From a virus: 64,000 nt of DNA. Shown one piece after another: positions 1-64,000 of the stretch. A program made the position numbers and the translations under genes. The DNA lies in IMG/VR virus record IMGVR_UViG_3300029258_002856. One strand, written 5' to 3'. The notes beneath the pieces were generated by a model. That model had not been told where the DNA came from. It ran no database searches and was given only the letters and a program-made list of their open reading frames with translations. Each line of letters opens with the position of its first letter. Positions within the stretch are counted from its first letter, which is position 1.

Positions 1-144
1 ACGTGGCTCACTCCCGACCAGGAAACAGTAGAGCGCCTCAAGAAAGCCGAAGCGTACAAGGAAGAACACGGGGTTTGGCCTCCCAATCTCAAGAAAGCTT
101 TCGAGGACCCGGTAGAGGCCAAAAAAAGGGCAGTGGAGAGCTAG
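1..144 (+). CDS. Partial hypothetical protein (C-terminus; start outside window)
   Basis: Frame 1 is open from base 1 (TWLTPDQETVERLKKAEAYKEEHGVWPPNLKKAFEDPVEAKKRAVES) to TAG at 142-144. It is more protein-like than the 3..191 track ORF. Confidence 0.6.
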   Translation, partial: TWLTPDQETVERLKKAEAYKEEHGVWPPNLKKAFEDPVEAKKRAVES

Positions 145-309
145 CGCTAAGCCTCTCCACTACCAGGACTCGCCGAAGGAGGTCAGCGTAACGGCGCTAC
201 AAGAACGCCAGCAGCACGACGAATGGTCTGATTACCATTGCCGCGGCACCTCCCTCGGATTTACAGTCCGAATTCCATATGGGCCTCCTTTCGTCCGAGT
301 CCTTGCATT

Positions 310-318
310 CTTATACCA
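310..318 (-). promoter_or_regulatory. Class B promoter-like motif TGGTATAAG (leftward)
   Basis: Reverse complement of CTTATACCA. It matches the GGTAyAAG motif before accessory cassettes and is followed by an AGGAGG SD on the minus strand. Confidence 0.5.
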
Positions 319-347
319 TTAAGCCTTTACGTCTTCGTATCTCATCT

Positions 348-356
348 CCTATACTT
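348..356 (+). promoter_or_regulatory. Class A promoter-like motif CCTATACTT upstream of RNAP gene
   Basis: The same motif family lies 20-50 nt upstream of starts at 8657, 10331, 17965, 21580, 25253, 31116 and 36621. Confidence 0.55.
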
Positions 357-379
357 CATTTGACTTTTGGAGGAACTCG

Positions 380-3300
380 ATGCCCGAACTTACGCCCATT
401 CTGGTGGACCCAGAGACCCGGCGCGACATGATTCGTGTCAAGGTCTTAGAGGGGTTGAAAGAGTCGTTTCCCCTCAAGGCCCGGAACCGCACTATCGAAG
501 TCGATAACCTCGAAGTCGATACGAAAGAATTCTCATCGACAGACCAGAAGAATGCTCTCTTGCGGGGGGACTCCCTCTTCGAGCGCGTGAAAGGGACGGT
601 TCGTCTCCGCGACAACAAGGGGAAGGTACTGAGCGAGGCATCGAACTTTACGCTAGCTCGCGTCCCATGGTTCACCCCACGCCACACCCTCATCGTAGGC
701 GGCAACGAGTACTCCATTTCCAACATGGTGCGTCCGAAGCCCGGCGTGTACGCACGAAAGCGTGCCAATGGGATTCTGGAAGCGAACTTCAACGTCGTGG
801 GCGGCGCGAACTTCAACGTGAGTATGGACCCCGAAAAGGGTGAACCGCAACTCGAGTACGGCGCGACGAAGGTACCCCTTTACCCCGTATTGCGGAGGGC
901 CGGGGTCAGCCACGAGCGTATCTCGAAAGCGTGGGGGAAGCAGCTGGCCGAAGCGAACTTCAAGAAGCTGTGGAAAAACTCGGGACGCACTATCGACAAG
1001 CTCTACGGGAAAGTCATTCCCGAGTACCGGCGCACTGCCGGTGCGGATACCGAGGCGAAGACGCGGGAAATATTTGCGCGTTACGCCGAAGCGAAGATGG
1101 ACCCCGACGTCAACCGTCAGACCCTCGGCAAGGGATACCGGGAAGTAACCCCCGACAGCCTGTTAGACGCCTCGGGGAAAGTCTTGCGCATCTTCAAGAA
1201 CGCGGACGAGATTGACGACCGGGATAACCTGGACTTCAAGTCCTTCCACTCCGTCGATGATTTCTTCAAAGAGCGTATCAAACTGGACGCACGAGAGATT
1301 GCGCGGAAGGCAGCAATCAAGTCCGAGTCGACTCCGGACGTGAAGCGTATCATCCCCCCTGGTCCGTTTACATCTGGCCTCGTGAAGTTCATCAATAGCT
1401 CCCAGCTTGCGTCAGTTCCTACGCAGACGAATCCCATGGAGCTCATTGACTCCGCGGTGCGCGTCACTTCCCTCGGGGAGGGTGGCATCTCGAGTGAGCG
1501 TGCGATTCCCATGGAAGCACGACAGGTACATGTCACCCAGATGGGAGCGTTGGACCCTATACGCACTCCTGAGTCTTTCCGGGCCGGGATCGATGTCCGC
1601 GCCGCGATGATGGCAAAGCGCGATGCGCGTGGAAACATCTACGTGCCCGTGCTGGACGCGAAAACGCGCCGGGGTAAGTACATCCGCGCAGGGGATTTGC
1701 AACGCTCGGTCGTCGCTTTTCCGGGACAACAGTTGAGGGGACAAGTAGAAGCCCTTGATAACGGTGAAATCAAACGCCTTGCAGCGTCGCGGGTTCAGTA
1801 CCAGATTCCACATGCTTCGGCACTCTATAGCCCCGCGACAAACCTGGTGCCGTTCCTCGAATCAGCACAAGGTAACCGGGCCATCATGGGTTCGAAGATG
1901 CAGGTTCAGGCCCTCTCTCTGGTGGGCCGAGAAGCTCCCATGGTCCAGGTCAAGTCGCAGACGGGGCCTACCTTCGAGCGCATCATGGGTGGGGTCATTA
2001 ACCCAGTCTCCCCGGTGTCTGGGGTGGTCAAGAAAATCGACAAGGACTACATCTACGTCCAACCGGACGGCGAGAAGACCGGAGCCAAGGGCAACAAGTA
2101 TGTAAAGATTCCGTATGAAACCAACTTTCCTCTCGCAGCCAAAACGTACCTTGACCACAAACTTGGAGTACAGAAAGGTGACAAGGTTTCTGCGGGTCAG
2201 CGCTTGGGCGAGTCCAACTTCACGGATAACGGGGTCCTGGCGCTGGGCAAGAATCTGCGCGTAGGCTTCATGGCTTATGACGGGGCGAACTCCAACGATG
2301 CCGTAGTCGTCAGTGAGGGCGGCGCGAAAAAGCTCACGTCCGAGCGCATGTACAAAATCGTGGTCCCTCGAGACCCGGACTTGACATTCAGCCGGGACAA
2401 GCACCGCACTTACTATGGACACGGATATACCAAGGACCAATACAAGCCTATCGATAAAGAAGGCGTGATTGCGCCGGGTACGCAGATTAATCCAGGTGAC
2501 CCCCTCGTCATGGGACTTCGCAAGACACAGCTCACCGCGGATGACGTACTTCTTGGACGGCTGCACAAGTCACTGGCGCGTCCGTTCCGTGAGAACGTAC
2601 ATGATTGGGACCATGACCACCCTGGCGAAGTCGTGGACGTCGTGAAGACGCCCAAGCGAATCGCCATTACTGTCAAGACACGAGAACCTGCTGGCATCGG
2701 AGACAAGGTTGCTGGGCGCTACGGCAATAAAGGGGTCATCTCGCAAATCGTTCCCGACGACCAGATGGTGCGAGACGAGAAGGATAGGCCTATCGACATC
2801 CTGATGACTCCCGCCGGGGTGGTATCTCGTATCAACCCGAGTCAGATTATCGAGACTGCCGTGGGGAAGGTCGCGGAGAAGACCGGAAAGCCGATTGCCG
2901 TAGAGAACTTCTCTGGGCGCAACAACGTTCAATGGGCCAAGGATTTACTCAAGAAACACGGACTCAAAGACAAGGAAACGGTGTACGACCCGCGTACCGG
3001 GCGCAAGATTCCCGGGGTGCTTGTTGGGCGGCAATATATCATGAAGCTCTTCAAGTCCACGGACACCAACTACTCAGCACGGGGCATCGAGAATTACGAC
3101 GTAAACCAGCAACCAGCTAAGGGGGGTACTCAGAGCGCCAAGGTGCTGGGTCGTATGGAGTTCGACGCGCTCCTCTCCCATGGAGCACGGAACGTCTTAC
3201 GAGAAGCCGCAACTCTGAAGAGCCAAAAGAATGACGAGTGGTGGCGCAACATGCAGCTCGGATACCCTACGCCACCTCCAAAGACCACTTTCGCTACTGA

Positions 3301-4732
3301 CAAGTTCCTTACGATGCTTACCGGGGCCGGAGTGCGCGTCGACCGGGAGAAGAACCAGCTTGCACTTGCCCCTCTCACGGACGCGGACACCTTGAAGCTC
3401 TCCTCAGGAGAAATCAAGGACGCCAAGTTGGTGCGTGCCAAGGACTTGAAGCCCGAGCGTGGCGGACTCTTCGACCCCGCAGTTACCGGGGGCGTTCGCG
3501 GAGGAAAATGGTCCCACGTCGCTTTAGCGGAGCCGGTGGTCAACCCCGTATTCCGTGACCCTGTTCGACGTCTCCTGGGGATGACTAACTCCCAACTAGA
3601 CCAGGCTATCCGGGAGAAGGGTGCGCGGCACATCAAGCGCGAACTCGGAAAGCTGGACCTGGATACCAGGGAAAAAGAACTCTACAAATCTCTCCGGGGA
3701 CGTAAAGGTTCTGCGCTGGATAACGATGTCAAGCAGCTCAAATATATCAAGGCTCTCAAGAAGCAGGGCCTCACTCCAGGTGACGCCTACGTCATTTCCA
3801 AAGTGCCAGTGGTGCCCCCAGTAGTGCGCCCAATCCTTCCCGGTAAAGGCGGCCAGGAACTCATCTACGGGGACATCAACCCTCTCTACCGCGACCTCGT
3901 GTACTTGAACAACCAGTTCAAAGATGTCAAGCAGTCCAAGCTGCTGCCCGACGAAGAGCAGCGTTTACGGCCTGCGTTGCAACAAGCAGTCGGGGCAGTT
4001 TACGGGGTAAATGACCCTATCACTGCCAAGTCCAAAGCGCGGGGGCACAAGGGGTTCCTCACATATATCTCCGGTAAGGGAAGTCCCAAGTTCGGGTACT
4101 TCCACTCTAAACTCATGCGCCGTACACAGGACGTATCTGGCCGCGGCACCATTGTTCCCGATGTAACGCTCGGCATGGATGAAGTGGGCCTCCCTGAAGA
4201 TATGCTGTGGTCCATGTACGGGAAATTCACCACCAAACGTCTGGTGGAGAAGGGTTACCAACCTCTTCAGGCCCAGCAGATGATTCAGGAGAAACATCCG
4301 GCTGCGCGAGAGGCGATGCTGCGAGAGGCCAAAGATAGGCCGGTGATGATTAACCGGGCTCCTACTCTTCACCGCTACAACATGATTGGGGCGTACGCCA
4401 GACCGATTCCGGGCAAGACCATTCGGGTCAATCCGTTCCTTGAGAAAGGAATGAACGCGGACTACGACGGCGATACGATGATGGTTCATGTGCCGGTGCA
4501 GTCCAAAGCTGTTGACGATGTGAAGAAGATGACGCTCTCCAACTTACTCTTCGGAGACAAGTCCCGGGATGAGCTCATGGTCTTCCCGCAGCACGAAGCC
4601 ATCATGGGTATCGCACATGCATCTGAGCAGGATTCCGGAGGCGTAGTTAAAAAATTTAAGACTCGGGGTGAAGCGATGAAGGCGTACCATGAAGGTAAAA
4701 TTGGATTAGGGACGCGAGTGAAAATAGGTTAG
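380..4732 (+). CDS. rpoB-rpoC(N): Phage multisubunit RNA polymerase: beta subunit fused to N-terminal/catalytic part of beta'
   Basis: Beta motifs: SLGEGGIS, GNRAIMGSKMQVQA, GDKVAGRYGNKGVIS, RINPSQ, GRMEFDALLSHGA. Beta' motifs follow: KPERGGLFDP, RTQDVSGRGTIVPD, NRAPTLHR and catalytic NADYDGD (nt 4454-4474). SD GGAGG. Confidence 0.95.
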   Translation: MPELTPILVDPETRRDMIRVKVLEGLKESFPLKARNRTIEVDNLEVDTKEFSSTDQKNALLRGDSLFERVKGTVRLRDNKGKVLSEASNFTLARVPWFTPRHTLIVGGNEYSISNMVRPKPGVYARKRANGILEANFNVVGGANFNVSMDPEKGEPQLEYGATKVPLYPVLRRAGVSHERISKAWGKQLAEANFKKLWKNSGRTIDKLYGKVIPEYRRTAGADTEAKTREIFARYAEAKMDPDVNRQTLGKGYREVTPDSLLDASGKVLRIFKNADEIDDRDNLDFKSFHSVDDFFKERIKLDAREIARKAAIKSESTPDVKRIIPPGPFTSGLVKFINSSQLASVPTQTNPMELIDSAVRVTSLGEGGISSERAIPMEARQVHVTQMGALDPIRTPESFRAGIDVRAAMMAKRDARGNIYVPVLDAKTRRGKYIRAGDLQRSVVAFPGQQLRGQVEALDNGEIKRLAASRVQYQIPHASALYSPATNLVPFLESAQGNRAIMGSKMQVQALSLVGREAPMVQVKSQTGPTFERIMGGVINPVSPVSGVVKKIDKDYIYVQPDGEKTGAKGNKYVKIPYETNFPLAAKTYLDHKLGVQKGDKVSAGQRLGESNFTDNGVLALGKNLRVGFMAYDGANSNDAVVVSEGGAKKLTSERMYKIVVPRDPDLTFSRDKHRTYYGHGYTKDQYKPIDKEGVIAPGTQINPGDPLVMGLRKTQLTADDVLLGRLHKSLARPFRENVHDWDHDHPGEVVDVVKTPKRIAITVKTREPAGIGDKVAGRYGNKGVISQIVPDDQMVRDEKDRPIDILMTPAGVVSRINPSQIIETAVGKVAEKTGKPIAVENFSGRNNVQWAKDLLKKHGLKDKETVYDPRTGRKIPGVLVGRQYIMKLFKSTDTNYSARGIENYDVNQQPAKGGTQSAKVLGRMEFDALLSHGARNVLREAATLKSQKNDEWWRNMQLGYPTPPPKTTFATDKFLTMLTGAGVRVDREKNQLALAPLTDADTLKLSSGEIKDAKLVRAKDLKPERGGLFDPAVTGGVRGGKWSHVALAEPVVNPVFRDPVRRLLGMTNSQLDQAIREKGARHIKRELGKLDLDTREKELYKSLRGRKGSALDNDVKQLKYIKALKKQGLTPGDAYVISKVPVVPPVVRPILPGKGGQELIYGDINPLYRDLVYLNNQFKDVKQSKLLPDEEQRLRPALQQAVGAVYGVNDPITAKSKARGHKGFLTYISGKGSPKFGYFHSKLMRRTQDVSGRGTIVPDVTLGMDEVGLPEDMLWSMYGKFTTKRLVEKGYQPLQAQQMIQEKHPAAREAMLREAKDRPVMINRAPTLHRYNMIGAYARPIPGKTIRVNPFLEKGMNADYDGDTMMVHVPVQSKAVDDVKKMTLSNLLFGDKSRDELMVFPQHEAIMGIAHASEQDSGGVVKKFKTRGEAMKAYHEGKIGLGTRVKIG

Positions 4733-6229
4733 ATGCCTTACGCCTCACCAGCACAACGCGCCGCAGTCTGGGCCAAACGCAATGCGCAAGCAGTCCTGAC
4801 TTCGGGAAACCCTGTCACCAAGCAGGAAGTGCACGATTACTACTCTAACCCGGTCATTAAGCAGCGTGTCTTGGCAGCCCTGGCAAACCGGGACCTTTTG
4901 GCAATCCAGTCAAGAAGCCCGGATGAGCAAATCGTCAGGCGCTACCGCAAGAAGAATGAGCCCATTCGTGTTGAGAACCCCGAGGACCTCGACTGGTATT
5001 CCTCTCGACGCTACACCGAGTTCCATCCTACGGTCGGGGAGAAGACGGATGAGGTCTGGGTGGATATCGACCCGGGCAAAAACAAGAATACCGAGGACAC
5101 CAAGGGTCCTACAAAATTTGTCTATGACCTCCTACGCACCATCCCCGCAGTCAAAGCCGTTGAGCTGGCGTTTTCTGGTGGGCGGGGATTTCATGTGCGT
5201 GGAAAACTAGATAAGCCTCGACCGACCAATGAAGCCCGTGGAATGCTCCAGGAGTATCTGAAACAGCTCCCTGAACGGCATACGGAACTCACGCTCAAGA
5301 CGCCGAGGCCAGATGAGATTCGGTTGGATGTCTCTACCTTGCACCCAAAAGGCTCTATCCGGGCTCCGTATTCTCTCAACGCAGAGACGGGTCTCGTAGC
5401 AGTACCGCTCGTTCCATCTCAGCTCGAGAAGTTCAACCCGCAGAAAGATGCGACACCACAAACGGTGTTGGGCAAGACCGAGTTCGCTCCCGGTATCCCT
5501 CAAGAGCGAAAAACATACCCCCTCCCCGATTTCAAGCGACCGAAAACTTGGACTCTCGCAATCCAAGAACACGATGCGCAACGGGCCGGGAAGCATTGGG
5601 ACCTTCGCCTCGTCGACCCTCGAACAACGCATGCCCACTCCTGGGCAGTGCCAAAGGCGCAGTTCCCGCAAGGCAATAGCCCGCTTCTGGCGGTACAGAC
5701 TCCGACACATACGGCGAGGTACGCTCTCACCTTCGGGGAACGCAAACCCAAGGAGATTCGGAAGGGGTATGGAAAGGGCGTCGTTCAAATTTTGCACAAG
5801 GAACCTGTAAAGGTCTTGTCGTCTTCGCCCGATAAAATTAAATTTGAGAGAGACGTGGACGGAAATCCGGAGAGGTACATGCTGTTCAAGTCAAAAGAAA
5901 ATTCATGGTTGATGCGCCGAATCAAAGAAGCGGGGCGTGCAGCTATGCTCAAGAAGTTGGGCGTCGACAAGAGTAAATTCGTGGGCAAGAAACCCTCTAA
6001 CACCGAGCTGGAAACCCCAATGGATGTCGAGGATGAGGGGCTCCCGGCAGGACAGCTTGCTCGTGCCCTCTCGGATATACCGACGGCTGCGGGGCGAGAG
6101 AACCGTGATGCTCAAGGCACTGATGATGTGGAGGGACGCCTCAACCGCACGACGACTTGGACTGAGCCTGACCACATCCCGATTGACTACGCTCAGGGTC
6201 CGTCGCCGGTTATGCCGGGGAAATTCTAA
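4733..6229 (+). CDS. LigD-like primase-polymerase (AEP) + 3'-phosphoesterase fusion, no ligase domain
   Basis: AEP motifs VWVDIDP, FSGGRGFHV, IRAPYSL. PE motifs EHDAQRAGKHWDLRL, HSWAVPK, LAVQTPTH, GYGKGVV. No KxDG adenylation domain seen. Confidence 0.85.
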   Translation: MPYASPAQRAAVWAKRNAQAVLTSGNPVTKQEVHDYYSNPVIKQRVLAALANRDLLAIQSRSPDEQIVRRYRKKNEPIRVENPEDLDWYSSRRYTEFHPTVGEKTDEVWVDIDPGKNKNTEDTKGPTKFVYDLLRTIPAVKAVELAFSGGRGFHVRGKLDKPRPTNEARGMLQEYLKQLPERHTELTLKTPRPDEIRLDVSTLHPKGSIRAPYSLNAETGLVAVPLVPSQLEKFNPQKDATPQTVLGKTEFAPGIPQERKTYPLPDFKRPKTWTLAIQEHDAQRAGKHWDLRLVDPRTTHAHSWAVPKAQFPQGNSPLLAVQTPTHTARYALTFGERKPKEIRKGYGKGVVQILHKEPVKVLSSSPDKIKFERDVDGNPERYMLFKSKENSWLMRRIKEAGRAAMLKKLGVDKSKFVGKKPSNTELETPMDVEDEGLPAGQLARALSDIPTAAGRENRDAQGTDDVEGRLNRTTTWTEPDHIPIDYAQGPSPVMPGKF

Positions 6230-8028
6230 TGGCTGAAGGTCAACCGTTCGGGCGCTGGCTCTTGAATACCCAGTTGCCTTCTGGGTTCAAGGTCAACTCC
6301 CCCGTGGGAAAGAAGCGCCTCAACCAAATGATGAATGACCTGGCGCGCAAGGACCCTACGCAATACACCACGACTATTGCAGGCCTTAAACGTCTAGGCG
6401 ATGAGCTTGCGACGCAGGAAGGCCTCTCCATCGGGCTGGATGACATCGAGCCTGAATACCGGAAACGGGATGCGCAGATGCGTCCCTTCCGTCAGAAGTT
6501 TCAGGCGGCACGTACAACCGCACAGAAGCGCCAGATACTGGAGCAGCTCCACGGAAAAATTACTGATGCCGCCATGAAGCACCGCGGGAGTCTCACGCAG
6601 CAAGTACAGAGCGGTGCTCGCGGTTCTCCCACTCAGTACATGAAGATTGTCGGTAGCCCGGTATACGCTCGGGATGCCAATGGAAAAGTTACTCCTTGGC
6701 TCATCCCACGTTCCTACAGTGAAGGGTTATCGGCTGCTGACTACTGGGCTGCGGGCAACGAAGCTATCTCGGATACCATCAAGTCGAGCACTGCGGTGTC
6801 CGAGCCCGGAGAGCTGTCCAAGATTCTCATTAACAACATGAACGATATCGTGGTGACCGAACAGGATTGCGGAACGGTCAATGGTATCCTCATGGACCCC
6901 AAAAACCCCGATGTTCAAGACCGTTATCTGGCTCGCAGTGAAGGGGGAGTGCGGAAAGACACCCTCATCAGTCCACAGGTGCAAGCCCGACTGGCCAAGA
7001 GCAAGAAGAAAATCCTGGTGCGTTCGCCGATGACTTGTGAGGCCGGTGATGGGGTCTGCCAGAAGTGCCAGGGTCTCAATGAGCGCGGGAACCTTCACAC
7101 AGTAGGCACCAATGTTGGCATCCGAGCAGCCCAGGCCATGGCGGAACCGCTCACCCAGTTCGCCCTCAATGCGAAGCATGGTGTTCGTACGGCCAAGAGC
7201 GACCGCTTGCAAGTTCACGGCATGCAGGGCTTTCGCCAGATGACAGAATCACCTCGGCAGTTCATGAACAAGGCGACCCTGGCAGGGGAAGAAGGGAAGG
7301 TCACGAAGATTGAGAAGGCCCCGCAAGGAGGACATTTCGTCTACGTCGGCAGCACCAAACATTACGTGACTCCCAACATCAACGTTGTGGCCAAGGTGGG
7401 ACAGAAGGTCGAACGCGGAGACGCGCTGAGCGGTGGGATACCCAAGCCAGATGAGGTGGTAGCCTTCAAAGGTTTGGGAGCTGGACGTCGATATATGGTC
7501 GATACGTTGAAGGAACTCTACAAGAACCAAGGACGTAATCTCGACCAACGACACTTCGAGCTGTTGGCCAAAGGCGAACTCAATCACGTACGTATCGTGG
7601 ATGACCCAGGTAGGAACTTCATTCCCGGCGATATTGTAGATTACAATCACTTCCGTTCGATTTTACGGGGTAATACGAAGACTCTTCCATTGACGCAAGC
7701 GCGCGGGGAGACCCTCGGGAAAGAGCACCTCCACTTCTCCGCCGGGACTCGTGTGACTCCTTCGGTGGAGCGGGCACTCCACAAAGAGAAAATCAAGGAT
7801 GTCATCATTGCACCCCGGGCTCCTGAGGTTGAGTTTGTGATGAAGCCCGCTACTAGAGCCCCGCTTCTTAACCCAGATTGGATGGCTCGTTTGGCGCACC
7901 GGAACCTGAAGACAACGCTTCAACAAGCTGCGCACTTTGGTGATGTTACGAATGTCCACGGAACAAATCCCATCCCGGCCTATGTTTTTGGCGTAGAATT
8001 TGGGCAGGGAGAAGAGGGACGATACTGA
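6229..8028 (+). CDS. rpoC(C): RNA polymerase beta' C-terminal subunit (RpoC2-like)
   Basis: GLSIGLDDI; bridge-helix region YSEGLSAADY...DIVVTEQDCGT; Zn site SPMTCEAGDGVCQKCQG; trigger loop AAQAMAEPLTQ...KHG; WMARLAH. Confidence 0.93.
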   Translation: MAEGQPFGRWLLNTQLPSGFKVNSPVGKKRLNQMMNDLARKDPTQYTTTIAGLKRLGDELATQEGLSIGLDDIEPEYRKRDAQMRPFRQKFQAARTTAQKRQILEQLHGKITDAAMKHRGSLTQQVQSGARGSPTQYMKIVGSPVYARDANGKVTPWLIPRSYSEGLSAADYWAAGNEAISDTIKSSTAVSEPGELSKILINNMNDIVVTEQDCGTVNGILMDPKNPDVQDRYLARSEGGVRKDTLISPQVQARLAKSKKKILVRSPMTCEAGDGVCQKCQGLNERGNLHTVGTNVGIRAAQAMAEPLTQFALNAKHGVRTAKSDRLQVHGMQGFRQMTESPRQFMNKATLAGEEGKVTKIEKAPQGGHFVYVGSTKHYVTPNINVVAKVGQKVERGDALSGGIPKPDEVVAFKGLGAGRRYMVDTLKELYKNQGRNLDQRHFELLAKGELNHVRIVDDPGRNFIPGDIVDYNHFRSILRGNTKTLPLTQARGETLGKEHLHFSAGTRVTPSVERALHKEKIKDVIIAPRAPEVEFVMKPATRAPLLNPDWMARLAHRNLKTTLQQAAHFGDVTNVHGTNPIPAYVFGVEFGQGEEGRY

Positions 8029-8576
8029 TGTCGAATTTCGAAGCAGGCTACAACGCTACACTAGCCTCTCTGGGAATAACCAAGGAGGCTCGCATCTGGC
8101 CCGCACTTCGAGGATTCGGGCAGAGGTTCGCCAAAAACTTCAAGCAAATTGCCGTTGGGAGTCCCCTCCAGGCCACGAAAGAAATCATGGCTGGGAAGGC
8201 TCTGAAGCCCGGAGGACTTATTCGAGCGGGATTCGACCCCGGAAAAGGCAAGATGGGACTTCTGATGGGTGGCCTCTTCTACGGGCTCCCGGCCTATCAA
8301 GCGTACAAGGTATATAAGAGCGATGCTCCGAACAAGGCTGAAGAAATCGGCAAGATTCTCGGGGGGACCGCTGCTGGCCTGGGGACCTGGCGTGCTTACG
8401 GGATGTTGGGGTCTATGTTGGCGACGCCAATAGGCGAGCGTCTCGGTGGGGCAGCAGGACGATTAGGACAAACGCTGGCCGGAAAACCTGTTCCGAAAGA
8501 AGCCCCGCCCCCTCCGCCTCCCCGCACAGGGATGTTGCCAGCGCAACCTCAATATGGGATGTACCCCTATTACTAG
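8028..8576 (+). CDS. Basic Gly-rich putative virion internal/membrane-active protein
   Basis: N-terminal G-x4-L-x3-G motif then KEA, hydrophobic Gly-rich segments and a P/Q/Y-rich tail. Confidence 0.6.
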   Translation: MSNFEAGYNATLASLGITKEARIWPALRGFGQRFAKNFKQIAVGSPLQATKEIMAGKALKPGGLIRAGFDPGKGKMGLLMGGLFYGLPAYQAYKVYKSDAPNKAEEIGKILGGTAAGLGTWRAYGMLGSMLATPIGERLGGAAGRLGQTLAGKPVPKEAPPPPPPRTGMLPAQPQYGMYPYY

Positions 8577-8600
8577 GGGTTGGGTTTTTTACAAAGGCGG

Positions 8601-8609
8601 CATATACTT
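8601..8609 (+). promoter_or_regulatory. Class A promoter-like motif CATATACTT
   Basis: Intergenic, upstream of SD AGGAG and ATG 8657. Confidence 0.45.
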
Positions 8610-8656
8610 CACGGTGAGTTTTAACCGATCACCGGTCAAAAAGGAGAGGTAGACAA

Positions 8657-9208
8657 ATGAATCACCAGCAACTTCTTGAGCAAGTCAAGTTGGCTTACGC
8701 TTACGGCGCAAGCGTGGCGCTTCAGGAAGCTGGCGTGGACCAGGCTACTGCGGAGCAGGCCGGGATCAAGCTGGCTGAGGAAGCCGTTACCCAAGAGAAG
8801 CGAGCCGAAGAAGACGAAGAGGGTATCCACCCGGCGCTCCTGGCTCTCCTGGGTGCCGGTGGCGGCGCGGCCCTCGGCGCAGGCGCGGGGGGACTCGTCG
8901 GCAAGCTGACGGGTAAGAACCTGCTTTCACGGGGCATGCGGCCACTAGGTAAGGCCGTTGACCGTCTCGGTGGTCCCGCGAATGTGCCCAGCGTACCGTC
9001 TGGCGGCCTCATCGACACCAAGAAACTCCAAGCGTTGCAAGAGGCGGCACAACTGTCACCGAAGGAGCAGCTGGCGAACAAGCTGCACGACCTCCTGATG
9101 GGTGCGGGTCGCATGGGCTCCATTCGTGGCAGTGCGGCGGCGGGCGCGGGAATGGGCGGTGTCGCGGGTGGTACGGCGGGCGGCTTGCTCGGCGGATTGC
9201 AGGACTAA
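8657..9208 (+). CDS. Gly/Ala-rich putative virion protein with hydrophobic segments
   Basis: SD AGGAG; KLA motifs; glycine-zipper-like segments (LLGAGGGAALGAGAGG, AAAGAGMGGVAGGTAGG). Confidence 0.6.
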   Translation: MNHQQLLEQVKLAYAYGASVALQEAGVDQATAEQAGIKLAEEAVTQEKRAEEDEEGIHPALLALLGAGGGAALGAGAGGLVGKLTGKNLLSRGMRPLGKAVDRLGGPANVPSVPSGGLIDTKKLQALQEAAQLSPKEQLANKLHDLLMGAGRMGSIRGSAAAGAGMGGVAGGTAGGLLGGLQD

Positions 9209-9225
9209 GGGCGGCTAAAGAGGAG

Positions 9226-10260
9226 TTGAAAATGCATATTTTCAAACGAGCACACTTCCGCGGAATGCTCCACGAGCTTCAGCGACGGGGCTACGTCACG
9301 CTTCCGTCTGAGAAGATTGCGGAGGAAGTGGCGGATGCAGTAGCCGATGAGTACGAGGACGAAGTGATTCCCCCGGTTACTGATGAGTCGGGCTTGACGG
9401 AAGATGAGGCTGCGGAAGCCGTCAATAAGCTTGTCGAAGTCGCCGAAGTCATCGCGGAGAAGTCCGGTGCTGCTGTCGACCCGGCCTACCAGCAGAAGGT
9501 CGCGTCGGTTACCACCGATGAGATGTACAAAGAGGCCGCATCCCAGGCCGCCATCTCTCTCATCGAGAAGGCCGCATTGGAAGGACCCATTATCCCCGGG
9601 CAGAAGCCCCCGGAGGATGGGCTCGACGCCACCAACGAGGCGCAAGTCGACGCGACGGACAACCCCTCGGCGGAGGTCATTGTCCCGAAGGGTGAGTCCT
9701 CGATGGACGCCACCCCCGGCGCGGTGGGACATGAGGCAATCCGTCCAGACCAGCCCGGGGCTAATGACGGTGATACTCCCGTGGAGGTAGCCGATGTGAA
9801 AGTCTCGTCCGTCGATGCCCTCCTGGCTAAACTCGGCATGGGAGCTAGCACCATGGCCGCCCCCTCTCCGGCGGGCGATGGTTCTCCCGGAGCTGCCGGG
9901 GGGAAGGGCGATGGGCGCAAGGACCTCGAGACCAACCTCGGGATGGGCAAGGACATGATTGTCCCGCAGGGGGATACCAAGCAGACTCCTCCGGCAGTCC
10001 CGGTGCCCCTCAAGAGTGCTCCGGCAGCTGCGGGCGTGGACATCACGCAGAAGGACAAGCCGCAGACTGACGTGCAAGCCGACATCAGTAAGGCGGCGTC
10101 TCTTCTTCTGAAGACCGAACGTGGGCGTGCCATCCTGAAGAAGATTGGCGAAGAGCTCAAGGAAGATGAGGAAGAAGAGAAGAAGAAGGACGACGAAGAG
10201 AAGGCCGCTGCTGAAATCCTTCGTCGTGCTCTGGGCCACGCCTCCCAAGCCGTCAGTTAA
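9226..10260 (+). CDS. Acidic putative head scaffold/internal protein
   Basis: SD GAGGAG; acidic and Pro-rich; repeated KxA motifs (EKIA, QKVAS, KEAAS, EKAA, SKAAS). Confidence 0.6.
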   Translation: MKMHIFKRAHFRGMLHELQRRGYVTLPSEKIAEEVADAVADEYEDEVIPPVTDESGLTEDEAAEAVNKLVEVAEVIAEKSGAAVDPAYQQKVASVTTDEMYKEAASQAAISLIEKAALEGPIIPGQKPPEDGLDATNEAQVDATDNPSAEVIVPKGESSMDATPGAVGHEAIRPDQPGANDGDTPVEVADVKVSSVDALLAKLGMGASTMAAPSPAGDGSPGAAGGKGDGRKDLETNLGMGKDMIVPQGDTKQTPPAVPVPLKSAPAAAGVDITQKDKPQTDVQADISKAASLLLKTERGRAILKKIGEELKEDEEEEKKKDDEEKAAAEILRRALGHASQAVS

Positions 10261-10284
10261 GACTTTCCTCCCTAAAATCTCCAC

Positions 10285-10293
10285 AGTATAATT
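10285..10293 (+). promoter_or_regulatory. Class A promoter-like motif AGTATAATT
   Basis: Perfect TATAAT hexamer in intergenic DNA before SD GGAGG and ATG 10331. Confidence 0.55.
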
Positions 10294-10330
10294 CATTTCG
10301 ACTACCCTACTGTAAAGGGAGGATTTACGT

Positions 10331-12982
10331 ATGCCTGGAATGTCAATGTCACCGAACGTAAACGCCTACGGCGAAGTGCCAGCAGCAGAGCAGGCCGAAG
10401 AGCTGTTCAAGCAGGAGTTCGCGAAGGCAGCGTGGGCGGTAATCCTGTCGAAGTTCCCGGACCTCTCACCTTCAGTGGTGACGTTCAAAATTCTGGAGAC
10501 TGACGCAGAGACCGGCAAGGGTGTTGGCGCGTTCATCCTCCTCTATGAGCAAAAACCTATCTACATCCCTGTGGTGATGGTAGACAGCAAGCTCAAACCC
10601 CTGGAGATGTTCTACTACAAAGAGATGAACATCTTCCTGCCGCTCTCTAAGACCTGGCTGGAGGAAGTCTCCAAAATGAGTTTGGATGAGATGGGACGCG
10701 GGGAGGACATTCCAGACAGTGTTCCCCGGGACGTCAACATCCGGGACCTCGTGATGCCCCCGTACACGCAGAGTGGGCGCGTGGGGTTGGCGCATGACCT
10801 GGAGCACGGAGCACAAGCGCTGTTCAAAGAGGCTGAGAACCAGGAGGTGGAGATACACCCCCGGTTCCTTCACGCCATTCGCCGTGCGCCGAAGGTGGCC
10901 CTCGACGGCATCAAGGTGGCGTTCCAGCACAATCCCGCACTACTCCAGAAGATTGCCAAGGTTTACGGAGTAAAAGAACTGACTGCTGCCATCACTGAGG
11001 GCTACCAGAAGGCGCACATGTCTTCGCAGCTCCAAGAGAAGGTGGCGTCGGTACGAGAAGGTGCGCTCGAAGTTTTCACCAAAGAGGCCTCTTCGGACCG
11101 ACTCCGTGAAGTGTTTGGACCCAAGGCCGGTGAAGCCTTCATGGAAATTCTCACCAAGGGTTACGCCGTACAGGACACCCGGCACGTGAAGCACGCGGCC
11201 ATTTCGGTGAAACTCGAGACCGAGGCGAAGCTCCAGGCTCCTGGCCCTGCGCCGGGGTGGTTCAAGCTGTTCTTCGTGGATGGTCCAGCCGGGAACTACC
11301 TGGTCATCCCCCACCCGAAGCGGTCGGAGAAGTATGTCGGGAACGGCGACTACTACTACACTGGCAGTGACTACCGCAACTTCGACAGCTTCAACAAGGA
11401 GCCCGCCCTCGTCGTGGACGTCAATGGCAAAGAGGCATGGCTGGCCAAGGGCGTCTTGGGGATTCCTATTTACGAGGAGGGAGACGTCAACCAGACAAAG
11501 CTCTGGAAGATGCTCAATGCTGCGGGGAAGGGTGACACTCCGCGTCCTTACTCCTATGGCTTTTTCATCTACGCCGGTCCGCAGGGGGTTCAAGCTACGG
11601 AACCCATCGACGTTCGTCAGGTGACGGATACCGGGGACGGGCGTGTTCGTATTCAATCGGATTTTGGGCCGAAGTTCATCTGGGACACGGACCCCACGCG
11701 GCACACCATCGACCACGCCATGAACGGCGAGTTTGTTTTTTTGCCCAAGAACACCAAGTGGGTGGAAATCGGAAAGGTGCCCGAGGAAGCGAATAAACGG
11801 GACTTCGAGAAGATGCGGGATGTCCGGCGTCTAGCTAGCCAGCATCGTCGTGAGACTCTGCTGAGTGACCCGAAGCTCATCTTTCGGTGGATGAACCAGA
11901 TTCTTCAGGAGAGCGGAGCCAAGAAGGTCAACGTCAAACGCGCAGGGGAAGACCTGTGGTGGATTGAAGGTGACTCGAAGCCCTACACTCTGGACGTAGC
12001 CATCGACAAAGTTGCTCGGGAGTACGATGTCACCACGGATGCGGCGCTCGACGTACTGAAGGAAGCTCAGCACCTTGGGGTGGCCGAGGCGTACATCGTT
12101 GACCATGCATCGGGACGAAAAGTTCAAGAGTCGTTCCAGAAGCACGCGCAACCACCAGGACAGGTGGGTGCGGAGATTCCGATGCCTCCGGGTCCGCAAG
12201 CAGGACCGCCTCCGGGCGGCATGCCTGCCCCTCCTGGAGACCCGAGCATGGCGGGAATGGCCCCTCCTCCGATGCCTACCTCTCCGATGACACCCACGGA
12301 CCTGGCTATCGCCGAGGTAGTGGACAACCTGCGCGAGCAAAACAATATGCAAATGCAGCAAGCGCAGGACCACATGATGATGCAGCAACAGCAGATGCAG
12401 ATGGAGGCGGAAAACAACGACCGCCTCATCGGTGTCCTCGAGGGTATTCAACAACGGTCACAAGAAATCTCGGCGGCTACCGGAGGCATGATTCCTGCGG
12501 GGGCAGAACAAGCTCCAGCACAGGCAGCGCAGATGCTCGCCCCTATCCCGCCCGAAGAACCCCCTCCCCCTCCGCAACCAGTGATGGATGAGGCTGGGGC
12601 AGAAGTCACCCCCGACATGGTGGCGCAGCAAATCAACCCCTCGATGATTGAAGATGCCGAGGCTCTTCAGAACGAGGGGGTCTTCGACACTGCGGCGATT
12701 GCAATGTTGGCCGCAGCACCGGTACTCCAAGATATCGTCTCTTCTTACATCCCCAACCTGGAGAAGTGTCTGGACAACGTGGGACGTATTCTCCTCACCC
12801 TTTGGATGCGGGAGGAAGAGACCAAAGAAGCCATCGGGGATGAAGCATTCATCGTCCTGGAGGACAAGCTCCGTACTGTCTTCAAGAACCTGGGCGATAC
12901 CATTCTCGAAATCAACCGCAACGCGGTGAGCACCGAGGACTCTGCACAGGAAATGTCGCAGATGCTTGCTGACCAGCAGTAA
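10331..12982 (+). CDS. Large putative head morphogenesis protein with P/Q/M-rich C-terminal region
   Basis: 883-aa ORF with SD in the head cluster; KxA motifs (FKEA, EKVAS, QKHA). Function not recognised. Confidence 0.6.
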   Translation: MPGMSMSPNVNAYGEVPAAEQAEELFKQEFAKAAWAVILSKFPDLSPSVVTFKILETDAETGKGVGAFILLYEQKPIYIPVVMVDSKLKPLEMFYYKEMNIFLPLSKTWLEEVSKMSLDEMGRGEDIPDSVPRDVNIRDLVMPPYTQSGRVGLAHDLEHGAQALFKEAENQEVEIHPRFLHAIRRAPKVALDGIKVAFQHNPALLQKIAKVYGVKELTAAITEGYQKAHMSSQLQEKVASVREGALEVFTKEASSDRLREVFGPKAGEAFMEILTKGYAVQDTRHVKHAAISVKLETEAKLQAPGPAPGWFKLFFVDGPAGNYLVIPHPKRSEKYVGNGDYYYTGSDYRNFDSFNKEPALVVDVNGKEAWLAKGVLGIPIYEEGDVNQTKLWKMLNAAGKGDTPRPYSYGFFIYAGPQGVQATEPIDVRQVTDTGDGRVRIQSDFGPKFIWDTDPTRHTIDHAMNGEFVFLPKNTKWVEIGKVPEEANKRDFEKMRDVRRLASQHRRETLLSDPKLIFRWMNQILQESGAKKVNVKRAGEDLWWIEGDSKPYTLDVAIDKVAREYDVTTDAALDVLKEAQHLGVAEAYIVDHASGRKVQESFQKHAQPPGQVGAEIPMPPGPQAGPPPGGMPAPPGDPSMAGMAPPPMPTSPMTPTDLAIAEVVDNLREQNNMQMQQAQDHMMMQQQQMQMEAENNDRLIGVLEGIQQRSQEISAATGGMIPAGAEQAPAQAAQMLAPIPPEEPPPPPQPVMDEAGAEVTPDMVAQQINPSMIEDAEALQNEGVFDTAAIAMLAAAPVLQDIVSSYIPNLEKCLDNVGRILLTLWMREEETKEAIGDEAFIVLEDKLRTVFKNLGDTILEINRNAVSTEDSAQEMSQMLADQQ

Positions 12983-13680
12983 TGAAGCGTTGCGTCCCAG
13001 ACCGCAAGTGGAAGATGGTCATGGCGGCTGTTGCGAAGAAGTCTCGGCCAAAAGATTCGCAGCTTGCGAAGGTCTATGACTTCCTCGCGGAGGAGAAAGA
13101 CGACGACCGTGTTGAGTACGTGGTGTCCCTCCTCGATTCACCTATGGCCCGGGACCGCATCGTTGCTTTCTTCTTGAGCGGGGCGACCCTCCCGGAAATC
13201 AGCAAGAGCCTGTGGATTCCGATTGAGGTGCTGGAGCTTTTCCAATGGCTCTATGTCAACAAGGACGAATTTCGGCATAAGCTCGAGATCTATCAGTATG
13301 CTCAGGAGTACATGCGGAACGTCTGCGAAGAGGAGAACGCGGAGTGGCTGAAACTTGGTCTTGAGATTGGACCCCTCGCTCTTATCTACAAACATCTCCA
13401 CGGTCACGAGAATCTCCCCATCGATGCGCGGATGCTTACCCGGGAGATGATTAACCAGGCGTTTCATCTGAGCATGCTGGCTCGGGGCAATCAAATTACT
13501 TCTTCCGTTGCGAAAGAGGCCTACAAGTGGATGGGTAGCGCCTCCCGCATGGCCCTTTCGTACGATAAGCTTGGTTTGGATGACACGGCGGAGGATGAAG
13601 CCCTGGTTGCTATCGAGCGTCGGAAGATGACCCGAACTCCGGAGGAGGCAGAGGTTCCTCCGGATACGATTCTGCACTGA
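12982..13680 (+). CDS. Hypothetical protein
   Basis: 232-aa ORF whose start overlaps the previous stop. Confidence 0.7.
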   Translation: MKRCVPDRKWKMVMAAVAKKSRPKDSQLAKVYDFLAEEKDDDRVEYVVSLLDSPMARDRIVAFFLSGATLPEISKSLWIPIEVLELFQWLYVNKDEFRHKLEIYQYAQEYMRNVCEEENAEWLKLGLEIGPLALIYKHLHGHENLPIDARMLTREMINQAFHLSMLARGNQITSSVAKEAYKWMGSASRMALSYDKLGLDDTAEDEALVAIERRKMTRTPEEAEVPPDTILH

Positions 13681-13693
13681 AAGGACGAGACGA

Positions 13694-14566
13694 ATGTGGC
13701 AGCGCAAACAATACGATAACGCGGCATTGGAGATTGCGAAGAACTACGTTGCGGCGGATGGCCAGTGCAGTATCGAAGACTTAGCTACGAAGGTGGCCAA
13801 CGACAACAACCTGAACCCCGACGGCATCCGTACCCTGGTGCGGCTGGCTAATGTCTGCGCATTCCAGGAACTCTTCGACAAGAAGGCCGGAGACGAGGAC
13901 CGGATGGTGGAGTTCAAATTGGGAGACGCGGAACTCGTCATCAGCAAGCTGCATGAGGATGCCCGGGAGAAAGTGGCCTCTGCTCCTGCTCCGACTGCCC
14001 CCAACTACAATCGACACTTGGACTACTTTGGGGAGTTCGAGAAGGTCGCCAATGGTGATGAGGAGGAAGAGGGAGAAGAGGTTGAGGAGCTTGCCGAGGA
14101 AGAGTTGAAGGAAGAGCAGAAGGCCGATGGGCCGGTGGTGGACAAGCAGAAGACCAAGAAGCTCTTCGAAGCCGCGACGGAGAAGCTCGAGGGAGAGAAG
14201 AAAGAGGCGCAGTATGCGTGGCTGCGGAACATGGAGAACGCAGCCCAATCCGTCCGCGTCCTTTCCGGAACCTCTTCTTTTGGTGACATGTCAACCTTCG
14301 AGAAAGATGCCGTGTGTTCCGTGGGAGAGGACATCATCCCAGAGCTGCGTGCCCTCAACTACATGGTCGGCGGTAGTCTCGACGCTCCGCTCTTCGGGGG
14401 GGAGAAAATTGCGTCGGTGCACAACACTCATGTAGTGCTCCCTCTCACGTCGGAAAAGAAGAATGTGTGCACCGTCTTGAAGAATGCGAGTCAAGCTCGC
14501 TACAATTCTAAGGAATGCGACCGCGGTTTGGTTTTACTGCGTAAAGGGCTGTCGGAATGCCAATAA
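13694..14566 (+). CDS. Putative head protein (acidic linker, KxA motifs)
   Basis: SD AAGGA; EKVAS, EKVA, EKIAS motifs. Confidence 0.65.
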   Translation: MWQRKQYDNAALEIAKNYVAADGQCSIEDLATKVANDNNLNPDGIRTLVRLANVCAFQELFDKKAGDEDRMVEFKLGDAELVISKLHEDAREKVASAPAPTAPNYNRHLDYFGEFEKVANGDEEEEGEEVEELAEEELKEEQKADGPVVDKQKTKKLFEAATEKLEGEKKEAQYAWLRNMENAAQSVRVLSGTSSFGDMSTFEKDAVCSVGEDIIPELRALNYMVGGSLDAPLFGGEKIASVHNTHVVLPLTSEKKNVCTVLKNASQARYNSKECDRGLVLLRKGLSECQ

Positions 14567-15195
14567 TCGGTAACCTCACGGCCAAGGGAATGCTCGGGAC
14601 CGCGCTGCGTCACCCGGCACTTCTCCTTGCGCTCGGTGGAGGAGCCGTAGTAGCGTCTAACCTCAGACAACAGGGCCGTGAATTGGAGAGCGAAATCATG
14701 AAAAACCGTCTAGGCGCACCTGGGGCGAAATTCGTTTACGCGGAGTTCGACAACTTCGCGGGACGTAAACGACACCTGGCGGAGAAGTTGGCGTTCTCCA
14801 AGGAGGCGGATGAGACGGCGGTGGGGGACGTCATCGTCAAGGGGTTAGCTGGAGGTGCCGCCGGAGAATCTGTTCGGGGTCTCCGGGATGTGGTAGGCGG
14901 CGCGGCCCGCAAAGTTAAGGACCGTCTCGTTCTTGAACCACGCCGAGAAAAAATTCTGGAGCAAATCCTTACGGACGACCCGACAGTTTCTGCTTACGAG
15001 GAAGAGAGTCCTGGATCGGCGGCCCAGGCGTACAGCTCCATGAAGCGTGTTGCTCCAGAACTCAGCACTGACCCCAACGTTGTTCTCTCCTATCTCCGGG
15101 AGGCAGCACAGACGGGCGGCAGTACCAACTACATGACCATCAAACAGCTAGCGGAAACCGAAGCCGCAATCAATAAGGCAAAGGGGAGAGGTTAA
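14557..15195 (+). CDS. Putative virion protein with N-terminal hydrophobic segment
   Basis: ALLLALGGGAVVA segment; EKLA and SKEA motifs. Confidence 0.65.
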   Translation: MPIIGNLTAKGMLGTALRHPALLLALGGGAVVASNLRQQGRELESEIMKNRLGAPGAKFVYAEFDNFAGRKRHLAEKLAFSKEADETAVGDVIVKGLAGGAAGESVRGLRDVVGGAARKVKDRLVLEPRREKILEQILTDDPTVSAYEEESPGSAAQAYSSMKRVAPELSTDPNVVLSYLREAAQTGGSTNYMTIKQLAETEAAINKAKGRG

Positions 15196-15196
15196 G

Positions 15197-15415
15197 ATGT
15201 CCATGGAAAAACTGGCAGCACTGGTTCCTGAGCAAGTCAAGGAAGCCGTTACCTCTCACCAGAATCACCGGCTCCTCATGGCTCGGACAGGTCTTGATGA
15301 GGTCACTCTTCAAAAGCTGGGAGCGTACATTGGAGGTCGCGTAGCTGCACGGCGTGCACGCTGGCGTCCGGTCTTTGACGGGTTCCGAGCTTTGAAGAAC
15401 CTGCGGAGGTCATAA
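15197..15415 (+). CDS. Small hypothetical protein
   Basis: Tightly packed operon ORF; EKLAA and QKLG motifs. Confidence 0.6.
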   Translation: MSMEKLAALVPEQVKEAVTSHQNHRLLMARTGLDEVTLQKLGAYIGGRVAARRARWRPVFDGFRALKNLRRS

Positions 15416-15819
15416 TGCGTGCTCTTGCTGCGGAAATTTCGCACACGCTGAGACAGCGTGCGAAGCTGGAGAAAATTGCGGCGGACACGGAGTCGGCAGG
15501 CGTCAGCTACGAAGCCCAGAAGGGTAGTGTTGATGTTTGCAACCGCCTTTACGGCGTACTCCAGAAAGAAGCGTCTTTCAAAGGTGATGGGAAAGACGAC
15601 CTTCGTTTCTGCGAACTCATCACCAAGATGGCGAGTGCTCTTGGGAAAGAGAAGCCTTCCGCGGAGACTCAGCTCAAGTTGGCGGGTGCGGTGATGGTTG
15701 ATTTGGCGCTTCAGCGCGCGCTCAATGACGACATCCCCTACGCAGAGAAGACTAAACTGGCCGCGCAGCAGCTTTACGGGCGGGAATACCTCGCGGACTT
15801 GCTCACCGGAGTTCTGTAG
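15415..15819 (+). CDS. Putative head protein
   Basis: Coupled ORF; EKIAA, QKEAS, LKLAG, TKLAA motifs. Confidence 0.65.
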   Translation: MRALAAEISHTLRQRAKLEKIAADTESAGVSYEAQKGSVDVCNRLYGVLQKEASFKGDGKDDLRFCELITKMASALGKEKPSAETQLKLAGAVMVDLALQRALNDDIPYAEKTKLAAQQLYGREYLADLLTGVL

Positions 15820-17900
15820 TGGATAAGATTATCCGACTCGAGTCACACTTCCCGCAGACGGGAGAGTTGACGGTACAGCCTGTTCTCCTCTGGGCGAACA
15901 ACCGCCCGTGTGTTGAGTCGATAACTAAGCACGCCAGCGTCGGTCACGCCTACTTCAGGACGATACAGCCGATGCCGGGGCACTCCATCGTGTACGTGCT
16001 CGCAGTAAGCAACTGGGAGCACTACGGGGAAAACCGTAACGGCGATGGCTTCCCGGAATTCCCGTACAAGGACCACGAGACTCCTCCTTGGATTGCTCCG
16101 GAGGACGTGCTCCCACTTCACTACAAAACGTTCGAGCAGTTTGGACATAACTACCGTCACCATGCCAACAAGGACCCGAAGAAGGCCGTTGGTAAAGTGA
16201 TGAAGGCGTTCTGGAATCCCAGCATGCACCGCGTGGAGCTGCTGGTTGATTTGGAGGACGAGAAAGCTCCGGACCTGGCTGAGCGCATTGCGAACGGGGA
16301 GTATCCCCCCGTAAGCATGGGTACGAAGGTCCCGTACGATGTTTGCACCATCTGCGGCAACCGTGCACCTACCCGAGCACAGTACTGCGACCACTTGAAG
16401 TTCCAGATGCGCGAAGTCATCAACGGGATGAAGGTGGCGGCCCTCAACCCTCGACCGAAATTTTTTGATATCTCCTGGGTGTTCCGTCCTGCGGACCCAA
16501 CGGCTTTCATGATGAAGAAAGTTGCGGAAGACGCGCCCTACGAGTTACTGAGTGGTTCCCAGGCTGGGGATTACCTGGGCGAGATGCAAGAGCGCAAGTT
16601 GGCCGCGCATAAGCTGGCGGTCATCGACAAAGTAGTCCAAGGCCTCCCCGTTGACGCGAAGACTGACGGTATCGATCCCGCGCAGTTGAACAACGTGCGG
16701 GGAATGCGCACCATCGTCATCATCGCAGGGCAGAACACGCCTTCGTTCCCGGACAATCTACTTCAGAACCTGGCGACGCAGCCTCTCAACCGGGTGCTGT
16801 CTTCTCTCTACGCTTCGGGAATGACGCTCAACACTCCCGAGTTGATGAAGATTGTCGCGTGCAACGCTGCCCCGGGAATGAAGGTGCCTGAGCGAGCACT
16901 CGATAACGGAGTAGCGTTACAGCGCAGCATTATCGAACTGTTCGGCGACGCGCCCCAACTTCTCGACAAGTTCGACAAGAGCGCGGCTCTCGACGTGGGT
17001 GTAGCGCACATAGACAACGCTATCATAGACCTTCTTACTCCGTACCGGGAAAAGCGTGCTGGGATTTCCGAGTACCTCAAGCGCCGTCTTGTTCCCGAGA
17101 AGTATCGAGAGGAGACCCCCTATACGTCCCAAATGACAATCACGGACCCGGCCACAGGCTTCACCTACGGGACCACTCGAGGTGCTGCCATCCGGGCGCA
17201 CGACGAAATAGCCAAACGGAACCTCTACAAAGTTCTGGGTGGTGGTGCACTTCTCGGTGGTGCATACAAGCTCCTCTCTACCGGACTGCGACGTGCAGGT
17301 TACGGGAAGCTTCGACCCCTTGCGGGACTCGCGCTTGGTGCTCTTGGGGCCTATCACTGGCCGTCGATGGGGGCGCACTACATGACAGACCAGGGTATTC
17401 CGGTTCCTATCACCACGGAGCTTGCAAAGGTGGGAGCCTTCAACCCCAAGTCCATCGCTCTGCCCCTCTTCGGAACCTTGGGGACTATGGCGCTTCTCGC
17501 TCACGACTACGGGTCGCGGATGGAGCAAGGTATCCCGATGGGGCACCCGTACCTGCCACTCTCCCGGCGCATACTCGACAAAGTAGAGGCGTTCGCACAA
17601 GAACATCCGCTGTTGGCTACTGGGATTGGGACGCTGGCACTCCATCGTTTGGGGAAGACGCGACCTTTACAGTTTCTGGGAAAAACGGTAATCCCTAAAG
17701 CTACAGATGTTGCACAACGAGGAATGAGTTCAGTGAAGGACCGCGCTTCTGCGGCGATGAAAGCTTTGGCAGGAGGAGAAACCAAATTGTCGGCGTACAT
17801 GGAAGACTTGATTCCTGAACCGACGGACACGGTGATGCTCCCCGAAGTGGACATTGACAAAGTAGCGGAACGCGTCGGATTTTTGATTGTCGAGGGGTAG
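15819..17900 (+). CDS. Prohead (maturation) protease, HK97/assemblin-type serine protease, with hydrophobic C-terminal extension
   Basis: ENRNGDGF; HHANKD (candidate catalytic His); VSMGTKVPYDVCTICGN (candidate catalytic Ser plus CxxC); FFDISWVFRPADPTA. Lies upstream of scaffold-like and capsid genes. GTG start. Confidence 0.8.
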   Translation: MDKIIRLESHFPQTGELTVQPVLLWANNRPCVESITKHASVGHAYFRTIQPMPGHSIVYVLAVSNWEHYGENRNGDGFPEFPYKDHETPPWIAPEDVLPLHYKTFEQFGHNYRHHANKDPKKAVGKVMKAFWNPSMHRVELLVDLEDEKAPDLAERIANGEYPPVSMGTKVPYDVCTICGNRAPTRAQYCDHLKFQMREVINGMKVAALNPRPKFFDISWVFRPADPTAFMMKKVAEDAPYELLSGSQAGDYLGEMQERKLAAHKLAVIDKVVQGLPVDAKTDGIDPAQLNNVRGMRTIVIIAGQNTPSFPDNLLQNLATQPLNRVLSSLYASGMTLNTPELMKIVACNAAPGMKVPERALDNGVALQRSIIELFGDAPQLLDKFDKSAALDVGVAHIDNAIIDLLTPYREKRAGISEYLKRRLVPEKYREETPYTSQMTITDPATGFTYGTTRGAAIRAHDEIAKRNLYKVLGGGALLGGAYKLLSTGLRRAGYGKLRPLAGLALGALGAYHWPSMGAHYMTDQGIPVPITTELAKVGAFNPKSIALPLFGTLGTMALLAHDYGSRMEQGIPMGHPYLPLSRRILDKVEAFAQEHPLLATGIGTLALHRLGKTRPLQFLGKTVIPKATDVAQRGMSSVKDRASAAMKALAGGETKLSAYMEDLIPEPTDTVMLPEVDIDKVAERVGFLIVEG

Positions 17901-17924
17901 TCCTTGTAGAACAAACGTTTGCAC

Positions 17925-17933
17925 CCTATTATT
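17925..17933 (+). promoter_or_regulatory. Class A promoter-like motif CCTATTATT with TTGTAG 17 bp upstream
   Basis: TTGTAG at 17904-17909, 17-bp spacer, then TATTAT. The same -35 hexamer precedes 31068. Confidence 0.6.
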
Positions 17934-17964
17934 GGTTGCGAACAACAAAGCGAGGTAGACTGTC

Positions 17965-18657
17965 ATGGCAACTTTGGACCAACTTCTGGGTGATATCGAA
18001 AACGCGGAGAAAACCGCAAGCGCGCAAGCCGACCCCAAAACCGGGGACCAGGCTGCGGCTCAAACGGCCCTCAAGGATGTTCTCGACGAGGCCCAACAGA
18101 GCAAGACCGCTTCGGCGGGAGGCTCCGAGGACCCGGTGGATGCGCTCATGAAAATGGCCGAAGAGCTTGTCGAGTCTGAGAAGGAAGCCGAAGTCGTGCT
18201 GGCCGCGCAATGTGGTCGCGCCTTCGGGGACGCCTTCCTGGAGCAGATTGCTTCGGCGGACGCGGCGGCCAAGGTCGCGGCGGCACAGTACTCCACTGGC
18301 GTCTCCGACCCGCAAATCAGCGATGCGCAGGCTGCGGATATGCTCAAGCAGGCTGCGGCCACGGGCTATGAGCGTGTCCAGCGCCAGCTGGCCCCGGCCA
18401 ACGACCTCGAGGAGGTCGTCAAGGTGGCTGCCGCCCAAGGTCAGGAAGAAGAGCTGCTCAAGCTGGCCGCGCAGGAAGGCTACGACGCTGCGGTTGCGGC
18501 AATGCAGAAGGAAGCAGCTCCGACCTTTGACACCGGTCAGCAGCAGGCGTTGCAAGAAGTTCATGATGTCTGTGCGGCCGAGTTCATGAAGGGTGCGCAG
18601 GAAGTTGCCATGTTCGCCAACCGTGCGGAAGCGGCGCGGCAACAGCAACAGAGGTAA
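17965..18657 (+). CDS. Putative scaffolding protein
   Basis: Ala/Gln/Glu-rich helical sequence with about seven KxA[AS] motifs, between protease and capsid genes. Confidence 0.65.
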   Translation: MATLDQLLGDIENAEKTASAQADPKTGDQAAAQTALKDVLDEAQQSKTASAGGSEDPVDALMKMAEELVESEKEAEVVLAAQCGRAFGDAFLEQIASADAAAKVAAAQYSTGVSDPQISDAQAADMLKQAAATGYERVQRQLAPANDLEEVVKVAAAQGQEEELLKLAAQEGYDAAVAAMQKEAAPTFDTGQQQALQEVHDVCAAEFMKGAQEVAMFANRAEAARQQQQR

Positions 18658-18660
18658 CCC

Positions 18661-18786
18661 ATGTACGACGCGGCAACGCGCAAGCAGTACGAGAAGCTCC
18701 TCAAGACCGCGATGGAGAGTCTCGCTCCGCGTTACGGAGTAAAACTCCCCGCGCCAAAGAAGAGCAAGGATAAGCGGGATGCCTAG
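18661..18786 (+). CDS. Small basic protein (41 aa, below ORF-track cutoff)
   Basis: MYDAATRKQYEKLLKTAMESLAPRYGVKLPAPKKSKDKRDA; SD GAGG; fills the gap between neighbours. Confidence 0.55.
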   Translation: MYDAATRKQYEKLLKTAMESLAPRYGVKLPAPKKSKDKRDA

Positions 18787-19003
18787 ACTACCGGATGTGA
18801 ACACCCTTATTCGGCGTGTCAAGAAGCTGGCTACGACTTCACCGCCAGAAGCCGAGAAGACTGCGGCTCCCGCCGAGAATTTCACCACGGATGTTGCCAA
18901 GGACCTGGCCAAGTTCGCGCAACGGTTGCGGACCCAGCCGGACTCGGGCGATGTAACCTATAACGACGTGCTGTCGTTTGGACGAGGGTTGCTAGACCGA
19001 TGA
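18779..19003 (+). CDS. Small head-cluster protein
   Basis: Overlaps previous stop; KKLA and EKTAA motifs. Confidence 0.6.
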   Translation: MPRLPDVNTLIRRVKKLATTSPPEAEKTAAPAENFTTDVAKDLAKFAQRLRTQPDSGDVTYNDVLSFGRGLLDR

Positions 19004-19170
19004 TGACACGAGAAGAAGGCTTGAAGCTTGCCGAGAGGATGCGAAACCTCGCCGCAGAATATCGGAAAGACGATGCCAAAAAGAAACAGGAGAAGACCGT
19101 GAAGTGCGCACAGGTTCTCACTGTTGCTCGTGGCGTGTCAGCGTTCAAGAAAATCCTGGCTGGAGGATAG
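19000..19170 (+). CDS. Small basic protein (56 aa, below cutoff)
   Basis: ATGA overlap with the previous stop; MMTREEGLKLAERMRNLAAEY...ILAGG. Confidence 0.55.
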   Translation: MMTREEGLKLAERMRNLAAEYRKDDAKKKQEKTVKCAQVLTVARGVSAFKKILAGG

Positions 19171-19175
19171 TCACC

Positions 19176-19517
19176 ATGGCGCAAGTAACGAATGAAGAAG
19201 CGGCCCTGGTTTTGGAGAAGGCCGCGGAGTTCATTGAGTCTCTCGTTTCCGAGCGGGAGAAGGAGGCTCAAGCGGCGCGGACCAAACGTGCCAGTGCTCT
19301 TGCGGAGTCTATCGCTCAAGCCACGGGCGAAGAGCTCGAAGCTGAGGTTGTCGAGAAGATTGCGGACCTCCCCGAGGTTGCGGGTATCTTCGACAAGCTC
19401 GCAGGGTCCGGACTCGTGGATTCCATGGGGGGTCCCGAAGAGGACAAAGTAGTCAAGACTGCTTCTGGTAGCCTGTCGCCGGAAGACCAGAAGTTCTTGG
19501 ATTGGGTAAACGGCTAA
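19176..19517 (+). CDS. Acidic head-cluster protein
   Basis: SD GGAGG before ATG 19176 (preferred over the track start at 19104); EKIA, DKLAG, VKTAS motifs. Confidence 0.65.
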   Translation: MAQVTNEEAALVLEKAAEFIESLVSEREKEAQAARTKRASALAESIAQATGEELEAEVVEKIADLPEVAGIFDKLAGSGLVDSMGGPEEDKVVKTASGSLSPEDQKFLDWVNG

Positions 19518-19533
19518 GTAGGAGGGATGCGCA

Positions 19534-20046
19534 ATGACATTGCTCAACTCGAAGTTTGATGTCGACACGCACGATCCTCACGCTTGCGCGCTTGCAAGTT
19601 TGATGCTCGTGCTCGACGTCAAGAATCCCCCCGCGCCGAGTGCCAGCGGTACTCCCACTCCCGGGAATATCGGGCCTGGTTCCATCGTCATCATGGACAC
19701 CGACGGGAAAGCGATTTTGGCGGACAACGACGACGCCAAGACCAATGCTCCCGCGATGTTCTTCGTGGCGGTGGACGGTGACCAAGACCTCGACGGTGCC
19801 TTCGTGCACAAAATCACTTGCATCCAGGGTGGGTGCGAGATGACCGTCGAGAACTACGTCACTGGTGCATACCAGCCCGGAGACCTCCTGACGTGTGGGC
19901 ATGCTGGTGGCTCTTCAGTGGGGCAGTGGCGTAAGGCTGCGTCTGGCGAACAGATTTACGGCGTTGTCGGTCCTCGGGGCCTCGACACCGTGAACAACAC
20001 GCTCGACGTGTTTCTCCCCCAGGGTATTTCCCCGGCGGTGCCATAG
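19534..20046 (+). CDS. Putative capsid decoration/cement protein
   Basis: 170-aa beta-rich ORF directly upstream of the candidate MCP; SD AGGAGG. Confidence 0.5.
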   Translation: MTLLNSKFDVDTHDPHACALASLMLVLDVKNPPAPSASGTPTPGNIGPGSIVIMDTDGKAILADNDDAKTNAPAMFFVAVDGDQDLDGAFVHKITCIQGGCEMTVENYVTGAYQPGDLLTCGHAGGSSVGQWRKAASGEQIYGVVGPRGLDTVNNTLDVFLPQGISPAVP

Positions 20047-20056
20047 GAGGTAAGCC

Positions 20057-20977
20057 ATGACACAGCAATACATGGTTGAAAACCCCGAGGTTACCGCGCA
20101 GTACGTCAACTCGAACTTCGTCCGGAAGATCGAGGAAGGGCGTACCAAGGAAGCCGAGGCGGAGAGTTCGGCGTTCATCCGCGACAAGCTGCGCCAGGAG
20201 GCTGCCGTCCGCGAACTTATCATCCCGCAGGGAATCTCCGAGGAAGAGATTGACCGGGACGAGTTTACGGACCAGCCGAAGAAGATCGTGGACAAGGAGC
20301 CCGACTCGGTGGCCACGTTCGTGCAGTTCCAGGGCACGGGCCGTCGCACCTGGTTCCGCGGCAAGCGGTACGCCGTGTACTTCGGCAAAGTGGAGTCGCA
20401 ACGCTTCACCAAGTCGAAGTTCGAGCTGATGACGTACACCAGCGACATTCGCAAGATTCTTTCGGACAACTCCGTCAAGGACATGGCGGACGAGGAAGAC
20501 AAGAAATTCTACGAGCTGGTGAACGACATCATCGTGGCGGCTGCGGGCGCGCAGACCACGACCGGCCCGTTCCAGAGCGCGACGTTCAAGGCTGCTATGC
20601 AGTCCCTGCTGGACCGTCGTCGCCCGGTGGGCAAGCTCCTCATGACGAAATCCCGCTACATGGACGCCATCGACCTTCCGGCGACTACGGTCGGTGACGT
20701 GATTGCTCAGCGGCACTTCGATGAGGGCATCGAGGCTTCCCAGAAGCTGTGGGGTCTCCCCGTGGTGACCACCATCAAGTCCGACATCTATCCGGGGAAC
20801 AAGGCGTGGGTCTTCTCTCCGCAGATGCCGAACAACTTCCTGGGGAACTTCTTCCTGTTGCAGGACGCTACCCTGTACATCAAGCAGGAAGCCGACATCA
20901 TTTCGTTCTGGAGCTACGAGGCTCTGGGCATTGGTATCGGCAACCGGCTGTCGATGCAGGAAATCACCTTCCCGTAG
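20057..20977 (+). CDS. Candidate major capsid protein (HK97 fold)
   Basis: Follows protease, scaffold and decoration genes; strong SD AGGAGG; strongly C/G-ending codons; compact 306 aa. Confidence 0.65.
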   Translation: MTQQYMVENPEVTAQYVNSNFVRKIEEGRTKEAEAESSAFIRDKLRQEAAVRELIIPQGISEEEIDRDEFTDQPKKIVDKEPDSVATFVQFQGTGRRTWFRGKRYAVYFGKVESQRFTKSKFELMTYTSDIRKILSDNSVKDMADEEDKKFYELVNDIIVAAAGAQTTTGPFQSATFKAAMQSLLDRRRPVGKLLMTKSRYMDAIDLPATTVGDVIAQRHFDEGIEASQKLWGLPVVTTIKSDIYPGNKAWVFSPQMPNNFLGNFFLLQDATLYIKQEADIISFWSYEALGIGIGNRLSMQEITFP

Positions 20978-20999
20978 GAAGTGAGGAGGCGCGGCTGTC

Positions 21000-21512
21000 A
21001 TGATGAAGAAGCTACGCAATACATCGGGTAAGCGTCTGAACTTCCCCATCCGGGGGAGTGACGGAAAGCGTCTGCGTTTCGAAGTCGGCGAGGAAAAATT
21101 CGTCACTGCTGCCACGGTCAAGCATCCCGCCGTGTCCACGTACATCGGCAAGGGGCTTCAGCTGGTGGAGGACGACTCGTCAACAGCGCCGAAGACAAAA
21201 GAGCTGGAAGTGGAAGCACCTCCTGCTCCTCCAAAGACCCCGGAACCTGAACCAACCTCGGAGAACGAGCCGAGCACGGATGAGGAGCCGGGTGATACTG
21301 AGGAACCGGCCGATGCAAAGAACGCAGTGACGGATGACCTTCGGGAGCTGTACCTTTCGGCACCCGGAATCACCGATGAGAATGTCGATGCGATTCTCGA
21401 GGCGTTCCCGACGGTAGCTGCTATCGCCGACGCCAGCCGCGACATCCTGGTTGAGGCCGGGGTGACTCTCTCGTACGCGAAGCGTCTCCGCAACTGGGCT
21501 CGCTCCCAGTAA
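21000..21512 (+). CDS. Protein with acidic/Pro linker and C-terminal helix-hairpin-helix DNA-binding domain
   Basis: LSAPGITDENVDAILEAFPTVAAIADASRDILVEAGVTLSYAKRL resembles tandem HhH motifs. Confidence 0.55.
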   Translation: MMKKLRNTSGKRLNFPIRGSDGKRLRFEVGEEKFVTAATVKHPAVSTYIGKGLQLVEDDSSTAPKTKELEVEAPPAPPKTPEPEPTSENEPSTDEEPGDTEEPADAKNAVTDDLRELYLSAPGITDENVDAILEAFPTVAAIADASRDILVEAGVTLSYAKRLRNWARSQ

Positions 21513-21538
21513 GTTCCTTTTCCACACACGTCTCTTCC

Positions 21539-21547
21539 CCTACAATT
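21539..21547 (+). promoter_or_regulatory. Class A promoter-like motif CCTACAATT
   Basis: Intergenic, before SD AAGGAG and ATG 21580. Confidence 0.55.
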
Positions 21548-21579
21548 AGGTAGTTCTACACTCCTGTAAGGAGCTCAAT

Positions 21580-21849
21580 ATGTCTGTAGCTGTAGACCAC
21601 AATTTTCCGCACGATGGCGACATGTTAATCGTGAATGCATCGGGTGATCCGATAGAGGGTGTAGTTATTCGAATATTTGAACATACGAAGTTCTTTCAGA
21701 ATGACGTGGATACCTGGGTGGGAGAAACCATCACCGATGCTAATGGAGAGTGGGTCGACCCCATCTATCTGCCGGAAGCACAAAACTGGGTCGTGCATTT
21801 CCAAAAGGCCGCGGAGTATGGCCCAGACCACGTGGAGATTACGACGTAA
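21580..21849 (+). CDS. Hypothetical beta-rich protein
   Basis: 89 aa with SD. Confidence 0.65.
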   Translation: MSVAVDHNFPHDGDMLIVNASGDPIEGVVIRIFEHTKFFQNDVDTWVGETITDANGEWVDPIYLPEAQNWVVHFQKAAEYGPDHVEITT

Positions 21850-22376
21850 TGTACTCGGCGTTGCTGGTGGGGGCGGGTATCCTCATCATCATCCTCGTGG
21901 TGATGTTTCATTTTCGCATGCTCCTCTACCGTCATACCCAACTCGTGAAAAAGAAGGATAGCATCCCGCCGCCAGTTGAAGACGGAAATTTGGAGAAGCT
22001 CCAAGAGCTGACCTCGAAGCTTGAAAAGAGGGATAGCGCCCTTTACAAGAGTGACTTCCGGTTCAAGGCAGTGGCGGACATCGCGTTCTGTGGGATATTC
22101 ATCCATAAAGATGGGGTCGTGGCCTTTGCTAACGAGACCTTTGCAGAGTTGGTAGGCCTTTCAGTCGGAGAAGTAGTAGGCCGCGATTGCATGGATTGGG
22201 TGCACACCGAAGACGTCTTCAAGGTGGAGAACCACATCCAGCAGAACACCCAACGGGCAATCCACATTCGATTGAAAACTTTCCGGGGGGTCTATGAGCG
22301 CGTACGAACCCGGGGGCAGAACATTTACTACCCGGGAATCGGAGACTGTCGTATTGTAGCTGTAGCGGAGCTGTGA
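21849..22376 (+). CDS. Membrane-anchored standalone PAS-domain protein
   Basis: ATG 21849 is coupled to the previous stop. N-terminal TM (LLVGAGILIIILVVMF), short coiled coil, then PAS-like RFKAVADIAFCGIFIHKDGVVAFANETFAELVGLSVGEVVGRDCMDWVHTED. Confidence 0.7.
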   Translation: MYSALLVGAGILIIILVVMFHFRMLLYRHTQLVKKKDSIPPPVEDGNLEKLQELTSKLEKRDSALYKSDFRFKAVADIAFCGIFIHKDGVVAFANETFAELVGLSVGEVVGRDCMDWVHTEDVFKVENHIQQNTQRAIHIRLKTFRGVYERVRTRGQNIYYPGIGDCRIVAVAEL

Positions 22377-22377
22377 C

Positions 22378-22635
22378 ATGGGTGATGGGCGCGAACTGAC
22401 TGGACCTGTTGACCTCAACCCCGAGAGTTGGGGCGCGTGGAGACACCACATTCTCAAGGAGATAAAACGCCTTGGTGAACGCCAGGAAGCACTTAACACA
22501 ACTCTGACTAAAATTCATATTGAGCTTGCGATGCTCAAAGTGAAGTCCGGGATATGGGGCTTGATTGGTGGGGCGATACCCGTCATCATTGGTCTCGTAT
22601 TTTTCGTTTTGAAAATCTGGACCAAAGCAGAGTGA
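22378..22635 (+). CDS. Holin-like small membrane protein (coiled coil + C-terminal TM)
   Basis: 85 aa; C-terminal TM GIWGLIGGAIPVIIGLVFFVL. Confidence 0.45.
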   Translation: MGDGRELTGPVDLNPESWGAWRHHILKEIKRLGERQEALNTTLTKIHIELAMLKVKSGIWGLIGGAIPVIIGLVFFVLKIWTKAE

Positions 22636-22642
22636 GGGAGCC

Positions 22643-23110
22643 ATGGAAATCATCGTAGGGAACAACCCAATCGCCGTTCGGCAGGAACTCCTTGCCGCAC
22701 AACAACTCCTCGGCGATGCCCCAGAGCTTTCGGGGACCGCGCTGGTCATCGTGGCCAACGACGGGGAGATTTACAAATACGGCGATGAGAGCACGCAGGC
22801 AGTAGTCGCGGGGGATAAGGGCGGCGAATTTGCTTTCGGGTTATCCGAAGCCGTGTTGCTCCTGGAAGTTCACGCAGAGCTTGGAAGTGGAAGTGTCATC
22901 ACCGTCAAGGTAGTTGACTCAGATGACGCACATCCGAGGGTAGAACTTGTGGGACAATCCGGAGACGGGAAGTCTTACCGCTTTTCCGCCCTCGACAAGG
23001 TGTACTTACTCCCGGGCCAGAAGCTTGTTGTGGAAGAAACTACTTCGGGCGTACCAACGGCGGGAGATAAGTACGTCACCGTGTACGTCGCTAAGCAACG
23101 GGCATACTAA
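22643..23110 (+). CDS. Hypothetical structural protein
   Basis: 155 aa, SD GGGAG, in the neck region. Confidence 0.65.
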   Translation: MEIIVGNNPIAVRQELLAAQQLLGDAPELSGTALVIVANDGEIYKYGDESTQAVVAGDKGGEFAFGLSEAVLLLEVHAELGSGSVITVKVVDSDDAHPRVELVGQSGDGKSYRFSALDKVYLLPGQKLVVEETTSGVPTAGDKYVTVYVAKQRAY

Positions 23111-23583
23111 TGGCAGTCACGCTAATCCAGAACCGGGTGCCGTTGACTACCGACGACATCCGCGCGTTCTTGCGTGACCAGCCGAAGTACAACCCTCTTT
23201 TGCTCGACGGGATTGAGTTTACCGACGACGATATCACTAAAGCTATCGGCTTGGCAGTTGCCAAATACGATGCGCTAACGCCCATCAGCCAATCTCCCCG
23301 GAGCGGGGAAACTCTCAACGAGTACGTGCTGCTCTGTGGCGTGTGCGCCATCTTGATGCGCTCGGAGGGTAATCGCCAGCTCCGGAATCAGGTGACCGCA
23401 CAGGACGGCAACATCGCTCCGGTCGGACTTGACGAGAAGCAAGCGCTCTACTCCCAGTGGGCGGATTACTACCAGAAGGAGTTCGACTTCCACGCACGTC
23501 AAATCAAGACTCAGATAAACCTCGAGTCATGCTACGGAGGCTTCAGCTCCGGCTACCGGTACATTGGTAGGTACACCGTATGA
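23110..23583 (+). CDS. Putative head-tail connector/neck protein
   Basis: 157-aa helical ORF in the expected position after head genes. Confidence 0.45.
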   Translation: MAVTLIQNRVPLTTDDIRAFLRDQPKYNPLLLDGIEFTDDDITKAIGLAVAKYDALTPISQSPRSGETLNEYVLLCGVCAILMRSEGNRQLRNQVTAQDGNIAPVGLDEKQALYSQWADYYQKEFDFHARQIKTQINLESCYGGFSSGYRYIGRYTV

Positions 23584-24467
23584 CGCATGGGACTCCCCAT
23601 TCGGTCGTGGCGCATAAACAGTTCTCCCCTGTGGAGACGCGTAATGCTCCTTTGCGCATTGCGTACACCCGCAAGTACATCATGTGGCCGAGGCGCGTAT
23701 TTTTGCAGTGGTTAATCAGGAATCCGAAGCCCGCCACAAATTTCCAATTCCAAGTTTATCGGTCGGGAAGTCCCGAAGGTGAGTGGGAGCACATCGGTGT
23801 CGACCTCGATGATGTTTACTACTTCGTCGATGAGGACTTCGCCGGGGACGCTGAATCCCCCGACCTTTTTTCCATCTTGCGTACTCTCTACTACAAAGTC
23901 ACGGTGGTGGGCTCCGACAGCAGCACTGCGGAAGTCATCGAGAACACCGGTCCTTGGCTAGATAGACGTCGTGCGGGTCTCCATCGAAAGCTCGTACGGG
24001 ATGCTCATCGCGCCCTGCAAGTTGCCAACGGTACTGAAGTAGCAGTCTTTAAAAAGCGCCGATGGGGAGAACTCTGTGACTGCCTGTCCTCCACAGGACA
24101 ACCCACACAGTCGCACTGTTCCACGTGCTACGGAACTAAGTATAAGGGAGGCTACTGGAATCCCGTCTACACCTACGCATGGCGCGGGACACGACCGGTA
24201 AGTGTTCAGGCCGCTCTTCAAGGGGAAGTGGAAATACGCAAGATAAACGTGATAATGCCGAATGTCCCCCAGGTTGAGCCGGGAGACTTCTTGGCCTTCT
24301 TACGTGATGGTAGGCGTTACACCGTAAAGGAAGCATTGCCGACACAGATACATAACGTGGATGTGCACCAGGAGTTGGTGGTCTCGGAACTGAACCCCTC
24401 CTCCGTGGAGTTTGGATTGGACATCGGTCCTTGGGAAGACCCTTGCTGGTGGGTGACCAATGAGTAA
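23580..24467 (+). CDS. Putative neck/head-closure protein (FN3-like N-terminus, Cys cluster)
   Basis: FQVYRSGSPEGEW...YYKVTVV; CDC...CSTCYGT; GDFLAFLRDGRRYTV. Confidence 0.5.
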   Translation: MTHGTPHSVVAHKQFSPVETRNAPLRIAYTRKYIMWPRRVFLQWLIRNPKPATNFQFQVYRSGSPEGEWEHIGVDLDDVYYFVDEDFAGDAESPDLFSILRTLYYKVTVVGSDSSTAEVIENTGPWLDRRRAGLHRKLVRDAHRALQVANGTEVAVFKKRRWGELCDCLSSTGQPTQSHCSTCYGTKYKGGYWNPVYTYAWRGTRPVSVQAALQGEVEIRKINVIMPNVPQVEPGDFLAFLRDGRRYTVKEALPTQIHNVDVHQELVVSELNPSSVEFGLDIGPWEDPCWWVTNE

Positions 24468-25200
24468 CGGCGGCTGTAGAATCATAACGACGCCCGACGA
24501 TTGGCGCGGCCAACCCCTTCCGATACTCGAGGGGGAGAGCCCCCTTATTGCTCCTGGTACTCCTCTGGCAGTCATCGGTCTCTTCATGGCGGCAATCCGC
24601 TATCGCTTTACGGATCCCGGAAATGGTGAACCGCTGCCCTGGTACTGGGACATTGAGTTGACTCCCGAAAGCGAGTGCGAGGAGCCCGTGGACAACCGAC
24701 AGAAGCTCCTCGTCGAAGCCGGATTCAACGTTGATTCTTCCTCTCGAAATTATCGCCCCGCTATTTATGTTGACCGCAATGGAGACGTTATTGCGACGAA
24801 GGTGGTTCTCGACAACCGTGCGGGCCAAGACCTTCCCAGTACCGAGAAGGCCTACTTTGCTCTGGCAGAATTTCCCCTCTTGATTGAATGCGATTCCGAG
24901 ACGCCCGCAGAGTCTGCCATCTTGGCGGACACGGTATGGTTTTTTCTTTTGGCTACCCGGGATGTGTATCGGGAGAACTTCGGACTCTACAACATCAGCG
25001 AGCCGACTCTAGGTCCTACCCGCCATGCGGAGTACGACAAAGAAATCTGGCAGACGACTATTCAATTCACTGTTCAGATTGAATTGCGGTGGGGCACTCG
25101 TCCGATTGCACCTCTCCTCCGGGACATTGCGGCGAAGATTCAAGACAGCGGCAACCCCGACGTATACTACCACCAGATAGCACTACGCGAATTCAGATGA
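24460..25200 (+). CDS. Putative tail completion/terminator protein
   Basis: Directly precedes the sheath gene; 246 aa. Confidence 0.45.
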   Translation: MSNGGCRIITTPDDWRGQPLPILEGESPLIAPGTPLAVIGLFMAAIRYRFTDPGNGEPLPWYWDIELTPESECEEPVDNRQKLLVEAGFNVDSSSRNYRPAIYVDRNGDVIATKVVLDNRAGQDLPSTEKAYFALAEFPLLIECDSETPAESAILADTVWFFLLATRDVYRENFGLYNISEPTLGPTRHAEYDKEIWQTTIQFTVQIELRWGTRPIAPLLRDIAAKIQDSGNPDVYYHQIALREFR

Positions 25201-25204
25201 GGAC

Positions 25205-25213
25205 CCTATAATT
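25205..25213 (+). promoter_or_regulatory. Class A promoter-like motif CCTATAATT
   Basis: Perfect TATAAT immediately upstream of the sheath gene SD AAGGAG. Confidence 0.6.
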
Positions 25214-25252
25214 GGTCAGCGTTGAACGAAAATGACATCAAGGAGTTGACTC

Positions 25253-28027
25253 ATGGCGGTACAGCGACCAAACGTTCTTGTTTTTCAGGAGTACCAGACC
25301 ATCTCGGTAGCTCCGGACATCCCCGACTTGAACGTTCTTATCGTCGGTCCTTGCTATCAGCTTCTGGACTACCTGGACGATAAAGACGACATCTACGCGG
25401 CGGACTACGGTACGCTGGACCAGTCGATGGCGGACTACGGGACTCCAGACCCAGTAGTTATCACTTCGCCACCGGACATCGAGGCCGGTGCTATCCTGGA
25501 TTCGGAAAGCGTGAAGATTTTCTTCGATGAACTCCGCGCTGTACTCCTCCGTAACTCCAGTCCCGGTGTCGACGACGCAACCTTCTTCGCCGGGGACAAC
25601 CTCTTCCTGGCCTGGAACGGGACCACAGGTGTGCACTTCGGTGTGGCCGGTGTCGAACCCGGGGACAAGCTCATCACGGAGAGTGGCCCTTCGTCGGCGG
25701 ACTACATCAAGACCGTCAAGGCGTTGGCATACAAGCTCTGGGACCAGGGGGGCGGCGGTACCACTGTCGACTTCCAGGCTGCCGGAGTCGTAGCCGGGGA
25801 CACCCTCGAGATTTTCGACGACCAGGCTACCAACTCCCGCAACGGTACCTATCCCATCAAGGGTATCTGGCAGCAGGGCAACCCCCTGACGGAAGAGGCT
25901 ACCGCGGTCGAGGTCGAAGGCGGTGCCCTCCTGGTCGGGCAGGTTGATGAGTGTCACATCCGGGTGACCTCTGCCGGGGGTACGGTCAAGATCGATACCT
26001 CCGACGACCCCAGCCCCTCGACGCACCGCGTTGAACTGGGGGATTGGTGCCATGCTCGGATGACCACGGACTTCGGAACCGACAACCATGCTTCAGACCG
26101 CGACTGGCGTGTGGAGCGTGAGCTGGATGACATCGAGATTGACGACAGCTACGTGACCGTGGAGGGACAGGTCGTCACCGTCGATGAGCTCGGTACCGGG
26201 GTTGAGGTTGAGGTGAACGAGACGCTGGGCAACAAACCGGTGTCGTTTGCCGAAGTCTACATGGAGTACCGGGCTCTCCGTCAGGACCTCCAGCGCGTTA
26301 TCGAAATCGATTCGGACCGGGCGATGGAAGATACGCTCGGGAAGCTCGACGCTCGCAATCCGCTGTACGTGGGGGCCTTCCTCGCTGCGCAGAACACCAC
26401 GACTCCCGTGAAGGTTTACGGCGTTAAGTCGGATGACCTCTCGGGCTACAACGACTTCATCGACCGCATCAGCGCCGAGCGTGAAGTCTACGCCATCGTC
26501 CCCCTCACCTACGAGACCAGTGTTCTGGGCGTCTTGAAGGTGATGGCGGAGAACTACGCCGACCCGACCTACGTGCTGGACAACGGCATCCGGCAGAAGT
26601 TCCGGGTCATCCTCGGAGCGGTGGACCTTGTTACCCAGCAGTACGTCACCGCTGAGACAGGTGGGGCGTCCACCCAGCAGATTGCGACCCCCGCGCCGAC
26701 CGGGAAGAAGACCCTTACCGTGGCCCCGGTGGACGGTGGAGGCCCCGTCGACCCGGGCTTCGATACGTTGCCGATGGTCCCGGGCCAGAAGGTACTCATC
26801 ACCGATGTCGGTGGCGCTACGACTTACGGCCCGTACACCGTGGCACATGTGAACGCCAGCGACATACTCGAGACGGACGAGGCGCTCAACGCAGCCATCG
26901 TCTCGGGGCTCGCGCTCTCAGCGGCGGGTGACAAGATCGAAGTATTCGAGGCGGACGGGACCACGCTGGTGACCTCCATCGAGGTCGGAGTGGCGGGCAT
27001 CCTGTCCATTACTTTCACGGGGACGGACCTCGACCAGCTCTACAACACGCTCTACTGCCCGACTGCCACCTTCATCGATGACGGTATTATCCCCGGCGAC
27101 ATCGTGCAGATTCCGGAAGACCCGGACAGCAACATCAGCTGGGACAACTACCAGTCATGGGTGGTTGCGTCTGTCGATTCCCAGACCCGACTCACCATCG
27201 TCAACAACGGGACGAACTCCTCGACGGTGGCGAACGAGCTTCCGCACCTCATCAAGAGGGATGGAACTCCAGTGGACCGGGACGTCACCAACGGTCAAAT
27301 CTGGTTCCGGGTGCAGCGGAACATGACCAAGAGCGAGCAGGTAACCTATATGGTTCAGGTCGCGCAGAGCTTCAGCAGCAAGCGCGTCGTGCTCGCCTAC
27401 CCGGACGAGATCGATGTCACGGACCTGGTGGACGGCAGCAAGGACCGCGGTACGGGGACCACTCCGGTGGCTGCGGACGCTCAGCCCGGGTACTACCTGG
27501 CGTGCTGCATCGGCGGTCAGACTGCTGGTCAGCCCCCGCAACAGGGCTTCACGAATCTGGGCATCAACGGGGTCGACCGCATCTACAACTCGAGCGAATA
27601 TTTCACCGAGGCTCAGCTCACGGACCTGTCCAACGGCGGCGTGTACGTCTTCGTGCAAGACAACCCCGACGCGCTCCCCTACTCCATCCACGAGGTCACC
27701 ACAGATGTGCTGGCGCTGGAGACGGGCGAGTACATGGTGGTGAAGGACTTCGACTTCGTTGCCTGGACGTTCCTCGACACGCTCTATCCGTTCATCGGAC
27801 GGTGGAACATCAACAAGGACACCCTGGAATTCATCCGCAAGGCACTGTACGCGACGATTGCCAACCTGCAATCCCGCTACGTAGCGCGCATCGGCGCTCC
27901 GCTCATCGGGGCTACGGTGGATGACGTGTTCCAGGCGACGGAACTCAGCAAGGACCGCGTGGAAGCGTACGTGAGCGTGGACTTGCCGATGACCTTGAAC
28001 ATCATCGGACTGCACTTGGTGGCGTAA
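25253..28027 (+). CDS. Tail sheath protein with large insertion domains
   Basis: 924 aa. Sheath-like C-terminus: RVVLAYPD, PGYYLACCIGG, QGFTN, QLTDLSNGGVYVFVQ, HEVTTD, EYMVVKDFDFV. Confidence 0.8.
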   Translation: MAVQRPNVLVFQEYQTISVAPDIPDLNVLIVGPCYQLLDYLDDKDDIYAADYGTLDQSMADYGTPDPVVITSPPDIEAGAILDSESVKIFFDELRAVLLRNSSPGVDDATFFAGDNLFLAWNGTTGVHFGVAGVEPGDKLITESGPSSADYIKTVKALAYKLWDQGGGGTTVDFQAAGVVAGDTLEIFDDQATNSRNGTYPIKGIWQQGNPLTEEATAVEVEGGALLVGQVDECHIRVTSAGGTVKIDTSDDPSPSTHRVELGDWCHARMTTDFGTDNHASDRDWRVERELDDIEIDDSYVTVEGQVVTVDELGTGVEVEVNETLGNKPVSFAEVYMEYRALRQDLQRVIEIDSDRAMEDTLGKLDARNPLYVGAFLAAQNTTTPVKVYGVKSDDLSGYNDFIDRISAEREVYAIVPLTYETSVLGVLKVMAENYADPTYVLDNGIRQKFRVILGAVDLVTQQYVTAETGGASTQQIATPAPTGKKTLTVAPVDGGGPVDPGFDTLPMVPGQKVLITDVGGATTYGPYTVAHVNASDILETDEALNAAIVSGLALSAAGDKIEVFEADGTTLVTSIEVGVAGILSITFTGTDLDQLYNTLYCPTATFIDDGIIPGDIVQIPEDPDSNISWDNYQSWVVASVDSQTRLTIVNNGTNSSTVANELPHLIKRDGTPVDRDVTNGQIWFRVQRNMTKSEQVTYMVQVAQSFSSKRVVLAYPDEIDVTDLVDGSKDRGTGTTPVAADAQPGYYLACCIGGQTAGQPPQQGFTNLGINGVDRIYNSSEYFTEAQLTDLSNGGVYVFVQDNPDALPYSIHEVTTDVLALETGEYMVVKDFDFVAWTFLDTLYPFIGRWNINKDTLEFIRKALYATIANLQSRYVARIGAPLIGATVDDVFQATELSKDRVEAYVSVDLPMTLNIIGLHLVA

Positions 28028-28662
28028 TGCACGACCTTTTCACCAAGCTGGGAGAAGCCTACGCGTTGAAAACGTGTGGGTATTCTCCTGCCCAGGTGAA
28101 GCAGGCCTTCATGCTCCGTGGGCTGACAGAAGCAGACGCTGATGGGCTGGTGAAGGAAGCGTGGTGGGGTGCCCTGGCTAAAGGGCTAGCTCGCGGGGCG
28201 GGGATGCTCGCTAAAGCCGTTGGCCGGGGTGGGGCAAAAGCCGTGGCTAAGGGTGCACCGTCGTTGAGTAAAATCAAACCCCTGGCGCAAGGTGCGGGAA
28301 AGATAGTACCGACGGCTAAGGGTGCACCGTCGGTGTTGACCTCCATGTCGACCATGCAGCGTACCGCAGGCCCACAGTCCAAGATGCTCCGTGGGATGTT
28401 ACAGGGCGGCAAGTGGAGTCAGCGGGCTGGAGGAATGCTTCAGCGCGGGGGGCAAGCACTGAGCAGTGCCATGTCCGGGATGGCTCAAGCACCAGGACGT
28501 ACGCTGTGGCGTGGAGGCGGGAACTTCATGCGTGGTATGATGTTCTCACCCCAGGCACGGGGAGTTGGCGGCGCTCTAGGAAAGGGAGTGTCCGCTTATT
28601 CGATGGGAAGCATGCTGCTGCCAGCGGGACAACCGCAAATGCCGCAGCCGCGTTACTACTAG
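28027..28662 (+). CDS. Basic Gly/Ala-rich putative virion internal protein
   Basis: G-x4-L-x3-G motif, KQA and KEA motifs, amphipathic basic body, P/Q/Y-rich tail. Confidence 0.6.
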   Translation: MHDLFTKLGEAYALKTCGYSPAQVKQAFMLRGLTEADADGLVKEAWWGALAKGLARGAGMLAKAVGRGGAKAVAKGAPSLSKIKPLAQGAGKIVPTAKGAPSVLTSMSTMQRTAGPQSKMLRGMLQGGKWSQRAGGMLQRGGQALSSAMSGMAQAPGRTLWRGGGNFMRGMMFSPQARGVGGALGKGVSAYSMGSMLLPAGQPQMPQPRYY

Positions 28663-28674
28663 GAGGATGCGAGG

Positions 28675-29427
28675 ATGACTCTCGGAATTACCAAAGGCGT
28701 AACCACCTGGGACTCGCAGCGCCACAACGTCGAACGACACATGGACAACGCTGCGTACACCTCGGCGCACCCTGATGATACGCTTGTCCTGGCGGGACCT
28801 CCCCGGTTTGATGACGTGAAGCAGGAAGACGTCAGCGGCTGGGCAAGCCTCCTGGCAATCGGAATGCTCCAGACGTTCCAGGTGACAAGCCAAAAGCCTA
28901 CGCAGCCAATGGCCGCGATTGGTTCGGGTCGCTCGTTCTTCGTGAGCGGGAAGAGCCAGACCACATGGCGAATCGGGCGGCTCTTCACCAACGGGCGAAA
29001 CCTGCTGCGAGTGCTCTACCACAACGCAGTAGCCGGAGATGTCCCGGTCGAGAAGTTCGACGACCCACCGGTCCCCATCCCTGAAGGTCGGAACCTCACG
29101 AACTTCTACATCAACTTGGACTCTGAGCTGTACTACGTGCCGTTCGGACTCGGGGTGATGTTCAAGGACAAGATTCATGACATCCTCGGTGCGTTTTACG
29201 CTGAGTTGTGCATGATTAACACCTACACCCTTGGCTTCACCGCCGGTCAGAACATGATTATGGAGGACGTGGGCGGCATGTGCGACCGGCTGTACCCGTT
29301 CGTACCGAGCGTCATCATCGGGGACCGCGTGGACCGCGTGACGGTGGATACCGTCATCGGCTTCGTAGGTGGCGACCCGACCGTCTCCGATTCCTTCGTC
29401 GACAACACCATCACTGACCAGCTCTAG
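28675..29427 (+). CDS. Putative tail tube protein
   Basis: 250 aa following the sheath gene; beta-rich; SD AGGAGG. Confidence 0.6.
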   Translation: MTLGITKGVTTWDSQRHNVERHMDNAAYTSAHPDDTLVLAGPPRFDDVKQEDVSGWASLLAIGMLQTFQVTSQKPTQPMAAIGSGRSFFVSGKSQTTWRIGRLFTNGRNLLRVLYHNAVAGDVPVEKFDDPPVPIPEGRNLTNFYINLDSELYYVPFGLGVMFKDKIHDILGAFYAELCMINTYTLGFTAGQNMIMEDVGGMCDRLYPFVPSVIIGDRVDRVTVDTVIGFVGGDPTVSDSFVDNTITDQL

Positions 29428-29460
29428 TTCTTCCCGGAGCTTCATGGTAATCTTTTCGCC

Positions 29461-31044
29461 ATGACTAACGGCTCCGACGACTACCAACGACTTCTACGTC
29501 TCAGCGGTGTAGCCGCCTCCGGTAACATCTACCCGCGTAGTGGAAGTGTCCTTGGTATCGTGGATTCCTACGACGATGCCACAAAAACGTACGTAGTCAT
29601 TACTCAGGGCTCCAAGCTCGACCCTGCCGATAGAGGACGGCGCAAGCACGAGGGTGTTCCTCGGATGACACAGGAGCCCGGGGATAACTCGGTACTCCCG
29701 GCCGATACCAACGTCGTCATCGACTATTCTCTGGGTATCCCGGTCATCAAGGGTGTCATCGCCGCGAGTGCTAGCAAGTACATCACGGACGGGGCTCCCG
29801 ACATAGCACCCCGCGTGGCAGGCCGCGACCCCGCAGACACCAGCTCTTCTTTTGGCCCGCAGTCCGGGTACTATCGTTCTCCTTCGGACCCGGTAGGACT
29901 CTTTACGGGCGACTGGTGTCGCGCCTCTCCAGACGGGAACTTCATCGCAGCTTTACGCGGTAAACTCTGCAAGGTGTTCGGCAATGAACAAGCCCAAGTC
30001 ATCGTCTCGGGACTGCATAATCTTGTACGGACAGTATGTGAGAATTACCAGCACTTCAGCAGCTTCGGCGAACTACGAATCGAAAACAACAACGGGCGCG
30101 TCAATCTTTCTTTCCGGGGGGCCGCTGACCAGCTCAACGAATCTGGTGGTGACCTCGAAAACTGGACGTTCCACCTCGACATCGGGGACAAGGGCCAGCT
30201 CTTCAATATGCGCATCACGTCGGCGGATGGCCGAATTGAACAGGCGCAGTTCAAGATTACGCCTGACGGGGAGGTCCGGCTCTTTGGCAAGACCGGCTTC
30301 GTTTTTCAGACGCCAGGGCGCAAATCCGAAACTATAGGTGGAGATTCCGTCACTCGCATTACGGGTGGGCGCAGGATGCTGGTCGAACAGACGGAGACCA
30401 AACAGGTTCGTGGGTCACGCGCCACTACCGTCAACGAGTCGGACTATGAGGTCGTAGGTAACGACCAGTCCGTGTCCATCAACCGAAACCAGACGCTGAG
30501 CGTGGGAGGCCAATTTACTGGACAGGTGTCGGGCGGCTCTCCCCTCGAAGCCAAGCCTACTAATGTCGCGTACAACATGCGCGTCTTGAATGGCAGTTAC
30601 CAGCTCATCATCGGGGACATCCTCTCGGGAGCGAATCCTCTTGCGTACGCCAGCTACCATCTCTTCGTGAACAACGGCCATGTTATCATCGGAGAAGACC
30701 CCCAGCACCCAGCTTCCGGACTAGGAGGAGTATGTTCCGTCAATCTCAACACTCTCAGTCCGGGCTCGATTGGACTAGGGTGTATCGTACCTAGTGCAGG
30801 TCCGTTTCTCGGTAATGGCCCTGCGGCAAATTTCAATCCGCAGACTGACAGTGCGATGCTCTACAACAAATGGTTGGCATTTGCCAACACGCTGATTCAG
30901 CTACTGGACTCGCACATTCACCAGACAGCATGGGGTCCTTCGCTTCCGGCGGAGGTACCACCTGGGACACAACAAGGGTTCAAAGCGGCCTTGTCCGGCT
31001 TGACAGCGCCGGTCAAAAGTATCCGGGTTTTCATAGGGGCTTGA
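29461..31044 (+). CDS. Baseplate central spike (gp5/VgrG/gpV-like)
   Basis: N-terminal OB-like region; ~8-residue beta-helix repeats (SETIGGDSVTRITGG...EVVGNDQSVSINRNQTLSVGG); apical HxH motif DSHIH. Confidence 0.7.
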   Translation: MTNGSDDYQRLLRLSGVAASGNIYPRSGSVLGIVDSYDDATKTYVVITQGSKLDPADRGRRKHEGVPRMTQEPGDNSVLPADTNVVIDYSLGIPVIKGVIAASASKYITDGAPDIAPRVAGRDPADTSSSFGPQSGYYRSPSDPVGLFTGDWCRASPDGNFIAALRGKLCKVFGNEQAQVIVSGLHNLVRTVCENYQHFSSFGELRIENNNGRVNLSFRGAADQLNESGGDLENWTFHLDIGDKGQLFNMRITSADGRIEQAQFKITPDGEVRLFGKTGFVFQTPGRKSETIGGDSVTRITGGRRMLVEQTETKQVRGSRATTVNESDYEVVGNDQSVSINRNQTLSVGGQFTGQVSGGSPLEAKPTNVAYNMRVLNGSYQLIIGDILSGANPLAYASYHLFVNNGHVIIGEDPQHPASGLGGVCSVNLNTLSPGSIGLGCIVPSAGPFLGNGPAANFNPQTDSAMLYNKWLAFANTLIQLLDSHIHQTAWGPSLPAEVPPGTQQGFKAALSGLTAPVKSIRVFIGA

Positions 31045-31067
31045 CCTTGTAGTTCCCTGAGGGGCAC

Positions 31068-31076
31068 CCTATACTT
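31068..31076 (+). promoter_or_regulatory. Class A promoter-like motif CCTATACTT with TTGTAG 17 bp upstream
   Basis: TTGTAG at 31047-31052 and TATACT at 31070-31075. Confidence 0.6.
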
Positions 31077-31115
31077 CCTGTGGCGTTTGAACCGTAAACA
31101 ATTGGAGGGTTTGAG

Positions 31116-31949
31116 ATGCCCAAACTCATCATCATGGCGAAAGAAAAAGGCGACGTCATCGTCCAAGACCCGTTCCCGGCAGAAGGTCTGCTCACGCTGA
31201 CCATCCCCAAGGGGACCTCCAAGGAGCTGGTTGTCAGCAAGGGGCAGCATCAGCGGATGAAGTACCAGCTGGCGGCGCTTGAGCTCAACGGCATGCTCAC
31301 GTATGACGTGGAGTTCGAGGACTTCGACACCCGGTCGGAGAACGCGGACTTGGAAGGCCTGCCCAACATCGACTACGTGACCACCAACACGGTCGCGGTA
31401 GCGGGGCAGACGGGAATCGACATGTTCGGGCCGAACATCCAGGGCGAGAATGAGTTCGCGTCCCTGGTCATCGGCGACGCCGCATACCCGGACCGCTCCA
31501 TCGAGGTCACCGCGCTGTTGCCCGGATATCAGGGCAACGAAATCAGCGTGGAGGTCGTCGACACGGGTGGTGGTGGCCTGAGCGTGGCTGTCGCAGCCAA
31601 AAAAATCACCGTCGACCAGGGAGGCTCGGGCTCCGATGCGACGACCGTGAAGGCGGCCATCGACGGGTACGCTGCGGCGGCAGCCCTCGTGACCACCGCA
31701 CTGCTCGGAACGGGCGGCGATGTCGTTGCGACGCAGGACGAGGCCTACCTGGAGGGTGGTCTCGGTGCGGGTATCTTCATCACCTGTGGGGGCTTCCCGT
31801 GCACCATCACGGCGGTTGACCTCACCGTCTCGCCTCCGAAAATCACGTTCGACGTCCCGGCGCTGGCACCCATCGTCGCCTCACAGATGGTGGCACTCCA
31901 GCTGCGGTCAGGCGCGAAGCTCTACACGCTCTCGCTGCCCACGGTCTAA
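31116..31949 (+). CDS. Structural protein with tail-sheath-like subdomain
   Basis: IEVTALLPGYQGNEISVEVVD resembles the sheath TAxxPGxxGNxIxV motif; strongly biased codons. Confidence 0.5.
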   Translation: MPKLIIMAKEKGDVIVQDPFPAEGLLTLTIPKGTSKELVVSKGQHQRMKYQLAALELNGMLTYDVEFEDFDTRSENADLEGLPNIDYVTTNTVAVAGQTGIDMFGPNIQGENEFASLVIGDAAYPDRSIEVTALLPGYQGNEISVEVVDTGGGGLSVAVAAKKITVDQGGSGSDATTVKAAIDGYAAAAALVTTALLGTGGDVVATQDEAYLEGGLGAGIFITCGGFPCTITAVDLTVSPPKITFDVPALAPIVASQMVALQLRSGAKLYTLSLPTV

Positions 31950-31990
31950 GAGCTAAAAGAACCGTTGTTCCCGGTTCTTCTTGCTGCGGG

Positions 31991-32026
31991 CTCTGGCCCC
32001 CCTTCTCGGGGGGCTAGAGTTTTTTT
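31991..32026 (+). terminator. Intrinsic terminator between convergent genes
   Basis: Stem CTCTGGCCCCCC/GGGGGGCTAGAG followed by T7. Confidence 0.8.
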
Positions 32027-32717
32027 AGACCAGACCTCGATGGCTGGCTACCGCCTCGAACTCCTCGAGCTTGTCGCTCGCCACACTCACTCCCACCCGT
32101 AAGGCCGGTGTAGGGTACCGGTACCGCTTCCGGTTCTCGTCAATGAACAATTTCTTGGTCCAGTAGTGTTTTCGGGTGATGCTCTTGTAGTTGGCGTCCC
32201 TCACCGCCAGGACGGAATCTATCAGCTCTCCCGTTGATAGCTTGCGGATGTGGACCACCTCCCCTTCCGCGTTCATCCAGCGGTCGATGTCATCCACGAA
32301 CTCCCAATCCTCTACGGCGTAAACGTATTTGGACTCTTCTTCGACGGGTTCCTGGGCCGGTGGTGCAGGGTCCTGTTGTCGCTGGTACTCAACTCTCAAC
32401 TCATCGAGCCAGGAATAGAACTTGCACTTCTGTTCGAGCCCGGGGGGCTTAATGAACAACTCCTCCATGTCCAGTTCCGGGATGTCGCGTGGGTCCTTCC
32501 CGTCTTCCAGCGCATCTCGGATATCACCGCACATCTCCTTGCACTTCTTCCGACCGCAGATAGGGAGGAAGTACGACGCGCCATCTTCACGGGGAGCCAC
32601 AAGTTCTGCTTTGGCGTCTCCCTGGCACGTCTGTACTTCCCCCTTTATCTCCCGCCGAACACAACACATCTGGTACTTGATGACATCCAGGTACAGATAG
32701 TGACTACGGTCAACCAT
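32025..32717 (-). CDS. Hypothetical protein with Cys-rich N-terminus
   Basis: ATG at 32717 with SD AGGAGG; Cys clusters CC..C and CGRKKCKEMC. Confidence 0.65.
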   Translation of the reverse strand: MVDRSHYLYLDVIKYQMCCVRREIKGEVQTCQGDAKAELVAPREDGASYFLPICGRKKCKEMCGDIRDALEDGKDPRDIPELDMEELFIKPPGLEQKCKFYSWLDELRVEYQRQQDPAPPAQEPVEEESKYVYAVEDWEFVDDIDRWMNAEGEVVHIRKLSTGELIDSVLAVRDANYKSITRKHYWTKKLFIDENRKRYRYPTPALRVGVSVASDKLEEFEAVASHRGLV

Positions 32718-32771
32718 GTTCCCTCCTAGCAAAAAGAGAGCGACGAATGTCACTCTCTCCCGACCGGGACC

Positions 32772-33224
32772 CTAGCCGGTCTTGCGCTGCTTGTCGGCCT
32801 CGATCTGCTCCCGGAGCTGCTTCTCCTTGGCGTACTCCTTGGACGCCTCGAAGATGTACTTGGCGAACTCCGGGTCCGAGGCGAAGAGCTCGAGGACGGC
32901 GACGTTGGTGTCCTCCCCGGCGACCTCTTCCAGGTCGCTGAGGATCTTCTCCATCGCCTTCTCGTTGCGGTCCTTCAGCTCCTTCTGCGCCTTCTCGTAC
33001 GAGGTCGGCAGCTTGACGACGTTGTACTCCGTCGCGTTCTTGTCGGCCTGGAGCTTGGAGTCGGCCCGGACCGCGTGCTGCCGCTCGACGTACGTGCCGC
33101 TGGCGGTCTTCACGAGGTCGTCCTTCTTCCGACCGCGACGCCCGAGAGCGAACCCTCCGGCCCCCGCGCCCACCGCTGTGGCCAACACGCCACCGACGAT
33201 TGCGAGTACTTTTCCTGCGCCCAT
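32772..33224 (-). CDS. Membrane-anchored coiled-coil protein
   Basis: ATG 33224 with SD AGGAGGTG; N-terminal TM; VKTAS motif. Confidence 0.7.
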   Translation of the reverse strand: MGAGKVLAIVGGVLATAVGAGAGGFALGRRGRKKDDLVKTASGTYVERQHAVRADSKLQADKNATEYNVVKLPTSYEKAQKELKDRNEKAMEKILSDLEEVAGEDTNVAVLELFASDPEFAKYIFEASKEYAKEKQLREQIEADKQRKTG

Positions 33225-33298
33225 GTCACACCTCCTGTATTGCCCGCAGAATTGCGGGTCTTTTTGGGTAGCGGAACCGCTTCCCTGTAGCCTATTTT

Positions 33299-33307
33299 CT
33301 TCTACCA
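33299..33307 (-). promoter_or_regulatory. Class B promoter-like motif TGGTAGAAG (leftward)
   Basis: Upstream of the minus-strand gene starting at 33224. Confidence 0.5.
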
Positions 33308-33323
33308 AATTGCACTGTCGTTT

Positions 33324-33506
33324 TTAGCTACTTTTTCGCTTTGTGCTTAGTCGAGTGACGTTTGACCCCCGAGAGGACCCGTCGCCTATCTGTTTCTTTC
33401 CTACTGTCTCGTCCACTGCGATTGTTGCTGCTTCCTTTAATGCTTCGGCGATTGCTACTTTTCCGGCGGCTATCAAAACCCGTTTAAGTGCGTCTCGCCA
33501 ATCCAT
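33324..33506 (-). CDS. Small hypothetical protein
   Basis: 60 aa with SD-like AGGAG upstream. Confidence 0.55.
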   Translation of the reverse strand: MDWRDALKRVLIAAGKVAIAEALKEAATIAVDETVGKKQIGDGSSRGSNVTRLSTKRKSS

Positions 33507-33543
33507 TGTGTGCGACTCCTTTCTTTGTTATCGTTTTGGGGCT

Positions 33544-33792
33544 ATGTGGACGAAGGATGTAAAACCAGGAAGAGACCTGGAACACCTGGGGCTGATAACA
33601 GCCCGTTTGGCGCGTATTGTTTTATACCAAAAAATCGCTCGGGGTGAGGCTCAGCTGCGCGCTGCGGGCATCGATGCGAAGCTCTTGACGGCCTTCCGGG
33701 CGGCTGCCTTGAAAGAAGTACGCTTGAAACGCAAGCCCGTCCGCGTTTCTCCTGACGTAGTATTTACTAGCAGGGGAAAGATGGACTTCTGA
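33544..33792 (+). CDS. Small basic hypothetical protein
   Basis: ATG 33544 lies inside the track ORF 33343..33792. Confidence 0.4.
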   Translation: MWTKDVKPGRDLEHLGLITARLARIVLYQKIARGEAQLRAAGIDAKLLTAFRAAALKEVRLKRKPVRVSPDVVFTSRGKMDF

Positions 33793-33793
33793 G

Positions 33794-34492
33794 ATGACCA
33801 TAACGATTGAACAAGGCCAGGAGACGGCCTTCATAATGGCCGGGAAGATGCGTCCGCGCTACTCCGAGGCCGACCGTTTCTATGGTGCGCACCTCGACCG
33901 GTATCTCGGCGATACCCCCCGTAATATCGCCGTCTCTCACATCTTGCGAATCAACCCACGTCTCCATCGCATCCCCCGGTACCGAAAGGGATATGTCCGG
34001 GGCTTCATGCGCGCGACCATCGAAGCTGCTCGGGAAGCCGGGGTCGAGTGGGACAAGCTCAAGGACCCCAACCTCTGTGCCTACGTCTGGTTGCGCTACT
34101 TCAACAAAGAATCTCTTGAACTCTACCAGAACAACGAAGGCATCTTCTCCTCCTATGGGGAGGAATTTTGGAGGTGTGCATACCTCCTCGATGCCATCGG
34201 GGAGTCCGCATTCAGCTACTTCTGGGCTAAGGCCGCTCCCACCTCCGCAACTCTCGACGTCTACTCGGAGCTGCTTTACGCAGTAAACTCCAACAAGAAA
34301 CAATTCGGGGATGTCACCGCCCAGCAGATGAAGGTGCTTGTGTTCAAGGAGTGTGAGTTCGTCTTCCAATTGGCTAAGATTATTGCAGGACGTATCCAGT
34401 CTGCTGGGCCAGGGAAAGAACCCATTCCGCCAACCGCAGATATTTCGACGTTCTTTACACAGGGGAAGGTGACACGTGGCGAACGTCGGTGA
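33794..34492 (+). CDS. Hypothetical protein
   Basis: 232 aa in the tail/baseplate region. Confidence 0.65.
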   Translation: MTITIEQGQETAFIMAGKMRPRYSEADRFYGAHLDRYLGDTPRNIAVSHILRINPRLHRIPRYRKGYVRGFMRATIEAAREAGVEWDKLKDPNLCAYVWLRYFNKESLELYQNNEGIFSSYGEEFWRCAYLLDAIGESAFSYFWAKAAPTSATLDVYSELLYAVNSNKKQFGDVTAQQMKVLVFKECEFVFQLAKIIAGRIQSAGPGKEPIPPTADISTFFTQGKVTRGERR

Positions 34493-36227
34493 GTGGGGAA
34501 AACTTGAGCTTACGGTTCCGGACTTCAGTGCTCTGGACCCGCTCCTGGAGTTCATTGACCAGCTCAAAGAACTGCTGAAGAAGTTCGCGGACCTCCTCGA
34601 CGCGTTGCTCACCTTCCTGGCGGGAATCCTCGATCCTTTGGCGACGCTCATCCAGAAGCTCATCGACAAGCTCAAAGAGCTAGTTGAAAGTTTCTTGGAA
34701 GACCTGGGGGCGTACACTATTTTGATTCCGAGCGGGAAGCGCTTTATGACTACCTTCATGGGTCTCGGAGACGTCACTCCCCCCGTGAGCACCCACCTCT
34801 TCCCCGAGGGGCCGGACCTCAACGACCCCAACCTCACGCCCGAAGAGCAAGAGTTCCTCATCAACATGAACCGCTACAACGGCGGTAACCCGGCGTTCTA
34901 CCGTACGGTGTTGGACTCCATCCACGATAAGGGGGACCGCAACCGTCCGCAGTTCACCAGCGCCAACGATTGGATTGGCGGCTTGGTGATGATGCTCGGG
35001 ACGAACATCGACCCCTTCGGATTCCTGGACGACTTGTGGTCGCTCAAGGGACTCTTCGGAAGCCTCTTCGACTCCACGTACGTGACTACCATCCCCACTG
35101 CTAAGGGTCTCACCGCTGAAGCTCTCACCCGGCCCAGCACTTCGGGTGGAAAGTTCACGGCGCTGCTGTCGTGGGAGACCATGGACACGCCCTTTGCGCG
35201 ACTTCCTGACCTGGGCAACACGGTGTTGGTGCCGGAGCGTCAGGCGCTCATCATGGTCAAGAACGACATCTCGGCGGCCACAGCCTCCAACGTTGTTCAG
35301 CTCATGGGCACCCGGGAGTTGACCGAGGGCCTGGAGTTCGGCAACGCCAAGGTCATCTACGAAGGCGTCTTCGATATCACGAAAGTCAGCCACCTCTACG
35401 AAATACCGGACGCAGACCCCGACGATACGTACTACTTCGCCCTGGCCTACAAGAACCGCGTCTGGCGCTCTGACGAGAACTGGACGGTCGACCCTGGTTA
35501 TGCACTTGGCTATTGGGACACTTCCAACATCGCGCGTCTCGTGCCGTTCCCGGTGCTGCCAGGCAGCACGCCACCCGACTGGATACGGACGCCCTCCTTC
35601 GGGGATATGTTCCCGGACCTCGCCTACTTCCTGCGTCGTTTGCTCGGAGTAATCGAGGACTACGCGAATCGCCTCCTCGCAGTCAACGACCTCTGGAAGA
35701 AGTACGTAGAGTTCCTTCGCGCCGAAGTCGACCGCTACGAGGCTCTCGTCAACGAGATTCTCGACCGCATCAAGCGCCTCACTGAGATGCTGAAGCTGCC
35801 CAACGCGACCGGCGGTGTGTATGCTCGAGTTTTCAAAGGCGTGGGTGGCAACCAGTTCTTTCTCTCGGACCTTGCCACGTCCCTGTCGCGTTCGTACCCT
35901 AATGCTCCCCCCTTCCACCGGGGAGACGAGTACGTGATGGGCATCATCATGCTGGCCGGAGGGAACGAGGCCCTGGTCGATAGCTTCGTGGGACTGCTGT
36001 CTCTGCTCTTCGGCATCGGCTCGTTTGACGAAGACAACCTGATGGGCTCTATCGGTGACGCACTTACCGCGGCAGAGGCTAAATGCTTCGGCGATGACTT
36101 CAGCGTCATCGAATGTGTGGACGAGCAGTTCACCGAAAGTCTGGACGAGGCTGTCGTATCGTGTTCTACTCCTACACGTACGGCAACAGAGTTCGGAGAC
36201 GACCTTTCACCTCTGGAGGTTTCCTAG
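34476..36227 (+). CDS. Putative baseplate/tail-associated protein
   Basis: 583 aa, GTG start with SD GAAGG; helical termini flank a beta-rich core. Function inferred from context only. Confidence 0.55.
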   Translation: MANVGEWGKLELTVPDFSALDPLLEFIDQLKELLKKFADLLDALLTFLAGILDPLATLIQKLIDKLKELVESFLEDLGAYTILIPSGKRFMTTFMGLGDVTPPVSTHLFPEGPDLNDPNLTPEEQEFLINMNRYNGGNPAFYRTVLDSIHDKGDRNRPQFTSANDWIGGLVMMLGTNIDPFGFLDDLWSLKGLFGSLFDSTYVTTIPTAKGLTAEALTRPSTSGGKFTALLSWETMDTPFARLPDLGNTVLVPERQALIMVKNDISAATASNVVQLMGTRELTEGLEFGNAKVIYEGVFDITKVSHLYEIPDADPDDTYYFALAYKNRVWRSDENWTVDPGYALGYWDTSNIARLVPFPVLPGSTPPDWIRTPSFGDMFPDLAYFLRRLLGVIEDYANRLLAVNDLWKKYVEFLRAEVDRYEALVNEILDRIKRLTEMLKLPNATGGVYARVFKGVGGNQFFLSDLATSLSRSYPNAPPFHRGDEYVMGIIMLAGGNEALVDSFVGLLSLLFGIGSFDEDNLMGSIGDALTAAEAKCFGDDFSVIECVDEQFTESLDEAVVSCSTPTRTATEFGDDLSPLEVS

Positions 36228-36487
36228 TGGCAATACTGAAAGACTTTCGCTGCATCAAGTGCAACACCTTCGAAGAGCAGCTCGTGAGTGACAACTCCGA
36301 AGCGCGGTGCTCTTCTTGTGGGGGCGAGATGGAACGAGTCCTCACCGCTGCTCCCAAACAGTTCCATGTGATTGTCCCGACCCATCCGGGAGCGAAGGCA
36401 AATAAAGCGGGCTACATCCATTCCCATGGCGATAAGCCCGCAACCAAGATACAATCTGGTTACGGAGGTGCGCAGGGACCTAAATAA
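36227..36487 (+). CDS. FmdB-like zinc-ribbon protein
   Basis: GTG 36227 with SD GGAGG; DFRCIKC...RCSSCGGEMERVLTA. Confidence 0.7.
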   Translation: MAILKDFRCIKCNTFEEQLVSDNSEARCSSCGGEMERVLTAAPKQFHVIVPTHPGAKANKAGYIHSHGDKPATKIQSGYGGAQGPK

Positions 36488-36490
36488 ACT

Positions 36491-36539
36491 GGACACCCCG
36501 CAACATGGATGAGGGTGTGCCGCGCACGGCGGGGTGTCC
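36491..36539. other. Intergenic hairpin
   Basis: 10-bp perfect inverted repeat GGACACCCCG/CGGGGTGTCC with no adjacent U tract. Confidence 0.5.
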
Positions 36540-36605
36540 ATCGACAGGAGGTGTGCACGCACACACTCTTTCTTTTACCTCTGCTTTCGTTCAATTTCTG
36601 AGTGA

Positions 36606-36614
36606 ACTATACTT
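36606..36614 (+). promoter_or_regulatory. Class A promoter-like motif ACTATACTT
   Basis: Immediately upstream of ORF 36621. Confidence 0.4.
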
Positions 36615-36620
36615 GTATCG

Positions 36621-37259
36621 ATGCGTAACGGAATGCTGAAAAAAGAAGGCTTCGCGGTGTGGACGAGAGTCCCAGGGACTCCCTTCACGCTTCCGGGGTC
36701 GCTCACGGTCAAAGAACGTCTTCCTGGCATGGTGGACTGGGCACCGCGTGAAGTGGTCACTCGGGTTGCCAAGGGCCTTCGCAGTGGGGACGATGGGCCG
36801 GTGGAGCTTGCCGAAGCCGAAGCTCAACGGGGCCTCCCGCAACACGCCGGGGTCGGAGCAGTTGCTGGGACGACCCTCGGGTCCCTCCTCGGTAGACTGT
36901 TCGGAGGCCAAGCAGCTATCAAACCCTTCCAGGAAATAGGTCAGCGCGGTATCGGCAGCTCCACCCTCCGACAGCTCAAGAATCTTCCGGCCGCCATGAA
37001 GCTCCTTCCTATTCTGGGAGCCCTCGGTGGCGCGGGAGTGGGTGCTAAGGTCTGGGAGCGTGGGCAAGAGGGTCGCCGTCAACAGGCGCTGGACGTTTCC
37101 AAGGGCTTGCTGGCCGAGCGCATTTTGCAGTCCCAAGCAATCCAGGAAGCCCTCCGGTCCAACAACCCATACACGGCCCCCCTTTTACGGGGTATACCCA
37201 TCACCTCGGCCTCGGCCCCCGTGCCGCATGTGATGCGCTACGGACACATAGGAGTCTGA
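36621..37259 (+). CDS. Gly-rich membrane-active putative virion protein
   Basis: Two glycine-zipper hydrophobic segments (AGVGAVAGTTLGSLLG; LLPILGALGGAGVG). Confidence 0.6.
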   Translation: MRNGMLKKEGFAVWTRVPGTPFTLPGSLTVKERLPGMVDWAPREVVTRVAKGLRSGDDGPVELAEAEAQRGLPQHAGVGAVAGTTLGSLLGRLFGGQAAIKPFQEIGQRGIGSSTLRQLKNLPAAMKLLPILGALGGAGVGAKVWERGQEGRRQQALDVSKGLLAERILQSQAIQEALRSNNPYTAPLLRGIPITSASAPVPHVMRYGHIGV

Positions 37260-37260
37260 C

Positions 37261-37641
37261 ATGGCAGGCGTCGCCAACATTACGGGCAAGATTGCGTTCA
37301 TCCTCGGGGCACATGCCAACGACAAAAACCCCGAAATCAACTTCAAGATGGAGGACCTCGCCTACGGGCCGTTGGGTGTTCATCATCTCGAGTGGGGGAG
37401 CGCGGTCACGGACGAAGACATCCTCTACGGAACTATCACGGACGCCAAGGTGGTCTTCATCCGTTCCTACCAGGGCGGTGGCATCGTGAAAGTGAACGGC
37501 GGCACCGGCATCAAGATTGACCCCCCGCCCACCGATGAGGACGGCGGTTGGTTCATCTTCGCCAACCCGAGTGGTGGAATTACATCGCTTACCGTGACAA
37601 CTACCGGCGCGGCCAAGTTCGAGGCGATGCTTTTCCAGTAG
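37261..37641 (+). CDS. Hypothetical beta-rich structural protein
   Basis: 126 aa, SD AGGAG. Confidence 0.65.
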   Translation: MAGVANITGKIAFILGAHANDKNPEINFKMEDLAYGPLGVHHLEWGSAVTDEDILYGTITDAKVVFIRSYQGGGIVKVNGGTGIKIDPPPTDEDGGWFIFANPSGGITSLTVTTTGAAKFEAMLFQ

Positions 37642-37654
37642 GAGTGTAACGGGT

Positions 37655-38419
37655 ATGTACCGCGCAGTGGCAAAAATAGCGGAGACACCGGCTGGGATGA
37701 CCTGGGGTGAGGCCTTGGGTGCCCGGAAGGAAATTCTGAAGCGTTTTCTACAGAAGGCGAAGACGCCAGCGGGAGCTGCGGCGCTCCTCGGAGCCCTCGG
37801 TGCAGCAGGCCTCGGGGTAAAAGCATACCGAGACGAAGTATCCAAGACCGGGGCTACGCTGCCCGATGCTACGGAAACTCCTGAGGCCCCCAAAGTTCCC
37901 AAACTTCCCGGGCCATCGGTAGCTTCCCCCGCAAAAATAAATGTTGCTCCGTTAGCGCCCCCGGGTGGCCCCACTGGAGGGGTCAACATCACGACGCCCA
38001 AACCGCCGGTCTCGGCGACTTCTCAAACCACAAAAACCAAGGAAGTAACTGCTTCCATCTTCGACGAGGGTATGGGTCCCCTCTTGGCCGGTGGCGCGGG
38101 TGGTGTGGGCGGATACCTGCTCGGCTCCAAGGTCATCAATCCGTTGCTGTATGCCAAGGAGCAGGACATCCTCAACAAAATCCGAACCGGCGAAAAAGTC
38201 GTAGCTGGTCTCCAGCGGTCCCAGAAGGTTGCTCCGTTCGTGGCCGGTGCCGTGAGCGCCCTTATCCTCGCTTCTCTCGCAGCCTACAAAGCGCGCCAAA
38301 ATGAAAAACAGAAAATCGAGCGGCAACTCACGTGGGGACAGCTCCCAACTCCTACAGCTCCTGGGTCTGGCTTCAATCCTCTCGAGCAAATCCAGTTCGG
38401 GCAGGCCCCTATCTACTAG
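37655..38419 (+). CDS. Gly/Pro-rich putative virion membrane protein
   Basis: Three hydrophobic segments, Pro-rich linker, KIA and KTG motifs. Confidence 0.6.
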   Translation: MYRAVAKIAETPAGMTWGEALGARKEILKRFLQKAKTPAGAAALLGALGAAGLGVKAYRDEVSKTGATLPDATETPEAPKVPKLPGPSVASPAKINVAPLAPPGGPTGGVNITTPKPPVSATSQTTKTKEVTASIFDEGMGPLLAGGAGGVGGYLLGSKVINPLLYAKEQDILNKIRTGEKVVAGLQRSQKVAPFVAGAVSALILASLAAYKARQNEKQKIERQLTWGQLPTPTAPGSGFNPLEQIQFGQAPIY

Positions 38420-38421
38420 CC

Positions 38422-38562
38422 ATGGGGATGCCGACCAGATACCGCACCCCGCGGAAGAACCTCTCTCCACGCAAGATAGATAAGAAGCATCTCCGGCGCT
38501 GGTTGAAGTATCGTCAGTTACGGGGTAAAGCTGTCCGTCCTCCCAAGCAATTCGGTCATTAA
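38422..38562 (+). CDS. Very basic small protein (46 aa)
   Basis: MGMPTRYRTPRKNLSPRKIDKKHLRRWLKYRQLRGKAVRPPKQFGH directly after the previous stop. Confidence 0.5.
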   Translation: MGMPTRYRTPRKNLSPRKIDKKHLRRWLKYRQLRGKAVRPPKQFGH

Positions 38563-38694
38563 AAAACCCTCGCGTCTGTGGTAAAAGATTCTGTGTTGCC
38601 GATGGGCTCGCTCCAGATGCCCCCCCACATCCGACCGAGTTCACCGGCAACGTTTTTTCTTTGACAACCGATTGCAAGAAGACAGGAGGGAACA

Positions 38695-39354
38695 ATGCCC
38701 GAGGAAAAAGACCAGCCGGTCGAAGAGAAGTACCGAGAGTACACGCTGGACGAGTTACTGTTGCGGCGCAAGGAGCTTTCCGTCAAGGTCCAGCTCCGGC
38801 AGAAGCTGTTCAACACGCCGCACCTCTTCCAGGAGAACCTGCGGCGCACCTCGGCGCGCCACGAGGGCCTGGATGACATCATCGGCACGCTCCCGGTGAT
38901 GGACCGCGTGCAGCTCGAGCACGAGCTCAACTACTACTCGCAGAAGCTTCGCGAAGTCGACGAGGTGGTGCAGGGGGCGAACTTCAACGAAGAAGTCAAC
39001 GGCCCGTCGTCCATCTTCGTGGACTTCTCCGAGGACATGAAGCTCGCCGGAGGCACCATCACCAAGAAGCTCGCGTCCTTCCTCACGCGACGCAAGACTC
39101 TCAACGACATCTGTCGGCGCGTCGACATCGAGGACTCGGAGCTGATTCACTCGGTCAACGAGCGTCTCGAGGCTACCGAGGGGACCGAGAAGCTCAAGGA
39201 GAAGTACGCGAAGAAGAAGGCCAGCGAGGTGCTCGCTCGGATGGAGCACTACCACACCCAGCTCCGCCTCTGCGACGAGCTGATTCACGAGGCCAATTGC
39301 GGCATCCGCCGCGGAGCCTCTCCTTCCCTTCTGGACGACTACCCAGTCGACTAG
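38695..39354 (+). CDS. Hypothetical helical protein
   Basis: 219 aa, SD AGGAGG, strongly C/G-ending codons. Confidence 0.75.
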   Translation: MPEEKDQPVEEKYREYTLDELLLRRKELSVKVQLRQKLFNTPHLFQENLRRTSARHEGLDDIIGTLPVMDRVQLEHELNYYSQKLREVDEVVQGANFNEEVNGPSSIFVDFSEDMKLAGGTITKKLASFLTRRKTLNDICRRVDIEDSELIHSVNERLEATEGTEKLKEKYAKKKASEVLARMEHYHTQLRLCDELIHEANCGIRRGASPSLLDDYPVD

Positions 39355-39560
39355 TAGCTACGTCCCCCCGGGGGCGTTCTACATAGGACAAGCGGTGCGT
39401 GGAACAAGGGTTTGCTCGGCACCCTAAGCCGTAGGCCGGTCCGGAGCGGTCATAGCAATTCATCTGCATCGAAGACGATGTATACCTCTCGACTGCTAAT
39501 CGAGAACTGGACATTTAATCCAGAGAAAAAGTGGGTTTTCCGGGAGCCAAAAAACCGGAC

Positions 39561-39650
39561 GAACTCCGACTAGATGAATTCCGACCTTCCGACTAACCCT
39601 GATTACCCGAATACGCAGAACAGCTGAACTTCGAGTAACAGAACTCCGAC
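39561..39650 (+). repeat. Cluster of short direct repeats GAAyTCCGAC
   Basis: GAACTCCGAC 39561, GAATTCCGAC 39576, TTCCGAC 39587, GAACTTCGAG 39626, GAACTCCGAC 39641. Confidence 0.55.
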
Positions 39651-39683
39651 TCACCACGTTCCGGCCGCTTTGTCCGTCTCTAT

Positions 39684-39719
39684 GCACTCTCTCCTTCACC
39701 GGGGGGAGTGCTCTTTTTT
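39684..39719 (+). terminator. Hairpin plus U-tract just upstream of tRNA-Gln
   Basis: GCACTCTCTCC/GGGGGGAGTGC stem with G-U pairs, followed by TCTTTTTT. Confidence 0.55.
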
Positions 39720-39723
39720 CCTC

Positions 39724-39795
39724 TGGGGCATCGACCAGTGGCCAGGTCACGGGCTTTTGGTGCCCGCTACGAAGGTTCGAGTCCTTCTGCCCCAG
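39724..39795 (+). tRNA. tRNA-Gln(UUG)
   Basis: Acceptor TGGGGCA/TGCCCCA; anticodon arm CGGGC-TTTTGGT-GCCCG; T-loop TTCGAGT; followed by CCG rather than CCA. Confidence 0.9.
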
Positions 39796-39797
39796 CC

Positions 39798-40171
39798 GGA
39801 TGCTAGAGCCTGGAGAGGCAACCGTCAGCTAGCTGACCCAGGTTTGCTGAACAGGCCGGGGAGTAACTCCCCAAAGGGCACAGGAGTCGCCCCAACCGAA
39901 ACACCTTGGAAGGAAGTCCTCTCACCGGGAGGCTCTACCCACTCGGACAATTAGCCATCCCGAGTGAGAAGGACCCCTTCCGGCGTACGCGTAGTAGCAT
40001 CCATGCAGACGTCGGAACTCTCGCACCTCGAGGGTCGGGAAGTAACTTCCCACGAGACGCGCAGCAACTAACTGCGCTTGAACATTGGCGACAGCTTAGG
40101 CTGCGGAGAGGTCCGCTATGCTTCCCTACCTTGCCTCAGCTTCTGCCAAAGTAAACACAGTGACGTCTGCA
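39798..40171 (+). ncRNA. Two-domain structured ncRNA candidate between tRNA-Gln and tRNA-Glu
   Basis: Domain 1 is closed by GGATGCTA/TAGCATCC (39798-40002) and domain 2 by TGCAGACGTC/GACGTCTGCA (40004-40171). Many internal hairpins; no convincing ORF. Confidence 0.6.
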
Positions 40172-40174
40172 CCT

Positions 40175-40248
40175 GACTCCATCGTCTAGTCCGGTCAGGA
40201 CACTGGCCTTTCACGCCAGTAACACGGGTTCAAATCCCGTTGGAGTCA
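40175..40248 (+). tRNA. tRNA-Glu(UUC)
   Basis: Acceptor GACTCCA/TGGAGTC; anticodon arm CTGGC-CTTTCAC-GCCAG; T-loop TTCAAAT; followed by CCG. Confidence 0.9.
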
Positions 40249-40428
40249 CCGCGGCAGTGGGTCATGGAAACGTCAGGCTGGGATGCGGAGCGGGACGGGT
40301 ATACTGCCGCTCAGGGGTTTTCTTCTGTGCCCGTCCCCACCTTTCACGTTGGTCCGCGCTGGGTTTGGGACCTCGGAAACATAATACAATCCCGGTACAC
40401 CCAGCACATTTCCCAACAGGAAAAACCA

Positions 40429-40824
40429 ATGGCCTACATAATCGGAGAACCAATCATCGAGGTCTGTGCCGGAGGGGTGCACGGGGGTACCCTCCTCCGT
40501 GTCCGCTTCCCGGTGAAAGACACCCACGTAGATGAGATTCACTACCGGGGCTGCGAAATCGAACTTCACCCCGAACAACTCTGGATGTTGAACAAGGACG
40601 GGGTGCCCCCACGCTTTGCTCCAAAAGTTCTCCCCCCGATAGCAGTGACAGAAGACATGTACGGTGACACTCTTGTGCTCTCTGCTGACGTTGTTCATGA
40701 GGTCAAACAGCACCTCAATCGTCTAGGGCTCGTCCCGGAAGAAATGGACCAGCATGCCCTCCAAGAGATAAAGAACGCCGTTGCCGAGCGGCTCGTAAAA
40801 GAGAAGTACGGAGAGAAGAAATGA
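40429..40824 (+). CDS. Hypothetical protein
   Basis: ATG 40429 with SD AGGA; the track start at 40240 overlaps tRNA-Glu. Confidence 0.65.
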   Translation: MAYIIGEPIIEVCAGGVHGGTLLRVRFPVKDTHVDEIHYRGCEIELHPEQLWMLNKDGVPPRFAPKVLPPIAVTEDMYGDTLVLSADVVHEVKQHLNRLGLVPEEMDQHALQEIKNAVAERLVKEKYGEKK

Positions 40825-41330
40825 CCAAACACCTCAAGTATCTGAAGTATGTTCTCCGTCACAAATACTACGTGACGCTGGAGTGCTTCAAGGTCGGCCT
40901 CTATCTTCGTGGCGCACTCCACGACATCAGCAAGTTCCACCCGAGTGAGTGGTTCCCCTACGCCGAATTCTTTTACGGCGTTAAACCGCAGAACATCCGG
41001 GATGAGACTGGCTACTACAAACCCACGGACACGGGAGACGCGGACTTCGACTTCGCGTGGCTGCTCCACCAGAAGCGCAACGACCATCACTGGCAGTGGT
41101 GGGTACTCCCCGAGGACGAGGGCGGCGTGAAACTCGTGCCGATGTCGGTGGACGCCGTTGTCGAGATGCTCTGTGATTGGTGCGGCGCTAGCAGGGCGCA
41201 AGGACACGGCGGCTGGGAGGGCGTCTTCAAGTGGTACGAGAAGAATAAGGACAAGATGCAGCTCCATCCTGAGAGCAGGGAGAGGGTCGAAGAAATGCTT
41301 CGGCACATCAAGCTCCATGGCCAGTGGTAA
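40821..41330 (+). CDS. HD-type metal-dependent hydrolase-like protein (DUF5662-like)
   Basis: HK...LHDISKF...AWLLHQKRNDHHWQWW...EMLCDW. Confidence 0.65.
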   Translation: MTKHLKYLKYVLRHKYYVTLECFKVGLYLRGALHDISKFHPSEWFPYAEFFYGVKPQNIRDETGYYKPTDTGDADFDFAWLLHQKRNDHHWQWWVLPEDEGGVKLVPMSVDAVVEMLCDWCGASRAQGHGGWEGVFKWYEKNKDKMQLHPESRERVEEMLRHIKLHGQW

Positions 41331-41595
41331 CCAGCAAGATGCGATTCTAGCAATCAATTTTCACGACGACTTGATTGCTTATCTTGAAGAGAAGATGGTG
41401 GAGGGCGTAAATGTCTCGTTCATTGGAGAGAAGTTCTTGCAGCTCAACGGTGCGGTCCCGACGAAGACCTACCAGGAACTCATCTTCCCGGAAGTCTTGC
41501 GCATCGCACGAGACCATGGATTCAAAGTAACGCGCGGCAGTAACCACAACATCCGGGCTGACTACGTGCGCATCGACCTGGTAGTGAGGTATTGA
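41317..41595 (+). CDS. Small protein, dispersed paralog family
   Basis: AYLEEK...YQELIFPEVLRIARDHGF. Confidence 0.65.
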   Translation: MASGNQQDAILAINFHDDLIAYLEEKMVEGVNVSFIGEKFLQLNGAVPTKTYQELIFPEVLRIARDHGFKVTRGSNHNIRADYVRIDLVVRY

Positions 41596-41873
41596 CGATG
41601 ATTGTCGCATTCCTCGAGGCGTACCTGACCGAGAAAGTAGTGGAGTTCGATATCTGGGCGCGCAAGGAGAAGGGCGGGGGTTGGGTTGTCGACCTCTATG
41701 CGGTGCCGTCGTCATTTTTCGAGGAAGTTCTCCGGCCCACAATGCAGGAGATAATCGAAGAACAAGGATTCAGGATGATGGTGTCTTTCCGTCATCCGTT
41801 GTTCGGAACCGAGGTGACCAGCATGCAGGTCGACGTTCTCCACCCTTCAGCACAGGAGCTTGGATATGTCTAA
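41592..41873 (+). CDS. Small protein, dispersed paralog family
   Basis: AYLTEK...FEEVLRPTMQEIIEEQGF. Confidence 0.65.
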   Translation: MTMIVAFLEAYLTEKVVEFDIWARKEKGGGWVVDLYAVPSSFFEEVLRPTMQEIIEEQGFRMMVSFRHPLFGTEVTSMQVDVLHPSAQELGYV

Positions 41874-42150
41874 AGCCAGCTTCTATCCAATCACTCCTCG
41901 GGTCCAGAAGCTCTACGACTACTTGGCTGAAAAGTTGATAGAATCCTTCTTCGAACGGAGAGTAGGAAACAACGGACTCCCCTACTACGTGGTACGGCTA
42001 CGAATGATTCCCCAAGGCGCGTATGCTGACCTCATTTATCCGGAGGCTGAACGCCTCGCTCAAGACAACGGTTTGATGTTGGGGGGCGGTCCAACCTGCA
42101 TCTGCAATGGCATAGTAACCTCTGCCGACTGGGTTATAATTCCCGCATGA
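41860..42150 (+). CDS. Small protein, dispersed paralog family
   Basis: DYLAEK...YADLIYPEAERLAQDNGL. Confidence 0.65.
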   Translation: MDMSKASFYPITPRVQKLYDYLAEKLIESFFERRVGNNGLPYYVVRLRMIPQGAYADLIYPEAERLAQDNGLMLGGGPTCICNGIVTSADWVIIPA

Positions 42151-42539
42151 ATACAGCAAGCAAACACGTCATCGTCGAACTCTGGAACTGCAACACGGAC
42201 TTTCTCGAGGACGGGGAGTACATCGAGAAGTGCCTCCGCAGCATCGCCGCAGTCATCGACGTCACGCCAATCACCTACACACACCACAACTACGACCCGC
42301 AGGGGTACACGGGGATTCTCGTCATTGAAGAGTCCCACATCGTAATTCACACGTGGCCCGAACATCGCTATGCTACAGTGGATGTCTTCACCTGTGGGGA
42401 GAAAGACCCCAAGGTCGTGGGGCCGGTGCTGAAGGAGTTTTTCGAGGCCAAGGAAGCAGGCGTCCTCAGCCTGACCCGGGGCAACCGCAACGGTATCGGG
42501 ATAGTGTGCCACCATGTGAACGGGCACGGTTTTCTGTAG
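42147..42539 (+). CDS. speD: S-adenosylmethionine decarboxylase proenzyme (pyruvoyl-dependent, class 1B-like)
   Basis: KHVIVELWNC; GYTGILVIEESHIVIHTWPE with ES autocleavage site; VDVFTCG. Confidence 0.9.
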   Translation: MNTASKHVIVELWNCNTDFLEDGEYIEKCLRSIAAVIDVTPITYTHHNYDPQGYTGILVIEESHIVIHTWPEHRYATVDVFTCGEKDPKVVGPVLKEFFEAKEAGVLSLTRGNRNGIGIVCHHVNGHGFL

Positions 42540-42552
42540 AAAGGAACGCAGC

Positions 42553-42846
42553 ATGGCTACGGATACGGCAACCCGTCTTCTCTTGAAAGCAGAGGAGATG
42601 ATAGAACTCGCACAGAAGAACCACGTCGAGCGCAAAGGACGGGCGTGGAACAACCCCGAGCAGATTCGGCTGAGCATCGATGGTACCGAAGTCTTCTACA
42701 TCGGCCCAGATGGAAACTGTCGAGTCGACGGGGAGTCTTGTGACGACCCCAAGAAAATCCTCGCAGCTATCCGCCGTTTCGTGGCTGTCGGCAAGGACCC
42801 CACCAAGCAGAACTTGATGCACATGGCTCCGGCCGGAGAAGCGTAA
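42553..42846 (+). CDS. Hypothetical protein
   Basis: 97 aa, SD AAGGA. Confidence 0.65.
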   Translation: MATDTATRLLLKAEEMIELAQKNHVERKGRAWNNPEQIRLSIDGTEVFYIGPDGNCRVDGESCDDPKKILAAIRRFVAVGKDPTKQNLMHMAPAGEA

Positions 42847-42852
42847 CCCGTA

Positions 42853-43167
42853 ATGGACGCGGCGAAAGACAAGCTCTACCGCATCCTCGACGCCGCGCTC
42901 CAGTCCGAAGACATCGACCTCCGCGACAACGTGGTTTCCTACATTGGTCTGATAGAAGACCCCTACTTCCTTCCGCTGCTGCAAGAACACATCACTCACG
43001 AAGAAGTGGAGTGGCTGAAAAGTTACGCCGTAAAAGTCATCGAGTACCTGAAGGCTCGAGAGGCGGGCGTCGAGCCTCTCCCGCCTGGAGAGTCGGACCC
43101 GGAGGATACACTCGTGAAGAACGTTGCCCGCTGGCGCAAGACGATGCGGGGGATAGGAGACAAATGA
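42853..43167 (+). CDS. HEAT-repeat-like hypothetical protein
   Basis: LQSEDIDLRDNVVSYIGLIEDPYFLPLLQE...EEVEWLKSYAVKVI. Confidence 0.55.
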   Translation: MDAAKDKLYRILDAALQSEDIDLRDNVVSYIGLIEDPYFLPLLQEHITHEEVEWLKSYAVKVIEYLKAREAGVEPLPPGESDPEDTLVKNVARWRKTMRGIGDK

Positions 43168-43170
43168 CAG

Positions 43171-43731
43171 ATGGTTACCCCAGACCAGGTTATCAAACTG
43201 GTCTTCTCTCCCTCTGACATAGCAACCGCCAAACGGAACGCCGGGAAAGCGTCTCTAGGTGGAGTATCGCGTGTACGGGAGGGGGAAGACCGCCAGTACG
43301 CTCTCGCAATTGACCAACTCGTCGGGCAGTTAGGCCAGATTGCGGGGCACCGCTGGCTTTATGGCCACCCGTTCGATTATGCCCGAGGCCGGTGGTACAT
43401 CAATCGACACCCCCACGTAGGAGACGGGGGGAGCGATGTAGCCTGCGGCAACATTGACTTCAAGGCATCGCTCTTGCGGTATCCAGACAAACCCCTGCTG
43501 GACTACCACTTGTTGGTGCGCCCCGCCGAGCGCCACAAAAACTTGGTGTACATCCCTATCATCGTGGACCTGCAAGAAGACAACACCCAAGGATGTGCGT
43601 ACGTGATGGGCTGGGCCACGGATGAAATGCTACCGGAATCTGCGGAGAAAGAAGGCGTCTTTCAAGGGGCATTCGCCCTCTGCTGCGCCGACATCCATCC
43701 GTTGCCGCCGTTCAAATGGAATTGGACGTAG
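43171..43731 (+). CDS. Hypothetical protein (possible restriction-endonuclease-like fold)
   Basis: GQLG...DGGSDV...IDFKAS loosely resembles PD-(D/E)xK. Confidence 0.5.
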   Translation: MVTPDQVIKLVFSPSDIATAKRNAGKASLGGVSRVREGEDRQYALAIDQLVGQLGQIAGHRWLYGHPFDYARGRWYINRHPHVGDGGSDVACGNIDFKASLLRYPDKPLLDYHLLVRPAERHKNLVYIPIIVDLQEDNTQGCAYVMGWATDEMLPESAEKEGVFQGAFALCCADIHPLPPFKWNWT

Positions 43732-43740
43732 TGGTATAAC
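43732..43740 (+). promoter_or_regulatory. Class B promoter-like motif TGGTATAAC
   Basis: Immediately after a stop codon, upstream of 43847. Confidence 0.4.
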
Positions 43741-43846
43741 TAAATACCGCTCTCTGCGGATTTTCTAGTGGAGGTATCCAAGTAGATACAACGCTGCGTG
43801 GATATCCTCGAGGCACGTAACCCCCTCAGTTTTAGGAGTTCAAAAA

Positions 43847-44752
43847 ATGAAGAAATGGGAAAATAGGGTGCAGGTGCGTCCGGCCCCTAACCAAAACTTC
43901 AATATGGATTTTGCCCCTTGCGCGATGACACGAGGAGCCCCCGTACTCTCGAAGGAAATTAATCTGCCCAACACGAAAAACATTAAAATGTACCCGGGAT
44001 TCGTCGTAGACGAGGCGATCTCCTTTATTAAGGAGGTGCACGCGGCAAAAGGAATTCTCTGCTTTCTCTGGTCGATACTGACCCATCCCCGCATTCTTCA
44101 TGAGCTCGCAGAAGGGAATAGCCTTGGGGCAGTAGACAAATTCAGTCCCACTATCCGCCTCGCAGACCAATATAACCGCATCCTTTGTTGTGTTCCGCGC
44201 CATAAGTTCCCGGGTAACCGCATACCTAACTTGGTGCGGCGAGACGGCCAAAATGATTACGGGCTCCCAGACGTCACGCGCGTAGTGGGGCAGGATTTTG
44301 GGAAGAGCGCTCCTTTCCGGGAAAATGAAACCCGCCCCCTGATGCACAAGAAAACGCTAGTGGGGCTAGTGCCGCAGGGAAAGAAGTTCGTGGCACAAAT
44401 GGCATTTCGAGGAAGCGCTAATGGAACTGCGCACGCGGAAAATTCATGGGAAGACGTAGAGCGGGTGGACGACCCCGACTACGCAAAGGTTCTTTACGAC
44501 AGTTTTGCGCACACGTACTCCATGAGTGAGGGGCTTTTTGCTTATGCCCCCGGGCCGATGCCTACGTATGAATGGCGCAAACGACCCCCGAAAACGGTTG
44601 CCGTCCCGCCGTGCCCTGCATGTTCTTCGCACGAGATAGGCTTGATGTGGCAGGCCCAAAAGGGAGAAGCACTCTGCCGAAGACTTTGCTGCACGTCATG
44701 TGGAGAGGTTTTCGGGAAACCACTCTTGTACGCTAACTGGCCGCTGAAATAA
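43847..44752 (+). CDS. Hypothetical protein with C-terminal Zn ribbon
   Basis: SD AGGAG; CPAC...CTSC. The 5' half is shadowed by an in-register antisense ORF (43832..44347). Confidence 0.5.
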   Translation: MKKWENRVQVRPAPNQNFNMDFAPCAMTRGAPVLSKEINLPNTKNIKMYPGFVVDEAISFIKEVHAAKGILCFLWSILTHPRILHELAEGNSLGAVDKFSPTIRLADQYNRILCCVPRHKFPGNRIPNLVRRDGQNDYGLPDVTRVVGQDFGKSAPFRENETRPLMHKKTLVGLVPQGKKFVAQMAFRGSANGTAHAENSWEDVERVDDPDYAKVLYDSFAHTYSMSEGLFAYAPGPMPTYEWRKRPPKTVAVPPCPACSSHEIGLMWQAQKGEALCRRLCCTSCGEVFGKPLLYANWPLK

Positions 44753-44761
44753 GGAGGACGT

Positions 44762-45610
44762 ATGCAGTTACCGAAAAGCATGAAACCGTTGAAAGGAGTC
44801 CAGTACTTCGGCTTAACTGTGGGACCCAAAGAAGCTGCGGCACTGTTGAAGTACAACACTGCGAACTACCGAGAGGCAGCGGAACAGCGAGTGCGGTATT
44901 TAGCTGCGGTCATGCAAGCCGGAAAATGGTTCCGTAACCCCGGAGACCCTTTGATCCTGCAAAAACATGGACGCAGTTACGTTTTTCTAAACGGGCAGCA
45001 TCGACTTCTCGCTATTGTCCGATCTGGATGTTCAGTAGAACTCGTCATTTGCGTCCTCGACGCGGATGTCCACGTTCAACTAGCTGCGTTAGACGGCCAG
45101 CGCCCCCGCAACCTCCAACAATTCATCACCCATCAGGGGTACCCCGGAACGCTCTGCGCCCCCATTGCCCGGCTACTCATCGCGCATGAGCGCACTAAAA
45201 AGAGTAGCAGCCAAGGTCCTATCGACATACAAGATGGGTGGGAAACCTTTCAACGATTTCGGGATGGTATCCTGTTCGTGGCGGACCTCACGAACGAGAA
45301 ATCAGCAGGAGTGAACGCGCTATACCGCACGGCGCTGACACGGGGATACTACCATTACGATAAGCCGCGCCTTCGGGAATTTCATCGACAGTTCACTGAG
45401 AATTTGTGCACAAAGCCTAAGACAGACCGCGGAGCTACCCTACTTCTCAAGCTCTATACCCAAGCGTTAGAAGCCGGGGAAGTGGACCGCAATCTTTATT
45501 ACCTACACTGCGAACGTGCCGTTTACGCCTTTGGAAATTGTGAGCATTTGACGAGTGCGAAACAATTGAAACCGGAAACTGAGCCGGGGGCGCTCCTACC
45601 CCTGACATAG
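44762..45610 (+). CDS. ParB-like (DGQHR-type) N-terminal domain protein
   Basis: LLKYNTANYRE...RVRYLAAVMQAGKW...LNGQHRLLAIV; SD AGGAGG. Confidence 0.65.
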   Translation: MQLPKSMKPLKGVQYFGLTVGPKEAAALLKYNTANYREAAEQRVRYLAAVMQAGKWFRNPGDPLILQKHGRSYVFLNGQHRLLAIVRSGCSVELVICVLDADVHVQLAALDGQRPRNLQQFITHQGYPGTLCAPIARLLIAHERTKKSSSQGPIDIQDGWETFQRFRDGILFVADLTNEKSAGVNALYRTALTRGYYHYDKPRLREFHRQFTENLCTKPKTDRGATLLLKLYTQALEAGEVDRNLYYLHCERAVYAFGNCEHLTSAKQLKPETEPGALLPLT

Positions 45611-45649
45611 CAACTTCCATACCGTTTTCCGCTTGGGGGAGGTATCAGG

Positions 45650-45973
45650 ATGGCCAAGAAGCCCGAGAAGGCTACGCGCAAGCTGGCAATGCTCGCCAAA
45701 TGTCACGACTGTACAGGCGGCTATGCCGACGGAAAATACGACTGCGAGAACCCGAAGTGTCCGCTGTACCAATGGATGCCCTACGCATCCAGCATGCCGG
45801 ACGAGGAGTGGCTCAAGTACAACCCCAAAATGAAGGGACAGGTGACCTGGGAAGAGAGTGGACGCGAGATGTCAGAAGAAGAGCGCGCAGCGGCAGCGGA
45901 ACGGCTTGCCAAGGCACGGGGGAAAAAGAGCAGCAGAGATGAGCTGATGGCCCTCATCAATGACGACGACTAA
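45650..45973 (+). CDS. Cys-rich hypothetical protein
   Basis: AKCHDCTGG...DCENPKCPLYQWMPY. Confidence 0.7.
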   Translation: MAKKPEKATRKLAMLAKCHDCTGGYADGKYDCENPKCPLYQWMPYASSMPDEEWLKYNPKMKGQVTWEESGREMSEEERAAAAERLAKARGKKSSRDELMALINDDD

Positions 45974-46019
45974 CCTTCATCGGTCTCTCGAGAGTACCGA
46001 CGTGAAAGGAGCGGCAAAA

Positions 46020-46379
46020 ATGGACCGCAGCACCGCACTATACAACGAGCTGATGGACGCAGTAAACGCAGAAGACATCGGAATCCTCGAAGGTCTCAAA
46101 ACCAAAGAGGAGCTCGAAGAAATGTGCGTCTATTACCAGAACCACAACCAGGGCCAAACGGCTAGAAAATACGGCGTAAGCAAACCCTTCGTACAGGCTC
46201 GTTTTCAGAAGATGGCGATTGCGTTCCTCGTGGACGAAAAAGATAACCTGATGGAGGAGTTCCTCTACTCGCAATTCTCAGAGGAGAACACGTTTTTCCT
46301 GTACATCCTACATCTCGGGTTGGAGAAATACCGCAAAGAGAAGAAAAACACCAAGCTTCGTACAGTGAAGGAGCGATGA
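46020..46379 (+). CDS. Hypothetical protein (possible HTH)
   Basis: ATG 46020 with SD AAGGAG; QGQTARKYGVSKPFV. Confidence 0.6.
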   Translation: MDRSTALYNELMDAVNAEDIGILEGLKTKEELEEMCVYYQNHNQGQTARKYGVSKPFVQARFQKMAIAFLVDEKDNLMEEFLYSQFSEENTFFLYILHLGLEKYRKEKKNTKLRTVKER

Positions 46380-46594
46380 TGCCGCTGAATGAAGCCGAGA
46401 AGGCCAACTTCGAGACTCTCCAGGGTGCATTCGAAGATGGCAACGTCGCGCTCCTGGAAACGACGAGAATCGACGACGGGAGCCGCGCCGTGCTACTCTG
46501 TGCGATAGGGTACGTAGACGAGGAGTACCTCTTTACCCCGTTCGCGGAAATGGTAGATGGTAACCCGTACGAGATATACACGCCCCCGGCCTAA
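46376..46594 (+). CDS. Small hypothetical protein
   Basis: 72 aa, coupled to the previous ORF. Confidence 0.65.
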   Translation: MMPLNEAEKANFETLQGAFEDGNVALLETTRIDDGSRAVLLCAIGYVDEEYLFTPFAEMVDGNPYEIYTPPA

Positions 46595-46709
46595 GGTCCA
46601 GGCTGTCTGTCGCAACTGCAAGTACTGGAAGGTCTCGTGTTCCCGGTGCAAGAAGAAGCACCTTCGCACTGGCCCGGAGTACTCCTGTAATTTGTTCAAA
46701 CCAAAACGG

Positions 46710-46718
46710 ACTATGATT
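46710..46718 (+). promoter_or_regulatory. Class A-like motif ACTATGATT
   Basis: Upstream of the 46737/47326 gene pair. Confidence 0.35.
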
Positions 46719-46736
46719 ACGTAAAGGAGTAATGCC

Positions 46737-47324
46737 ATGAACAACGTAGCCGACAAAGCGGGCGCAGTCGTGAAACTCAAGAAGGCCGGAGTGCCCACTA
46801 TCATATCGGTTCTCTTTGTTCTGGCGTCTGCCCCAGACTTCTGGGATATCTTCATCGACAGGACGGAAGAGGAAGCGGAAGCGAAGGCGGAAGCGGCCAG
46901 TAAACAAGTTTGGAAAGCAGCATGGGAAGCCTTCGAAGCCGGGGGCAAGACTGAACTCTTTGCGCAACAAGCGACGTTACGGATTCAATATCTCGAACAG
47001 CGACTGACGGTATCAGAACAGAACACGAGAAACCTGCGGGACTTTATCATGCAAGTCCTGCTGCAAGAGCGAGACTACCGCGACGCCCCGTCTCCTCCCC
47101 CAATCAAGACTACAAAAGCTCCTACAGCACTAAAGCCCAGTGAATCCCCCGAATGGGATGCCTCTTCGGAATGTACACAGGAAGACCCTCAGTGTAGTAC
47201 CGAATCGGAAGTTCCAGTACAGCAGCAACTTGCGCCGATGCCGTCGCTGGGTCAGATGTGGCAAGAGCAGAAGGAGCAAAAGAAGGGTGAGTTCAAAGAC
47301 AAATTCAGCGTGAAAGTACACTGA
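46737..47324 (+). CDS. Membrane-anchored coiled-coil protein
   Basis: N-terminal TM (VPTIISVLFVLAS), coiled coil, Pro/Ser-rich tail; SD AAGGAG. Confidence 0.65.
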   Translation: MNNVADKAGAVVKLKKAGVPTIISVLFVLASAPDFWDIFIDRTEEEAEAKAEAASKQVWKAAWEAFEAGGKTELFAQQATLRIQYLEQRLTVSEQNTRNLRDFIMQVLLQERDYRDAPSPPPIKTTKAPTALKPSESPEWDASSECTQEDPQCSTESEVPVQQQLAPMPSLGQMWQEQKEQKKGEFKDKFSVKVH

Positions 47325-47325
47325 G

Positions 47326-47535
47326 ATGTCACACTACGAATTGGGCTACAGGCATACGCTGGTCAAACTGGGAGTTTCCCCGGAACTAGCCAGGGCTGCC
47401 GTCAATAAACATCTCCTTCGTGCGTTGTGGGAATCCATCAAGAGGAACCCGCTTCGTCCTACCCGCCATCTCGGTAGTTCGCTAGACGCTTTGATAAAAA
47501 GATATCCCCGGACTCTCGCTAAGGGTGTAAAGTAA
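47326..47535 (+). CDS. Small basic protein carrying the putative virion-targeting motif
   Basis: MSHYELGYRHTLVKLGVS closely resembles the N-terminus of 8028. Confidence 0.6.
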   Translation: MSHYELGYRHTLVKLGVSPELARAAVNKHLLRALWESIKRNPLRPTRHLGSSLDALIKRYPRTLAKGVK

Positions 47536-47541
47536 CCGGCT

Positions 47542-47618
47542 CGGGGTGTAGCGCAGTCTGGTAGCGCGCCAGCTTTGGGAGCTGGATGCCGAAGGTTCGA
47601 ATCCTTTCGCCCCGACCA
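47542..47618 (+). tRNA. tRNA-Pro(UGG)
   Basis: Acceptor CGGGGTG/CGCCCCG; anticodon arm CCAGC-TTTGGGA-GCTGG; encoded CCA. Confidence 0.92.
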
Positions 47619-47622
47619 TTGA

Positions 47623-47694
47623 GCCTCTATAGTTCAACTGGTAGAGCAGGAGGTTTCAATCTCTTAGTTCCAGGTTCGAGTCCTGGTGGAGGCG
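47623..47694 (+). tRNA. Atypical tRNA-Trp-like gene with TCA triplet in a 6-nt anticodon loop
   Basis: Acceptor GCCTCTA/TGGAGGC; D-arm GTTC-AACTGGTA-GAGC; T-arm CCAGG-TTCGAGT-CCTGG; discriminator G; anticodon stem GGAGG/TCTCT with loop TTTCAA. Confidence 0.7.
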
Positions 47695-47715
47695 CTCAAC
47701 CAAAAGGAGAACACA

Positions 47716-47964
47716 ATGAAGAAATGGTTTTTCCAGACTAAAGACCTGACCAAGGTAGGGTGCTACCACTCTGACGACGATGCTAATCCACTTGAAACAA
47801 TCGAGGATTTCGACCGTGGAGACGCATACTCTATGGATTGCCGAGAGGCGGTTGATGCCCGTTATCCGTTGGACCCTGAAGACGATAGCTTTGTATTGAT
47901 ACCAAAGGCAGACATCCTCCGCGTGTGGTGTGAGCCGTTTGACAATATGAAAACCATTGGCTAG
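47716..47964 (+). CDS. Small acidic hypothetical protein
   Basis: ATG 47716 with SD AAGGAG. Confidence 0.65.
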   Translation: MKKWFFQTKDLTKVGCYHSDDDANPLETIEDFDRGDAYSMDCREAVDARYPLDPEDDSFVLIPKADILRVWCEPFDNMKTIG

Positions 47965-48064
47965 ATTAACGCTATGAGATTCACCTGAAGACAAAGCCGC
48001 TAGAGGCCCACCCCAGTCTTTCTTCTACTGGTCGATTCAATCAACCCCTGTAAGGAGAAAGACA

Positions 48065-48415
48065 ATGCACGAAAGAATTACGCATCTACGGATCAAGATC
48101 AAGAACCTCGCTGACGAGGCGAGAACCATCCGCGAAGAAGCTCGCAAAACCTCAGGTATGGAGAAGTGGGAGCTCAACCATCACCGCACCACAGTGGTGA
48201 GATCCGCAGCTCGACACAACCTCCTGGCGTACGGCCTCCTGCACGGAGTGCCTTACTCCGTGATGGAAAAGAAGTGTGCCAGCACCCCCAGCTTCTCGAC
48301 CGTGGAGAAGCACGCCAAGAAGTTCGGCGGGAGCGAGGAGGACATCGAGGCTTGGGTAGAGGCTGCCCGAACCCACATCAAACGGTGCCTCAAGGCCGCC
48401 AAGCTGGCCGCGTGA
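48065..48415 (+). CDS. Basic hypothetical protein
   Basis: 116 aa, SD AAGGAG. Confidence 0.7.
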   Translation: MHERITHLRIKIKNLADEARTIREEARKTSGMEKWELNHHRTTVVRSAARHNLLAYGLLHGVPYSVMEKKCASTPSFSTVEKHAKKFGGSEEDIEAWVEAARTHIKRCLKAAKLAA

Positions 48416-48489
48416 GAACCCGTAGTTCAGCCAGGTAGAACACAGGACTTTTAATCCTGGTGTCCTGGGTTCGAATCCCAGCGGGTTCA
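48416..48489 (+). tRNA. tRNA-Lys(UUU)
   Basis: Acceptor GAACCCG/CGGGTTC; anticodon arm CAGGA-CTTTTAA-TCCTG; T-loop TTCGAAT. Confidence 0.92.
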
Positions 48490-48536
48490 CAAATACGTAG
48501 CTTTACGCGGTAAAAGAACATCCCACCAAACAGACC

Positions 48537-48950
48537 GAGAAGCCGTGCCCAAAGTTAGACCCCGCAGAGCAATTCGCTGGTCGAATATCTCCCACTCGAC
48601 TCTTGTCGAAGGAATTCGGAAGACCTCCTCTCCCGGAGGTTAGAAGGTTCCAGGGGGCTCTCAACGGGAGCAGTGGCGTAACGTCACGACATTGTGCTTT
48701 ATCTGGCTGCATTATTCAATGCTCGCACCCAGTGTCCCGCGGGAGCTCGAAGGTTTTTATTCCTTCAGACCCCTCGAGATTCCAAGGTACGACCAGGTAG
48801 AACCACACTACGCATGCACGGAGTGCTTCGATTGAACCCGACAAAGGCCGCACCTTGAAACCGTCGAGACGCCTGAAGAAATAAAAACCTTCGAGCTCCC
48901 ACGGGACACTGGGTCACGGCCTCGCATCGAGTAACGTGGCACGGCTTCTC
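48537..48950. ncRNA. Nested inverted-repeat element (13-bp outer IR enclosing a 41-bp stem)
   Basis: GAGAAGCCGTGCC 48537-48549 / GGCACGGCTTCTC 48938-48950; stem 48728-48768 / 48873-48913 pairs at 39 of 41 positions. Confidence 0.65.
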
Positions 48951-49223
48951 TCTTTTAATAAAAAACGCACTAGAGTCTACGCTGTACAGACGCGGAGCGT
49001 AACGCTCCTCAAGACGTGGCCATCTGGACCACGTTAGCCCTCGCTCCTCCTCGAGACCTCTGGCCTTGCGCCCTACGTTCTCGAGGCTCTGCTACCGGGC
49101 AATCCCGTAGTAGCGAGATCAGGCGAAACCATCCGAACAACGAACAATGACTTCTGGTCTCACCTTCCCTGGCTCACTCAGTAGTGCGTTTATTACTACA
49201 ATTCTCTAAACGAGGATTCCGAT

Positions 49224-49454
49224 ATGGAGCAAACAGAAATTCCTGGTTCGCAGCCACTGGAGGAAAAGACCTTCATCGTGGTGAAACACGAAGTGTATCA
49301 TCAGCCGGTGCGCGTGACCGCGCGTACCAAAGAGGAGGCCCGCCAGAAAGCTGTCGACGGCGACTACACGATTCACTCCGACCCGGAGTACTCGTTCGAC
49401 TTGCGCCCCGACAACTGGAACATCGAGGAGGTAGCCGATGACGAAGAAGACTGA
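49224..49454 (+). CDS. Small acidic hypothetical protein
   Basis: 76 aa, SD GAGGA. Confidence 0.65.
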   Translation: MEQTEIPGSQPLEEKTFIVVKHEVYHQPVRVTARTKEEARQKAVDGDYTIHSDPEYSFDLRPDNWNIEEVADDEED

Positions 49455-49833
49455 GAACCCTGTCGCCAAGGCGATAAAGAAGGTCTGGGAGTGGTGGAAG
49501 AAGCTCCCCTGGTACGGGAAGATTCCCGCCGTCATTGTGCTCCTCCTGGTGGTCGTTCTCGCAGTGCTGTGGCTGTTCTCTCTTTTTGCTCCGTCAGGAA
49601 CGGGCAAGAAAGTAGACGCCGCGCACGACGCCGTAGTCGACACTGCGATGGACGGCTATGCAGAGCAGAACAAAATCCTGGACAAAAAAATCAAGGAGAA
49701 GAAGGCCGAGATAGCCAAGAAGCTCAACCAGGCCGGGAACATCGATGCCAAAACCCTGGAAGGCCGGAAGAAAATCGACGAGGCCGAAACGATGGACGAC
49801 CTCGATAGGTTGCAGAAGGAGCTTGGCTTATGA
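49438..49833 (+). CDS. Inner-membrane-anchored coiled-coil protein (i-spanin-like)
   Basis: N-terminal TM (IPAVIVLLLVVVLAVLWLF) plus long coiled coil. Confidence 0.5.
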   Translation: MTKKTENPVAKAIKKVWEWWKKLPWYGKIPAVIVLLLVVVLAVLWLFSLFAPSGTGKKVDAAHDAVVDTAMDGYAEQNKILDKKIKEKKAEIAKKLNQAGNIDAKTLEGRKKIDEAETMDDLDRLQKELGL

Positions 49834-50300
49834 GATACCTGCTGGCGCTAGCTTTCATACTGTCCATTCCGTGCGTCTCGATGGCCGATGAAGATGAAGA
49901 CCCCTACCAGGTACGGCGGCACCTCCCTACCGTGAAGACGACCGTCATCGAAGGGAAGAGCTACAAGTGCTTGGACAAGGACCAGTGGAAGACCGTGATG
50001 CTCATCGCGCTCGACTACCAGGGACTCTTCGACTGGCGGCTCAAGATACGTGGGGTTCTCGAAGCCCACGACCAAATCCTCGAGACCTACGAGTTGAAGA
50101 TTTCCAACTATGAGTCGATGTTGAAGGTCCAAGAAGCGAACGTCGGCTACTACAAAACTCGCCTGAAAGACGTGGAAGACCGACTCGGAATGGGCAACAT
50201 CGAGGACCGCCTGGAAAAGTACGCGCTCTGGGCAGTCGTACTCATCGAAACAGTGACCATCGCGGTAATGGGAATCAAATCCTACGCGGACGCGAACTAG
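49830..50300 (+). CDS. Exported coiled-coil protein with C-terminal TM
   Basis: Signal peptide MRYLLALAFILSIPCVSMA; C-terminal TM YALWAVVLIETVTIAVMGI. Confidence 0.6.
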   Translation: MRYLLALAFILSIPCVSMADEDEDPYQVRRHLPTVKTTVIEGKSYKCLDKDQWKTVMLIALDYQGLFDWRLKIRGVLEAHDQILETYELKISNYESMLKVQEANVGYYKTRLKDVEDRLGMGNIEDRLEKYALWAVVLIETVTIAVMGIKSYADAN

Positions 50301-50896
50301 GGATAACCAGGACCGTAGTACTGCTGGGGATAGGGACTCTCCGGTTGCCCCTTGTTGCCAAGCAGTGCGTACCCGCCGAGACCGGCCGCTCCGAGTCCCA
50401 GTCCCCACTTCAGCTTTCGCCCGAGAGTCCAGGGTGCTCCTTCTTCGGTCTTGGGAGTTTCTGCCAGCATGCCGCCGCCTTGTCGGACTTTCCCTGCGCT
50501 GCCGCCAGGACCTGGGCGGAAGCCGGAGAGACGCGGGTCTCCGACGTTGAGTGTCGCGCCGGAACGGATATGCCGTGTTGCTCGTCCAGGAGTACCCTTG
50601 GCCACGGGCATCTCACCTACCAGGCGGCCTTTCCCGGACAACACACTCTTGGCCTGTGCGAACATTCCGGGTTTACGAACAGCTCCCGCAGCGGGTAGAG
50701 CAACGTTACGCCCTTTGCCAATGAGGCTCCGGAAGAAGTTAGCGGCTTGGCGGCGGAACGCTTCCTTCGTCATCCCGCATTGGGCCGCCACCTTCTCCAA
50801 CTCCGCATCCGGCATCAGCAGCAGCCCTTGAAGCATCGCTATTTTATCTGCTGCGTACTTCTCCAGGCCCAACTGTCGCATAGTTTCGAGATACAT
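50297..50896 (-). CDS. Basic Gly-rich putative virion protein located in the accessory region
   Basis: SD GGAGG; MYLETMRQLGLEKYAA...EKVAA; C-terminal TM and P/Q/Y tail, the same architecture as 8028 and 28027. Confidence 0.7.
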   Translation of the reverse strand: MYLETMRQLGLEKYAADKIAMLQGLLLMPDAELEKVAAQCGMTKEAFRRQAANFFRSLIGKGRNVALPAAGAVRKPGMFAQAKSVLSGKGRLVGEMPVAKGTPGRATRHIRSGATLNVGDPRLSGFRPGPGGSAGKVRQGGGMLAETPKTEEGAPWTLGRKLKWGLGLGAAGLGGYALLGNKGQPESPYPQQYYGPGYP

Positions 50897-50917
50897 CAGT
50901 TCCTCCGTTTACGCCGT

Positions 50918-50926
50918 AATTATATG
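50918..50926 (-). promoter_or_regulatory. Class A promoter-like motif CATATAATT (leftward)
   Basis: Perfect TATAAT upstream of gene 50896, back-to-back with the class B motif at 50935. Confidence 0.55.
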
Positions 50927-50934
50927 CCAAAAGC

Positions 50935-50943
50935 CGGTACAAG
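50935..50943 (+). promoter_or_regulatory. Class B promoter-like motif CGGTACAAG
   Basis: Followed by SD AGGAGGTG. Confidence 0.5.
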
Positions 50944-50976
50944 AGAAAACCCAAACAAGCAACAAGGAGGTGTGTT

Positions 50977-51165
50977 GTGTTGGAACGTAACTGGGACCAA
51001 TTAGTGCTTGAATCCATAGTTACCGTATGGCCCGAGAACACGGTCTTTCAAATGCCCTTTTCGCGGCAGGTTTATTTCGACACTAAGTATCTGCGGGACC
51101 CAGACCTGGACAGTGATGCGCTTATTTGGGAAGATGACTACTCACATGACTGGCAGGACTACTGA
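50977..51165 (+). CDS. Small acidic hypothetical protein
   Basis: Near-cognate start after a strong SD. Confidence 0.5.
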   Translation: MLERNWDQLVLESIVTVWPENTVFQMPFSRQVYFDTKYLRDPDLDSDALIWEDDYSHDWQDY

Positions 51166-51169
51166 GAAG

Positions 51170-51382
51170 ATGGGGCACGTCGCAGAGGAACTGAAAGAAG
51201 CTGAAAAAAGACGAGAATCCAAGATGCTATGGGGAGCCCTCATAGGATTCGTTCTCGGATTTCTGTACGGCTTTGATTTCGTATTCGGCGTGCTCGGAGC
51301 AACAAGTGTCGGGGCAATCATCTACTGGTTGTGCTCCGGGGAAGTTAACAAGCTGAAAGCAGTCCAGGGAGGTAAACAATAA
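51170..51382 (+). CDS. Small two-TM membrane protein
   Basis: LWGALIGFVLGFLYGFDFVFGVLGATSVGAIIYWLC. Confidence 0.6.
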   Translation: MGHVAEELKEAEKRRESKMLWGALIGFVLGFLYGFDFVFGVLGATSVGAIIYWLCSGEVNKLKAVQGGKQ

Positions 51383-51852
51383 TGGCGTTCTCGGAGGAAA
51401 CCAGAAACGTTCTCAACTCTCAAATCGAGAGTTCCCTCAACCTTGTGCGAACATACCGAGACCGTCTCGGCGAGGACACCCCGCCCGACGTAGACACTCG
51501 TCTGCGTATGGCAGAGGAGTCCCTGGAAGCCGCCAAGGGAAAACTCGCACAACAGCGTGACCTGCAAGACATCATGTACTTCTTCGGTCGCGCGCAGAAC
51601 ACGTTAGGGTACGTTCAATGCTGGAACGCACTGAAGAACACATTCCCACAATCGGTTCCGGTTCCGGCCCCGCAGACTGGACCGACGAACCCTTCGCCCA
51701 AGGCCGACCCTACGACGTCGCCTTCCGAGAACTTGAAGCCCGAACCCGCTGCCTCCGAGGAAGAGTCGACCGAATCGAAGACGGAGGAGGAGAAGGAAGA
51801 GCCCACGACCAACGAGCCCGAAAAGAAGTCCAAAAAGTCCGGCAAGGATTAA
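51382..51852 (+). CDS. Hypothetical protein with low-complexity charged tail
   Basis: SD GGAGGT; helical N-terminus. Confidence 0.7.
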   Translation: MAFSEETRNVLNSQIESSLNLVRTYRDRLGEDTPPDVDTRLRMAEESLEAAKGKLAQQRDLQDIMYFFGRAQNTLGYVQCWNALKNTFPQSVPVPAPQTGPTNPSPKADPTTSPSENLKPEPAASEEESTESKTEEEKEEPTTNEPEKKSKKSGKD

Positions 51853-51922
51853 ACGTCAACTCCATCTGTCTCCTCATTCTTTCCCTGGCGGCCATCGCGC
51901 TGGGCGTCGTTAACGCGGTGTC

Positions 51923-52348
51923 GTGATGCGCGGAAACTTCCCAACAAAAGATAAACAACCTCACGAGTTCTTTGGAGGTCAGCTCGCCGAGTATTTCCGC
52001 GGTCTCTTCGAAATCAAGATACCCGAAGAAGATTGGAATTTCGTGGAGGACGGAGATGCCCCAGGAGGTACTAAGAGAGCTATTGGTTTCTGCCTTTACG
52101 ACGTACCGGCCAAGGTGTGGTTCGAGCTCCTGTTGCCCGAGGTGAACCACTACATCGACACCCGGGCGGAGGGGCATCAGGGAGGGGACATCCAACAGTG
52201 GGAGCTGGTCATCAGTCCCAAGAAAGAAACGTACGCGCCGGACGAGATGCTGGACTACGTGGAGGTAGGATTTATCCGGAACAACTCAGACAAGGAGGTG
52301 TGGGGTTTCCGGAGCAAATTACCCTCTTGCCGCGTTAACAAAACTTGA
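51923..52348 (+). CDS. Hypothetical protein (weak paralog-family member)
   Basis: QLAEYF...VWFELLLPEVNHYID. Confidence 0.6.
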   Translation: MMRGNFPTKDKQPHEFFGGQLAEYFRGLFEIKIPEEDWNFVEDGDAPGGTKRAIGFCLYDVPAKVWFELLLPEVNHYIDTRAEGHQGGDIQQWELVISPKKETYAPDEMLDYVEVGFIRNNSDKEVWGFRSKLPSCRVNKT

Positions 52349-52359
52349 GCCCCACTTTT

Positions 52360-52368
52360 GGGTATAAG
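52360..52368 (+). promoter_or_regulatory. Class B promoter-like motif GGGTATAAG
   Basis: Followed by SD AGGAGGTG and ATG 52395. Confidence 0.55.
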
Positions 52369-52394
52369 ACAATGAGGCAAAGGAGGTGTTCGCC

Positions 52395-52574
52395 ATGGCT
52401 CTACTAGAGAAGCTCCAGGAAGCGGAGCATGCGGCCGAGAAGGAGGGGCAATTCGCTATCGCACAGGAACTGCGCGCAATCATCCAGAAGGTCTGGAAGA
52501 AAGCGCAAGGTGACCGCGAGCAGCGTGCTCGTGACCGGGTTCGCGCTGAGATGCGCGACCTCGGCAACTCCTGA
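52395..52574 (+). CDS. Small helical hypothetical protein
   Basis: Strong SD; flanked by a promoter-like motif and a terminator. Confidence 0.65.
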   Translation: MALLEKLQEAEHAAEKEGQFAIAQELRAIIQKVWKKAQGDREQRARDRVRAEMRDLGNS

Positions 52575-52687
52575 ACGTCCGAGTCCTCATCCCCTAGTCG
52601 GAGTCCAGGTAGCTTCGGCTAGGGGCCGCGCCCAACGGGCGCGTTTCGGTCTGAAATGGCCGAAGCAGCGACACCTCCTGCTGCTTC

Positions 52688-52737
52688 AGCTCCCCTCTGG
52701 CTGCTGTGAAAACAGTCAGGGGGGAGCTACTTTTTTT
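52688..52737 (+). terminator. Intrinsic terminator
   Basis: AGCTCCCC.../GGGGAGCT stem followed by ACTTTTTTT. Confidence 0.7.
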
Positions 52738-52772
52738 GGTATCAGAAGACAACGAAAGGAGGTGGAGCTGTA

Positions 52773-52982
52773 ATGGTGCAGAAACCCCACAACAAATCCG
52801 TCCAGAAGTATCTGGAAGCCGGGGGAAGGGTCACCCGTGTGACCTGCCAGCCGCAACCCGAAAACACTCGGCGCGTGGAAAGCCGGGGATTGCAGGGGGA
52901 TTACTGCCGTCTCGGCAGTGGCACGTATTCCTCTGCCGGAGGAATCGGTGTCCTCGGCGATCTCGAACAACTTACCGGATAG
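52773..52982 (+). CDS. Small hypothetical protein
   Basis: SD AGGAGGTG; class B-like TGGTATCAG at 52737-52745. Confidence 0.6.
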   Translation: MVQKPHNKSVQKYLEAGGRVTRVTCQPQPENTRRVESRGLQGDYCRLGSGTYSSAGGIGVLGDLEQLTG

Positions 52983-52997
52983 GAGGTGGAGACAACC

Positions 52998-53231
52998 ATG
53001 TCGCGGAAACCATTCAACGAGCTGTACCCGGAGAAGGTACACTACAAACCCGACGGCGCGGACTGGCCGCTCTGTCACACGTCGGCGCGGGTCAAGACGA
53101 CCACGCACTCCAGGGAGGTGACGTGCAACAGCTGCAAGAAGCGGCTGGCGCGGAAGAACAACCAGGTGAAGGCCCTCCTCAGAAAGGGGCAGCCCGCAGC
53201 GAAGACCGAGGAGGGAAAAAATGGTCACTAA
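52998..53231 (+). CDS. Small Zn-finger-like basic protein
   Basis: H...LC...VTCNSC; SD AGGAGGTG. Confidence 0.6.
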   Translation: MSRKPFNELYPEKVHYKPDGADWPLCHTSARVKTTTHSREVTCNSCKKRLARKNNQVKALLRKGQPAAKTEEGKNGH

Positions 53232-54249
53232 ACAACAGAAAGAGGAAAGGTTGAAGCAGCTGCGCCCCAACCGTCGGAAGCGCGGTATAAAACGCTCGAA
53301 GACGGAATGCATGAAGCTGACCCGGAAACTCGTGAACGAGCTGTATACCCTCCCCGCTTGCCCGGAGATCGAACGGCCTCTAGACCCGAAACGTATTGCC
53401 CACTTGAAAGACATGATTGACGACGACCGCTATCACGCTTTCTACTGGGGACAACTTTGCGTAGGAAAGGACGGAGAGGTCTTTTCCGGGAACGGGCGAC
53501 ACACTCGGTACCTCTTTTACAACTTCCCGGAATACATCGAGCCGGACATGGAAGTCGTCCTGGAAACTGTGTACTGCGATAACCTGGATGACGCCGCAGC
53601 GGTATACACCGGTTGGGACGGGCGGGGGAGCGTCCGCAAGCCGCCAGACGAAGTGCGGGCGATTACAGGTTCACGCTCAGAGTTGGCGCAATTACACCTG
53701 AAACTGCGCGGGGCACTGGCCACTATCTGGTTCATGACCGAGGTGAATGACCACAAGTTCCCTGAGCACGGCGGCTTCAAGAACTACTCCATCATGCGTA
53801 GAGCGGAGAATTTCAGAGACCATCAGGCTCTGGTCGATTTCGCACAGTACTTGGACCAGTTCGTACACAAGAACATGAAACGCGCCAACAAGCTGATGAA
53901 CATCCCGATTCTCGTCGCACTCTACTACATCTGGCAACAAGTCAAGGACCCCAGCCGGGACCTCACTCCGTTCATCATGGAGCTACGGGACGGCGGCGTC
54001 ACTGACGACTACCCCACTGCCCGCTGGCGAGATTGGGTGAACGAGAACGTATGCGTGAGCTCGTCCGCGCTGACAAAGCGCGAGCGCGAAGGACGCGTAC
54101 GTCGCGTACACCAATCCGTCTTCACCTACTTCACGCTCGAGACGTGGAACCGCTGGTGCAAGGGCGGCAAGTCGAAAGCCATCGTGCGCATGGCTCCTAC
54201 CTACGACTTGGCAAAAATCCGAACCAACATCCGGAAGGGTCGCCGGTAA
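53221..54249 (+). CDS. Second ParB-like (DGQHR-type) domain protein
   Basis: ERPLDPKRIAHLKDMIDDDRY...GEVFSGNGRHT. Confidence 0.5.
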   Translation: MVTKQQKEERLKQLRPNRRKRGIKRSKTECMKLTRKLVNELYTLPACPEIERPLDPKRIAHLKDMIDDDRYHAFYWGQLCVGKDGEVFSGNGRHTRYLFYNFPEYIEPDMEVVLETVYCDNLDDAAAVYTGWDGRGSVRKPPDEVRAITGSRSELAQLHLKLRGALATIWFMTEVNDHKFPEHGGFKNYSIMRRAENFRDHQALVDFAQYLDQFVHKNMKRANKLMNIPILVALYYIWQQVKDPSRDLTPFIMELRDGGVTDDYPTARWRDWVNENVCVSSSALTKREREGRVRRVHQSVFTYFTLETWNRWCKGGKSKAIVRMAPTYDLAKIRTNIRKGRR

Positions 54250-54259
54250 CCGACCCGAG

Positions 54260-54288
54260 AAGAGCGCCTACCCGGGCGCTTTTCTTTT
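54260..54288 (+). terminator. Intrinsic terminator
   Basis: AAGAGCGCC/GGCGCTTTT plus CTTTT. Confidence 0.75.
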
Positions 54289-54308
54289 GCTCTTTGCGCG
54301 CATCTCCT

Positions 54309-54317
54309 TGGTACAAG
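54309..54317 (+). promoter_or_regulatory. Class B promoter-like motif TGGTACAAG
   Basis: Between the terminator and SD AGGAGGTG of 54342. Confidence 0.55.
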
Positions 54318-54341
54318 ATAATAGACAAAAGGAGGTGTGTG

Positions 54342-55142
54342 ATGAAACCTTGGATGCTCCCAATAATGGTAGCCATGTTATGTGGCTGCTACGACCTGGG
54401 AATCGATGCGCCCGGGGAACCCGATGCCGGAGGTGACACAGATGTGGATTCAGATACGGATGCGGACAGCGATACAGATGCTGATACGGACGCTGATGGA
54501 GGAACTGACACTGATACCGATGCCGATAGTGACTCTGATTCTGACAGCGACAGCGATAGTGATTCTGACACCGATACTGGACCTGACACGGGGACAGACA
54601 CTGGGACTGGTGATACTGATGAGCCTGATGGTGGTGATGACACCGAGACGGACACTGAGGCAGACGCTGGACCGCCGGAAGAAGTCATCGACCTCACGCC
54701 GGAGGACGGGACCTTCATAGATAACGACGGCATCTCGACCCAGGCTACGAAGGGCTACGTCTTCACAGTGCAAGAGACGGTGGAACTGCTCGCGTTCGAA
54801 TGGCTCATCAACCAGCCCGAGACCGGTTGGTGTTCGGCACGGCTGTACGACTACCCCGAAGGAAACCTCATCGCGTCCGGCACGGAGGTGGACGGTCTAG
54901 GGGAGGAGTCATGGCAGCGCTCCGACATCGAGTACACGCTGGAGGATGGCGAGACCTACACGCTCGCGTTCTACTACACGATGGTGAACTCGTCCGTCTT
55001 CGACTACATGTCCGAGCCCACCGACAACTACGAAGTGTCGCCGTACTTCATCGGGGTCACTCCGCGCGCAGCATCCGCAGACGAATGTCCCGAGGGCACC
55101 AGCTCTTGGGGGTTCTTCATGCGGATGGTCCTGGCAGAGTAG
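54342..55142 (+). CDS. Lipoprotein with long Asp/Thr/Ser repeat linker and C-terminal beta-sandwich (DUF4082-like)
   Basis: Lipobox LCGC; D[TS]D[AS]D repeats at ~54430-54660; GYVFTV...ARLYD...GNLIASG...LEDGETYTLAF. Confidence 0.75.
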   Translation: MKPWMLPIMVAMLCGCYDLGIDAPGEPDAGGDTDVDSDTDADSDTDADTDADGGTDTDTDADSDSDSDSDSDSDSDTDTGPDTGTDTGTGDTDEPDGGDDTETDTEADAGPPEEVIDLTPEDGTFIDNDGISTQATKGYVFTVQETVELLAFEWLINQPETGWCSARLYDYPEGNLIASGTEVDGLGEESWQRSDIEYTLEDGETYTLAFYYTMVNSSVFDYMSEPTDNYEVSPYFIGVTPRAASADECPEGTSSWGFFMRMVLAE

Positions 55143-55146
55143 CTAG

Positions 55147-55175
55147 AGAAGGGGCCTGAGCGCCCCTTTTCTTTT
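55147..55175 (+). terminator. Intrinsic terminator
   Basis: AGAAGGGGC/GCCCCTTTT plus CTTTT; class B motif TGGTACAAG starts at 55175. Confidence 0.75.
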
Positions 55176-55204
55176 GGTACAAGTACGTAACAGGAGGTGT
55201 TGCC

Positions 55205-55603
55205 ATGACTACGTTCATCGTGAAGTACGAGGACCGCTCGTACATCGAGGAGCTTTTCCAGCGTGGAGTCAAGAACACCTGGAAACTCCGTCCGGATGTC
55301 AAGTTCGCTGAAGTGGAAGCGGACAGTCTCACCGAGGCGCAGGAGAAAGCGTACGCGATGATGGAGGAGCACCAGAAGCCGCTCAACATCGAGTCCAAGC
55401 TTCCCGAGGGCTTCGACATCACGTTCGAGGGGTGGTCGCGCCACCTCTACCGGGGCAGCCCGTTCGAGACGTCGACCGATTGCGGCAACTGCGATGGGGG
55501 AGGTTGCGACGATTGCATCAAGGTGTATTCCGTCGCGGAGTTCCCGGGTCGTCGCTTCTACGGTCGGCAGGAGCTGCGGAGATTCCTCGAGATGCAGGAG
55601 TAG
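55205..55603 (+). CDS. Hypothetical protein with CxxCxxxxCxxC
   Basis: SD AGGAGGTG; DCGNCDGGGCDDC. Confidence 0.7.
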   Translation: MTTFIVKYEDRSYIEELFQRGVKNTWKLRPDVKFAEVEADSLTEAQEKAYAMMEEHQKPLNIESKLPEGFDITFEGWSRHLYRGSPFETSTDCGNCDGGGCDDCIKVYSVAEFPGRRFYGRQELRRFLEMQE

Positions 55604-55614
55604 CGCCCGCTACG

Positions 55615-55643
55615 AAAAGAAGGCACTAGGTGTCTTCTTTTTT
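55615..55643 (+). terminator. Intrinsic terminator
   Basis: AAAAGAAGGCAC/GTGTCTTCTTTT; class B motif TGGTAGAAG at 55667-55675. Confidence 0.75.
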
Positions 55644-55702
55644 ACTCCGTAAACCTCCTCTTGAATTGGTAGAAGAACCCAACGACGGGAGGAGGTGTCA
55701 AC

Positions 55703-56002
55703 ATGGAACGAGAGGAGATGGCGCGCTATCTGCGCGAAGATGCGCAGAGCACATTTTTCGCTAGTGCAGAACTCGATATGCTGGAGCGGATGGGGGCCTA
55801 CTGCGCATCGAAGTCCTTGGCGCTCCACCATCATGCGCCCTGGTCTTACGCTATCGAACCGATGGAACCCAGGTTCTTTCGGGAGGTGGTGATGCCGGAA
55901 TTCCAGGACATAGCGTCGAAACATCGAATGGTCGTAAGGCCGGTGCGGTACGACAGGAAAGAGGGTTACGTCGTGTTCGTGCTGAAGGACATGAAGTCAT
56001 GA
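55703..56002 (+). CDS. Small protein, dispersed paralog family
   Basis: FFREVVMPEFQDIASKH. Confidence 0.65.
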   Translation: MEREEMARYLREDAQSTFFASAELDMLERMGAYCASKSLALHHHAPWSYAIEPMEPRFFREVVMPEFQDIASKHRMVVRPVRYDRKEGYVVFVLKDMKS

Positions 56003-56643
56003 GGCTTTTCTACGAAGGCATGGTAGAGCTCGGGCTCTTCCTCGAAGAAAAATTTTTGGGGTTGTCCGAGTTCCACTTCTTGATTGAGAACCCCTGGAAG
56101 ACCTCCGCTCGGGGAGCGTTCATGAGTATCCTGACGCCGCGGGTAAGCCGAAAGTTCCTCGAGGACACGGTGCTCATCGAAATACGTCGGCTGCGCCGTC
56201 GCTACTTCGAACATGTGTGCGATTTCAACTACCAGCTCAAAGGCGGTAAAATCGGCCGCCTCATCGTGTTTCTGACTCTCCGTAAGTTCAAGGAATACGT
56301 ATATGGTCCGAGTTCCCGCTACACGATAGAAGCTGGAAGCAAACCCGCAGACGGCATGGGAGTCGCCAAGCTCTACCAGCAATTTCCGAAGATGCCGCTG
56401 TTGCCGGGAGACCGCGTATTCGTACCGCCAAGCCGAGCACATGTCCGGAAGTATCGCAATAAGGACGCGCTCCCGTCGCAGTGGGTTAGAGCGGTAGTGG
56501 CGGTGACGGACGTTGGATACTTCGCAGACGAACGAACTAACATAAGCGTCGAGTTGGATGACGGTTCCGAACTTCACGCGTACACTCGTGGCGACGTCCT
56601 CGACCACGACGACTACATCTTACTAGGGAGGAAAACCCCATGA
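55999..56643 (+). CDS. Paralog-family domain + SH3-like C-terminal domain
   Basis: MRLFYEGMVELGLFLEEKF; LLPGDRVFV; tandem paralog of 56640. Confidence 0.7.
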   Translation: MRLFYEGMVELGLFLEEKFLGLSEFHFLIENPWKTSARGAFMSILTPRVSRKFLEDTVLIEIRRLRRRYFEHVCDFNYQLKGGKIGRLIVFLTLRKFKEYVYGPSSRYTIEAGSKPADGMGVAKLYQQFPKMPLLPGDRVFVPPSRAHVRKYRNKDALPSQWVRAVVAVTDVGYFADERTNISVELDDGSELHAYTRGDVLDHDDYILLGRKTP

Positions 56644-57296
56644 GAAGATTCTTCGAGGGGATGGTCAAGCTGGGCCGCTTCTTCGACGAGAAATTCATGG
56701 GGACCGAATACGTCGAACTCCAGCGAGACTGTGTACCCGAAAAAAGAAAAAGAGACCGGGGCTCAGGAGTGCTGCTCCAGACCCCGCTTCTGCCGAAGAA
56801 GTATCTCCGCAAACACTTCCAGCCAGAGGTGCTCAACATCTACCGCGAGTATCTCAAGGGGGTTGGGAAAATTTACATACGCGAGCACAGCTACCGGGGC
56901 GGGAAGGCCCGCTTTTGGATTACCCTCCGGATGGTCAAGTGGCGTGGTCTTATTTTCGGACCCACCGGGAGCGGGGTGGTAGGAAATCGCGTAGTCACCG
57001 CCGAGGAACTAGCTACTTATTATGGTTGGAACTTGAGGCTACGGCTCTTGCCGGGAGACAAAGTGCGTCTGATCGACCGGCCAGCTCCGATGTGGGGATT
57101 GGATGATGGGGAATGGCGCAACCGTGCTAAGGGGTCGTTTCGAACAGGTACTCACGAAGTGGTAGAAGTAAAGATACGGCTGGCGAGCGTGGGGCCTGCG
57201 CAATTCTCGGAAGATACCCCGGTCGAAGCCGTGCTCGATAACGGGATGACCCTCGACTCTCGCAAATCCAACTACGAGCGCGTACGGAGGACCTAG
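56640..57296 (+). CDS. Paralog-family domain + SH3-like C-terminal domain
   Basis: MRRFFEGMVKLGRFFDEKF; LLPGDKVRL. Confidence 0.7.
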   Translation: MRRFFEGMVKLGRFFDEKFMGTEYVELQRDCVPEKRKRDRGSGVLLQTPLLPKKYLRKHFQPEVLNIYREYLKGVGKIYIREHSYRGGKARFWITLRMVKWRGLIFGPTGSGVVGNRVVTAEELATYYGWNLRLRLLPGDKVRLIDRPAPMWGLDDGEWRNRAKGSFRTGTHEVVEVKIRLASVGPAQFSEDTPVEAVLDNGMTLDSRKSNYERVRRT

Positions 57297-57298
57297 CC

Positions 57299-57697
57299 AT
57301 GCACATGGAGACCGTTGGCCGCGCTCTCCGCGCGTTCGCAATGTACCTCCAGGAACACCTACCGACCGCGACGTTGCACTGCGCGCCGGAAGGAGCCATC
57401 TTTGGCTTCGTCCTTCACGGCGCAAGCGACCGCTTCATGGAAGAACTGTGCTATCCGGAGATGCGACGCATCCAAGCCGAGACTGGTCTTCATCTCGAAG
57501 TATTTGCGCGCGTGACCGCGTACAATGACGCGCACCGCACACCTTACGTCGAGCTGAACGCCAATTGTCGCGCCATCATCTACGAGCAAATGGTGCAGCG
57601 CAACAAGCGCCAACCAACGCACGCTGCCGAAGTAGCTGTCGAAAAGGCGGCGATTATAGTAGATTCAATCCCCATCGACGAGGCAGACCTCGTGTAA
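57299..57697 (+). CDS. Small protein, dispersed paralog family
   Basis: MYLQEH...FMEELCYPEMRRIQAETGL. Confidence 0.65.
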   Translation: MHMETVGRALRAFAMYLQEHLPTATLHCAPEGAIFGFVLHGASDRFMEELCYPEMRRIQAETGLHLEVFARVTAYNDAHRTPYVELNANCRAIIYEQMVQRNKRQPTHAAEVAVEKAAIIVDSIPIDEADLV

Positions 57698-57719
57698 AAA
57701 ACCGCAAGCAGGAGGAACC

Positions 57720-58259
57720 ATGGGCAAGGAACAATCGATAGAAACCACATTGCAGGGATTCAGCGGCAGGACCCTCCGCCAGGTCCAGGAAATAGCCGCT
57801 AACCTTCTCACCGAACGCCTGAAGAAGTCCTACCTCCGGGCGATGGCGGAGATGCAGGCCATCTTCCCGGACGCCAAGGTGCTGCACGTCCCGTCCAGCG
57901 CCCCCGAGAAGATTCTCGATGAGACCGGCATCAACATCGCTGAGACTACCTGGGAGATGCTCGGGGGAGCTGTCGCCCGGGTCTTCCCCATCCTGCGCGG
58001 TGCGGGCATCCCCGTCGAGCTGAGCGCCAGCGAAATCGACCCTGAGGACGAGAAGGGCCTGGTCCAGGCCTACATCCTCTGCAACTACTTTCCGGTGCAG
58101 CCGCTCGAGTTCGTGACGAAACTCGATGCGCCGGGAGAGGTCGCAATCAAGACCGTGGTCGACGAGCTGAAGAAAGCGTGGGTGCCTGATGGGGAACCGG
58201 AAAAGAAGAAAGAAAAGAAACAAGAAGTTGAAGGGAAAAAGACTCGTAAGAAGAAGTGA
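57720..58259 (+). CDS. Hypothetical protein
   Basis: SD AGGAGG; 179 aa. Confidence 0.7.
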   Translation: MGKEQSIETTLQGFSGRTLRQVQEIAANLLTERLKKSYLRAMAEMQAIFPDAKVLHVPSSAPEKILDETGINIAETTWEMLGGAVARVFPILRGAGIPVELSASEIDPEDEKGLVQAYILCNYFPVQPLEFVTKLDAPGEVAIKTVVDELKKAWVPDGEPEKKKEKKQEVEGKKTRKKK

Positions 58260-58749
58260 CGGCTCCCTCGAAACCCGCAAGAACGTCCGCGGCCACCAGG
58301 AACTCCTCCGCATCCTCGACTACCTCGAAGAGAAATTTCCGACCATGGTGCGAGTCAAAGTCGCCCCCGCCCGGGACCTTTACATCGTAATGGTCGATAC
58401 GACGGACCGTGAATTGGTGCGCGACTTCCTCGCCCCGATGGTGGCGGGATTCAAGCTGCACTCGTTGCGGGTGAAACGTTGGCGGGAGCTGTACATTCAG
58501 GACCGCATGGAGGGCTCGTGGTTCCTGGGGACGGGACACGCGGCGCTTGCGCTCAAGAGCTACTATCCCCTCATCGAACAGTGGGACATGCAAGACCCGT
58601 CGGCGGAAACGGACATGCTCGACGGCGGCGTCGTCTTGCCGGGGGACCGCCTCCGTCCAATGCTGGAGCGTACAATCAACGCCGCGCTCACCCCCTTCAG
58701 CAACGGCTGGCACCGCACCGACACCGTGACCGGGAGATTCAAGTCATGA
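58189..58749 (+). CDS. Paralog-family protein (start uncertain)
   Basis: LDYLEEKF...VRDFLAP; overlaps the previous ORF by ~70 nt. Confidence 0.55.
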   Translation: MGNRKRRKKRNKKLKGKRLVRRSDGSLETRKNVRGHQELLRILDYLEEKFPTMVRVKVAPARDLYIVMVDTTDRELVRDFLAPMVAGFKLHSLRVKRWRELYIQDRMEGSWFLGTGHAALALKSYYPLIEQWDMQDPSAETDMLDGGVVLPGDRLRPMLERTINAALTPFSNGWHRTDTVTGRFKS

Positions 58750-59438
58750 CCAAAGCACCAGACGATCTCAGAGAGGTCGAAGGGCATGCGCTCGTCCGCT
58801 TTTACGAGGAGCTTCGCCACGAGCTACGGTGGCGCTGGCTTACATCACTGTATAAACTCGTACAGTTCCTTGGAGAAAAAGCTCCTTATGTCTCTCGGTT
58901 TGCCTGCGAAGATACTCGGGAAGTCTTCGTCTCGGTGATAGACCTCTCTCCACGCTTCGTGCAGGAAATTCTCAAACCATTCCTGAAACACGTCAACAAG
59001 GACTTCCCCGAATTTGCGCAGCTCTATTGTGTCGATGCTGGGGAGGACACGATAGTGAGCCCGCAGATGGACGAGTATCCTAGTACTCCGGTTCACAACA
59101 TGGTGTGGGTCATCCGTCTGGTTTACCCGCCGGGGGACGGATCGTGGCTCGTTAGCTACTTCCACGGATTGTCGTGTGACGCTCTGCTCGAAGACCCCAT
59201 CGAAACTAAAGACGGTTACAAGACTGCGCTGGGACATTGGCCTCCTCCGACACGAGAAGTGCTCGCACAGAGCACTGAGTGGCCCCTCCAAACATCCGAA
59301 GACCCTGACGCAATGGAACAAATCGTCTGGGTAGGAACCCAGCATTTCGACTCAGAAACCCCACAAGGAGACGAAGATGGACCGACAATCAACGTGGCTG
59401 TGGTTGATTCTGATGGTAAGCCTGTTCTCCGGTCTTAG
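58746..59438 (+). CDS. Paralog-family protein
   Basis: ATGA-coupled start at 58746; VQFLGEK...FVQEILKP. Confidence 0.65.
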   Translation: MTKAPDDLREVEGHALVRFYEELRHELRWRWLTSLYKLVQFLGEKAPYVSRFACEDTREVFVSVIDLSPRFVQEILKPFLKHVNKDFPEFAQLYCVDAGEDTIVSPQMDEYPSTPVHNMVWVIRLVYPPGDGSWLVSYFHGLSCDALLEDPIETKDGYKTALGHWPPPTREVLAQSTEWPLQTSEDPDAMEQIVWVGTQHFDSETPQGDEDGPTINVAVVDSDGKPVLRS

Positions 59439-59850
59439 CTGCGCGGAACTCCCAGCCGACGGCAAGAAGCGCAAGTGCACCGACCAGGACAAGGTGGTCA
59501 AGCAGCTGACGGAACACAATGAAGAACTCACGAGAAAAGCGGACGTTTACCGTGCCGACCTCCAACAAGCCCGAGCCACCCTGGAGCGTGAAGAGGAGGT
59601 ATCAGAGATATGCCGAAGAACTCTCGCGACAATCGACACGATTGTACAACGAGAATCTCCTGTATGGTCGCCCGCACCGCCTCGACAGCCCGGCTACTAT
59701 GACATCCTTCTCGAAACAATGGTTGAGGTCCGATGGTGCGGCAGTGGGGATAAAGGGCTGTGCTATGAAGACCCGGAGGTGGACGGGAGGCTCACACCTG
59801 TCTATTACGCATCTGAAATCCAATGGGGAAGCCGACATGACGACTATTGA
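59377..59850 (+). CDS. Putative exported/lipoprotein with coiled coil
   Basis: Signal WLWLILMVSLFSGLSC; coiled coil; SD GGAG. Confidence 0.55.
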   Translation: MDRQSTWLWLILMVSLFSGLSCAELPADGKKRKCTDQDKVVKQLTEHNEELTRKADVYRADLQQARATLEREEEVSEICRRTLATIDTIVQRESPVWSPAPPRQPGYYDILLETMVEVRWCGSGDKGLCYEDPEVDGRLTPVYYASEIQWGSRHDDY

Positions 59851-60622
59851 CATCGACCCCGACCCAGTAGAAGTCGAGCGCGTCCAGGCCTACCGGGAAG
59901 AAACACTCTACATGACCGAGCAGTGGGTCAAGGGCTTCATCTCCTTCTGCCAGTGGATAGCACAAGCCGTTCCGACGGGGGCGTACTTCACGGGGGTCGC
60001 CGAGGAACACATGCAGCTCATCCTCTTCATCGAGGCCATCACGCCGAAGATGATTAACCAGCTGCTCGTGCCCGTCGCCAGCGAGATTTTTTCGAAGTTC
60101 CCACAGTTCAACGTGCGCTTCGCCTTCGTCGACCCCGAGAAGTCCACGTTGCGCACCCCGAGGAAAGTCTTCGTTCAGGGGGAATCCCGAGACGGAGAGG
60201 TCACGATGGACGTGCTGGACAAAGAGGAAGTGCAGAACAGCAACGCTCCCATCGAGGCTTACGGCGTAATCGAAATCCCTCCGGAGCTGTTCCCCGTGCT
60301 CAACGAACACATGCGCTTCCCTATCCCGGTGGACGAGCTCGCCGGGGGTACCGCGATAATAGACGCCTGGTTCGACGAGCGGTACGGGCGCAGCCGCGCT
60401 CGCATGCAGGCCCTCAAGTTGGGCCGCGAAACAGAAGAGACCCGGGAGCTGGACGGGAACTACTTTCCTTACATCCCGGGACAGACTCCGGGAATCCGGC
60501 GTCTCGTGAACAGCTACGGTCCATACGTAGTAGACCCTGACAAGAAACACCCCGGACAGGGGGTCGGCCAAGAGGTCAAGACCCCCGGGGTCTTCCCCAA
60601 GCCCGATAGTAAAAAGAGGTAA
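59837..60622 (+). CDS. Paralog-family protein
   Basis: ATG 59837; MINQLLVPVASEIFSKF. Confidence 0.6.
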   Translation: MTTIDIDPDPVEVERVQAYREETLYMTEQWVKGFISFCQWIAQAVPTGAYFTGVAEEHMQLILFIEAITPKMINQLLVPVASEIFSKFPQFNVRFAFVDPEKSTLRTPRKVFVQGESRDGEVTMDVLDKEEVQNSNAPIEAYGVIEIPPELFPVLNEHMRFPIPVDELAGGTAIIDAWFDERYGRSRARMQALKLGRETEETRELDGNYFPYIPGQTPGIRRLVNSYGPYVVDPDKKHPGQGVGQEVKTPGVFPKPDSKKR

Positions 60623-60626
60623 AGAC

Positions 60627-61184
60627 ATGGATGCCCAGTTCGACGCGGAAGCGTGGGCCGAAGACGTCCACAAGAAGGAGCAAGCGGTCCGTGAGGCCGC
60701 GCGCTACGTTGCGAAAATGCAGGAGCACGTGAAGAGCGCGCTCGACACCCACAAGCTAAAGCTGGACGCGCTCGAAGAGGTACAGCGGGTAGGGCGGTAC
60801 CTCAAGGAGGAGACGATGCACGCGGTTCTCCGCGCACGCATCGGACTCGACTCTCAAATCTACTACGTGTTGACGGCTTCGGAGCAGACCCCCGAAGAAA
60901 TCTGCGAACAGCTGAACTACACGTACATGCCCCAGAGCCCCCTCAGCCACTACACCCCGCGCACCATCGAGAAGGTGCTCGAGGAGTGGACAAAGGACCG
61001 TGCGCGCCATCCCAAAGGCGTCGGAGATCCCGATGCCCACCGACGAACAAATAGCGTCAGTGCTCACGGAAGAGTTCCTACCCATCCCGGTAATACTCGG
61101 GTGCCTCTATCCGGGGACAGTGCACCCCGAGCAAGCGGACCATGTGCGGAGCCGTTTGGCCGTGTGGCTACGGTCTCCCTTTAA
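60627..61184 (+). CDS. Hypothetical protein; possibly the N-terminal part of a frameshifted gene with 61033
   Basis: SD GAGG; contains the W-x3-x3-P-x-GV repeat found in the downstream ORF. Confidence 0.55.
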   Translation: MDAQFDAEAWAEDVHKKEQAVREAARYVAKMQEHVKSALDTHKLKLDALEEVQRVGRYLKEETMHAVLRARIGLDSQIYYVLTASEQTPEEICEQLNYTYMPQSPLSHYTPRTIEKVLEEWTKDRARHPKGVGDPDAHRRTNSVSAHGRVPTHPGNTRVPLSGDSAPRASGPCAEPFGRVATVSL

Positions 61185-62472
61185 CACGCCCGACGCTCGT
61201 ATCCGGGTCCGGAAGAACGTGGTTACGAATTCGTACGAGGCGAAGCGCAGGGGGGACATCATCCCCATCATTTCGGCCATCCCCACCGTGCTCACCCCGG
61301 GCGAACACTGCAACGACGCAGAAATTGCCCGACGTCTGAAAGAGAAATACCCCGACCAGCAGTACACACTGGCCCACGTCCGTGGGTTGCTCAAGAGCCT
61401 CTCGCTCCCAAAAGCGGAGGAAGCCGGTATCGTCGTGTGCATCCGTGGCGCGGATTATGTGGGCGCGAAGCTGTCCCTCACCCATCTGAAAGCGGACCTC
61501 GACTCGGCCATCTGCTCAGTGCTCGACAGCGGGGAAATCAACACGGATGCCGTGCGTCGGCGCATGGCCGCCCGGGATATTTCCGAGTCCGACTTTTGCA
61601 TGCCGGTTGCTGCGCGGGTTGAAACCTGGCTCCGGGACCCAACCTCTCGCCCGGAGGGTGTCTTCGTGACGAAGAGTCTCCATACGGGGGCTACCGTCGT
61701 GCGCCTCAAGCGCACCACGCAGTTGCCACCCAGCATCAGCGGCCGGGTTCTCCAGACGCTCAAACGCAACAAGTACCTGTCGTGCACCGACGTCACCGAG
61801 GCCTGTGGTCTCAGGGCTGGGGATGTCCAACGCGTGTACGAGCACTGGGATGCGAACCCCAAAGAACGCCCCGCTGGAGTGATACTCCGTAAAGAAGAGA
61901 GTGATGTCGTCGGAGCCCGCTTGATGACGAAGGCCGAAGAGAAGAAGACCGCTCCCAAACAGACGGAGTTGCAGGGGCTGGAATCCAAAGAAGAGAAAAT
62001 CATCTCCGTGCTGAACGCCAAGTCTTACCTGCGGCAGGACCAAATTGCAGTGGCGTCCGGCATTACGCAGAACGAGGTAGCAGACCTTCTCCACTCCTGG
62101 CGGACAGGGACACCCCCCGAGAGCGTCCGGTTACGCATGAAGAATCCCCCGGGGGGAATCATCGAGGCCAAGCTCAAGAAGAAGCCGTACAAGCAACCGT
62201 CCCGCTCCAACCCGTACCTCCAGTGGATTGTCGGCTTCTGTCGTGCCCGCGGCTACACCTCCAAGAGTAAAGCGGTTACGCGGCGGTTCATCTACAACGA
62301 GATGGCAAAGGCCAAGCCCAGCTGGGCACAACGTGTCAAGGGTGGTGACCTCCACGGCACCGTGGGTGGTCGCCTCGACGAAGTGCGCAAGGGCACTCGC
62401 AACGCCACCCCGATTCAGCAATTCAAGAAAGGCCGTCACGTGCGGCTGTGGGTGAAGCCGCTGGAGAATTGA
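61033..62472 (+). CDS. Multi-repeat winged-helix-like putative DNA-binding protein
   Basis: Four or more HTH-like units, each ending W..P..P.GV (e.g. TWLRDPTSRPEGV, HWDANPKERPAGV). Confidence 0.6.
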   Translation: MPTDEQIASVLTEEFLPIPVILGCLYPGTVHPEQADHVRSRLAVWLRSPFNTPDARIRVRKNVVTNSYEAKRRGDIIPIISAIPTVLTPGEHCNDAEIARRLKEKYPDQQYTLAHVRGLLKSLSLPKAEEAGIVVCIRGADYVGAKLSLTHLKADLDSAICSVLDSGEINTDAVRRRMAARDISESDFCMPVAARVETWLRDPTSRPEGVFVTKSLHTGATVVRLKRTTQLPPSISGRVLQTLKRNKYLSCTDVTEACGLRAGDVQRVYEHWDANPKERPAGVILRKEESDVVGARLMTKAEEKKTAPKQTELQGLESKEEKIISVLNAKSYLRQDQIAVASGITQNEVADLLHSWRTGTPPESVRLRMKNPPGGIIEAKLKKKPYKQPSRSNPYLQWIVGFCRARGYTSKSKAVTRRFIYNEMAKAKPSWAQRVKGGDLHGTVGGRLDEVRKGTRNATPIQQFKKGRHVRLWVKPLEN

Positions 62473-62473
62473 G

Positions 62474-62908
62474 ATGAAAAAAGAGGATAAACCCGTCAGC
62501 TGCGGACACTCCTGTGTAGTGGCCCGCCCCACCGGAATGGCTACCAACGGCCCCTGTCATTGTCTCGATGGTCTCCCTCGGGACAAACGAACCCGCGTGC
62601 AGCACGCCCTGGTTTATTACCAGGGGCAGATAGGACATCTGGAACATGTGCTGGACGAAAACATCGATGGAACCGTGGGAGCCCGGGTCCAGTGGATATC
62701 CGAATTCGCGGAGAGAGAGTTCGCAAGAAGCCCCTACCTCTCTCGCCCGCCGGAACTCTTCATCGAAGAGGGTGTGGCGGAGCTGAAGTCGGAGAAAAAC
62801 GTAATCGAGCGCTTCCTGGCGATGTGTGACGAGAGTCTCTCCCCCGACGAGCATGATCGCGCGTTAGCCATTGTCAAAGTGCTCCGGGAGAGACGGAAAG
62901 CGCTATGA
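62474..62908 (+). CDS. Hypothetical protein sharing its C-terminal module with 63464
   Basis: FLAMCDESLSPDEHDRALAIVKVLRERRKA. Confidence 0.65.
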   Translation: MKKEDKPVSCGHSCVVARPTGMATNGPCHCLDGLPRDKRTRVQHALVYYQGQIGHLEHVLDENIDGTVGARVQWISEFAEREFARSPYLSRPPELFIEEGVAELKSEKNVIERFLAMCDESLSPDEHDRALAIVKVLRERRKAL

Positions 62909-63282
62909 AATACAAAGAGTGTCCGGAGTGCGGGGAACCTCACCTGGCCGATGAGTGGCAGCGCGGCCGTAAGTTGCGTCAACGGTGTCACGAGTGCGGC
63001 TGGGTGGGGGAACCCCGTACTCCGGAGAAGCAGAGAGTCAGCAAAGTCAAAACCATCTGCGCCAGCCAGTTCAGCGGTTACTGTTACGAGGTCTTCGACC
63101 AATATGGGCACGCGATTACGTCGTCGAGGTCCTACGGCCGAAGGGACGAAGCCCTCAAAGCGATGTTCGAGGATATCGAGCGGGACGAGCGCATGCCTAA
63201 TGTAGCTCCCTGTCGTGCTGTTCTGTGGCCCGCCACGGTGAAGGTACGCGGGCAGCTATTCTCCAGGAGGAAAAAGAAATGA
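62905..63282 (+). CDS. Zn-ribbon hypothetical protein
   Basis: CPECG...CHECGW. Confidence 0.7.
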   Translation: MKYKECPECGEPHLADEWQRGRKLRQRCHECGWVGEPRTPEKQRVSKVKTICASQFSGYCYEVFDQYGHAITSSRSYGRRDEALKAMFEDIERDERMPNVAPCRAVLWPATVKVRGQLFSRRKKK

Positions 63283-63467
63283 CCGTGAAAGAACTCATCG
63301 AAAAGCTGACGACGTACAACATGGACGCCGAGGTCAGCGTCATCGCCCACAACAAACCCCACGACTTCTCGCTCACCTACGGCGGCGCGGAGGGCTGCGA
63401 CAAGAAGACCGCCCCCCGGGTCAGTTTCTACGTGGACGACCTCTGCACAATCGAGGCGAAGGGATGA
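63279..63467 (+). CDS. Small phage protein (MTVKELIEKL type)
   Basis: ATG 63279, SD AGGAGG. Confidence 0.65.
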   Translation: MTVKELIEKLTTYNMDAEVSVIAHNKPHDFSLTYGGAEGCDKKTAPRVSFYVDDLCTIEAKG

Positions 63468-63856
63468 AAGTCACGATAGGCGAGTTGCGGGAAGAAGCGT
63501 CACCGTTCCTGGAACTGTCCGAACTCTACAACGGCGTGCTTCTCAAGGCCGATGACGGTATCGTGGTCGCCATTTGCCAGCGGGATGGTGCGTTCGAAAT
63601 CCACTACAGCCGGGACAGCGGCGAGAACTGGAGTCCTTGGGAGAAGTATCCCCCGGACGAACAGAACGAAGCTCCTTCCCCGGACCCCAAGTTAGCAGCG
63701 GACCTCACGCTGCTGCGGGAACGTACTACCGTGCGCCACTTCATGGAGATGTGCGACGAGAGCCTCTCACCGGAGGAACACACCCAGGCCATGAGCGCGG
63801 TGCGCGCCTTGAAGCGGCGGCGCAAAGCGTCCCAAGACGAAAGGAAAAAAGAATGA
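63464..63856 (+). CDS. Hypothetical protein sharing its C-terminal module with 62474
   Basis: FMEMCDESLSPEEHTQAMSAVRALKRRRKA. Confidence 0.65.
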   Translation: MKVTIGELREEASPFLELSELYNGVLLKADDGIVVAICQRDGAFEIHYSRDSGENWSPWEKYPPDEQNEAPSPDPKLAADLTLLRERTTVRHFMEMCDESLSPEEHTQAMSAVRALKRRRKASQDERKKE

Positions 63857-64000
63857 AGAAACCACGCTGCCTGGCGTTCCTGCCCCGCAAGAAACACAAG
63901 GACGGTGGCCGGTGCTGCCTGGACCGCGGCCATGACGGGGACCACCGCACCGACGGCGTAGCGGAGTGGGTCACGTTCTCCGACGAACTGGCCGAGTACC
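63853..64000 (+). CDS. Partial hypothetical protein (Cys/His motif), runs off window
   Basis: MKKPRC...RCCLDRGHDGDH. Confidence 0.55.
   Translation, partial: MKKPRCLAFLPRKKHKDGGRCCLDRGHDGDHRTDGVAEWVTFSDELAEY

Follow-up and report, generated by a model that had tools for sequence, protein, structure and literature searches.

Positions 380-8028 of a virus record, IMGVR_UViG_3300029258_002856 from IMG/VR, encode a bacterial-type RNA polymerase in which beta runs directly into half of beta-prime, while the other half of beta-prime lies in a separate gene. The question raised by this locus is whether such a layout is real, how it came about and what kind of enzyme it produces. The DNA analysed here, called the window, is a stretch of 64,000 nucleotides from a large, uncultured, marine phage.

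Two Chains Make Up the Catalytic Core

Judged by its sequence, the region 380-8028 encodes a phage RNA polymerase of the bacterial type, with the catalytic core made as two polypeptides, chain 1 (P0001) and chain 2 (P0003). The features of the locus were as follows.

326..355, + strand: sigma70-like promoter match ahead of the operon, TTTACG / 18-nt spacer / TATACT (consensus scan)
369..374, + strand: Shine-Dalgarno sequence GGAGGA, 5 nt ahead of the ATG at 380 (sequence reading)
380..4732, + strand: gene for chain 1 (P0001, 1450 aa), complete beta and beta-prime N-half (Pfam, PDB phmmer, homologues)
380..3355, + strand: beta part, residues 1-992, without E. coli-specific inserts (MAFFT against Salmonella, in E. 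coli numbering, and S. aureus)
3344..3382, + strand: fusion junction REKNQ/LALAPLTD (mapping, alignments A1 and A2, AF2)
3356..4729, + strand: beta-prime N-half with clamp, clamp helices and double-psi barrel, C-terminus ...GTRVKIG at ~E. coli beta-prime 551
3461..3535, + strand: site of the missing beta-prime zinc-binding domain (mapping to E. coli numbering)
4733..6229, + strand: P0002 (498 aa), LigD-type primase-polymerase (residues 69-248), 3'-phosphoesterase (278-395) and ~100-aa tail (Pfam, PDB)
6229..8028, + strand: gene for chain 2 (P0003, 599 aa), beta-prime C-half (Pfam, alignment, AF2/Foldseek)
8028..8576, + strand: fourth gene of the coupled series (182 aa; Gly/Ala-rich, Pro-rich tail; TGATG overlap between its start and the stop of P0003)
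8563..8590, + strand: terminator-like hairpin and T-run, end of the four-gene unit

We found that one frame of P0001 held the beta domains Rpb2_3 and Rpb2_6 together with the beta-prime domains Rpb1_1 and Rpb1_2 (Pfam; PF00562, E 1.5e-45; PF00623, E 3.3e-21), and both parts were matched in the PDB by phmmer (beta, E 5.5e-71; beta-prime, E 7e-41). The fusion claimed in a preliminary description of this DNA was borne out, with the beta tail TMLTGAGVRVD at residues 978-988 (nt 3311-3343) as stated there. In the MAFFT alignment, residue 992 corresponded to the last residue of beta in E. coli numbering (1342), and beta-prime, minus its first ~20 residues, picked up at residue ~995 (~E. coli 22) without any linker. 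The length of this junction was constant across alignments A1 and A2, and ordered strands spanned it in the AF2 model (pLDDT 70-84). The beta barrel carried its conserved lysines (GDKxxGRHGNKG, here GDKVAGRYGNKG, residues 774-785, nt 2699-2734), and the aspartate triad of the beta-prime barrel, NADYDGD, was located at residues 1359-1365 (nt 4454-4474). The flap-tip helix motif (nt 2528-2566) and the clamp helices (nt 3653-3757), which are sigma docking sites in bacteria, appear to be kept, and rifampicin cluster I was altered (nt 1388-1477). P0001 contained no cysteine; the four-Cys zinc-binding domain of beta-prime (E. coli 64-98) was absent, with TGG in its place, and this deletion was common to P0001, Salmonella phage Arash and the unsplit relatives P0158 and P0147. 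The AF2 model of the beta-prime N-half matched bacterial beta-prime, cyanobacterial gamma and plastid RpoC1 in Foldseek with probability 1.0.

P0001 did not hold the whole of beta-prime: the chain stopped at ~E. coli beta-prime 551, and the remainder was a second gene 1.5 kb downstream, as the preliminary description had also proposed. P0003 carried Rpb1_5 (Pfam) and aligned from ~E. coli beta-prime 568-579 through the C-terminus, which was conserved to the last residue, so that the cut was mapped to ~E. coli beta-prime 551/568. Its bridge helix (residues 172-204, nt 6742-6840) and its trigger loop with the catalytic His317 (residues 300-318, nt 7126-7182) were present, the SI3 insert was absent, and the only four cysteines of the protein (C214, C270, C277, C280) made up the second zinc site. 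The AF2 model of P0003 (pLDDT 76.7) matched bacterial beta-prime in Foldseek at TMq 0.48-0.58. At the level of sequence, every catalytic element examined was shown to be present across P0001 and P0003, whose combined length (1450 + 599 = 2049 aa) agreed with the compact size of ~2050 aa given before.

The Layout Is Real and Widespread

An assembly or sequencing artefact, or a decaying gene, could in principle produce a fusion or split of this kind, yet the probability of such a reading is practically negligible. Nothing was found in its favour; the sequence of 2800-6800 showed zero differences in ~96.7-kb contigs from three runs of three studies (possibly the source samples), the same junction and the same cut were seen in hundreds of independent contigs and in four cultured phage genomes, and the catalytic motifs were intact in both chains, which argues against decay. 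The artefact or decay reading was refuted by these observations.

The same fusion was found in 255 IMG/VR stretches, the best 80 of which were nearly all full-length (41-75% identity), and more than 120 clusters (90% identity) of ~1450 aa combined beta and beta-prime domains. In split relatives the C-half of beta-prime always had a gene of its own, downstream and on the same strand. A census covered the 150 top representatives, queried with the N-terminal part of beta-prime. The fused, split type accounted for 74 of them and the fused, unsplit type for 37; another 23 were fused but had an uncertain C side, and 10 were split and N-truncated. No more than 3-5 looked unfused, and these were apparently truncated ORFs. 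These counts showed a large phage family in which the fusion of beta with beta-prime is constant; the fused protein is a single chain of ~2050 aa in some members and is cut in two in others.

The four cultured phages with the fusion were Arash (Salmonella) and D69, D148 and D181 (Vibrio). Arash (OQ632216.1; Gp206, 1525 aa, and Gp216, 606 aa) shared the fusion, the cut column and the zinc-domain deletion with the window (identity 36% in chain 1, 30-32% in chain 2), and the gene order (portal or portal-like gene, small gene, fused gene) was the same in Arash and D69. The Arash paper and record name the proteins plainly beta and beta-prime and leave the fusion and the split unremarked (PMC10585845). 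No description of the two-chain layout was found in searchable papers. The combination, previously called unusual, is indeed unusual against the literature, yet it is common in metagenomes and sits unremarked in deposited phage genomes.

The Gene between the Two Polymerase Genes

Neither P0002 nor the ~2050-aa single-chain relatives appeared in the preliminary description. P0002 was translationally coupled with both neighbours, its ATG directly following the TAG of chain 1 and its stop overlapping the start of P0003 (TAATG). The polymerase domain matched PF21686 (5.8e-16) and PDB 5dmu (1e-3), and the phosphoesterase domain PF13298 (9.6e-8) and PDB 3p4h (8.6e-8). The AEP polymerase motifs were intact (VWVDIDPG for DxD, SGGRGFHV for SGxRGxHV, and IRLDVS), as was HxDxR among the phosphoesterase motifs (QEH...HWDLRL...SWAVPK). 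P0002 thus shared the polymerase and the 3'-phosphoesterase with LigD of bacterial NHEJ; no ATP-dependent ligase domain was found in P0002 with Pfam. The 182-aa gene had no match in Pfam or PHROG and stood directly 3' of the C-half gene in most relatives of roughly at least 55% identity. The sigma70-like promoter match is weak evidence, since it was the sole match in 1-9300, fewer than shuffles predict.

A full-length homologue of P0002 occupied the same position in 22 relatives with at least 60% identity, and the gene was constant within this subclade. In a second subclade, LigD phosphoesterase modules occurred again in the same gap, once with an ATP-dependent ligase (PF01068). RNA ligases and a helicase were also reported in Arash virions (PMC10585845). 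Together with the coupling on both sides, these points would suit a LigD-like protein that works together with the polymerase, perhaps as an enzyme injected with it for end processing or priming on incoming DNA, and is not passive cargo. However, the gap had no LigD-like gene in the majority of the clade, Arash and the Vibrio phages among them. The gap ranged from 0.6 to 5.7 kb across split relatives with variable cargo, otherwise unrelated between lineages (e.g., ferritin-like or unknown proteins); that of Arash held nine genes on both strands in 4.8 kb. We therefore consider a working partnership rather improbable.

Origin of the Cut

Single-chain phage RNA polymerases of ~2000-2110 aa (e.g., P0132, P0158 and P0147), found on phage-sized contigs of 130-198 kb, were collinear over their full length with chain 1 and then chain 2; in P0158, residues 4-1463 matched P0001 9-1449, and residues 1470-2040 matched P0003 7-594. 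They shared the junction, the zinc-domain deletion and the compact size with the window enzyme, but they were uncut and had 31-36% identity to chain 1 and 26-35% to chain 2. There was no cultured example of this form in the phage collection, and no paper on it was found. Because such relatives exist, the window form can be read as a whole fusion that has been cut. Split and unsplit forms had loops of equal length at the cut site, the cut column of Arash was that of the window in the alignment, and all split forms made up one clade (support 99 in both FastTree and IQ-TREE), for which one change is needed. Based on the collinear relatives, the single split clade and the shared column, a single origin of the split, from a gene for one continuous chain, is the most likely course.

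The opposite course, in which an ancestral split layout gave rise to the ~2050-aa single chains when the two parts of beta-prime were later re-fused, draws on the AU test: a monophyletic unsplit clade, with split and unsplit forms as sisters, was not rejected (p 0.56), and the constrained tree was 2.3 log-likelihood units better. In the free IQ-TREE tree, rooted with a bacterial outgroup on a long branch, an unsplit lineage was nevertheless basal (support 96). Since the tree leaves the direction of change unsettled, it is outgroup parsimony alone that carries the argument for a cut made in a single chain: beta-prime is continuous in the bacterial outgroup, and starting from separate beta and beta-prime genes, re-fusion requires three events (split, fuse, re-fuse), whereas fusion followed by splitting takes two. 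The highly variable content of the gap, as for a secondary insertion site, also speaks against an ancestral split, which we regard as unlikely. Far less probable still is a rejoining of the halves by an intron, an intein or translational bypass to give a single-chain mature enzyme. Inteins are abundant in relatives, and the fused gene of Vibrio phage D181, unlike that of the window, contains a group I intron with a homing endonuclease. However, Rfam gave zero matches (E up to 0.1) in positions 1-9000 of the window, no intein domain was found in P0001, P0002 or P0003 with Pfam, and no relative had an insert at the cut site; besides, P0002 has a start and a stop of its own and is conserved as an enzyme gene, and the nine genes of the Arash gap lie on both strands.

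Alpha, Omega, and Sigma

No sigma homologue was found in the 64-kb window, and no alpha domain in the 16 mid-sized window ORFs scanned. The earlier statement that neither is visible thus holds for the window, but it does not extend to sigma in the relatives: four near-complete relatives and Arash each had a pair of sigma70-like genes, of which one encoded regions 2 and 4 and the other region 3. One member of the pair lay 9-14 kb upstream of the fused gene in relatives, beyond the range of the window, and its partner elsewhere in the genome (in the closest near-complete relative, ~41 kb upstream). The same five genomes each had one beta barrel and one beta-prime barrel, in a single frame, and alpha and omega (PF01000, PF01193, PF01192) were absent from them.

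Host alpha or omega could be recruited. If the two chains assembled on host alpha2 (with or without omega), the product would be a hybrid enzyme and not an autonomous polymerase; all cellular RNA polymerases need the alpha platform while the five relatives have no phage alpha or omega, and the C-terminal region of beta-prime, which contacts omega in bacteria, is conserved to its end. On the other hand, the non-virion polymerases of phiKZ and AR9 function without alpha-like subunits (PMC7598289), and the main job of the platform would be removed by the covalent tether between beta and beta-prime. The Arash virion proteome paper lists phage proteins only, so a packaged host alpha is neither supported nor excluded by it (PMC10585845). 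On balance, a hybrid enzyme does not seem likely.

Proposed Model

In purified Arash virions, the two chains and one sigma-like protein were abundant (Gp206, 3516 spectra at 100% coverage; Gp216, 1210 spectra; sigma-like Gp010, 467 spectra), with the authors' caveat that abundant infection proteins might contaminate virion preparations (PMC10585845). A portal-like gene lay upstream on the same strand in ~80 loci, and a head protease and a gp5-like hub were encoded downstream of the polymerase genes within the window. For the window phage, packaging, the use of sigma and the lack of alpha are extrapolated from relatives at 30-63% identity.

We propose that a single cut, in a short surface loop C-terminal of the beta-prime barrel, divided a beta::beta-prime gene that had encoded one chain, and that the cut coincided with other genes coming to lie at this loop, here the LigD-like polymerase/phosphoesterase. 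Chains 1 and 2 would reassemble non-covalently, and the missing alpha2 platform would be replaced by the covalent tether. Promoters would be targeted by phage sigma70-family proteins encoded elsewhere in the genome. As the Arash virion proteome suggests, the enzyme may be made late with the head genes, packed in the capsid and injected to start transcription. This explanation as a whole, from the two-chain core and the single cut to sigma70-family use and virion delivery, appears probable to us. More tentatively, and with the balance somewhat against it, the family may represent a third and so far undescribed class of multisubunit RNA polymerase in phages, with a minimal core of the bacterial type that uses sigma70-type factors, is delivered in the virion with nucleic-acid repair enzymes such as the LigD-like protein, and does without alpha and omega because beta and beta-prime are covalently tethered. 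If this is true, the existence of both single-chain and two-chain forms would amount to a natural experiment on RNA polymerase assembly.

Comparison with Known Systems

In cyanobacteria and plastids, beta-prime is likewise divided, into RpoC1 (gamma) and RpoC2, in the linker just past the catalytic double-psi barrel. The preliminary description had placed the phage cut at this position, which is right for the linker and not for the residue: the cyanobacterial cut falls ~12 residues C-terminal of the phage cut, at ~E. coli 580 (P0003 residue ~13) against ~551/568. The end of P0001 (~E. coli beta-prime 551) corresponded to residue ~556-559 of the 624-626-aa cyanobacterial gamma, and residue 26 of P0003 aligned with RpoC2 residue 14; the GRxxL motif was kept in the phage C-half, whereas the cyanobacterial cut falls after it. 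Cyanobacteria and plastids also differ in that beta is a separate subunit and alpha and omega are present, and the zinc-binding domain is present in their enzyme. RpoC2 (1323 aa in the solved cyanobacterial enzyme) is more than twice as long as the phage C-half, which has no SI3-type insert.

The rpoB-rpoC fusions of Helicobacter and Wolbachia and the engineered E. coli beta::beta-prime join the C-terminus of beta to the N-terminus of beta-prime, and these enzymes contain the whole of beta-prime and depend on alpha2 and omega. The phage shares the join (P0001 992/995), but its beta-prime has lost ~20 N-terminal residues and the zinc domain and is cut in two.

Uncultured tailed mReC phages have bacterial-like beta and beta-prime by COG profiles (Weinheimer and Aylward 2020, PMC7481178). 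Among the supplementary-table entries at hand, their beta (920-1563 aa) and unsplit beta-prime (~900-1370 aa) were separate genes, and the paper mentions no fusion or split of the window kind (PMC7481178). The polymerases of phiKZ and AR9 are phage-encoded, lack alpha and omega, include one virion-packed enzyme and have beta-prime cut after the barrel, at a site shared with cyanobacteria (PMC7598289). However, their beta is also split, into two or three polypeptides, and is never fused to beta-prime, whereas the beta of the window is intact and fused; and while phiKZ and AR9 have two enzyme sets and no sigma homologue, a single set is accompanied by two sigma70-like genes in the relatives of the window phage.

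Operon Organization and Domain Content

In the window, four plus-strand genes directly abut from 380 to 8576 according to the reading of the open reading frames (ORFs).

Features of the four-gene operon (window positions)
326-355: weak sigma70-like promoter match, ahead of the P0001 gene
5 nt upstream of the P0001 ATG: GGAGGA, read from the sequence
380-4732, +: P0001, fused beta::beta'N chain, 1450 aa; Pfam beta and beta' domains
4733-6229, +: P0002, LigD-like protein, 498 aa; Pfam LigD domains
6229-8028, +: P0003, beta'C chain, 599 aa; Pfam Rpb1_5
8028-8576, +: Gly/Ala-rich protein, 182 aa, coupled to the beta'C gene
8563-8580: terminator-like hairpin at the 3' end of the four-gene unit

The ATG of P0002 immediately follows the TAG of P0001, and the starts of P0003 and of the 182-aa gene overlap the preceding stops (TAATG and TGATG, respectively). 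The operon lies within the head module (head protease, 15819-17900; gp5-like hub, 29461-31044), and most neighbors in the window had no match in Pfam or PHROGs. The synteny of the 182-aa gene was kept in most relatives of roughly at least 55% identity. An 883-aa ORF 2.3 kb beyond it (10331-12982) was kept across much of the split clade and partially matched Vibrio phages. Unexpectedly for a phage structural region, a 208-aa ORF of the virion module (21750-22376, +) contained a PAS domain (PAS_9, E 3.8e-7).

Pfam recognized Rpb2_3 and Rpb2_6 (E 1.5e-45) followed by Rpb1_1 and Rpb1_2 (E 3.3e-21) in the single frame of P0001, and Rpb1_5 in P0003. When solved structures were searched, residues 90-994 of P0001 matched bacterial beta (best E 5.5e-71), residues 1060-1449 matched beta-prime (E about 1e-40), and P0003 matched the C-terminal half of beta-prime (E 7.5e-42). 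AlphaFold2 models of P0001 900-1450 (pLDDT 75.5; junction strands 70-84) and P0003 (pLDDT 76.7) matched bacterial beta-prime, cyanobacterial gamma, and plastid RpoC1 with probability 1.0.

Fusion Junction and Cut Site

Both chains were aligned with those of Arash (a cultured Salmonella phage of the same layout), two unsplit relatives, Salmonella beta/beta', and S. aureus, using E. coli numbering. The fusion and split points proposed in the preliminary description could be mapped in this way. Beta is complete to P0001 992, and beta-prime starts at P0001 ~995 from its own residue ~22, without a linker and with the initial ~20 residues missing. TGG stands in place of the zinc-binding domain of beta-prime (four Cys, E. 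coli 64-98); P0001 contains no cysteine, and the four cysteines of P0003 all belong to the second zinc site. Neither SI3 nor the beta inserts specific to E. coli occur in the window chains. P0001 retains the flap-tip helix motif (717-729), GDKVAGRYGNKG (774-785), the clamp helices (about 1092-1126), and NADYDGD (1359-1365), while P0003 retains the bridge helix (172-204), the trigger loop with His317, and the C-terminus to its last residues. Rifampicin cluster I is altered at positions classically linked to resistance (D516 to T and H526 to S, E. coli numbering), from which rifampicin-resistant transcription is predicted.

The C-terminus of P0001 (...GTRVKIG) corresponds to about E. coli beta-prime 551 and to residue ~556-559 of cyanobacterial gamma (624-626 aa). 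P0003 begins with MAEGQPFGRWLL; its residue 12 aligned with E. coli 579 and its residue 26 with RpoC2 residue 14, so the cyanobacterial cut lies ~12 residues beyond the phage cut. The earlier placement of the split at the rpoC1/rpoC2 position thus holds for the linker after the barrel, which both cuts share, but not for the exact residue. The cuts of phiKZ-type beta-prime match the cyanobacterial site (Sokolova review, PMC7598289).

Authenticity and Distribution of the Two-Chain Form

Two alternative explanations of the layout were considered, namely that the fusion is an assembly artefact and that the halves are rejoined after expression. Three sequencing runs, each from a different study (marine sediment and seawater), had contigs identical over 2800-6800, although these were possibly the source samples, and short identical contigs from a fourth study spanned both gene boundaries. 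An assembly artefact was ruled out, and the fusion stood as originally described. Rejoining is very unlikely: Rfam detected no intron between the halves (window 1-9000), Pfam detected no intein domain in P0001, P0002, or P0003, and no relative examined had an insert or intein at the cut site.

More than 120 clusters (90% identity), ~1450 aa in length and often intein-bearing, combined beta and beta-prime domains in the protein search, and relatives were encoded in 255 IMG/VR stretches. In the best 80 of these 255, almost all were full-length, with 41-75% identity on contigs of up to 198 kb. Wherever the sequence extended downstream, beta'C was a gene of its own on the same strand, 0.6-5.7 kb from the fused gene, with varying intervening genes; in about 80 loci, a portal-like gene preceded the fused gene in the same orientation. 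The cultured carriers were Arash, in which Gp206 (fused chain, 1525 aa) and Gp216 (beta'C, 606 aa) are separated by 4.8 kb, and the Vibrio phages D69, D148, and D181. The two-chain beta::beta'N plus beta'C enzyme is a real and conserved variant of phage multisubunit RNA polymerase (RNAP), and Salmonella and Vibrio phages offer cultured models for its study.

Searching longer proteins with P0003 also revealed about 60 clusters of unsplit chains on phage-sized contigs. These were ~2000-2110 aa, or longer when intein-bearing, and possessed every beta and beta-prime domain. They were collinear with P0001 followed by P0003, only 4-12 residues separating the two matches, and the loop at the cut was equally long in split and unsplit forms. 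The beta'N part, used as the query of an exhaustive HMMER search, retrieved 1314 representatives at E <=1e-30, and the best 150 of them were classified.

Architectures among the best 150 of 1314 representatives
Fused and split: 74
Fused in one unsplit chain: 37
Fused, with uncertain C side: 23
Split, truncated on the N side: 10
Apparently unfused: 3-5

The 3-5 apparently unfused beta'N proteins begin within the junction motif and appear to be ORFs cut short. The outgroup of the trees (46 rows, ~1430 columns) consisted of Salmonella, Acinetobacter, and Staphylococcus. All 24 split forms constituted one clade (support 99) with one state change, so the split was considered to have arisen once. 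A monophyletic unsplit clade was not rejected by the AU test (p 0.56), and the polarity was taken from the outgroup state (continuous beta-prime) and event counting. The likeliest history is a single origin of the two-chain form from an enzyme with beta and beta-prime in one chain. The best-scoring cellular beta-primes after the phage family in the P0003 search were compact ~1230-aa proteins of CPR bacteria (Kaiserbacteria and Parcubacteria; 26-28% identity, E about 1e-38), a similarity that may reflect common compactness, not ancestry.

Inserts in Relatives

The RNAP chains of relatives contained large inserts (120-850 aa), inteins among them, concentrated at catalytic sites; no large insert was found in the window RNAP genes.

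Insert sites (window chain numbering) and number of proteins
P0001 370-444: 22
P0001 557-589: 35
P0001 762-818, GDK...GNKG region: 38
P0001 1354-1382, NADYDGD region: 48
P0003 300-344, trigger loop: 7

In a subclade of the fused chain, namely P0090 and about 30 other relatives (~1600 aa; outside the window), an inorganic pyrophosphatase domain (InPase, PF18823, E 8e-28) is inserted in beta, at P0090 593-707, equivalent to about P0001 557-589; another relative, P0104, matched PF00719 as well. Such a pyrophosphatase within an RNA polymerase would be unusual. The beta'C chains P0123 and P0124 (1096-1263 aa) are 48-49% identical to P0003, and the former has a GNAT acetyltransferase domain (PF13508/PF00583). 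Vibrio phage D181 has two group I introns (7515-7795 and 3718-3925 of its locus; Rfam RF00028, 100-103 bits), both adjoining homing-endonuclease genes; one splits the fused RNAP gene, which is uninterrupted in D69, and the other is found a short distance ahead of the portal-like gene.

Core Composition and Probable Virion Packaging

The core subunits were surveyed in Arash and in four IMG/VR relatives that are nearly complete (95-100%). A single beta barrel and a single beta-prime barrel, sharing a frame, were encoded in each genome, and neither alpha (PF01000, PF01193) nor omega (PF01192) was detected in any of the five. Each possessed two sigma70-like genes. The first (315-403 aa, region 2) precedes the fused gene by 9-14 kb, and its product also has region 4 in three of the four scanned IMG/VR relatives, while Arash Gp196 matches region 2 only; the second (239-255 aa) has region 3. 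In G001, the closest near-complete relative, the region 2+4 sigma70 (L092 987-2196) shows zinc-ribbon-like matches between regions 1.2 and 2. The preliminary description had seen neither alpha nor sigma in the window. For sigma this was confirmed by phmmer, with Arash Gp10 and nine other relatives' sigma-like proteins as queries; the window begins just 380 nt before the fused gene, and the sigma genes of relatives lie farther upstream, in the part that corresponds to the ~117 kb preceding the window. The search for these subunits beyond the window, which the preliminary description had proposed, found sigma but not alpha in relatives.

Among the proteins of purified Arash virions, detection was highest for Gp206 (3516 spectra, 100% coverage), accompanied by Gp216 (1210 spectra), the sigma-like Gp010 (467), and the portal (877), while Gp196 was not among the listed virion proteins (PMC10585845). 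The authors named the two chains beta and beta-prime and did not mention the fusion (PMC10585845). The two-chain RNAP is probably sigma-dependent, alpha-less, and virion-borne.

The LigD-Like Gene and the Gap

P0002 combines LigD primase-polymerase and LigD 3'-phosphoesterase domains (Pfam) with intact AEP polymerase and phosphoesterase motifs, and Pfam found no ligase domain in it. Its closest solved relatives were 3p4h (archaeal-type LigD phosphoesterase, E 8.6e-8) and 5dmu (NHEJ polymerase). Full-length P0002 homologs lay in the gap between the fused and beta'C genes in every one of the 22 relatives with >=60% identity and enough sequence. In a ~52%-identity subclade, the gap encodes larger phosphoesterase-domain proteins; the one scanned, a 939-aa protein of a 53%-identity relative (L059 15166-17985), joins LigD phosphoesterase, ATP-dependent DNA ligase, DUF4269, and C39 peptidase, resembling polyvalent injected proteins known in phages. 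The gap genes of the rest of the clade are unrelated, and another relative has a ferritin-like gene there (PF00210, L033 14470-15030). P0002 is probably cargo in a permissive gap and possibly co-packaged; a functional link with the RNAP is possible but hypothetical.

Comparison with Known Phage RNA Polymerases

The layout was described neither in the Arash paper (PMC10585845) nor in the jumbo-phage RNAP review (PMC7598289), nor in the jumbo-phage survey of Iyer et al. (PMC7824862) and the mReC paper (PMC7481178). In mReC phages, the beta and beta-prime genes are separate and unsplit according to the rows examined of the table of that paper (Weinheimer and Aylward, PMC7481178), and the window family was accordingly not taken to be the mReC clade. 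No other description was found in the full-text literature searched, most subscription journals being outside its scope, and the two-chain layout is apparently undescribed.

This enzyme would make it possible to test whether a covalent beta-beta' link can substitute for alpha2, how sigma functions on a core without the zinc-binding domain, and how infection is started by a virion-borne bacterial-type holoenzyme. A ~2050-aa single-chain sigma-dependent polymerase could moreover serve as a compact tool. The known phage multisubunit RNAPs are either fragmented (phiKZ, AR9) or barely recognizable single chains (crAss-like, P23-45). The window family is clearly bacterial-like (beta E 5.5e-71), yet the assembly platform, the beta' zinc domain, and all lineage-specific inserts are missing from it, and it exists both as one chain and as two.

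Follow-up and report, generated by a model that had tools for sequence, protein, structure and literature searches.

A phage-encoded, ligase-less LigD-type polymerase-phosphoesterase inside an RNA polymerase operon, with a C-terminal module headed by a leader-like motif

The polymerase (Pol) and 3'-phosphoesterase (PE) domains of LigD are, to our knowledge, known only as parts of cellular double-strand-break repair. AEP polymerases of the NHEJ type fill gaps or extend 3' ends, and the LigD-type phosphoesterase is a Mn-dependent enzyme which takes off 3'-phosphates and trims 3'-ribonucleotides. In bacteria both domains are fused to a ligase, in the order Pol-PE-Lig in Mycobacterium tuberculosis and PE-Lig-Pol in Pseudomonas aeruginosa, and archaea offer a ligase-free precedent in stand-alone Pol and PE (5dmu, 5dmp, 3p4h), such as the NHEJ Pol and PE of Methanocella paludicola. 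Phages can also put NHEJ components to use on the incoming genome: the mycobacteriophages Omega and Corndog reportedly encode Ku and borrow the LigD of their host to circularise their genomes. As for the loading of enzymes into capsids, short terminal peptides such as the C-terminal tail of the HK97 protease and the cargo-loading peptides of encapsulins carry an enzyme into a shell of the HK97 fold, and the capsid-targeting sequence of T4 is a short leader on otherwise unrelated proteins (the internal proteins, Alt) that is cleaved by the prohead protease gp21. Finally, multisubunit RNA polymerases (RNAPs) packaged in the virion have been described, for example the vRNAPs of phiKZ and AR9 and the Gp206/Gp216 enzyme of Salmonella phage Arash. 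By mass spectrometry of Arash virions, Gp206 (beta orthologue) was the most-detected protein with 3516 spectra and Gp216 (beta') the fifth-most-detected with 1210 spectra, and the helicase Gp217 also belonged to the virion proteome; the preparation comprised 116 listed proteins, for which the authors allow carry-over of abundant enzymes (PMC10585845).

In the window, that is the whole stretch of viral DNA analysed here (64,000 nt; coordinates are on its + strand unless marked otherwise), the gene at 4733..6229, as delimited by the ORF call, Pfam, fold and conservation, encodes a 498-aa protein (P0001) which, judged by its sequence, is a catalytically intact, ligase-less LigD-type enzyme. Pfam placed LigD_Prim-Pol (PF21686) at residues 69-248 (59.3 bits, cut-off 27.4) and the LigD_N phosphoesterase (PF13298) at residues 278-353 (32.6 bits, cut-off 31.1), and found no ligase domain in the 498 residues. 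Residues 30-397 were well folded and confident in an AF2 model made with 37 relatives. Within this part, the AEP/NHEJ-type polymerase domain (residues ~30-250, 4820..5482) resembled the NHEJ polymerases 5dmu, 2iry and 6sa1 in Foldseek (E ~1e-12, target TM 0.65-0.68), and the LigD-type 3'-phosphoesterase domain (residues ~268-397, 5534..5923) resembled the solved PE folds 3p4h, 3p43 and 3n9b with target TM of 0.85, 0.82 and 0.62, respectively; the family profile also matched 3p4h with an E of 7.4e-14. The identity of the two domains is secure, Pfam, fold and alignments all agreeing with the preliminary description, which had proposed an AEP polymerase and a 3'-phosphoesterase without a ligase.

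The alignment of the 37 relatives (identity range 42-62%) showed the acidic triad of the polymerase (D111 and D113 of the DxD, plus the third Asp, D199) to be invariant, together with S148, G149 and G152. In the alignment with 5dmu, DIDP of P0001 pairs with DLDP and SGGRGFHV with TGSRGLHV. The residues Q278, H280, H288, D290, R292, S303, H326 and Y330 of the phosphoesterase were likewise invariant. Compared with the PE domain of P. aeruginosa LigD (3n9b), H280/H288/D290 are the counterparts of the Mn triad His42/His48/Asp50, R292/H326/Y330 those of the phosphate ligands Arg52/His84/Tyr88, and Q278 and S303 those of Gln40 and Ser61; the catalytic roles of the LigD PE residues have been reviewed (PMC8656161). 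As the catalytic residues are invariant in the 37 relatives and align with those of P. aeruginosa LigD, both active sites are intact and under selection, and the loss of catalytic His or Asp that, according to the preliminary description, would count against its proposal is not what we found. P0001 therefore has the same two catalytic folds and all the active-site residues of the LigD of M. tuberculosis and P. aeruginosa, and the Pol-then-PE order of the mycobacterial enzyme. It differs from cellular LigD in that it has no ligase domain, with no Ku or ligase found in the phage clade, and in that it is encoded by a phage, inside an RNAP operon beside head genes, and carries an extra C-terminal module of ~105 aa.

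The gene is the second of four. It is preceded by a fusion of RNAP beta with the N-terminal half of beta' (380..4732, 1450 aa; Pfam Rpb2_6, Rpb1_1 and Rpb1_2), which contains NADYDGD, and followed by the C-terminal half of beta' (6229..8028, 599 aa; Pfam Rpb1_5); these are the orthologues of Arash Gp206 and Gp216, with 36% and ~30% identity, respectively. Arash has a beta' divided likewise and, as here, RNAP genes beside the portal gene. The fourth gene (8028..8576), syntenic in all full loci, encodes a basic, Gly-rich protein of 182 aa with a P/Y-rich C-terminus. At the junctions, the beta/beta'N stop codon directly precedes the Pol-PE start (TAG|ATG at 4730-4735, ...ggt TAG ATG cct), the Pol-PE stop overlaps the beta'C start (TAATG at 6226-6230), and gene 8028 starts on the last base of the beta'C stop codon. 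Upstream of the operon is a match to a sigma-70-like promoter (326..355), of a kind which is no more frequent than in shuffled sequence, and at its end a terminator-like hairpin with a T-run (8563..8590). These stop/start junctions, with the promoter-like and terminator-like sites, lead us to regard RNAP beta/beta'N, Pol-PE-tail, RNAP beta'C and the Gly-rich protein as four translationally coupled genes; the coupling of Pol-PE with the two RNAP genes had already been proposed, and the TAG|ATG and TAATG junctions bear it out.

The operon sits between portal and head genes. Directly upstream of it, the near-complete relative G1 has an orthologue of the portal protein, with 30% identity to Arash gp204 (E 4e-105). 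Downstream in the window are found a prohead protease (15819..17900; N-terminal domain matching the head maturation protease family phrog_18299, 2.3e-10, with a long C-terminal extension), an acidic, Ala-rich protein (17965..18657) whose scaffold-like role is suggested by its position and composition only, and the major capsid protein (20057..20977; phrog_2522, 8e-4). Gene 8028 had previously been called a head-cluster gene. This label has to be corrected, as 8028 comes fourth in the RNAP operon, shortly before the genes for the head protease, scaffold and capsid, and is not a proven head gene.

No homologue of P0001 was found by tblastn in 50,697 isolated phage genomes, Arash included, and full-length homologues formed at least 120 clusters in metagenomes, on contigs of up to 185 kb. 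A survey of the gene neighbourhood of relatives, as had been suggested earlier, showed an invariant order of beta/beta'N, Pol-PE, beta'C and the 8028 homologue in 32 IMG/VR viral loci. The nearest cultured phages, Salmonella phage Arash and Vibrio phages D69, D148 and D181, have the split RNAP in common with the window (36% identity). In contrast to the window phage, Pol-PE is missing in and around the RNAP genes of Arash, the Vibrio phages and phiKZ, and none has been reported there. The phage clade is an abundant one, of ~170-180-kb environmental phages which are very common in metagenomes, and its capsid-protein family comprises 968 clusters.

The C-terminal module of ~105 aa (5912..6226) was delimited by alignment conservation. 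For residues 398-498 AF2 predicts mostly disorder, interrupted by short helices at 399-408, 438-447 and 466-470. Its parts are the helix 399-408 of a leader-like motif (hereafter the tag), a PAGxLAxxL helix (438-447), RLNRxTxW (469-476) and, at the end, a P/G-rich stretch whose last residue is Phe. The tag, IKEAGRAAMLKKLGVDK (residues 397-413, 5921..5971; family consensus [YF]xxGYxxALxKLG), had been likened in the preliminary description to MSNFEAGYNATLASLGITKEA at the start of ORF 8028, and both lie where it had placed them. Past the PE domain, the consensus of the Pol-PE family is [DS]-M-[ST]-x-x-[YF]-x-x-G-Y-x-x-A-L-x-K-L-G, and that of the N-terminus of the 8028 family is M-[ST]-P-[FY]-x-x-G-[YRWH]-x-x-[AV]-[LFY]-x-x-L-G-[LI]-x-K-x-A. 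In the six-frame translation of the window, a motif profile made from Pol-PE proteins only had ORF 47326 as its best match, at the N-terminus (22 bits, E 8e-6), with ORF 8028 in third place, and in the 170-kb relative G2 the profile of the 8028-family N-terminus had the Pol-PE tail as its best match (17.6 bits, E 7e-4), the E values across families being 8e-6, 1.5e-3 and 7e-4. The alignment of the tail family with the 8028 family by hhalign gave a P of 1e-4, confined to 19 columns. It could be argued that such a short motif (~19 residues) is a chance likeness of amphipathic helices, the more so as P0001 as a single sequence matched the 8028-family profile weakly (4.1 bits, E 4.8). However, the independent profiles of the two families pick each other as top matches, with the hhalign P given above, and M-[ST]-P-[YF]-x-x-G occurs in register in both families, so that a chance origin appears hardly credible. 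Thus, as the profiles of one family find the other and hhalign agrees, the likeness between the Pol-PE tail and the 8028 family goes beyond chance.

The tag is carried by the Pol-PE tail, the 8028 family, ORF 47326 and, in G1, the ORFs at 35027, 53451(-) and 52960(-). Most of the carriers other than Pol-PE are basic, Gly-rich proteins (16-19% Gly) of ~180-210 aa with P/Q/Y-rich ends. ORF 47326 (47326..47535), whose N-terminus MSHYELGYRHTLVKLGV gave the best match to the Pol-PE tag profile, is an exception, with 69 aa and no Gly-richness. The window also encodes a Gly-rich, basic protein of 211 aa ending in RYY (28027..28662), which is built like the 8028 protein and itself has no score in the motif profile; its likely G1 counterpart, an orthology drawn from position and shared motifs only, bears an N-terminal tag. 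Another Gly-rich protein, of 199 aa (50297..50896, - strand), has a P/Y-rich end and a weak N-terminal tag, MYLETMRQLGLEKYA, the motif match of which is not significant alone (E 2.7). The tag profile gave no significant match in Arash, Vibrio phage D69 and the distant relatives L035 and L036. Arash, with neither Pol-PE nor tag, is a counter-point to the packaging mechanism set out below, as is the internal position of the tag in Pol-PE, unlike that of N-terminal leaders.

Just before the tag, in the linker that joins it to the PE domain, P0001 has K398-E399-A400 (5924..5932), a candidate protease site of the form K-x-A/G. This linker is variable in the family and nevertheless contained K-x-[AG] in 34 of the 37 Pol-PE proteins, for a background of 0.0045 per position. 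The small proteins of the 8028 family have the tag at the N-terminus followed by K-x-A (K-E-A in the window), and the scaffold-like protein has internal GY helices and then K-E-A. In the N-terminal region of the capsid protein (K31-E32-A33, nt 20147-20155), K31 and A33 were invariant and E32 nearly so among 25 relatives. This arrangement fits a leader-plus-protease-site scheme with putative cleavage at K-x-A/G.

The ~105-aa module also has an existence apart from the enzyme. When its profile was run against 1.84 billion representatives, the matches were Pol-PE tails and ~16 proteins of 95-118 aa starting at the Met of the tag. Some of these are on contigs shorter than 1.3 kb and may be truncation artefacts, and others, of 104-118 aa, are on long contigs: P0250/P0274 (28 kb), P0253 (119.6 kb) and P0255 (165.9 kb). 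With the whole-tail profile, the module was single-copy per genome and only its first ~22 positions were common to other proteins. In one viral locus, L066, the slot between the RNAP genes is occupied by five genes other than Pol-PE (a 214-aa unknown, an SNF2 helicase, a DUF5662 protein, a Gly-zipper protein and a 451-aa unknown), and these are followed by a 141-aa ORF that consists of a remnant of the PE C-terminus and the complete tail, and whose stop overlaps the start of beta'C. The composition of this ORF shows that the enzyme was lost in L066 and the tail kept. Other architectures were P0260, a fusion of helicase, Pol, PE and tail, and P0269, which joins the tail to a second tag and a Gly-rich protein. 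No further loci were found for P0252, P0248, P0255 and P0260 among viral contigs or for P0253 among genome contigs. A tail gene nested in frame was considered as a general feature and rejected: many relatives have at the tail start an ATG preceded by an SD-like AAGGAG/GAGGGAG, and six relatives and the window copy have no Met at that position, the only nearby Met of the latter, M394, aligning to the last strand of the PE domain. Since the module also stands alone and was kept in L066 after the loss of the enzyme, the tag is best regarded as the head of a ~105-aa module with a role of its own, and not simply as a cargo label. This stand-alone existence is a further counter-point to packaging.

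The preliminary description had seen in P0001 an enzyme carried in the virion by its tag. The operon setting, the presence of the Arash orthologues in virions, the helicase fusion and the K-x-A/G sites go in this direction; the part that must be revised is the tag as a mere label, given the module which it heads. The SNF2 helicase in the L066 slot is 36% identical to Arash Gp217 (E 2e-84), and the helicase fused to Pol-PE-tail in P0260 is also an orthologue of Gp217. Because the orthologues of the RNAP and of this helicase are abundant in Arash virion preparations, and because K-x-A/G precedes the tag in nearly all relatives, virion packaging of Pol-PE is plausible, suggested though not proven.

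The mechanism that we consider best supported, to which we give a probability of roughly 45%, is that Pol-PE is packaged with the RNAP through its C-terminal module. Pol-PE-tail would be made in step with the virion-type RNAP of the phage, and the module, which in its first 20 residues would copy the leader that several small Gly-rich proteins have at the N-terminus, would carry it into the assembling head, where the head protease may release the enzyme at the K-x-A/G site. Once injected with the DNA and the RNAP, the enzyme could act on those 3' ends of the incoming genome that are damaged or recessed, cleaning them and filling them in, the sealing of the healed ends being left to a host ligase. 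Such a scheme resembles that of T4 in that otherwise unrelated proteins have a short leader in common, in that this leader is followed, in the small proteins, by a conserved tripeptide, also present in the N-terminal region of the capsid protein, and in that the enzyme would be delivered with the DNA. It differs in that the leader of Pol-PE is internal and heads a conserved module able to stand alone, and in that the candidate site is K-x-A/G instead of the L/I-x-E of T4. The peptides of HK97 and of encapsulins have no sequence relation to the tag, and the likeness is limited to the candidate loading of a shell. We further infer that Pol-PE might serve in the end repair or circularisation of incoming DNA, which, compared with Omega and Corndog, would be the opposite division of labour, as here the phage brings the end-processing domains, without Ku and ligase.

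Searches for Ku, ligase and primase families covered relatives of the window phage. The ATP-dependent ligase family PF01068 was absent from the relatives G001 and G002, which are 95-97% complete, and Ku (PF02735) from 5 relatives in a search of limited sensitivity. No ATP- or NAD-dependent DNA ligase and no Rnl2-type RNA ligase was detected in near-complete relatives, the search for the Rnl1-type family in relatives gave no match, as did its controls, and the ligase of G003, used as a tblastn query, had no match in the window, G1 or G2. The same partner searches failed to detect a PE domain that three relatives are known to have, which makes the Ku and ligase negatives soft. A partner of this kind, which it had been suggested to seek, was not found within this sensitivity, and in the absence of Ku and ligase matches the near-complete relatives do not seem to encode a complete end-joining pathway. 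This, too, is a counter-point to the packaging mechanism.

Other roles have to be weighed against packaging. Pol-PE could be an unpackaged intracellular enzyme of repair or recombination, lodged in a gap that tolerates insertions, with a tail that binds some intracellular partner. The gap is indeed variable in the wider lineage: Arash has 9 unrelated genes there, Vibrio phage D69 has 2 small ones, and L066 has the five listed above. Many relatives have insertions of ~1-1.4 kb inside the RNAP genes themselves, and in the distant relatives L035 and L036 Pol and PE are found at other places, in separate genes or domains (L036 spreads an ATP-dependent ligase, Pol with rubrerythrin, and PE over three proteins, which are 1796, 1743 and 782 aa long). 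However, the position of Pol-PE and its stop/start overlaps were kept in the 32 loci despite divergence of the proteins to 40-60% identity, and the leader of the tail is common to proteins of the head region, so that we hold a purely intracellular enzyme to be somewhat unlikely. A role at the RNAP itself is a rather improbable alternative. The tail would then be a small RNAP-associated subunit or assembly factor that tethers Pol-PE, and the enzyme would act on RNA 3' ends in RNA:DNA hybrids, where it might turn transcripts into primers for replication by trimming and extending them, or free nascent RNA of blocked 3' ends. The end of the tail ORF always falls on the beta'C start codon, also in L066 with its lost enzyme, and conserved short motifs in a disordered chain are reminiscent of docking peptides; moreover, the PE of LigD resects 3'-ribonucleotides on primer-templates and its Pol is established to prefer rNTPs (PMC8656161). 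Against such a tether, the RNAP of Arash and of the Vibrio phages works without the module, and the tag is also found on Gly-rich proteins with no evident link to transcription.

The AEP domain might also be the replicative primase of the phage, since several relatives are named 'DNA primase' by JGI and relatives gave no match to the DnaG-type catalytic core (PF08275). This seems very unlikely to us, as G002 and G004 carry a Toprim-type protein of ~1170-1195 aa, whose scanned G002 copy matches phage DNA primase families (phrog_47, 2.5e-10), as the closest solved structures are NHEJ repair polymerases and not replicative primases, and as the partner of the AEP domain in the fusion, which heals 3' ends, suggests repair. 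With a Toprim-type primase present in relatives, the primase was set aside as a main reading. Returning to packaging, a fuller form of it may be put forward, although tentatively: this clade would pack a ligase-less NHEJ-type end-processing enzyme with its RNAP by means of a portable ~105-aa leader module with swappable cargo (Pol-PE, helicase-Pol-PE or none), and the injected enzyme would heal or fill 3' ends, either those of the genome on its entry or those of RNA:DNA hybrids made by the co-injected RNAP, before phage gene expression.

Our literature searches found neither a LigD-type Pol-PE from a phage nor a case of this kind of enzyme within an RNAP or head operon. Should injection take place, the enzyme would represent a new class of pre-made 'first-minute' phage function, the healing of DNA or RNA 3' ends, alongside virion RNAPs, and it could help the phage to withstand those host nucleases whose products have 3'-phosphate or damaged ends. 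Also, a leader-bearing module with swappable cargo would lend itself naturally to bringing foreign proteins into these capsids, and would amount to a packaging code, open to testing, in a phage lineage very common in metagenomes.

The Pol-PE gene (window 4733-6229, + strand), which encodes a LigD-type polymerase and 3'-phosphoesterase (PE), ends in a C-terminal module of about 105 residues, here called the tail. In about two thirds of the related viral loci (L003-L034), the tail is opened by an in-frame ATG, about 300 nt from the end of the gene, and this codon is preceded at 6-9 nt by a Shine-Dalgarno-like AAGGAG or GAGGGAG. Given these signals, the tail might also be produced by separate translation, in the way that lambda C/Nu3 is nested. 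The Met is missing from the window copy at the position where the ATG stands in the relatives. At the other end of the protein, the N-terminal 20-30 residues (window 4733-4822; MPYASPAQRAAVWAKRN), which include a helix spanning residues 6-19, show conservation limited to about one third of the family and are missing in the rest; they may constitute a second, optional docking peptide.

The locus L066, which lacks the enzyme and retains the tail, presented five other genes in the gap separating the RNAP genes (L066:2613-8330), followed by a PE remnant fused to an intact tail. These genes encode a 214-aa unknown protein, an SNF2 helicase orthologous to the virion helicase Gp217 of Salmonella phage Arash, a DUF5662 protein, a Gly-zipper protein, and a 451-aa protein which may be a nucleotidyltransferase, based on its GS...DxD motif. 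In the distant relative L036 (159 kb), the three LigD modules were domains of very large proteins (L036:550-15506): a 1796-aa protein has an ATP-dependent ligase as its N-terminal part, a 1743-aa protein ends in a Prim-Pol plus rubrerythrin, and a 782-aa protein contains the PE. The first-look filter of the genome domain search overlooked PE (PF13298) in G001, G004 and G005, three relatives in which this domain is clearly encoded, thus "absent" calls from this search are weak for divergent phage proteins.

In many relatives, the RNAP beta/beta'N gene was split by insertions of about 1 kb and 1.4 kb at two fixed positions, near residue 778 of beta (L005, L009, L019, L020, L024-L028) and at residues ~1366-1398 (L006, L007, L015, L021, L028, L033, L066). 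Inteins, introns or homing-endonuclease cassettes could account for them. In the window, the gene is uninterrupted.

Shortly downstream of the tagged ORF 47326, and immediately after a tRNA-Pro gene, ARAGORN detected a tRNA-like gene (window 47623-47695) with an undetermined anticodon ('tc'). Finally, within the scaffold-like protein (window 17965-18657), GY-x2-A-h helices with K-E-A after them (e.g., EGYDAAVAAMQKEAA) look like the leader motif at the head of the tail. The leader may be a copy of a scaffold segment.

Follow-up and report, generated by a model that had tools for sequence, protein, structure and literature searches.

A short helical tag on small proteins and an enzyme tail of an uncultured phage: a candidate capsid-targeting peptide

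Proteins carrying the motif

The window analyzed here is a stretch of 64,000 nucleotides that forms part of a 179-kb uncultured phage (IMG/VR record IMGVR_UViG_3300029258_002856). A sequence-only reading had listed seven strings, with coordinates, as one shared capsid-targeting signal of the form G-x4-[LM]-x3-G-hydrophobic, and all seven were found as written. We scanned the 80 proteins of the window with the pattern G-x4-[LM]-x3-G-[VILY]. The carriers, named by coordinate, are as follows.

5924-6226, plus strand: C-terminal tail of a LigD-like enzyme (residues 398-498), with K-E-A, the tag G-R-A-A-M-L-K-K-L-G-V (5933-5965), a linker, the helix L-P-A-G-Q-L-A and the conserved end G-P-S-P-V-M-P-G
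8028-8090, plus strand: family A tag with K-E-A, F-E-A-G-Y-N-A-T-L-A-S-L-G-I-T-K-E-A, residues 1-21 of the 182-aa protein 8028-8576
8684-8776, plus strand: family B tag V-K-L-A-Y-A-Y-G-A-S-V-A-L-Q-E-A-G-V (residues 10-27) through K38-L-A40 of protein 8657-9208
9241-9321, plus strand: family C N-terminal domain F-K-R-A-H-F-R-G-M-L-H-E-L-Q-R-R-G-Y...P-S-E-K-I-A of protein 9226-10260, which fits the pattern and has no profile link to the other tags
28036-28161, plus strand: N-terminal region (residues 4-45) of protein 28027-28662, G-E-A-Y-A-L-K-T-C-G-Y-S-P-A-Q-V-K-Q-A-F ... G-L-V-K-E-A, followed by a body without an acidic residue
46761-46793, plus strand: pattern match G-A-V-V-K-L-K-K-A-G-V in protein 46737, directly preceding a hydrophobic segment; absent from the earlier list, detected by no HMM and judged to be chance
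47326-47376, plus strand: type-1 tag M-S-H-Y-E-L-G-Y-R-H-T-L-V-K-L-G-V at the start of the 69-aa ORF 47326-47535
50852-50896, minus strand: truncated type-1 tag and K-Y-A, M-Y-L-E-T-M-R-Q-L-G-L-E-K-Y-A, at the start of protein 50297-50896 (7.8-9.0 bits)

The LigD-like enzyme is encoded within the RNA polymerase operon, and the Pfam domains LigD_Prim-Pol and LigD_N span its residues 69-353. In its AF2 model, the last beta strand lies at residues 391-397 and pLDDT is below 50 for residues 400-498, with helices at 402-408 and 438-447; by this model, the tag sits beyond the folded domains, in a disordered tail. The tails of relatives start with [T/A]-K-E-[A/G]-x-M-T-P-[F/Y]-x-x-G-R, and K-x-A was present at the boundary of fold and tail in 7 of 7 orthologues, where it comes before the tag and not after it. 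A word-index search, which has limited sensitivity, found no stand-alone homologues of this tail.

In an alignment of 23 family A proteins, G7, G16 and K19 were invariant, as was the K-x-A, and a linker of variable length followed the K-E-A. The AF2 model of family A has a helix at residues 3-14 and pLDDT below 50 at residues 21-45. In family B, the tag was the most conserved part of the protein, with pairwise identity of 0.53-0.59 versus at most 0.32 elsewhere.

Basic bodies (pI 10-12) were found in three of the five window carriers examined, that of 28027 having a pI of 12.0, and carriers differed between genomes in number, length and position. Both 47326 and 50297 map outside the structural module. 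A search for homologues of 47326 found none; a tRNA-Pro lies after this ORF, at 47542. The tag of 50297 lacks the first G because the start M sits four codons past a stop; the G004 protein at this position (85485-85862, minus strand) reads F-Q-H-G-F-A-D-T-W-T-L-F-K-L-G-A. The RNA polymerase subunits carry no tag.

Database searches gave little. Tagged proteins had no match in PHROGs except one weak tape-measure match, the tagged-protein families yielded nothing useful in PHROGs and Pfam, an ESM Atlas search with the families returned only viral clusters without names, and cultured phages gave no blastn match to the head region.

Frequency, position and kinship of the tags

Over the 80 window proteins, the pattern matched 9 times against 3.5 expected (P about 0.01), and its second half, L-x3-G-h, occurred 50 times against 41 expected. 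The first 30 residues held 6 matches versus 0.44 expected (0 of 2000 shuffles), bearing out the earlier claim that the motif is usually N-terminal. Against the concern that it might be no commoner than in shuffled proteins, this N-terminal excess stood, whereas the whole-protein count was just about twice chance. The tag starts within residues 1-10 in 8028, 8657, 28027, 47326 and 50297; the exception to N-terminal placement is the LigD-like copy, which begins at residue 401.

Five related contigs had 5, 4, 3, 3 and 1 matches in the first 45 residues, against 0.3-0.6 expected, and N-terminal enrichment was reproduced in four of the five; in tag-bearing relatives, the 883-aa head-module protein is 42-48% identical. 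Orthologues of 8028, 8657 and 9226 retain the motif, and so does the LigD-like tail. The exact regular expression was not enriched in G006, a distant 170-kb relative, which retains the tag in both family A and the protein at the 28027 position, G+5 being Y. Pattern matches in 46737, 15819 (residue 480) and 19104 (residue 94) look like chance.

A Schellman C-cap has a hydrophobic residue four positions ahead of a Gly and another directly after it, at the end of a helix. L-x3-G-h matches this arrangement, and the AF2 helix of family A stops at residue 14, two before G16, at moderate pLDDT (61-73). This half of the motif may be read as an ordinary, generic helix C-cap.

The proposal of one motif over seven proteins was upheld for part of them. 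The type-1 tag, [FY]-x-x-G-[YRW]-x3-[LY]-x2-[LM]-G-h, is carried by 8028, 47326 and the LigD-like tail, and weakly by 50297, and 8657 carries a B-type tag, whereas 9226 is unlinked and the window copy of 28027 is sub-threshold. The set is heterogeneous and not one uniform seven-member motif.

These assignments came from profile and pairwise comparisons. The A-only HMM scored 47326 at 18.2 bits, the LigD-like tail (G001 copy) at 16.7 and 50297 at 7.8, with a shuffle maximum of 5.9 bits. Proteins at the 28027 position scored 11.3 bits in G003 (with this same HMM) and 12.3 bits in G004, and those of G001 and G006 retain the pattern. The B-only HMM detected two more proteins, G002_63001 and G004_63184 (31.7 and 12.3 bits), and the C-only HMM matched no other family. 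Cross-family matches reached 11-32 bits versus shuffle maxima of 5.9-8.9; with the mixed HMM, the window copies of 28027 and the LigD-like tail scored at noise. When the N-termini of the window proteins were compared pairwise without bias, 8028/47326 was the one pair that stood out (score 55 versus a null maximum of 40). When the tags were removed, hhalign probability was below 3% for A/B, A/C, A/LigD tail, B/C, B/28027 and others, and the only body similarity was a weak link among A, 28027 and 50297.

The profile search placed the family C domain at the N-terminus of 92 of 94 matched cluster representatives, in proteins mostly of 250-785 aa, with some shorter and probably partial entries. Its position upstream of the 883-aa protein is retained in distant phages. 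By these searches, the 9226 match belongs to a widespread, deeply conserved, family-specific N-terminal domain. Homology between this module and the LigD-like tail was not supported (hhalign probability 13%, E 0.002), and no LigD-like protein was returned by a profile search of 1.84 billion proteins.

Candidate cleavage sites and the head module

Three genes of the head module bear on the proposed fate of the tag.

15819-17900, plus strand: prohead protease; the protease domain is N-terminal, and a long, Gly-rich extension follows on its C-terminal side (phrog_18299, head maturation protease, E 2.3e-10, residues 72-197)
17965-18657, plus strand: scaffold-like protein with invariant E-K-x-A sites and repeats [VL]-K-x-A-A-x-x-G-Y (9 orthologues aligned)
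20057-20977, plus strand: major capsid protein candidate (phrog_2522, E 7.9e-4), in which G-R-T-K-E-A is conserved some 30 residues from the N-terminus

A protease gene in the head module is as expected for a T4 gp21-like system, and 15819 is presumed to be the enzyme for the putative K-x-A cleavage. The protease itself has T-K-H-A-S near its N-terminus, conserved in relatives, and the G-x-x-K-E-A of the capsid protein is retained in relatives and in the capsid proteins of the phages Arash and D69. K-x-A occurred 78 times in the head block (8028-21600) against 34.9 expected, with no enrichment elsewhere, and 10 times against 2.8 expected in the scaffold-like protein. The sequence-only reading had placed a K-x-A within about 15 residues after the motif; this was true in five of seven cases (P 0.0002 versus the whole window and 0.009 versus the head block) but not in the remaining two. 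Copies of the B and C types also have a K-x-A within the tag helix (L-K-x-A-Y-A-x-G). Because of these internal sites, and of the K-x-A ahead of the LigD-like tag, a simple rule of tag and then cut fails in some cases.

The GY-centred helices of the scaffold had been thought to be related to the motif, a suggestion that found no backing: the window scaffold scored 1.4-2.8 bits, which is not significant, and over all scaffolds the tag HMMs gave 1.4-6.6 bits, never above shuffles. Scaffold mimicry is kept as a lead only. Among real matches, the scaffold ranked first with the A-only HMM in the Arash locus and with the mixed HMM in the D69 locus, also not above shuffles. The portal label for 10331-12982 was dropped because its only cultured match is Arash gp218 ("structural protein") and the Arash portal is annotated elsewhere.

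Salmonella phage Arash, the best cultured match, is a distant one (24% identity across part of a single protein), and neither Arash nor D69 has families A, B and C. Judged by eye, a comparable N-terminal G-x4-L...G-h-x-K-x-A is present in Arash gp221 and in its D69 counterpart (179 aa, 19477-20016 of locus L032). The Arash virion contains a multisubunit RNA polymerase, whose subunits are the most abundant proteins of the virion preparation (PMC10585845). The scaffold-like gp223 and gp221 of Arash had 100% peptide coverage in the particle preparation, so propeptide removal is not evident in Arash.

Interpretation and comparison with known systems

The tag is present and conserved, lies on bodies without detectable kinship, and adjoins a flexible linker and a conserved K-x-A. 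That its carriers dock, are packaged and are then cleaved is inferred, as is the partner to which they would bind. We favor the reading, to which we give slightly less than an even chance, that the tag would be a propeptide like the T4 capsid-targeting sequence (CTS) on variable, mostly basic internal proteins. Its place at the extreme N-terminus, the unrelated bodies, the K-x-A and linker that follow, the restriction of K-x-A enrichment to the head block, the variable and mostly basic carriers, and the location of the LigD-like tag in a disordered tail are consistent with capsid targeting, although these features hold for part of the set. Counting against it are the mixed nature of the set, the untagged RNA polymerase subunits, the position of 47326 and 50297 away from the structural module, the K-x-A sites inside or ahead of some tags, the family-specific domain of 9226 and the full peptide coverage seen in Arash.

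A helix of about 12-18 residues that ends in G-hydrophobic heads a varying group of small, mostly basic and Gly-rich proteins (8028, 8657, 28027, 50297 and 47326), as well as the disordered C-terminal tail of the LigD-like enzyme. On the favored reading, the helix would dock its carrier on a component of the prohead core, so that the carrier is enclosed while the shell forms, and the prohead protease 15819 would then cut at the adjoining K-x-A and free the mature protein inside the head. The scheme in full, which we regard as doubtful, is that of a portable prohead address label, possibly derived from scaffold repeats, that would load small, mostly basic proteins and, via the LigD-like tail, a DNA end-repair polymerase/phosphoesterase, perhaps together with a virion RNA polymerase, K-x-A cleavage releasing the cargo.

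A rather unlikely alternative is that fast-evolving, paralogous small Gly-rich proteins use the helix as an assembly or pro-region element that neither decides their entry into the capsid nor is necessarily cleaved; it might serve for mutual binding or keep the proteins inert until assembly. Proteins of family A, 28027 and 50297 share, besides the weak body similarity, Gly-rich hydrophobic helices and Tyr-rich C-termini. Family B matches Pfam glycine-zipper models weakly (8657 reached 14.6 bits with PF13488/PF13441, below the cut-off of 25; no other tagged protein scored). Within some tags and within the scaffold repeats, moreover, K-x-A has the look of a helical-repeat element, not of a site for cutting. 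However, the same tag is found on the tail of the soluble LigD-like enzyme and on the 69-aa 47326, with bodies unrelated to the Gly-rich class, and the invariant K19 of family A, followed by a variable linker, resembles a processing site.

It is unlikely that there is no common function at all, a generic helix C-cap having been pooled with family-specific N-termini and with chance matches chosen post hoc. The modest excess over whole proteins and of the half-motif, the isolation of the C-only HMM, the noise-level window copies of 28027 and the LigD-like tail, the single significant window pair and the lack of regular-expression enrichment in G006 all point this way, but cross-family HMM scores above the shuffle maxima, the N-terminal enrichment seen again in relatives and the tags retained in G006 argue against it. 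Very improbable is an amphipathic membrane-binding helix that brings the Gly-rich proteins to the inner membrane of the host, where they might act in lysis or form a conduit for DNA or protein: the bodies do have Gly-rich hydrophobic helices and 50297 adjoins the small genes 49438 and 49830 (one membrane-spanning-like and one signal-peptide-like segment), but the tag is also on soluble, acidic or enzymatic bodies and its hydrophobic moment of 0.07-0.28 is at or below the proteome mean of 0.26 (only truncated 50297 is higher, 0.46), on which ground the idea was rejected.

If the CTS-like reading is true, the T4 principle of capsid targeting would gain a second example, independent in sequence, from a lineage with a virion RNA polymerase and without a cultured member. 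The tag would tell which small genes of unknown role encode injected proteins, suggest that a DNA end-repair enzyme travels along with the genome, and offer a short transplantable handle for loading foreign cargo into capsids. If the tag does not target the head, it would still be a useful marker of fast-evolving small virion-module proteins.

Several known systems resemble this arrangement in part. Herpesvirus assemblin maturation and release sites have the form (V/L)-x-A and are cut before S, and phage prohead proteases have the assemblin fold. The candidate K-x-A sites often have S, A or G as the next residue (E-K-T-A-S of the scaffold is one case), although P3 is Lys here. Encapsulin cargo-loading peptides, which are usually C-terminal and uncleaved, act in bacterial nanocompartments. 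The LigD-like tail shares their layout, in which a short conserved terminal peptide, tied by a flexible linker to unrelated cargo enzymes, would dock inside an HK97-fold shell, but the consensus is different and nanocompartments are not phage heads.

In the giant phages SPN3US, phiKZ and 201phi2-1, N- and C-terminal propeptides have been proposed to target proteins, the protease included, into the prohead (PMC7411985, PMC5694885, PMC10052503). The likeness extends to virions with a multisubunit RNA polymerase and many internal proteins. However, the propeptides of these phages are long, at 64-130 residues, with cutting after a T4-like motif; a short helix common to them has not been described, and the present lineage is only distantly related.

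In T4, the CTS is found on IPI, IPII, IPIII and Alt (Mullaney and Black 1996, as reviewed in PMC9026906 and PMC7411985), and among T4-like phages the basic internal proteins that bear CTS-like sequences are variable (PMC9026906). The candidate site is K-x-A here and L/I-x-E in T4; furthermore, one copy here heads a C-terminal tail and some copies hold K-x-A inside the helix. As in T4, a short peptide at the N-terminus (about 17-21 residues here and 10-19 in T4) lies on divergent proteins that are often basic and vary among related phages, a candidate prohead-protease site directly follows the peptide, and the phage encodes a prohead protease.

Placement of the motif in the window and in related phages

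In the sequence-only reading, seven strings of the form G-x4-[LM]-x3-G-hydrophobic were taken for one candidate capsid-targeting signal. All seven were found in the translated window, in the proteins starting at 8028, 8657, 9226, 28027, 47326 and 50297 and in the LigD-like protein at 4733. The short helix that carries the motif is called the tag here, and families A, B and C are the proteins at 8028, 8657 and 9226 with their homologues. The genes concerned are the following.

Main genes of the window
380-4732, multisubunit RNA polymerase, beta/beta-prime N part
4733-6229, LigD-like primase-polymerase plus phosphoesterase
6229-8028, RNA polymerase, beta-prime C part
8028, 8657 and 9226 (starts), three small proteins, families A, B and C
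10331-12982, 883-aa protein
15819-17900, prohead protease (phrog_18299, E 2.3e-10)
17965-18657, scaffold-like protein
20057-20977, capsid protein candidate
25253-28027, sheath-like protein, 924 aa
28027-28662, small protein T, 211 aa, between the sheath-like and tube-like genes
28675-29427, tube-like protein
29461-31044, gp5-like hub (PF22178, 27.1 bits against a curated cut-off of 30.9)

As a bare regular expression the motif is weak. The window proteins gave 9 matches where 3.5 were expected; the second half of the motif, L-x3-G-hydrophobic, which we take to have the look of a Schellman-type helix C-cap, occurred 50 times in the window against 41 expected. It is the N-terminal placement that is striking: 6 matches lay within residues 1-30, where 0.44 were expected, and 0 of 2000 shuffles reached 6. 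The match at 46737 and two internal matches were judged chance-like.

Because the pattern had been defined post hoc from the same data, other DNA was used for a further test: ten related loci, in which the 883-aa protein was 42-48% identical to that of the window, together with six whole contigs. Five relatives yielded 5, 4, 3, 3 and 1 matches to the exact regular expression within residues 1-45 of their proteins, where 0.3-0.6 were expected, and the motif was retained in orthologues of 8028, 8657 and 9226 and in the LigD-like tail. Alignment of family A (n=23) showed that G7, G16 and K19 were invariant and A21 nearly so, that the residue at G+5 was L, M or Y, and that a linker of variable length followed K-E-A.

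HMMs trained on one family each were run on the full protein sets of six genomes, with 20-fold shuffles for comparison. Outside its own family, the A-only HMM (shuffle maximum 5.9 bits) matched 47326 (18.2 bits), a LigD-like tail (16.7), the protein at the 28027 position in contig G003 (11.3) and 50297 (7.8), and the B-only HMM (shuffle maximum 8.9) matched a 114-aa protein elsewhere in contig G002 (31.7 bits) and the protein at the 28027 position in contig G004 (12.3). The C-only HMM (shuffle maximum 9.5) had no match outside family C in the six genomes. From these single-family matches we distinguish two kinds of tag, type-1 and B-type, with the 28027-position proteins as a bridge between them. 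A single motif on all seven proteins was upheld in part: type-1 and B-type tags cross families, but family C is unlinked. With a mixed HMM, the 28027 and LigD copies of the window itself scored at noise. When the N-termini of the window were compared all against all, only 8028/47326 stood out, plus one unrelated paralogue pair. This pair, the adjacent genes 55999-56643 (214 aa) and 56640-57296 (218 aa), had the top pairwise N-terminal score in the window (78; null maximum 40); their N-termini, M-R-L-F-Y-E-G-M-V-E-L-G-L-F-L-E-E-K-F in the former and M-R-R-F-F-E-G-M-V-K-L-G-R-F-F-D-E-K-F in the latter, strongly resemble each other but differ from the tag.

Judged from its profile, the family C N-terminus is a family-specific domain. 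When 1.84 billion proteins were searched with a profile of its first 95 residues, 94 cluster representatives matched, at the very N-terminus in 92, and these 92 proteins were mostly 250-785 aa, some shorter ones being probably partial. The gene always lay just upstream of that for the 883-aa protein, distant phages included. Directly after the N-terminal helix, family C residues 28-40 (window 9307-9345) read S-E-K-I-A-E-E-V-A-D-A-V-A, and the segment is conserved in the matched representatives as P-S-K-x-A-x-[DE]-x-A-D-x-V-A-D.

In the AF2 model of the LigD-like enzyme, the last beta strand ended at residue 397. Confidence was low throughout residues 400-498, in which two short helices were modelled, one at 402-408 (the tag) and one at 438-447. 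In relatives the tail starts with [T/A]-K-E-[A/G]-x-M-T-P-[F/Y]-x-x-G-R, as if the beginning of a family A gene, with its Met, had been joined to the end of the enzyme. A word-index search of limited sensitivity gave no stand-alone homologue of the tail.

Cultured relatives and neighbouring genes

The closest relatives in culture, Salmonella phage Arash and Vibrio phage D69 (186 kb), are very distant: their counterparts of the 883-aa protein are 24-33% identical to it along part of its length. The order of genes from the 883-aa protein to the capsid protein is kept in both. RNA polymerase subunits were the most abundant proteins in an Arash particle preparation (PMC10585845), so the RNA polymerase of this broad phage group is probably packaged. 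The sole cultured-phage match of the 883-aa protein was Arash gp218, a "structural protein" found by virion mass spectrometry; its assignment as portal was dropped, since the annotated portal of Arash sits upstream of its RNA polymerase beta gene. In two related loci (L005 6837-10064 and L007 15575-18757) the prohead protease gene has about 1060-1075 codons, against 683-693 in other relatives, and therefore has a large insertion or extra domain. Among the few recognisable genes of the small-gene region was that for a 72-aa protein (46376-46594), which clearly belongs to Pfam DUF6117 (E 1.7e-17). Directly behind tRNA-Pro (47542-47618), ARAGORN placed a tRNA-like gene (47623-47695) whose "anticodon" has two bases and is undetermined.

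K-x-A sites and the proteins carrying the tag

K-x-A, a candidate prohead-protease site, occurred 78 times in the proteins of the head block (8028-21600) against 34.9 expected (2.2-fold), most strongly in 10331 (14 against 5.3), 17965 (10 against 2.8) and 19104 (6 against 1.0), whereas the polymerase operon, the tail module and the remaining window showed no enrichment. The proposed K-x-A within 15 residues after the tag was present in 5 of the 7 proteins (P 0.009 even against the head-block background). E-K-x-A stood at two invariant places across nine scaffolds, G-x-x-K-E-A about 30 residues into the capsid protein of the window, Arash and D69, and T-K-H-A-S near the protease N-terminus. A protease cleavage code would give such a pattern, which falls short of proof: K-x-A also occurred within B- and C-type tags and scaffold repeats, and the K-x-A of the LigD-like protein stands ahead of its tag.

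The scaffold repeats, [VL]-K-x-A-A-x-x-G-Y, resemble by eye the first half of the B-type tag. A relationship of these GY helices to the tag was not sustained, as the repeats scored 1.4-2.8 bits and the Arash and D69 scaffolds 6.6 and 4.4 bits, never above shuffles. The D69 scaffold-like protein (L032 21434-22243) has at its end three tandem repeats, roughly 30 residues long and each flanked by E-K-[SV]-A and V-K-E-A (e.g. E-K-S-A-S-V-A-E-L-I-D-A-G-N-S-F-E-D-A-V-E-M-V-K-E-A), an arrangement suggestive of successive cleavable units.

No Pfam or PHROG family covered any tagged protein, and no homologue of 47326 was found. The AF2 model of family A had a helix at 3-14 (moderate confidence), followed by residues 21-45 with pLDDT below 50. 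Body pI, computed on the sequence after the first K-x-A, was 10.2 for 8028, 12.0 for 28027 (0 acidic residues in 167 aa), 10.4 for 50297, 7.0 for 8657 and 4.3 for 9226. The 28027 protein, whose body after L-V-K-E-A is 34% Gly+Ala, is a candidate DNA-binding internal protein. The small tagged genes varied between genomes in number, length and position; the sheath-tube slot held proteins of 105-239 aa in the genomes compared, with extra copies elsewhere in G002 (IMGVR_UViG_3300025697_000023). Arash and D69 had none of the small tagged genes at these positions, and the Arash-like sheath-tube slot had no gene. In G002, a 177-aa Gly/Gln/Met-rich protein (61172-61705) that starts ...E-K-V-A-A-F-I-E-H-T-G-V-L-K-E-A and ends G-G-Y-P-G-G-Y belongs to the same small-protein class, without the first Gly of the tag.

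Possible roles of the tag

The best-supported reading, to which we incline tentatively, is that the tag may be a propeptide of the T4 capsid-targeting kind. It would bind some component of the prohead, with the prohead protease then cutting at K-x-A; the tagged tail would bring the LigD-like enzyme in, and a cut at the K-E-A boundary would free it. Against this, the polymerase subunits are untagged, neither 47326 nor 50297 is part of the structural module, and searches with 47326 gave no homologue. The 100% peptide coverage of scaffold-like gp223 and gp221 in the Arash preparation (PMC10585845) also counts against it.

An assembly or pro-region helix, non-targeting, of a paralogous Gly-rich protein class is an unlikely yet serious alternative: the bodies of A, 28027 and 50297 were weakly linked (hhalign, E 2e-4 to 3e-3), and all three are Gly-rich with Tyr-rich C-termini, while outside the tag A, B, C and the LigD-like tail were mutually unrelated by hhalign. 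That the motif is a mixed collection in which helix caps are pooled with family-specific N-termini seems rather improbable; the noise-level 28027 and LigD scores, the lone 8028/47326 pair, the chance-like matches and the scaffold scores that never exceed shuffles agree with a non-uniform motif, and the type-1 and B-type tags cross families. An amphipathic membrane-binding helix can hardly be entertained, because the hydrophobic moment of the tag is low.

The propeptide reading is a case from sequence inference, and the tag is directly testable. T4 internal proteins and Alt carry N-terminal propeptides of 10-19 residues that attach to the core of the prohead and that gp21 cleaves off (PMC9026906, PMC7411985). 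By sequence the tag is probably no member of the T4 CTS, but it would work alike if the proposal holds.
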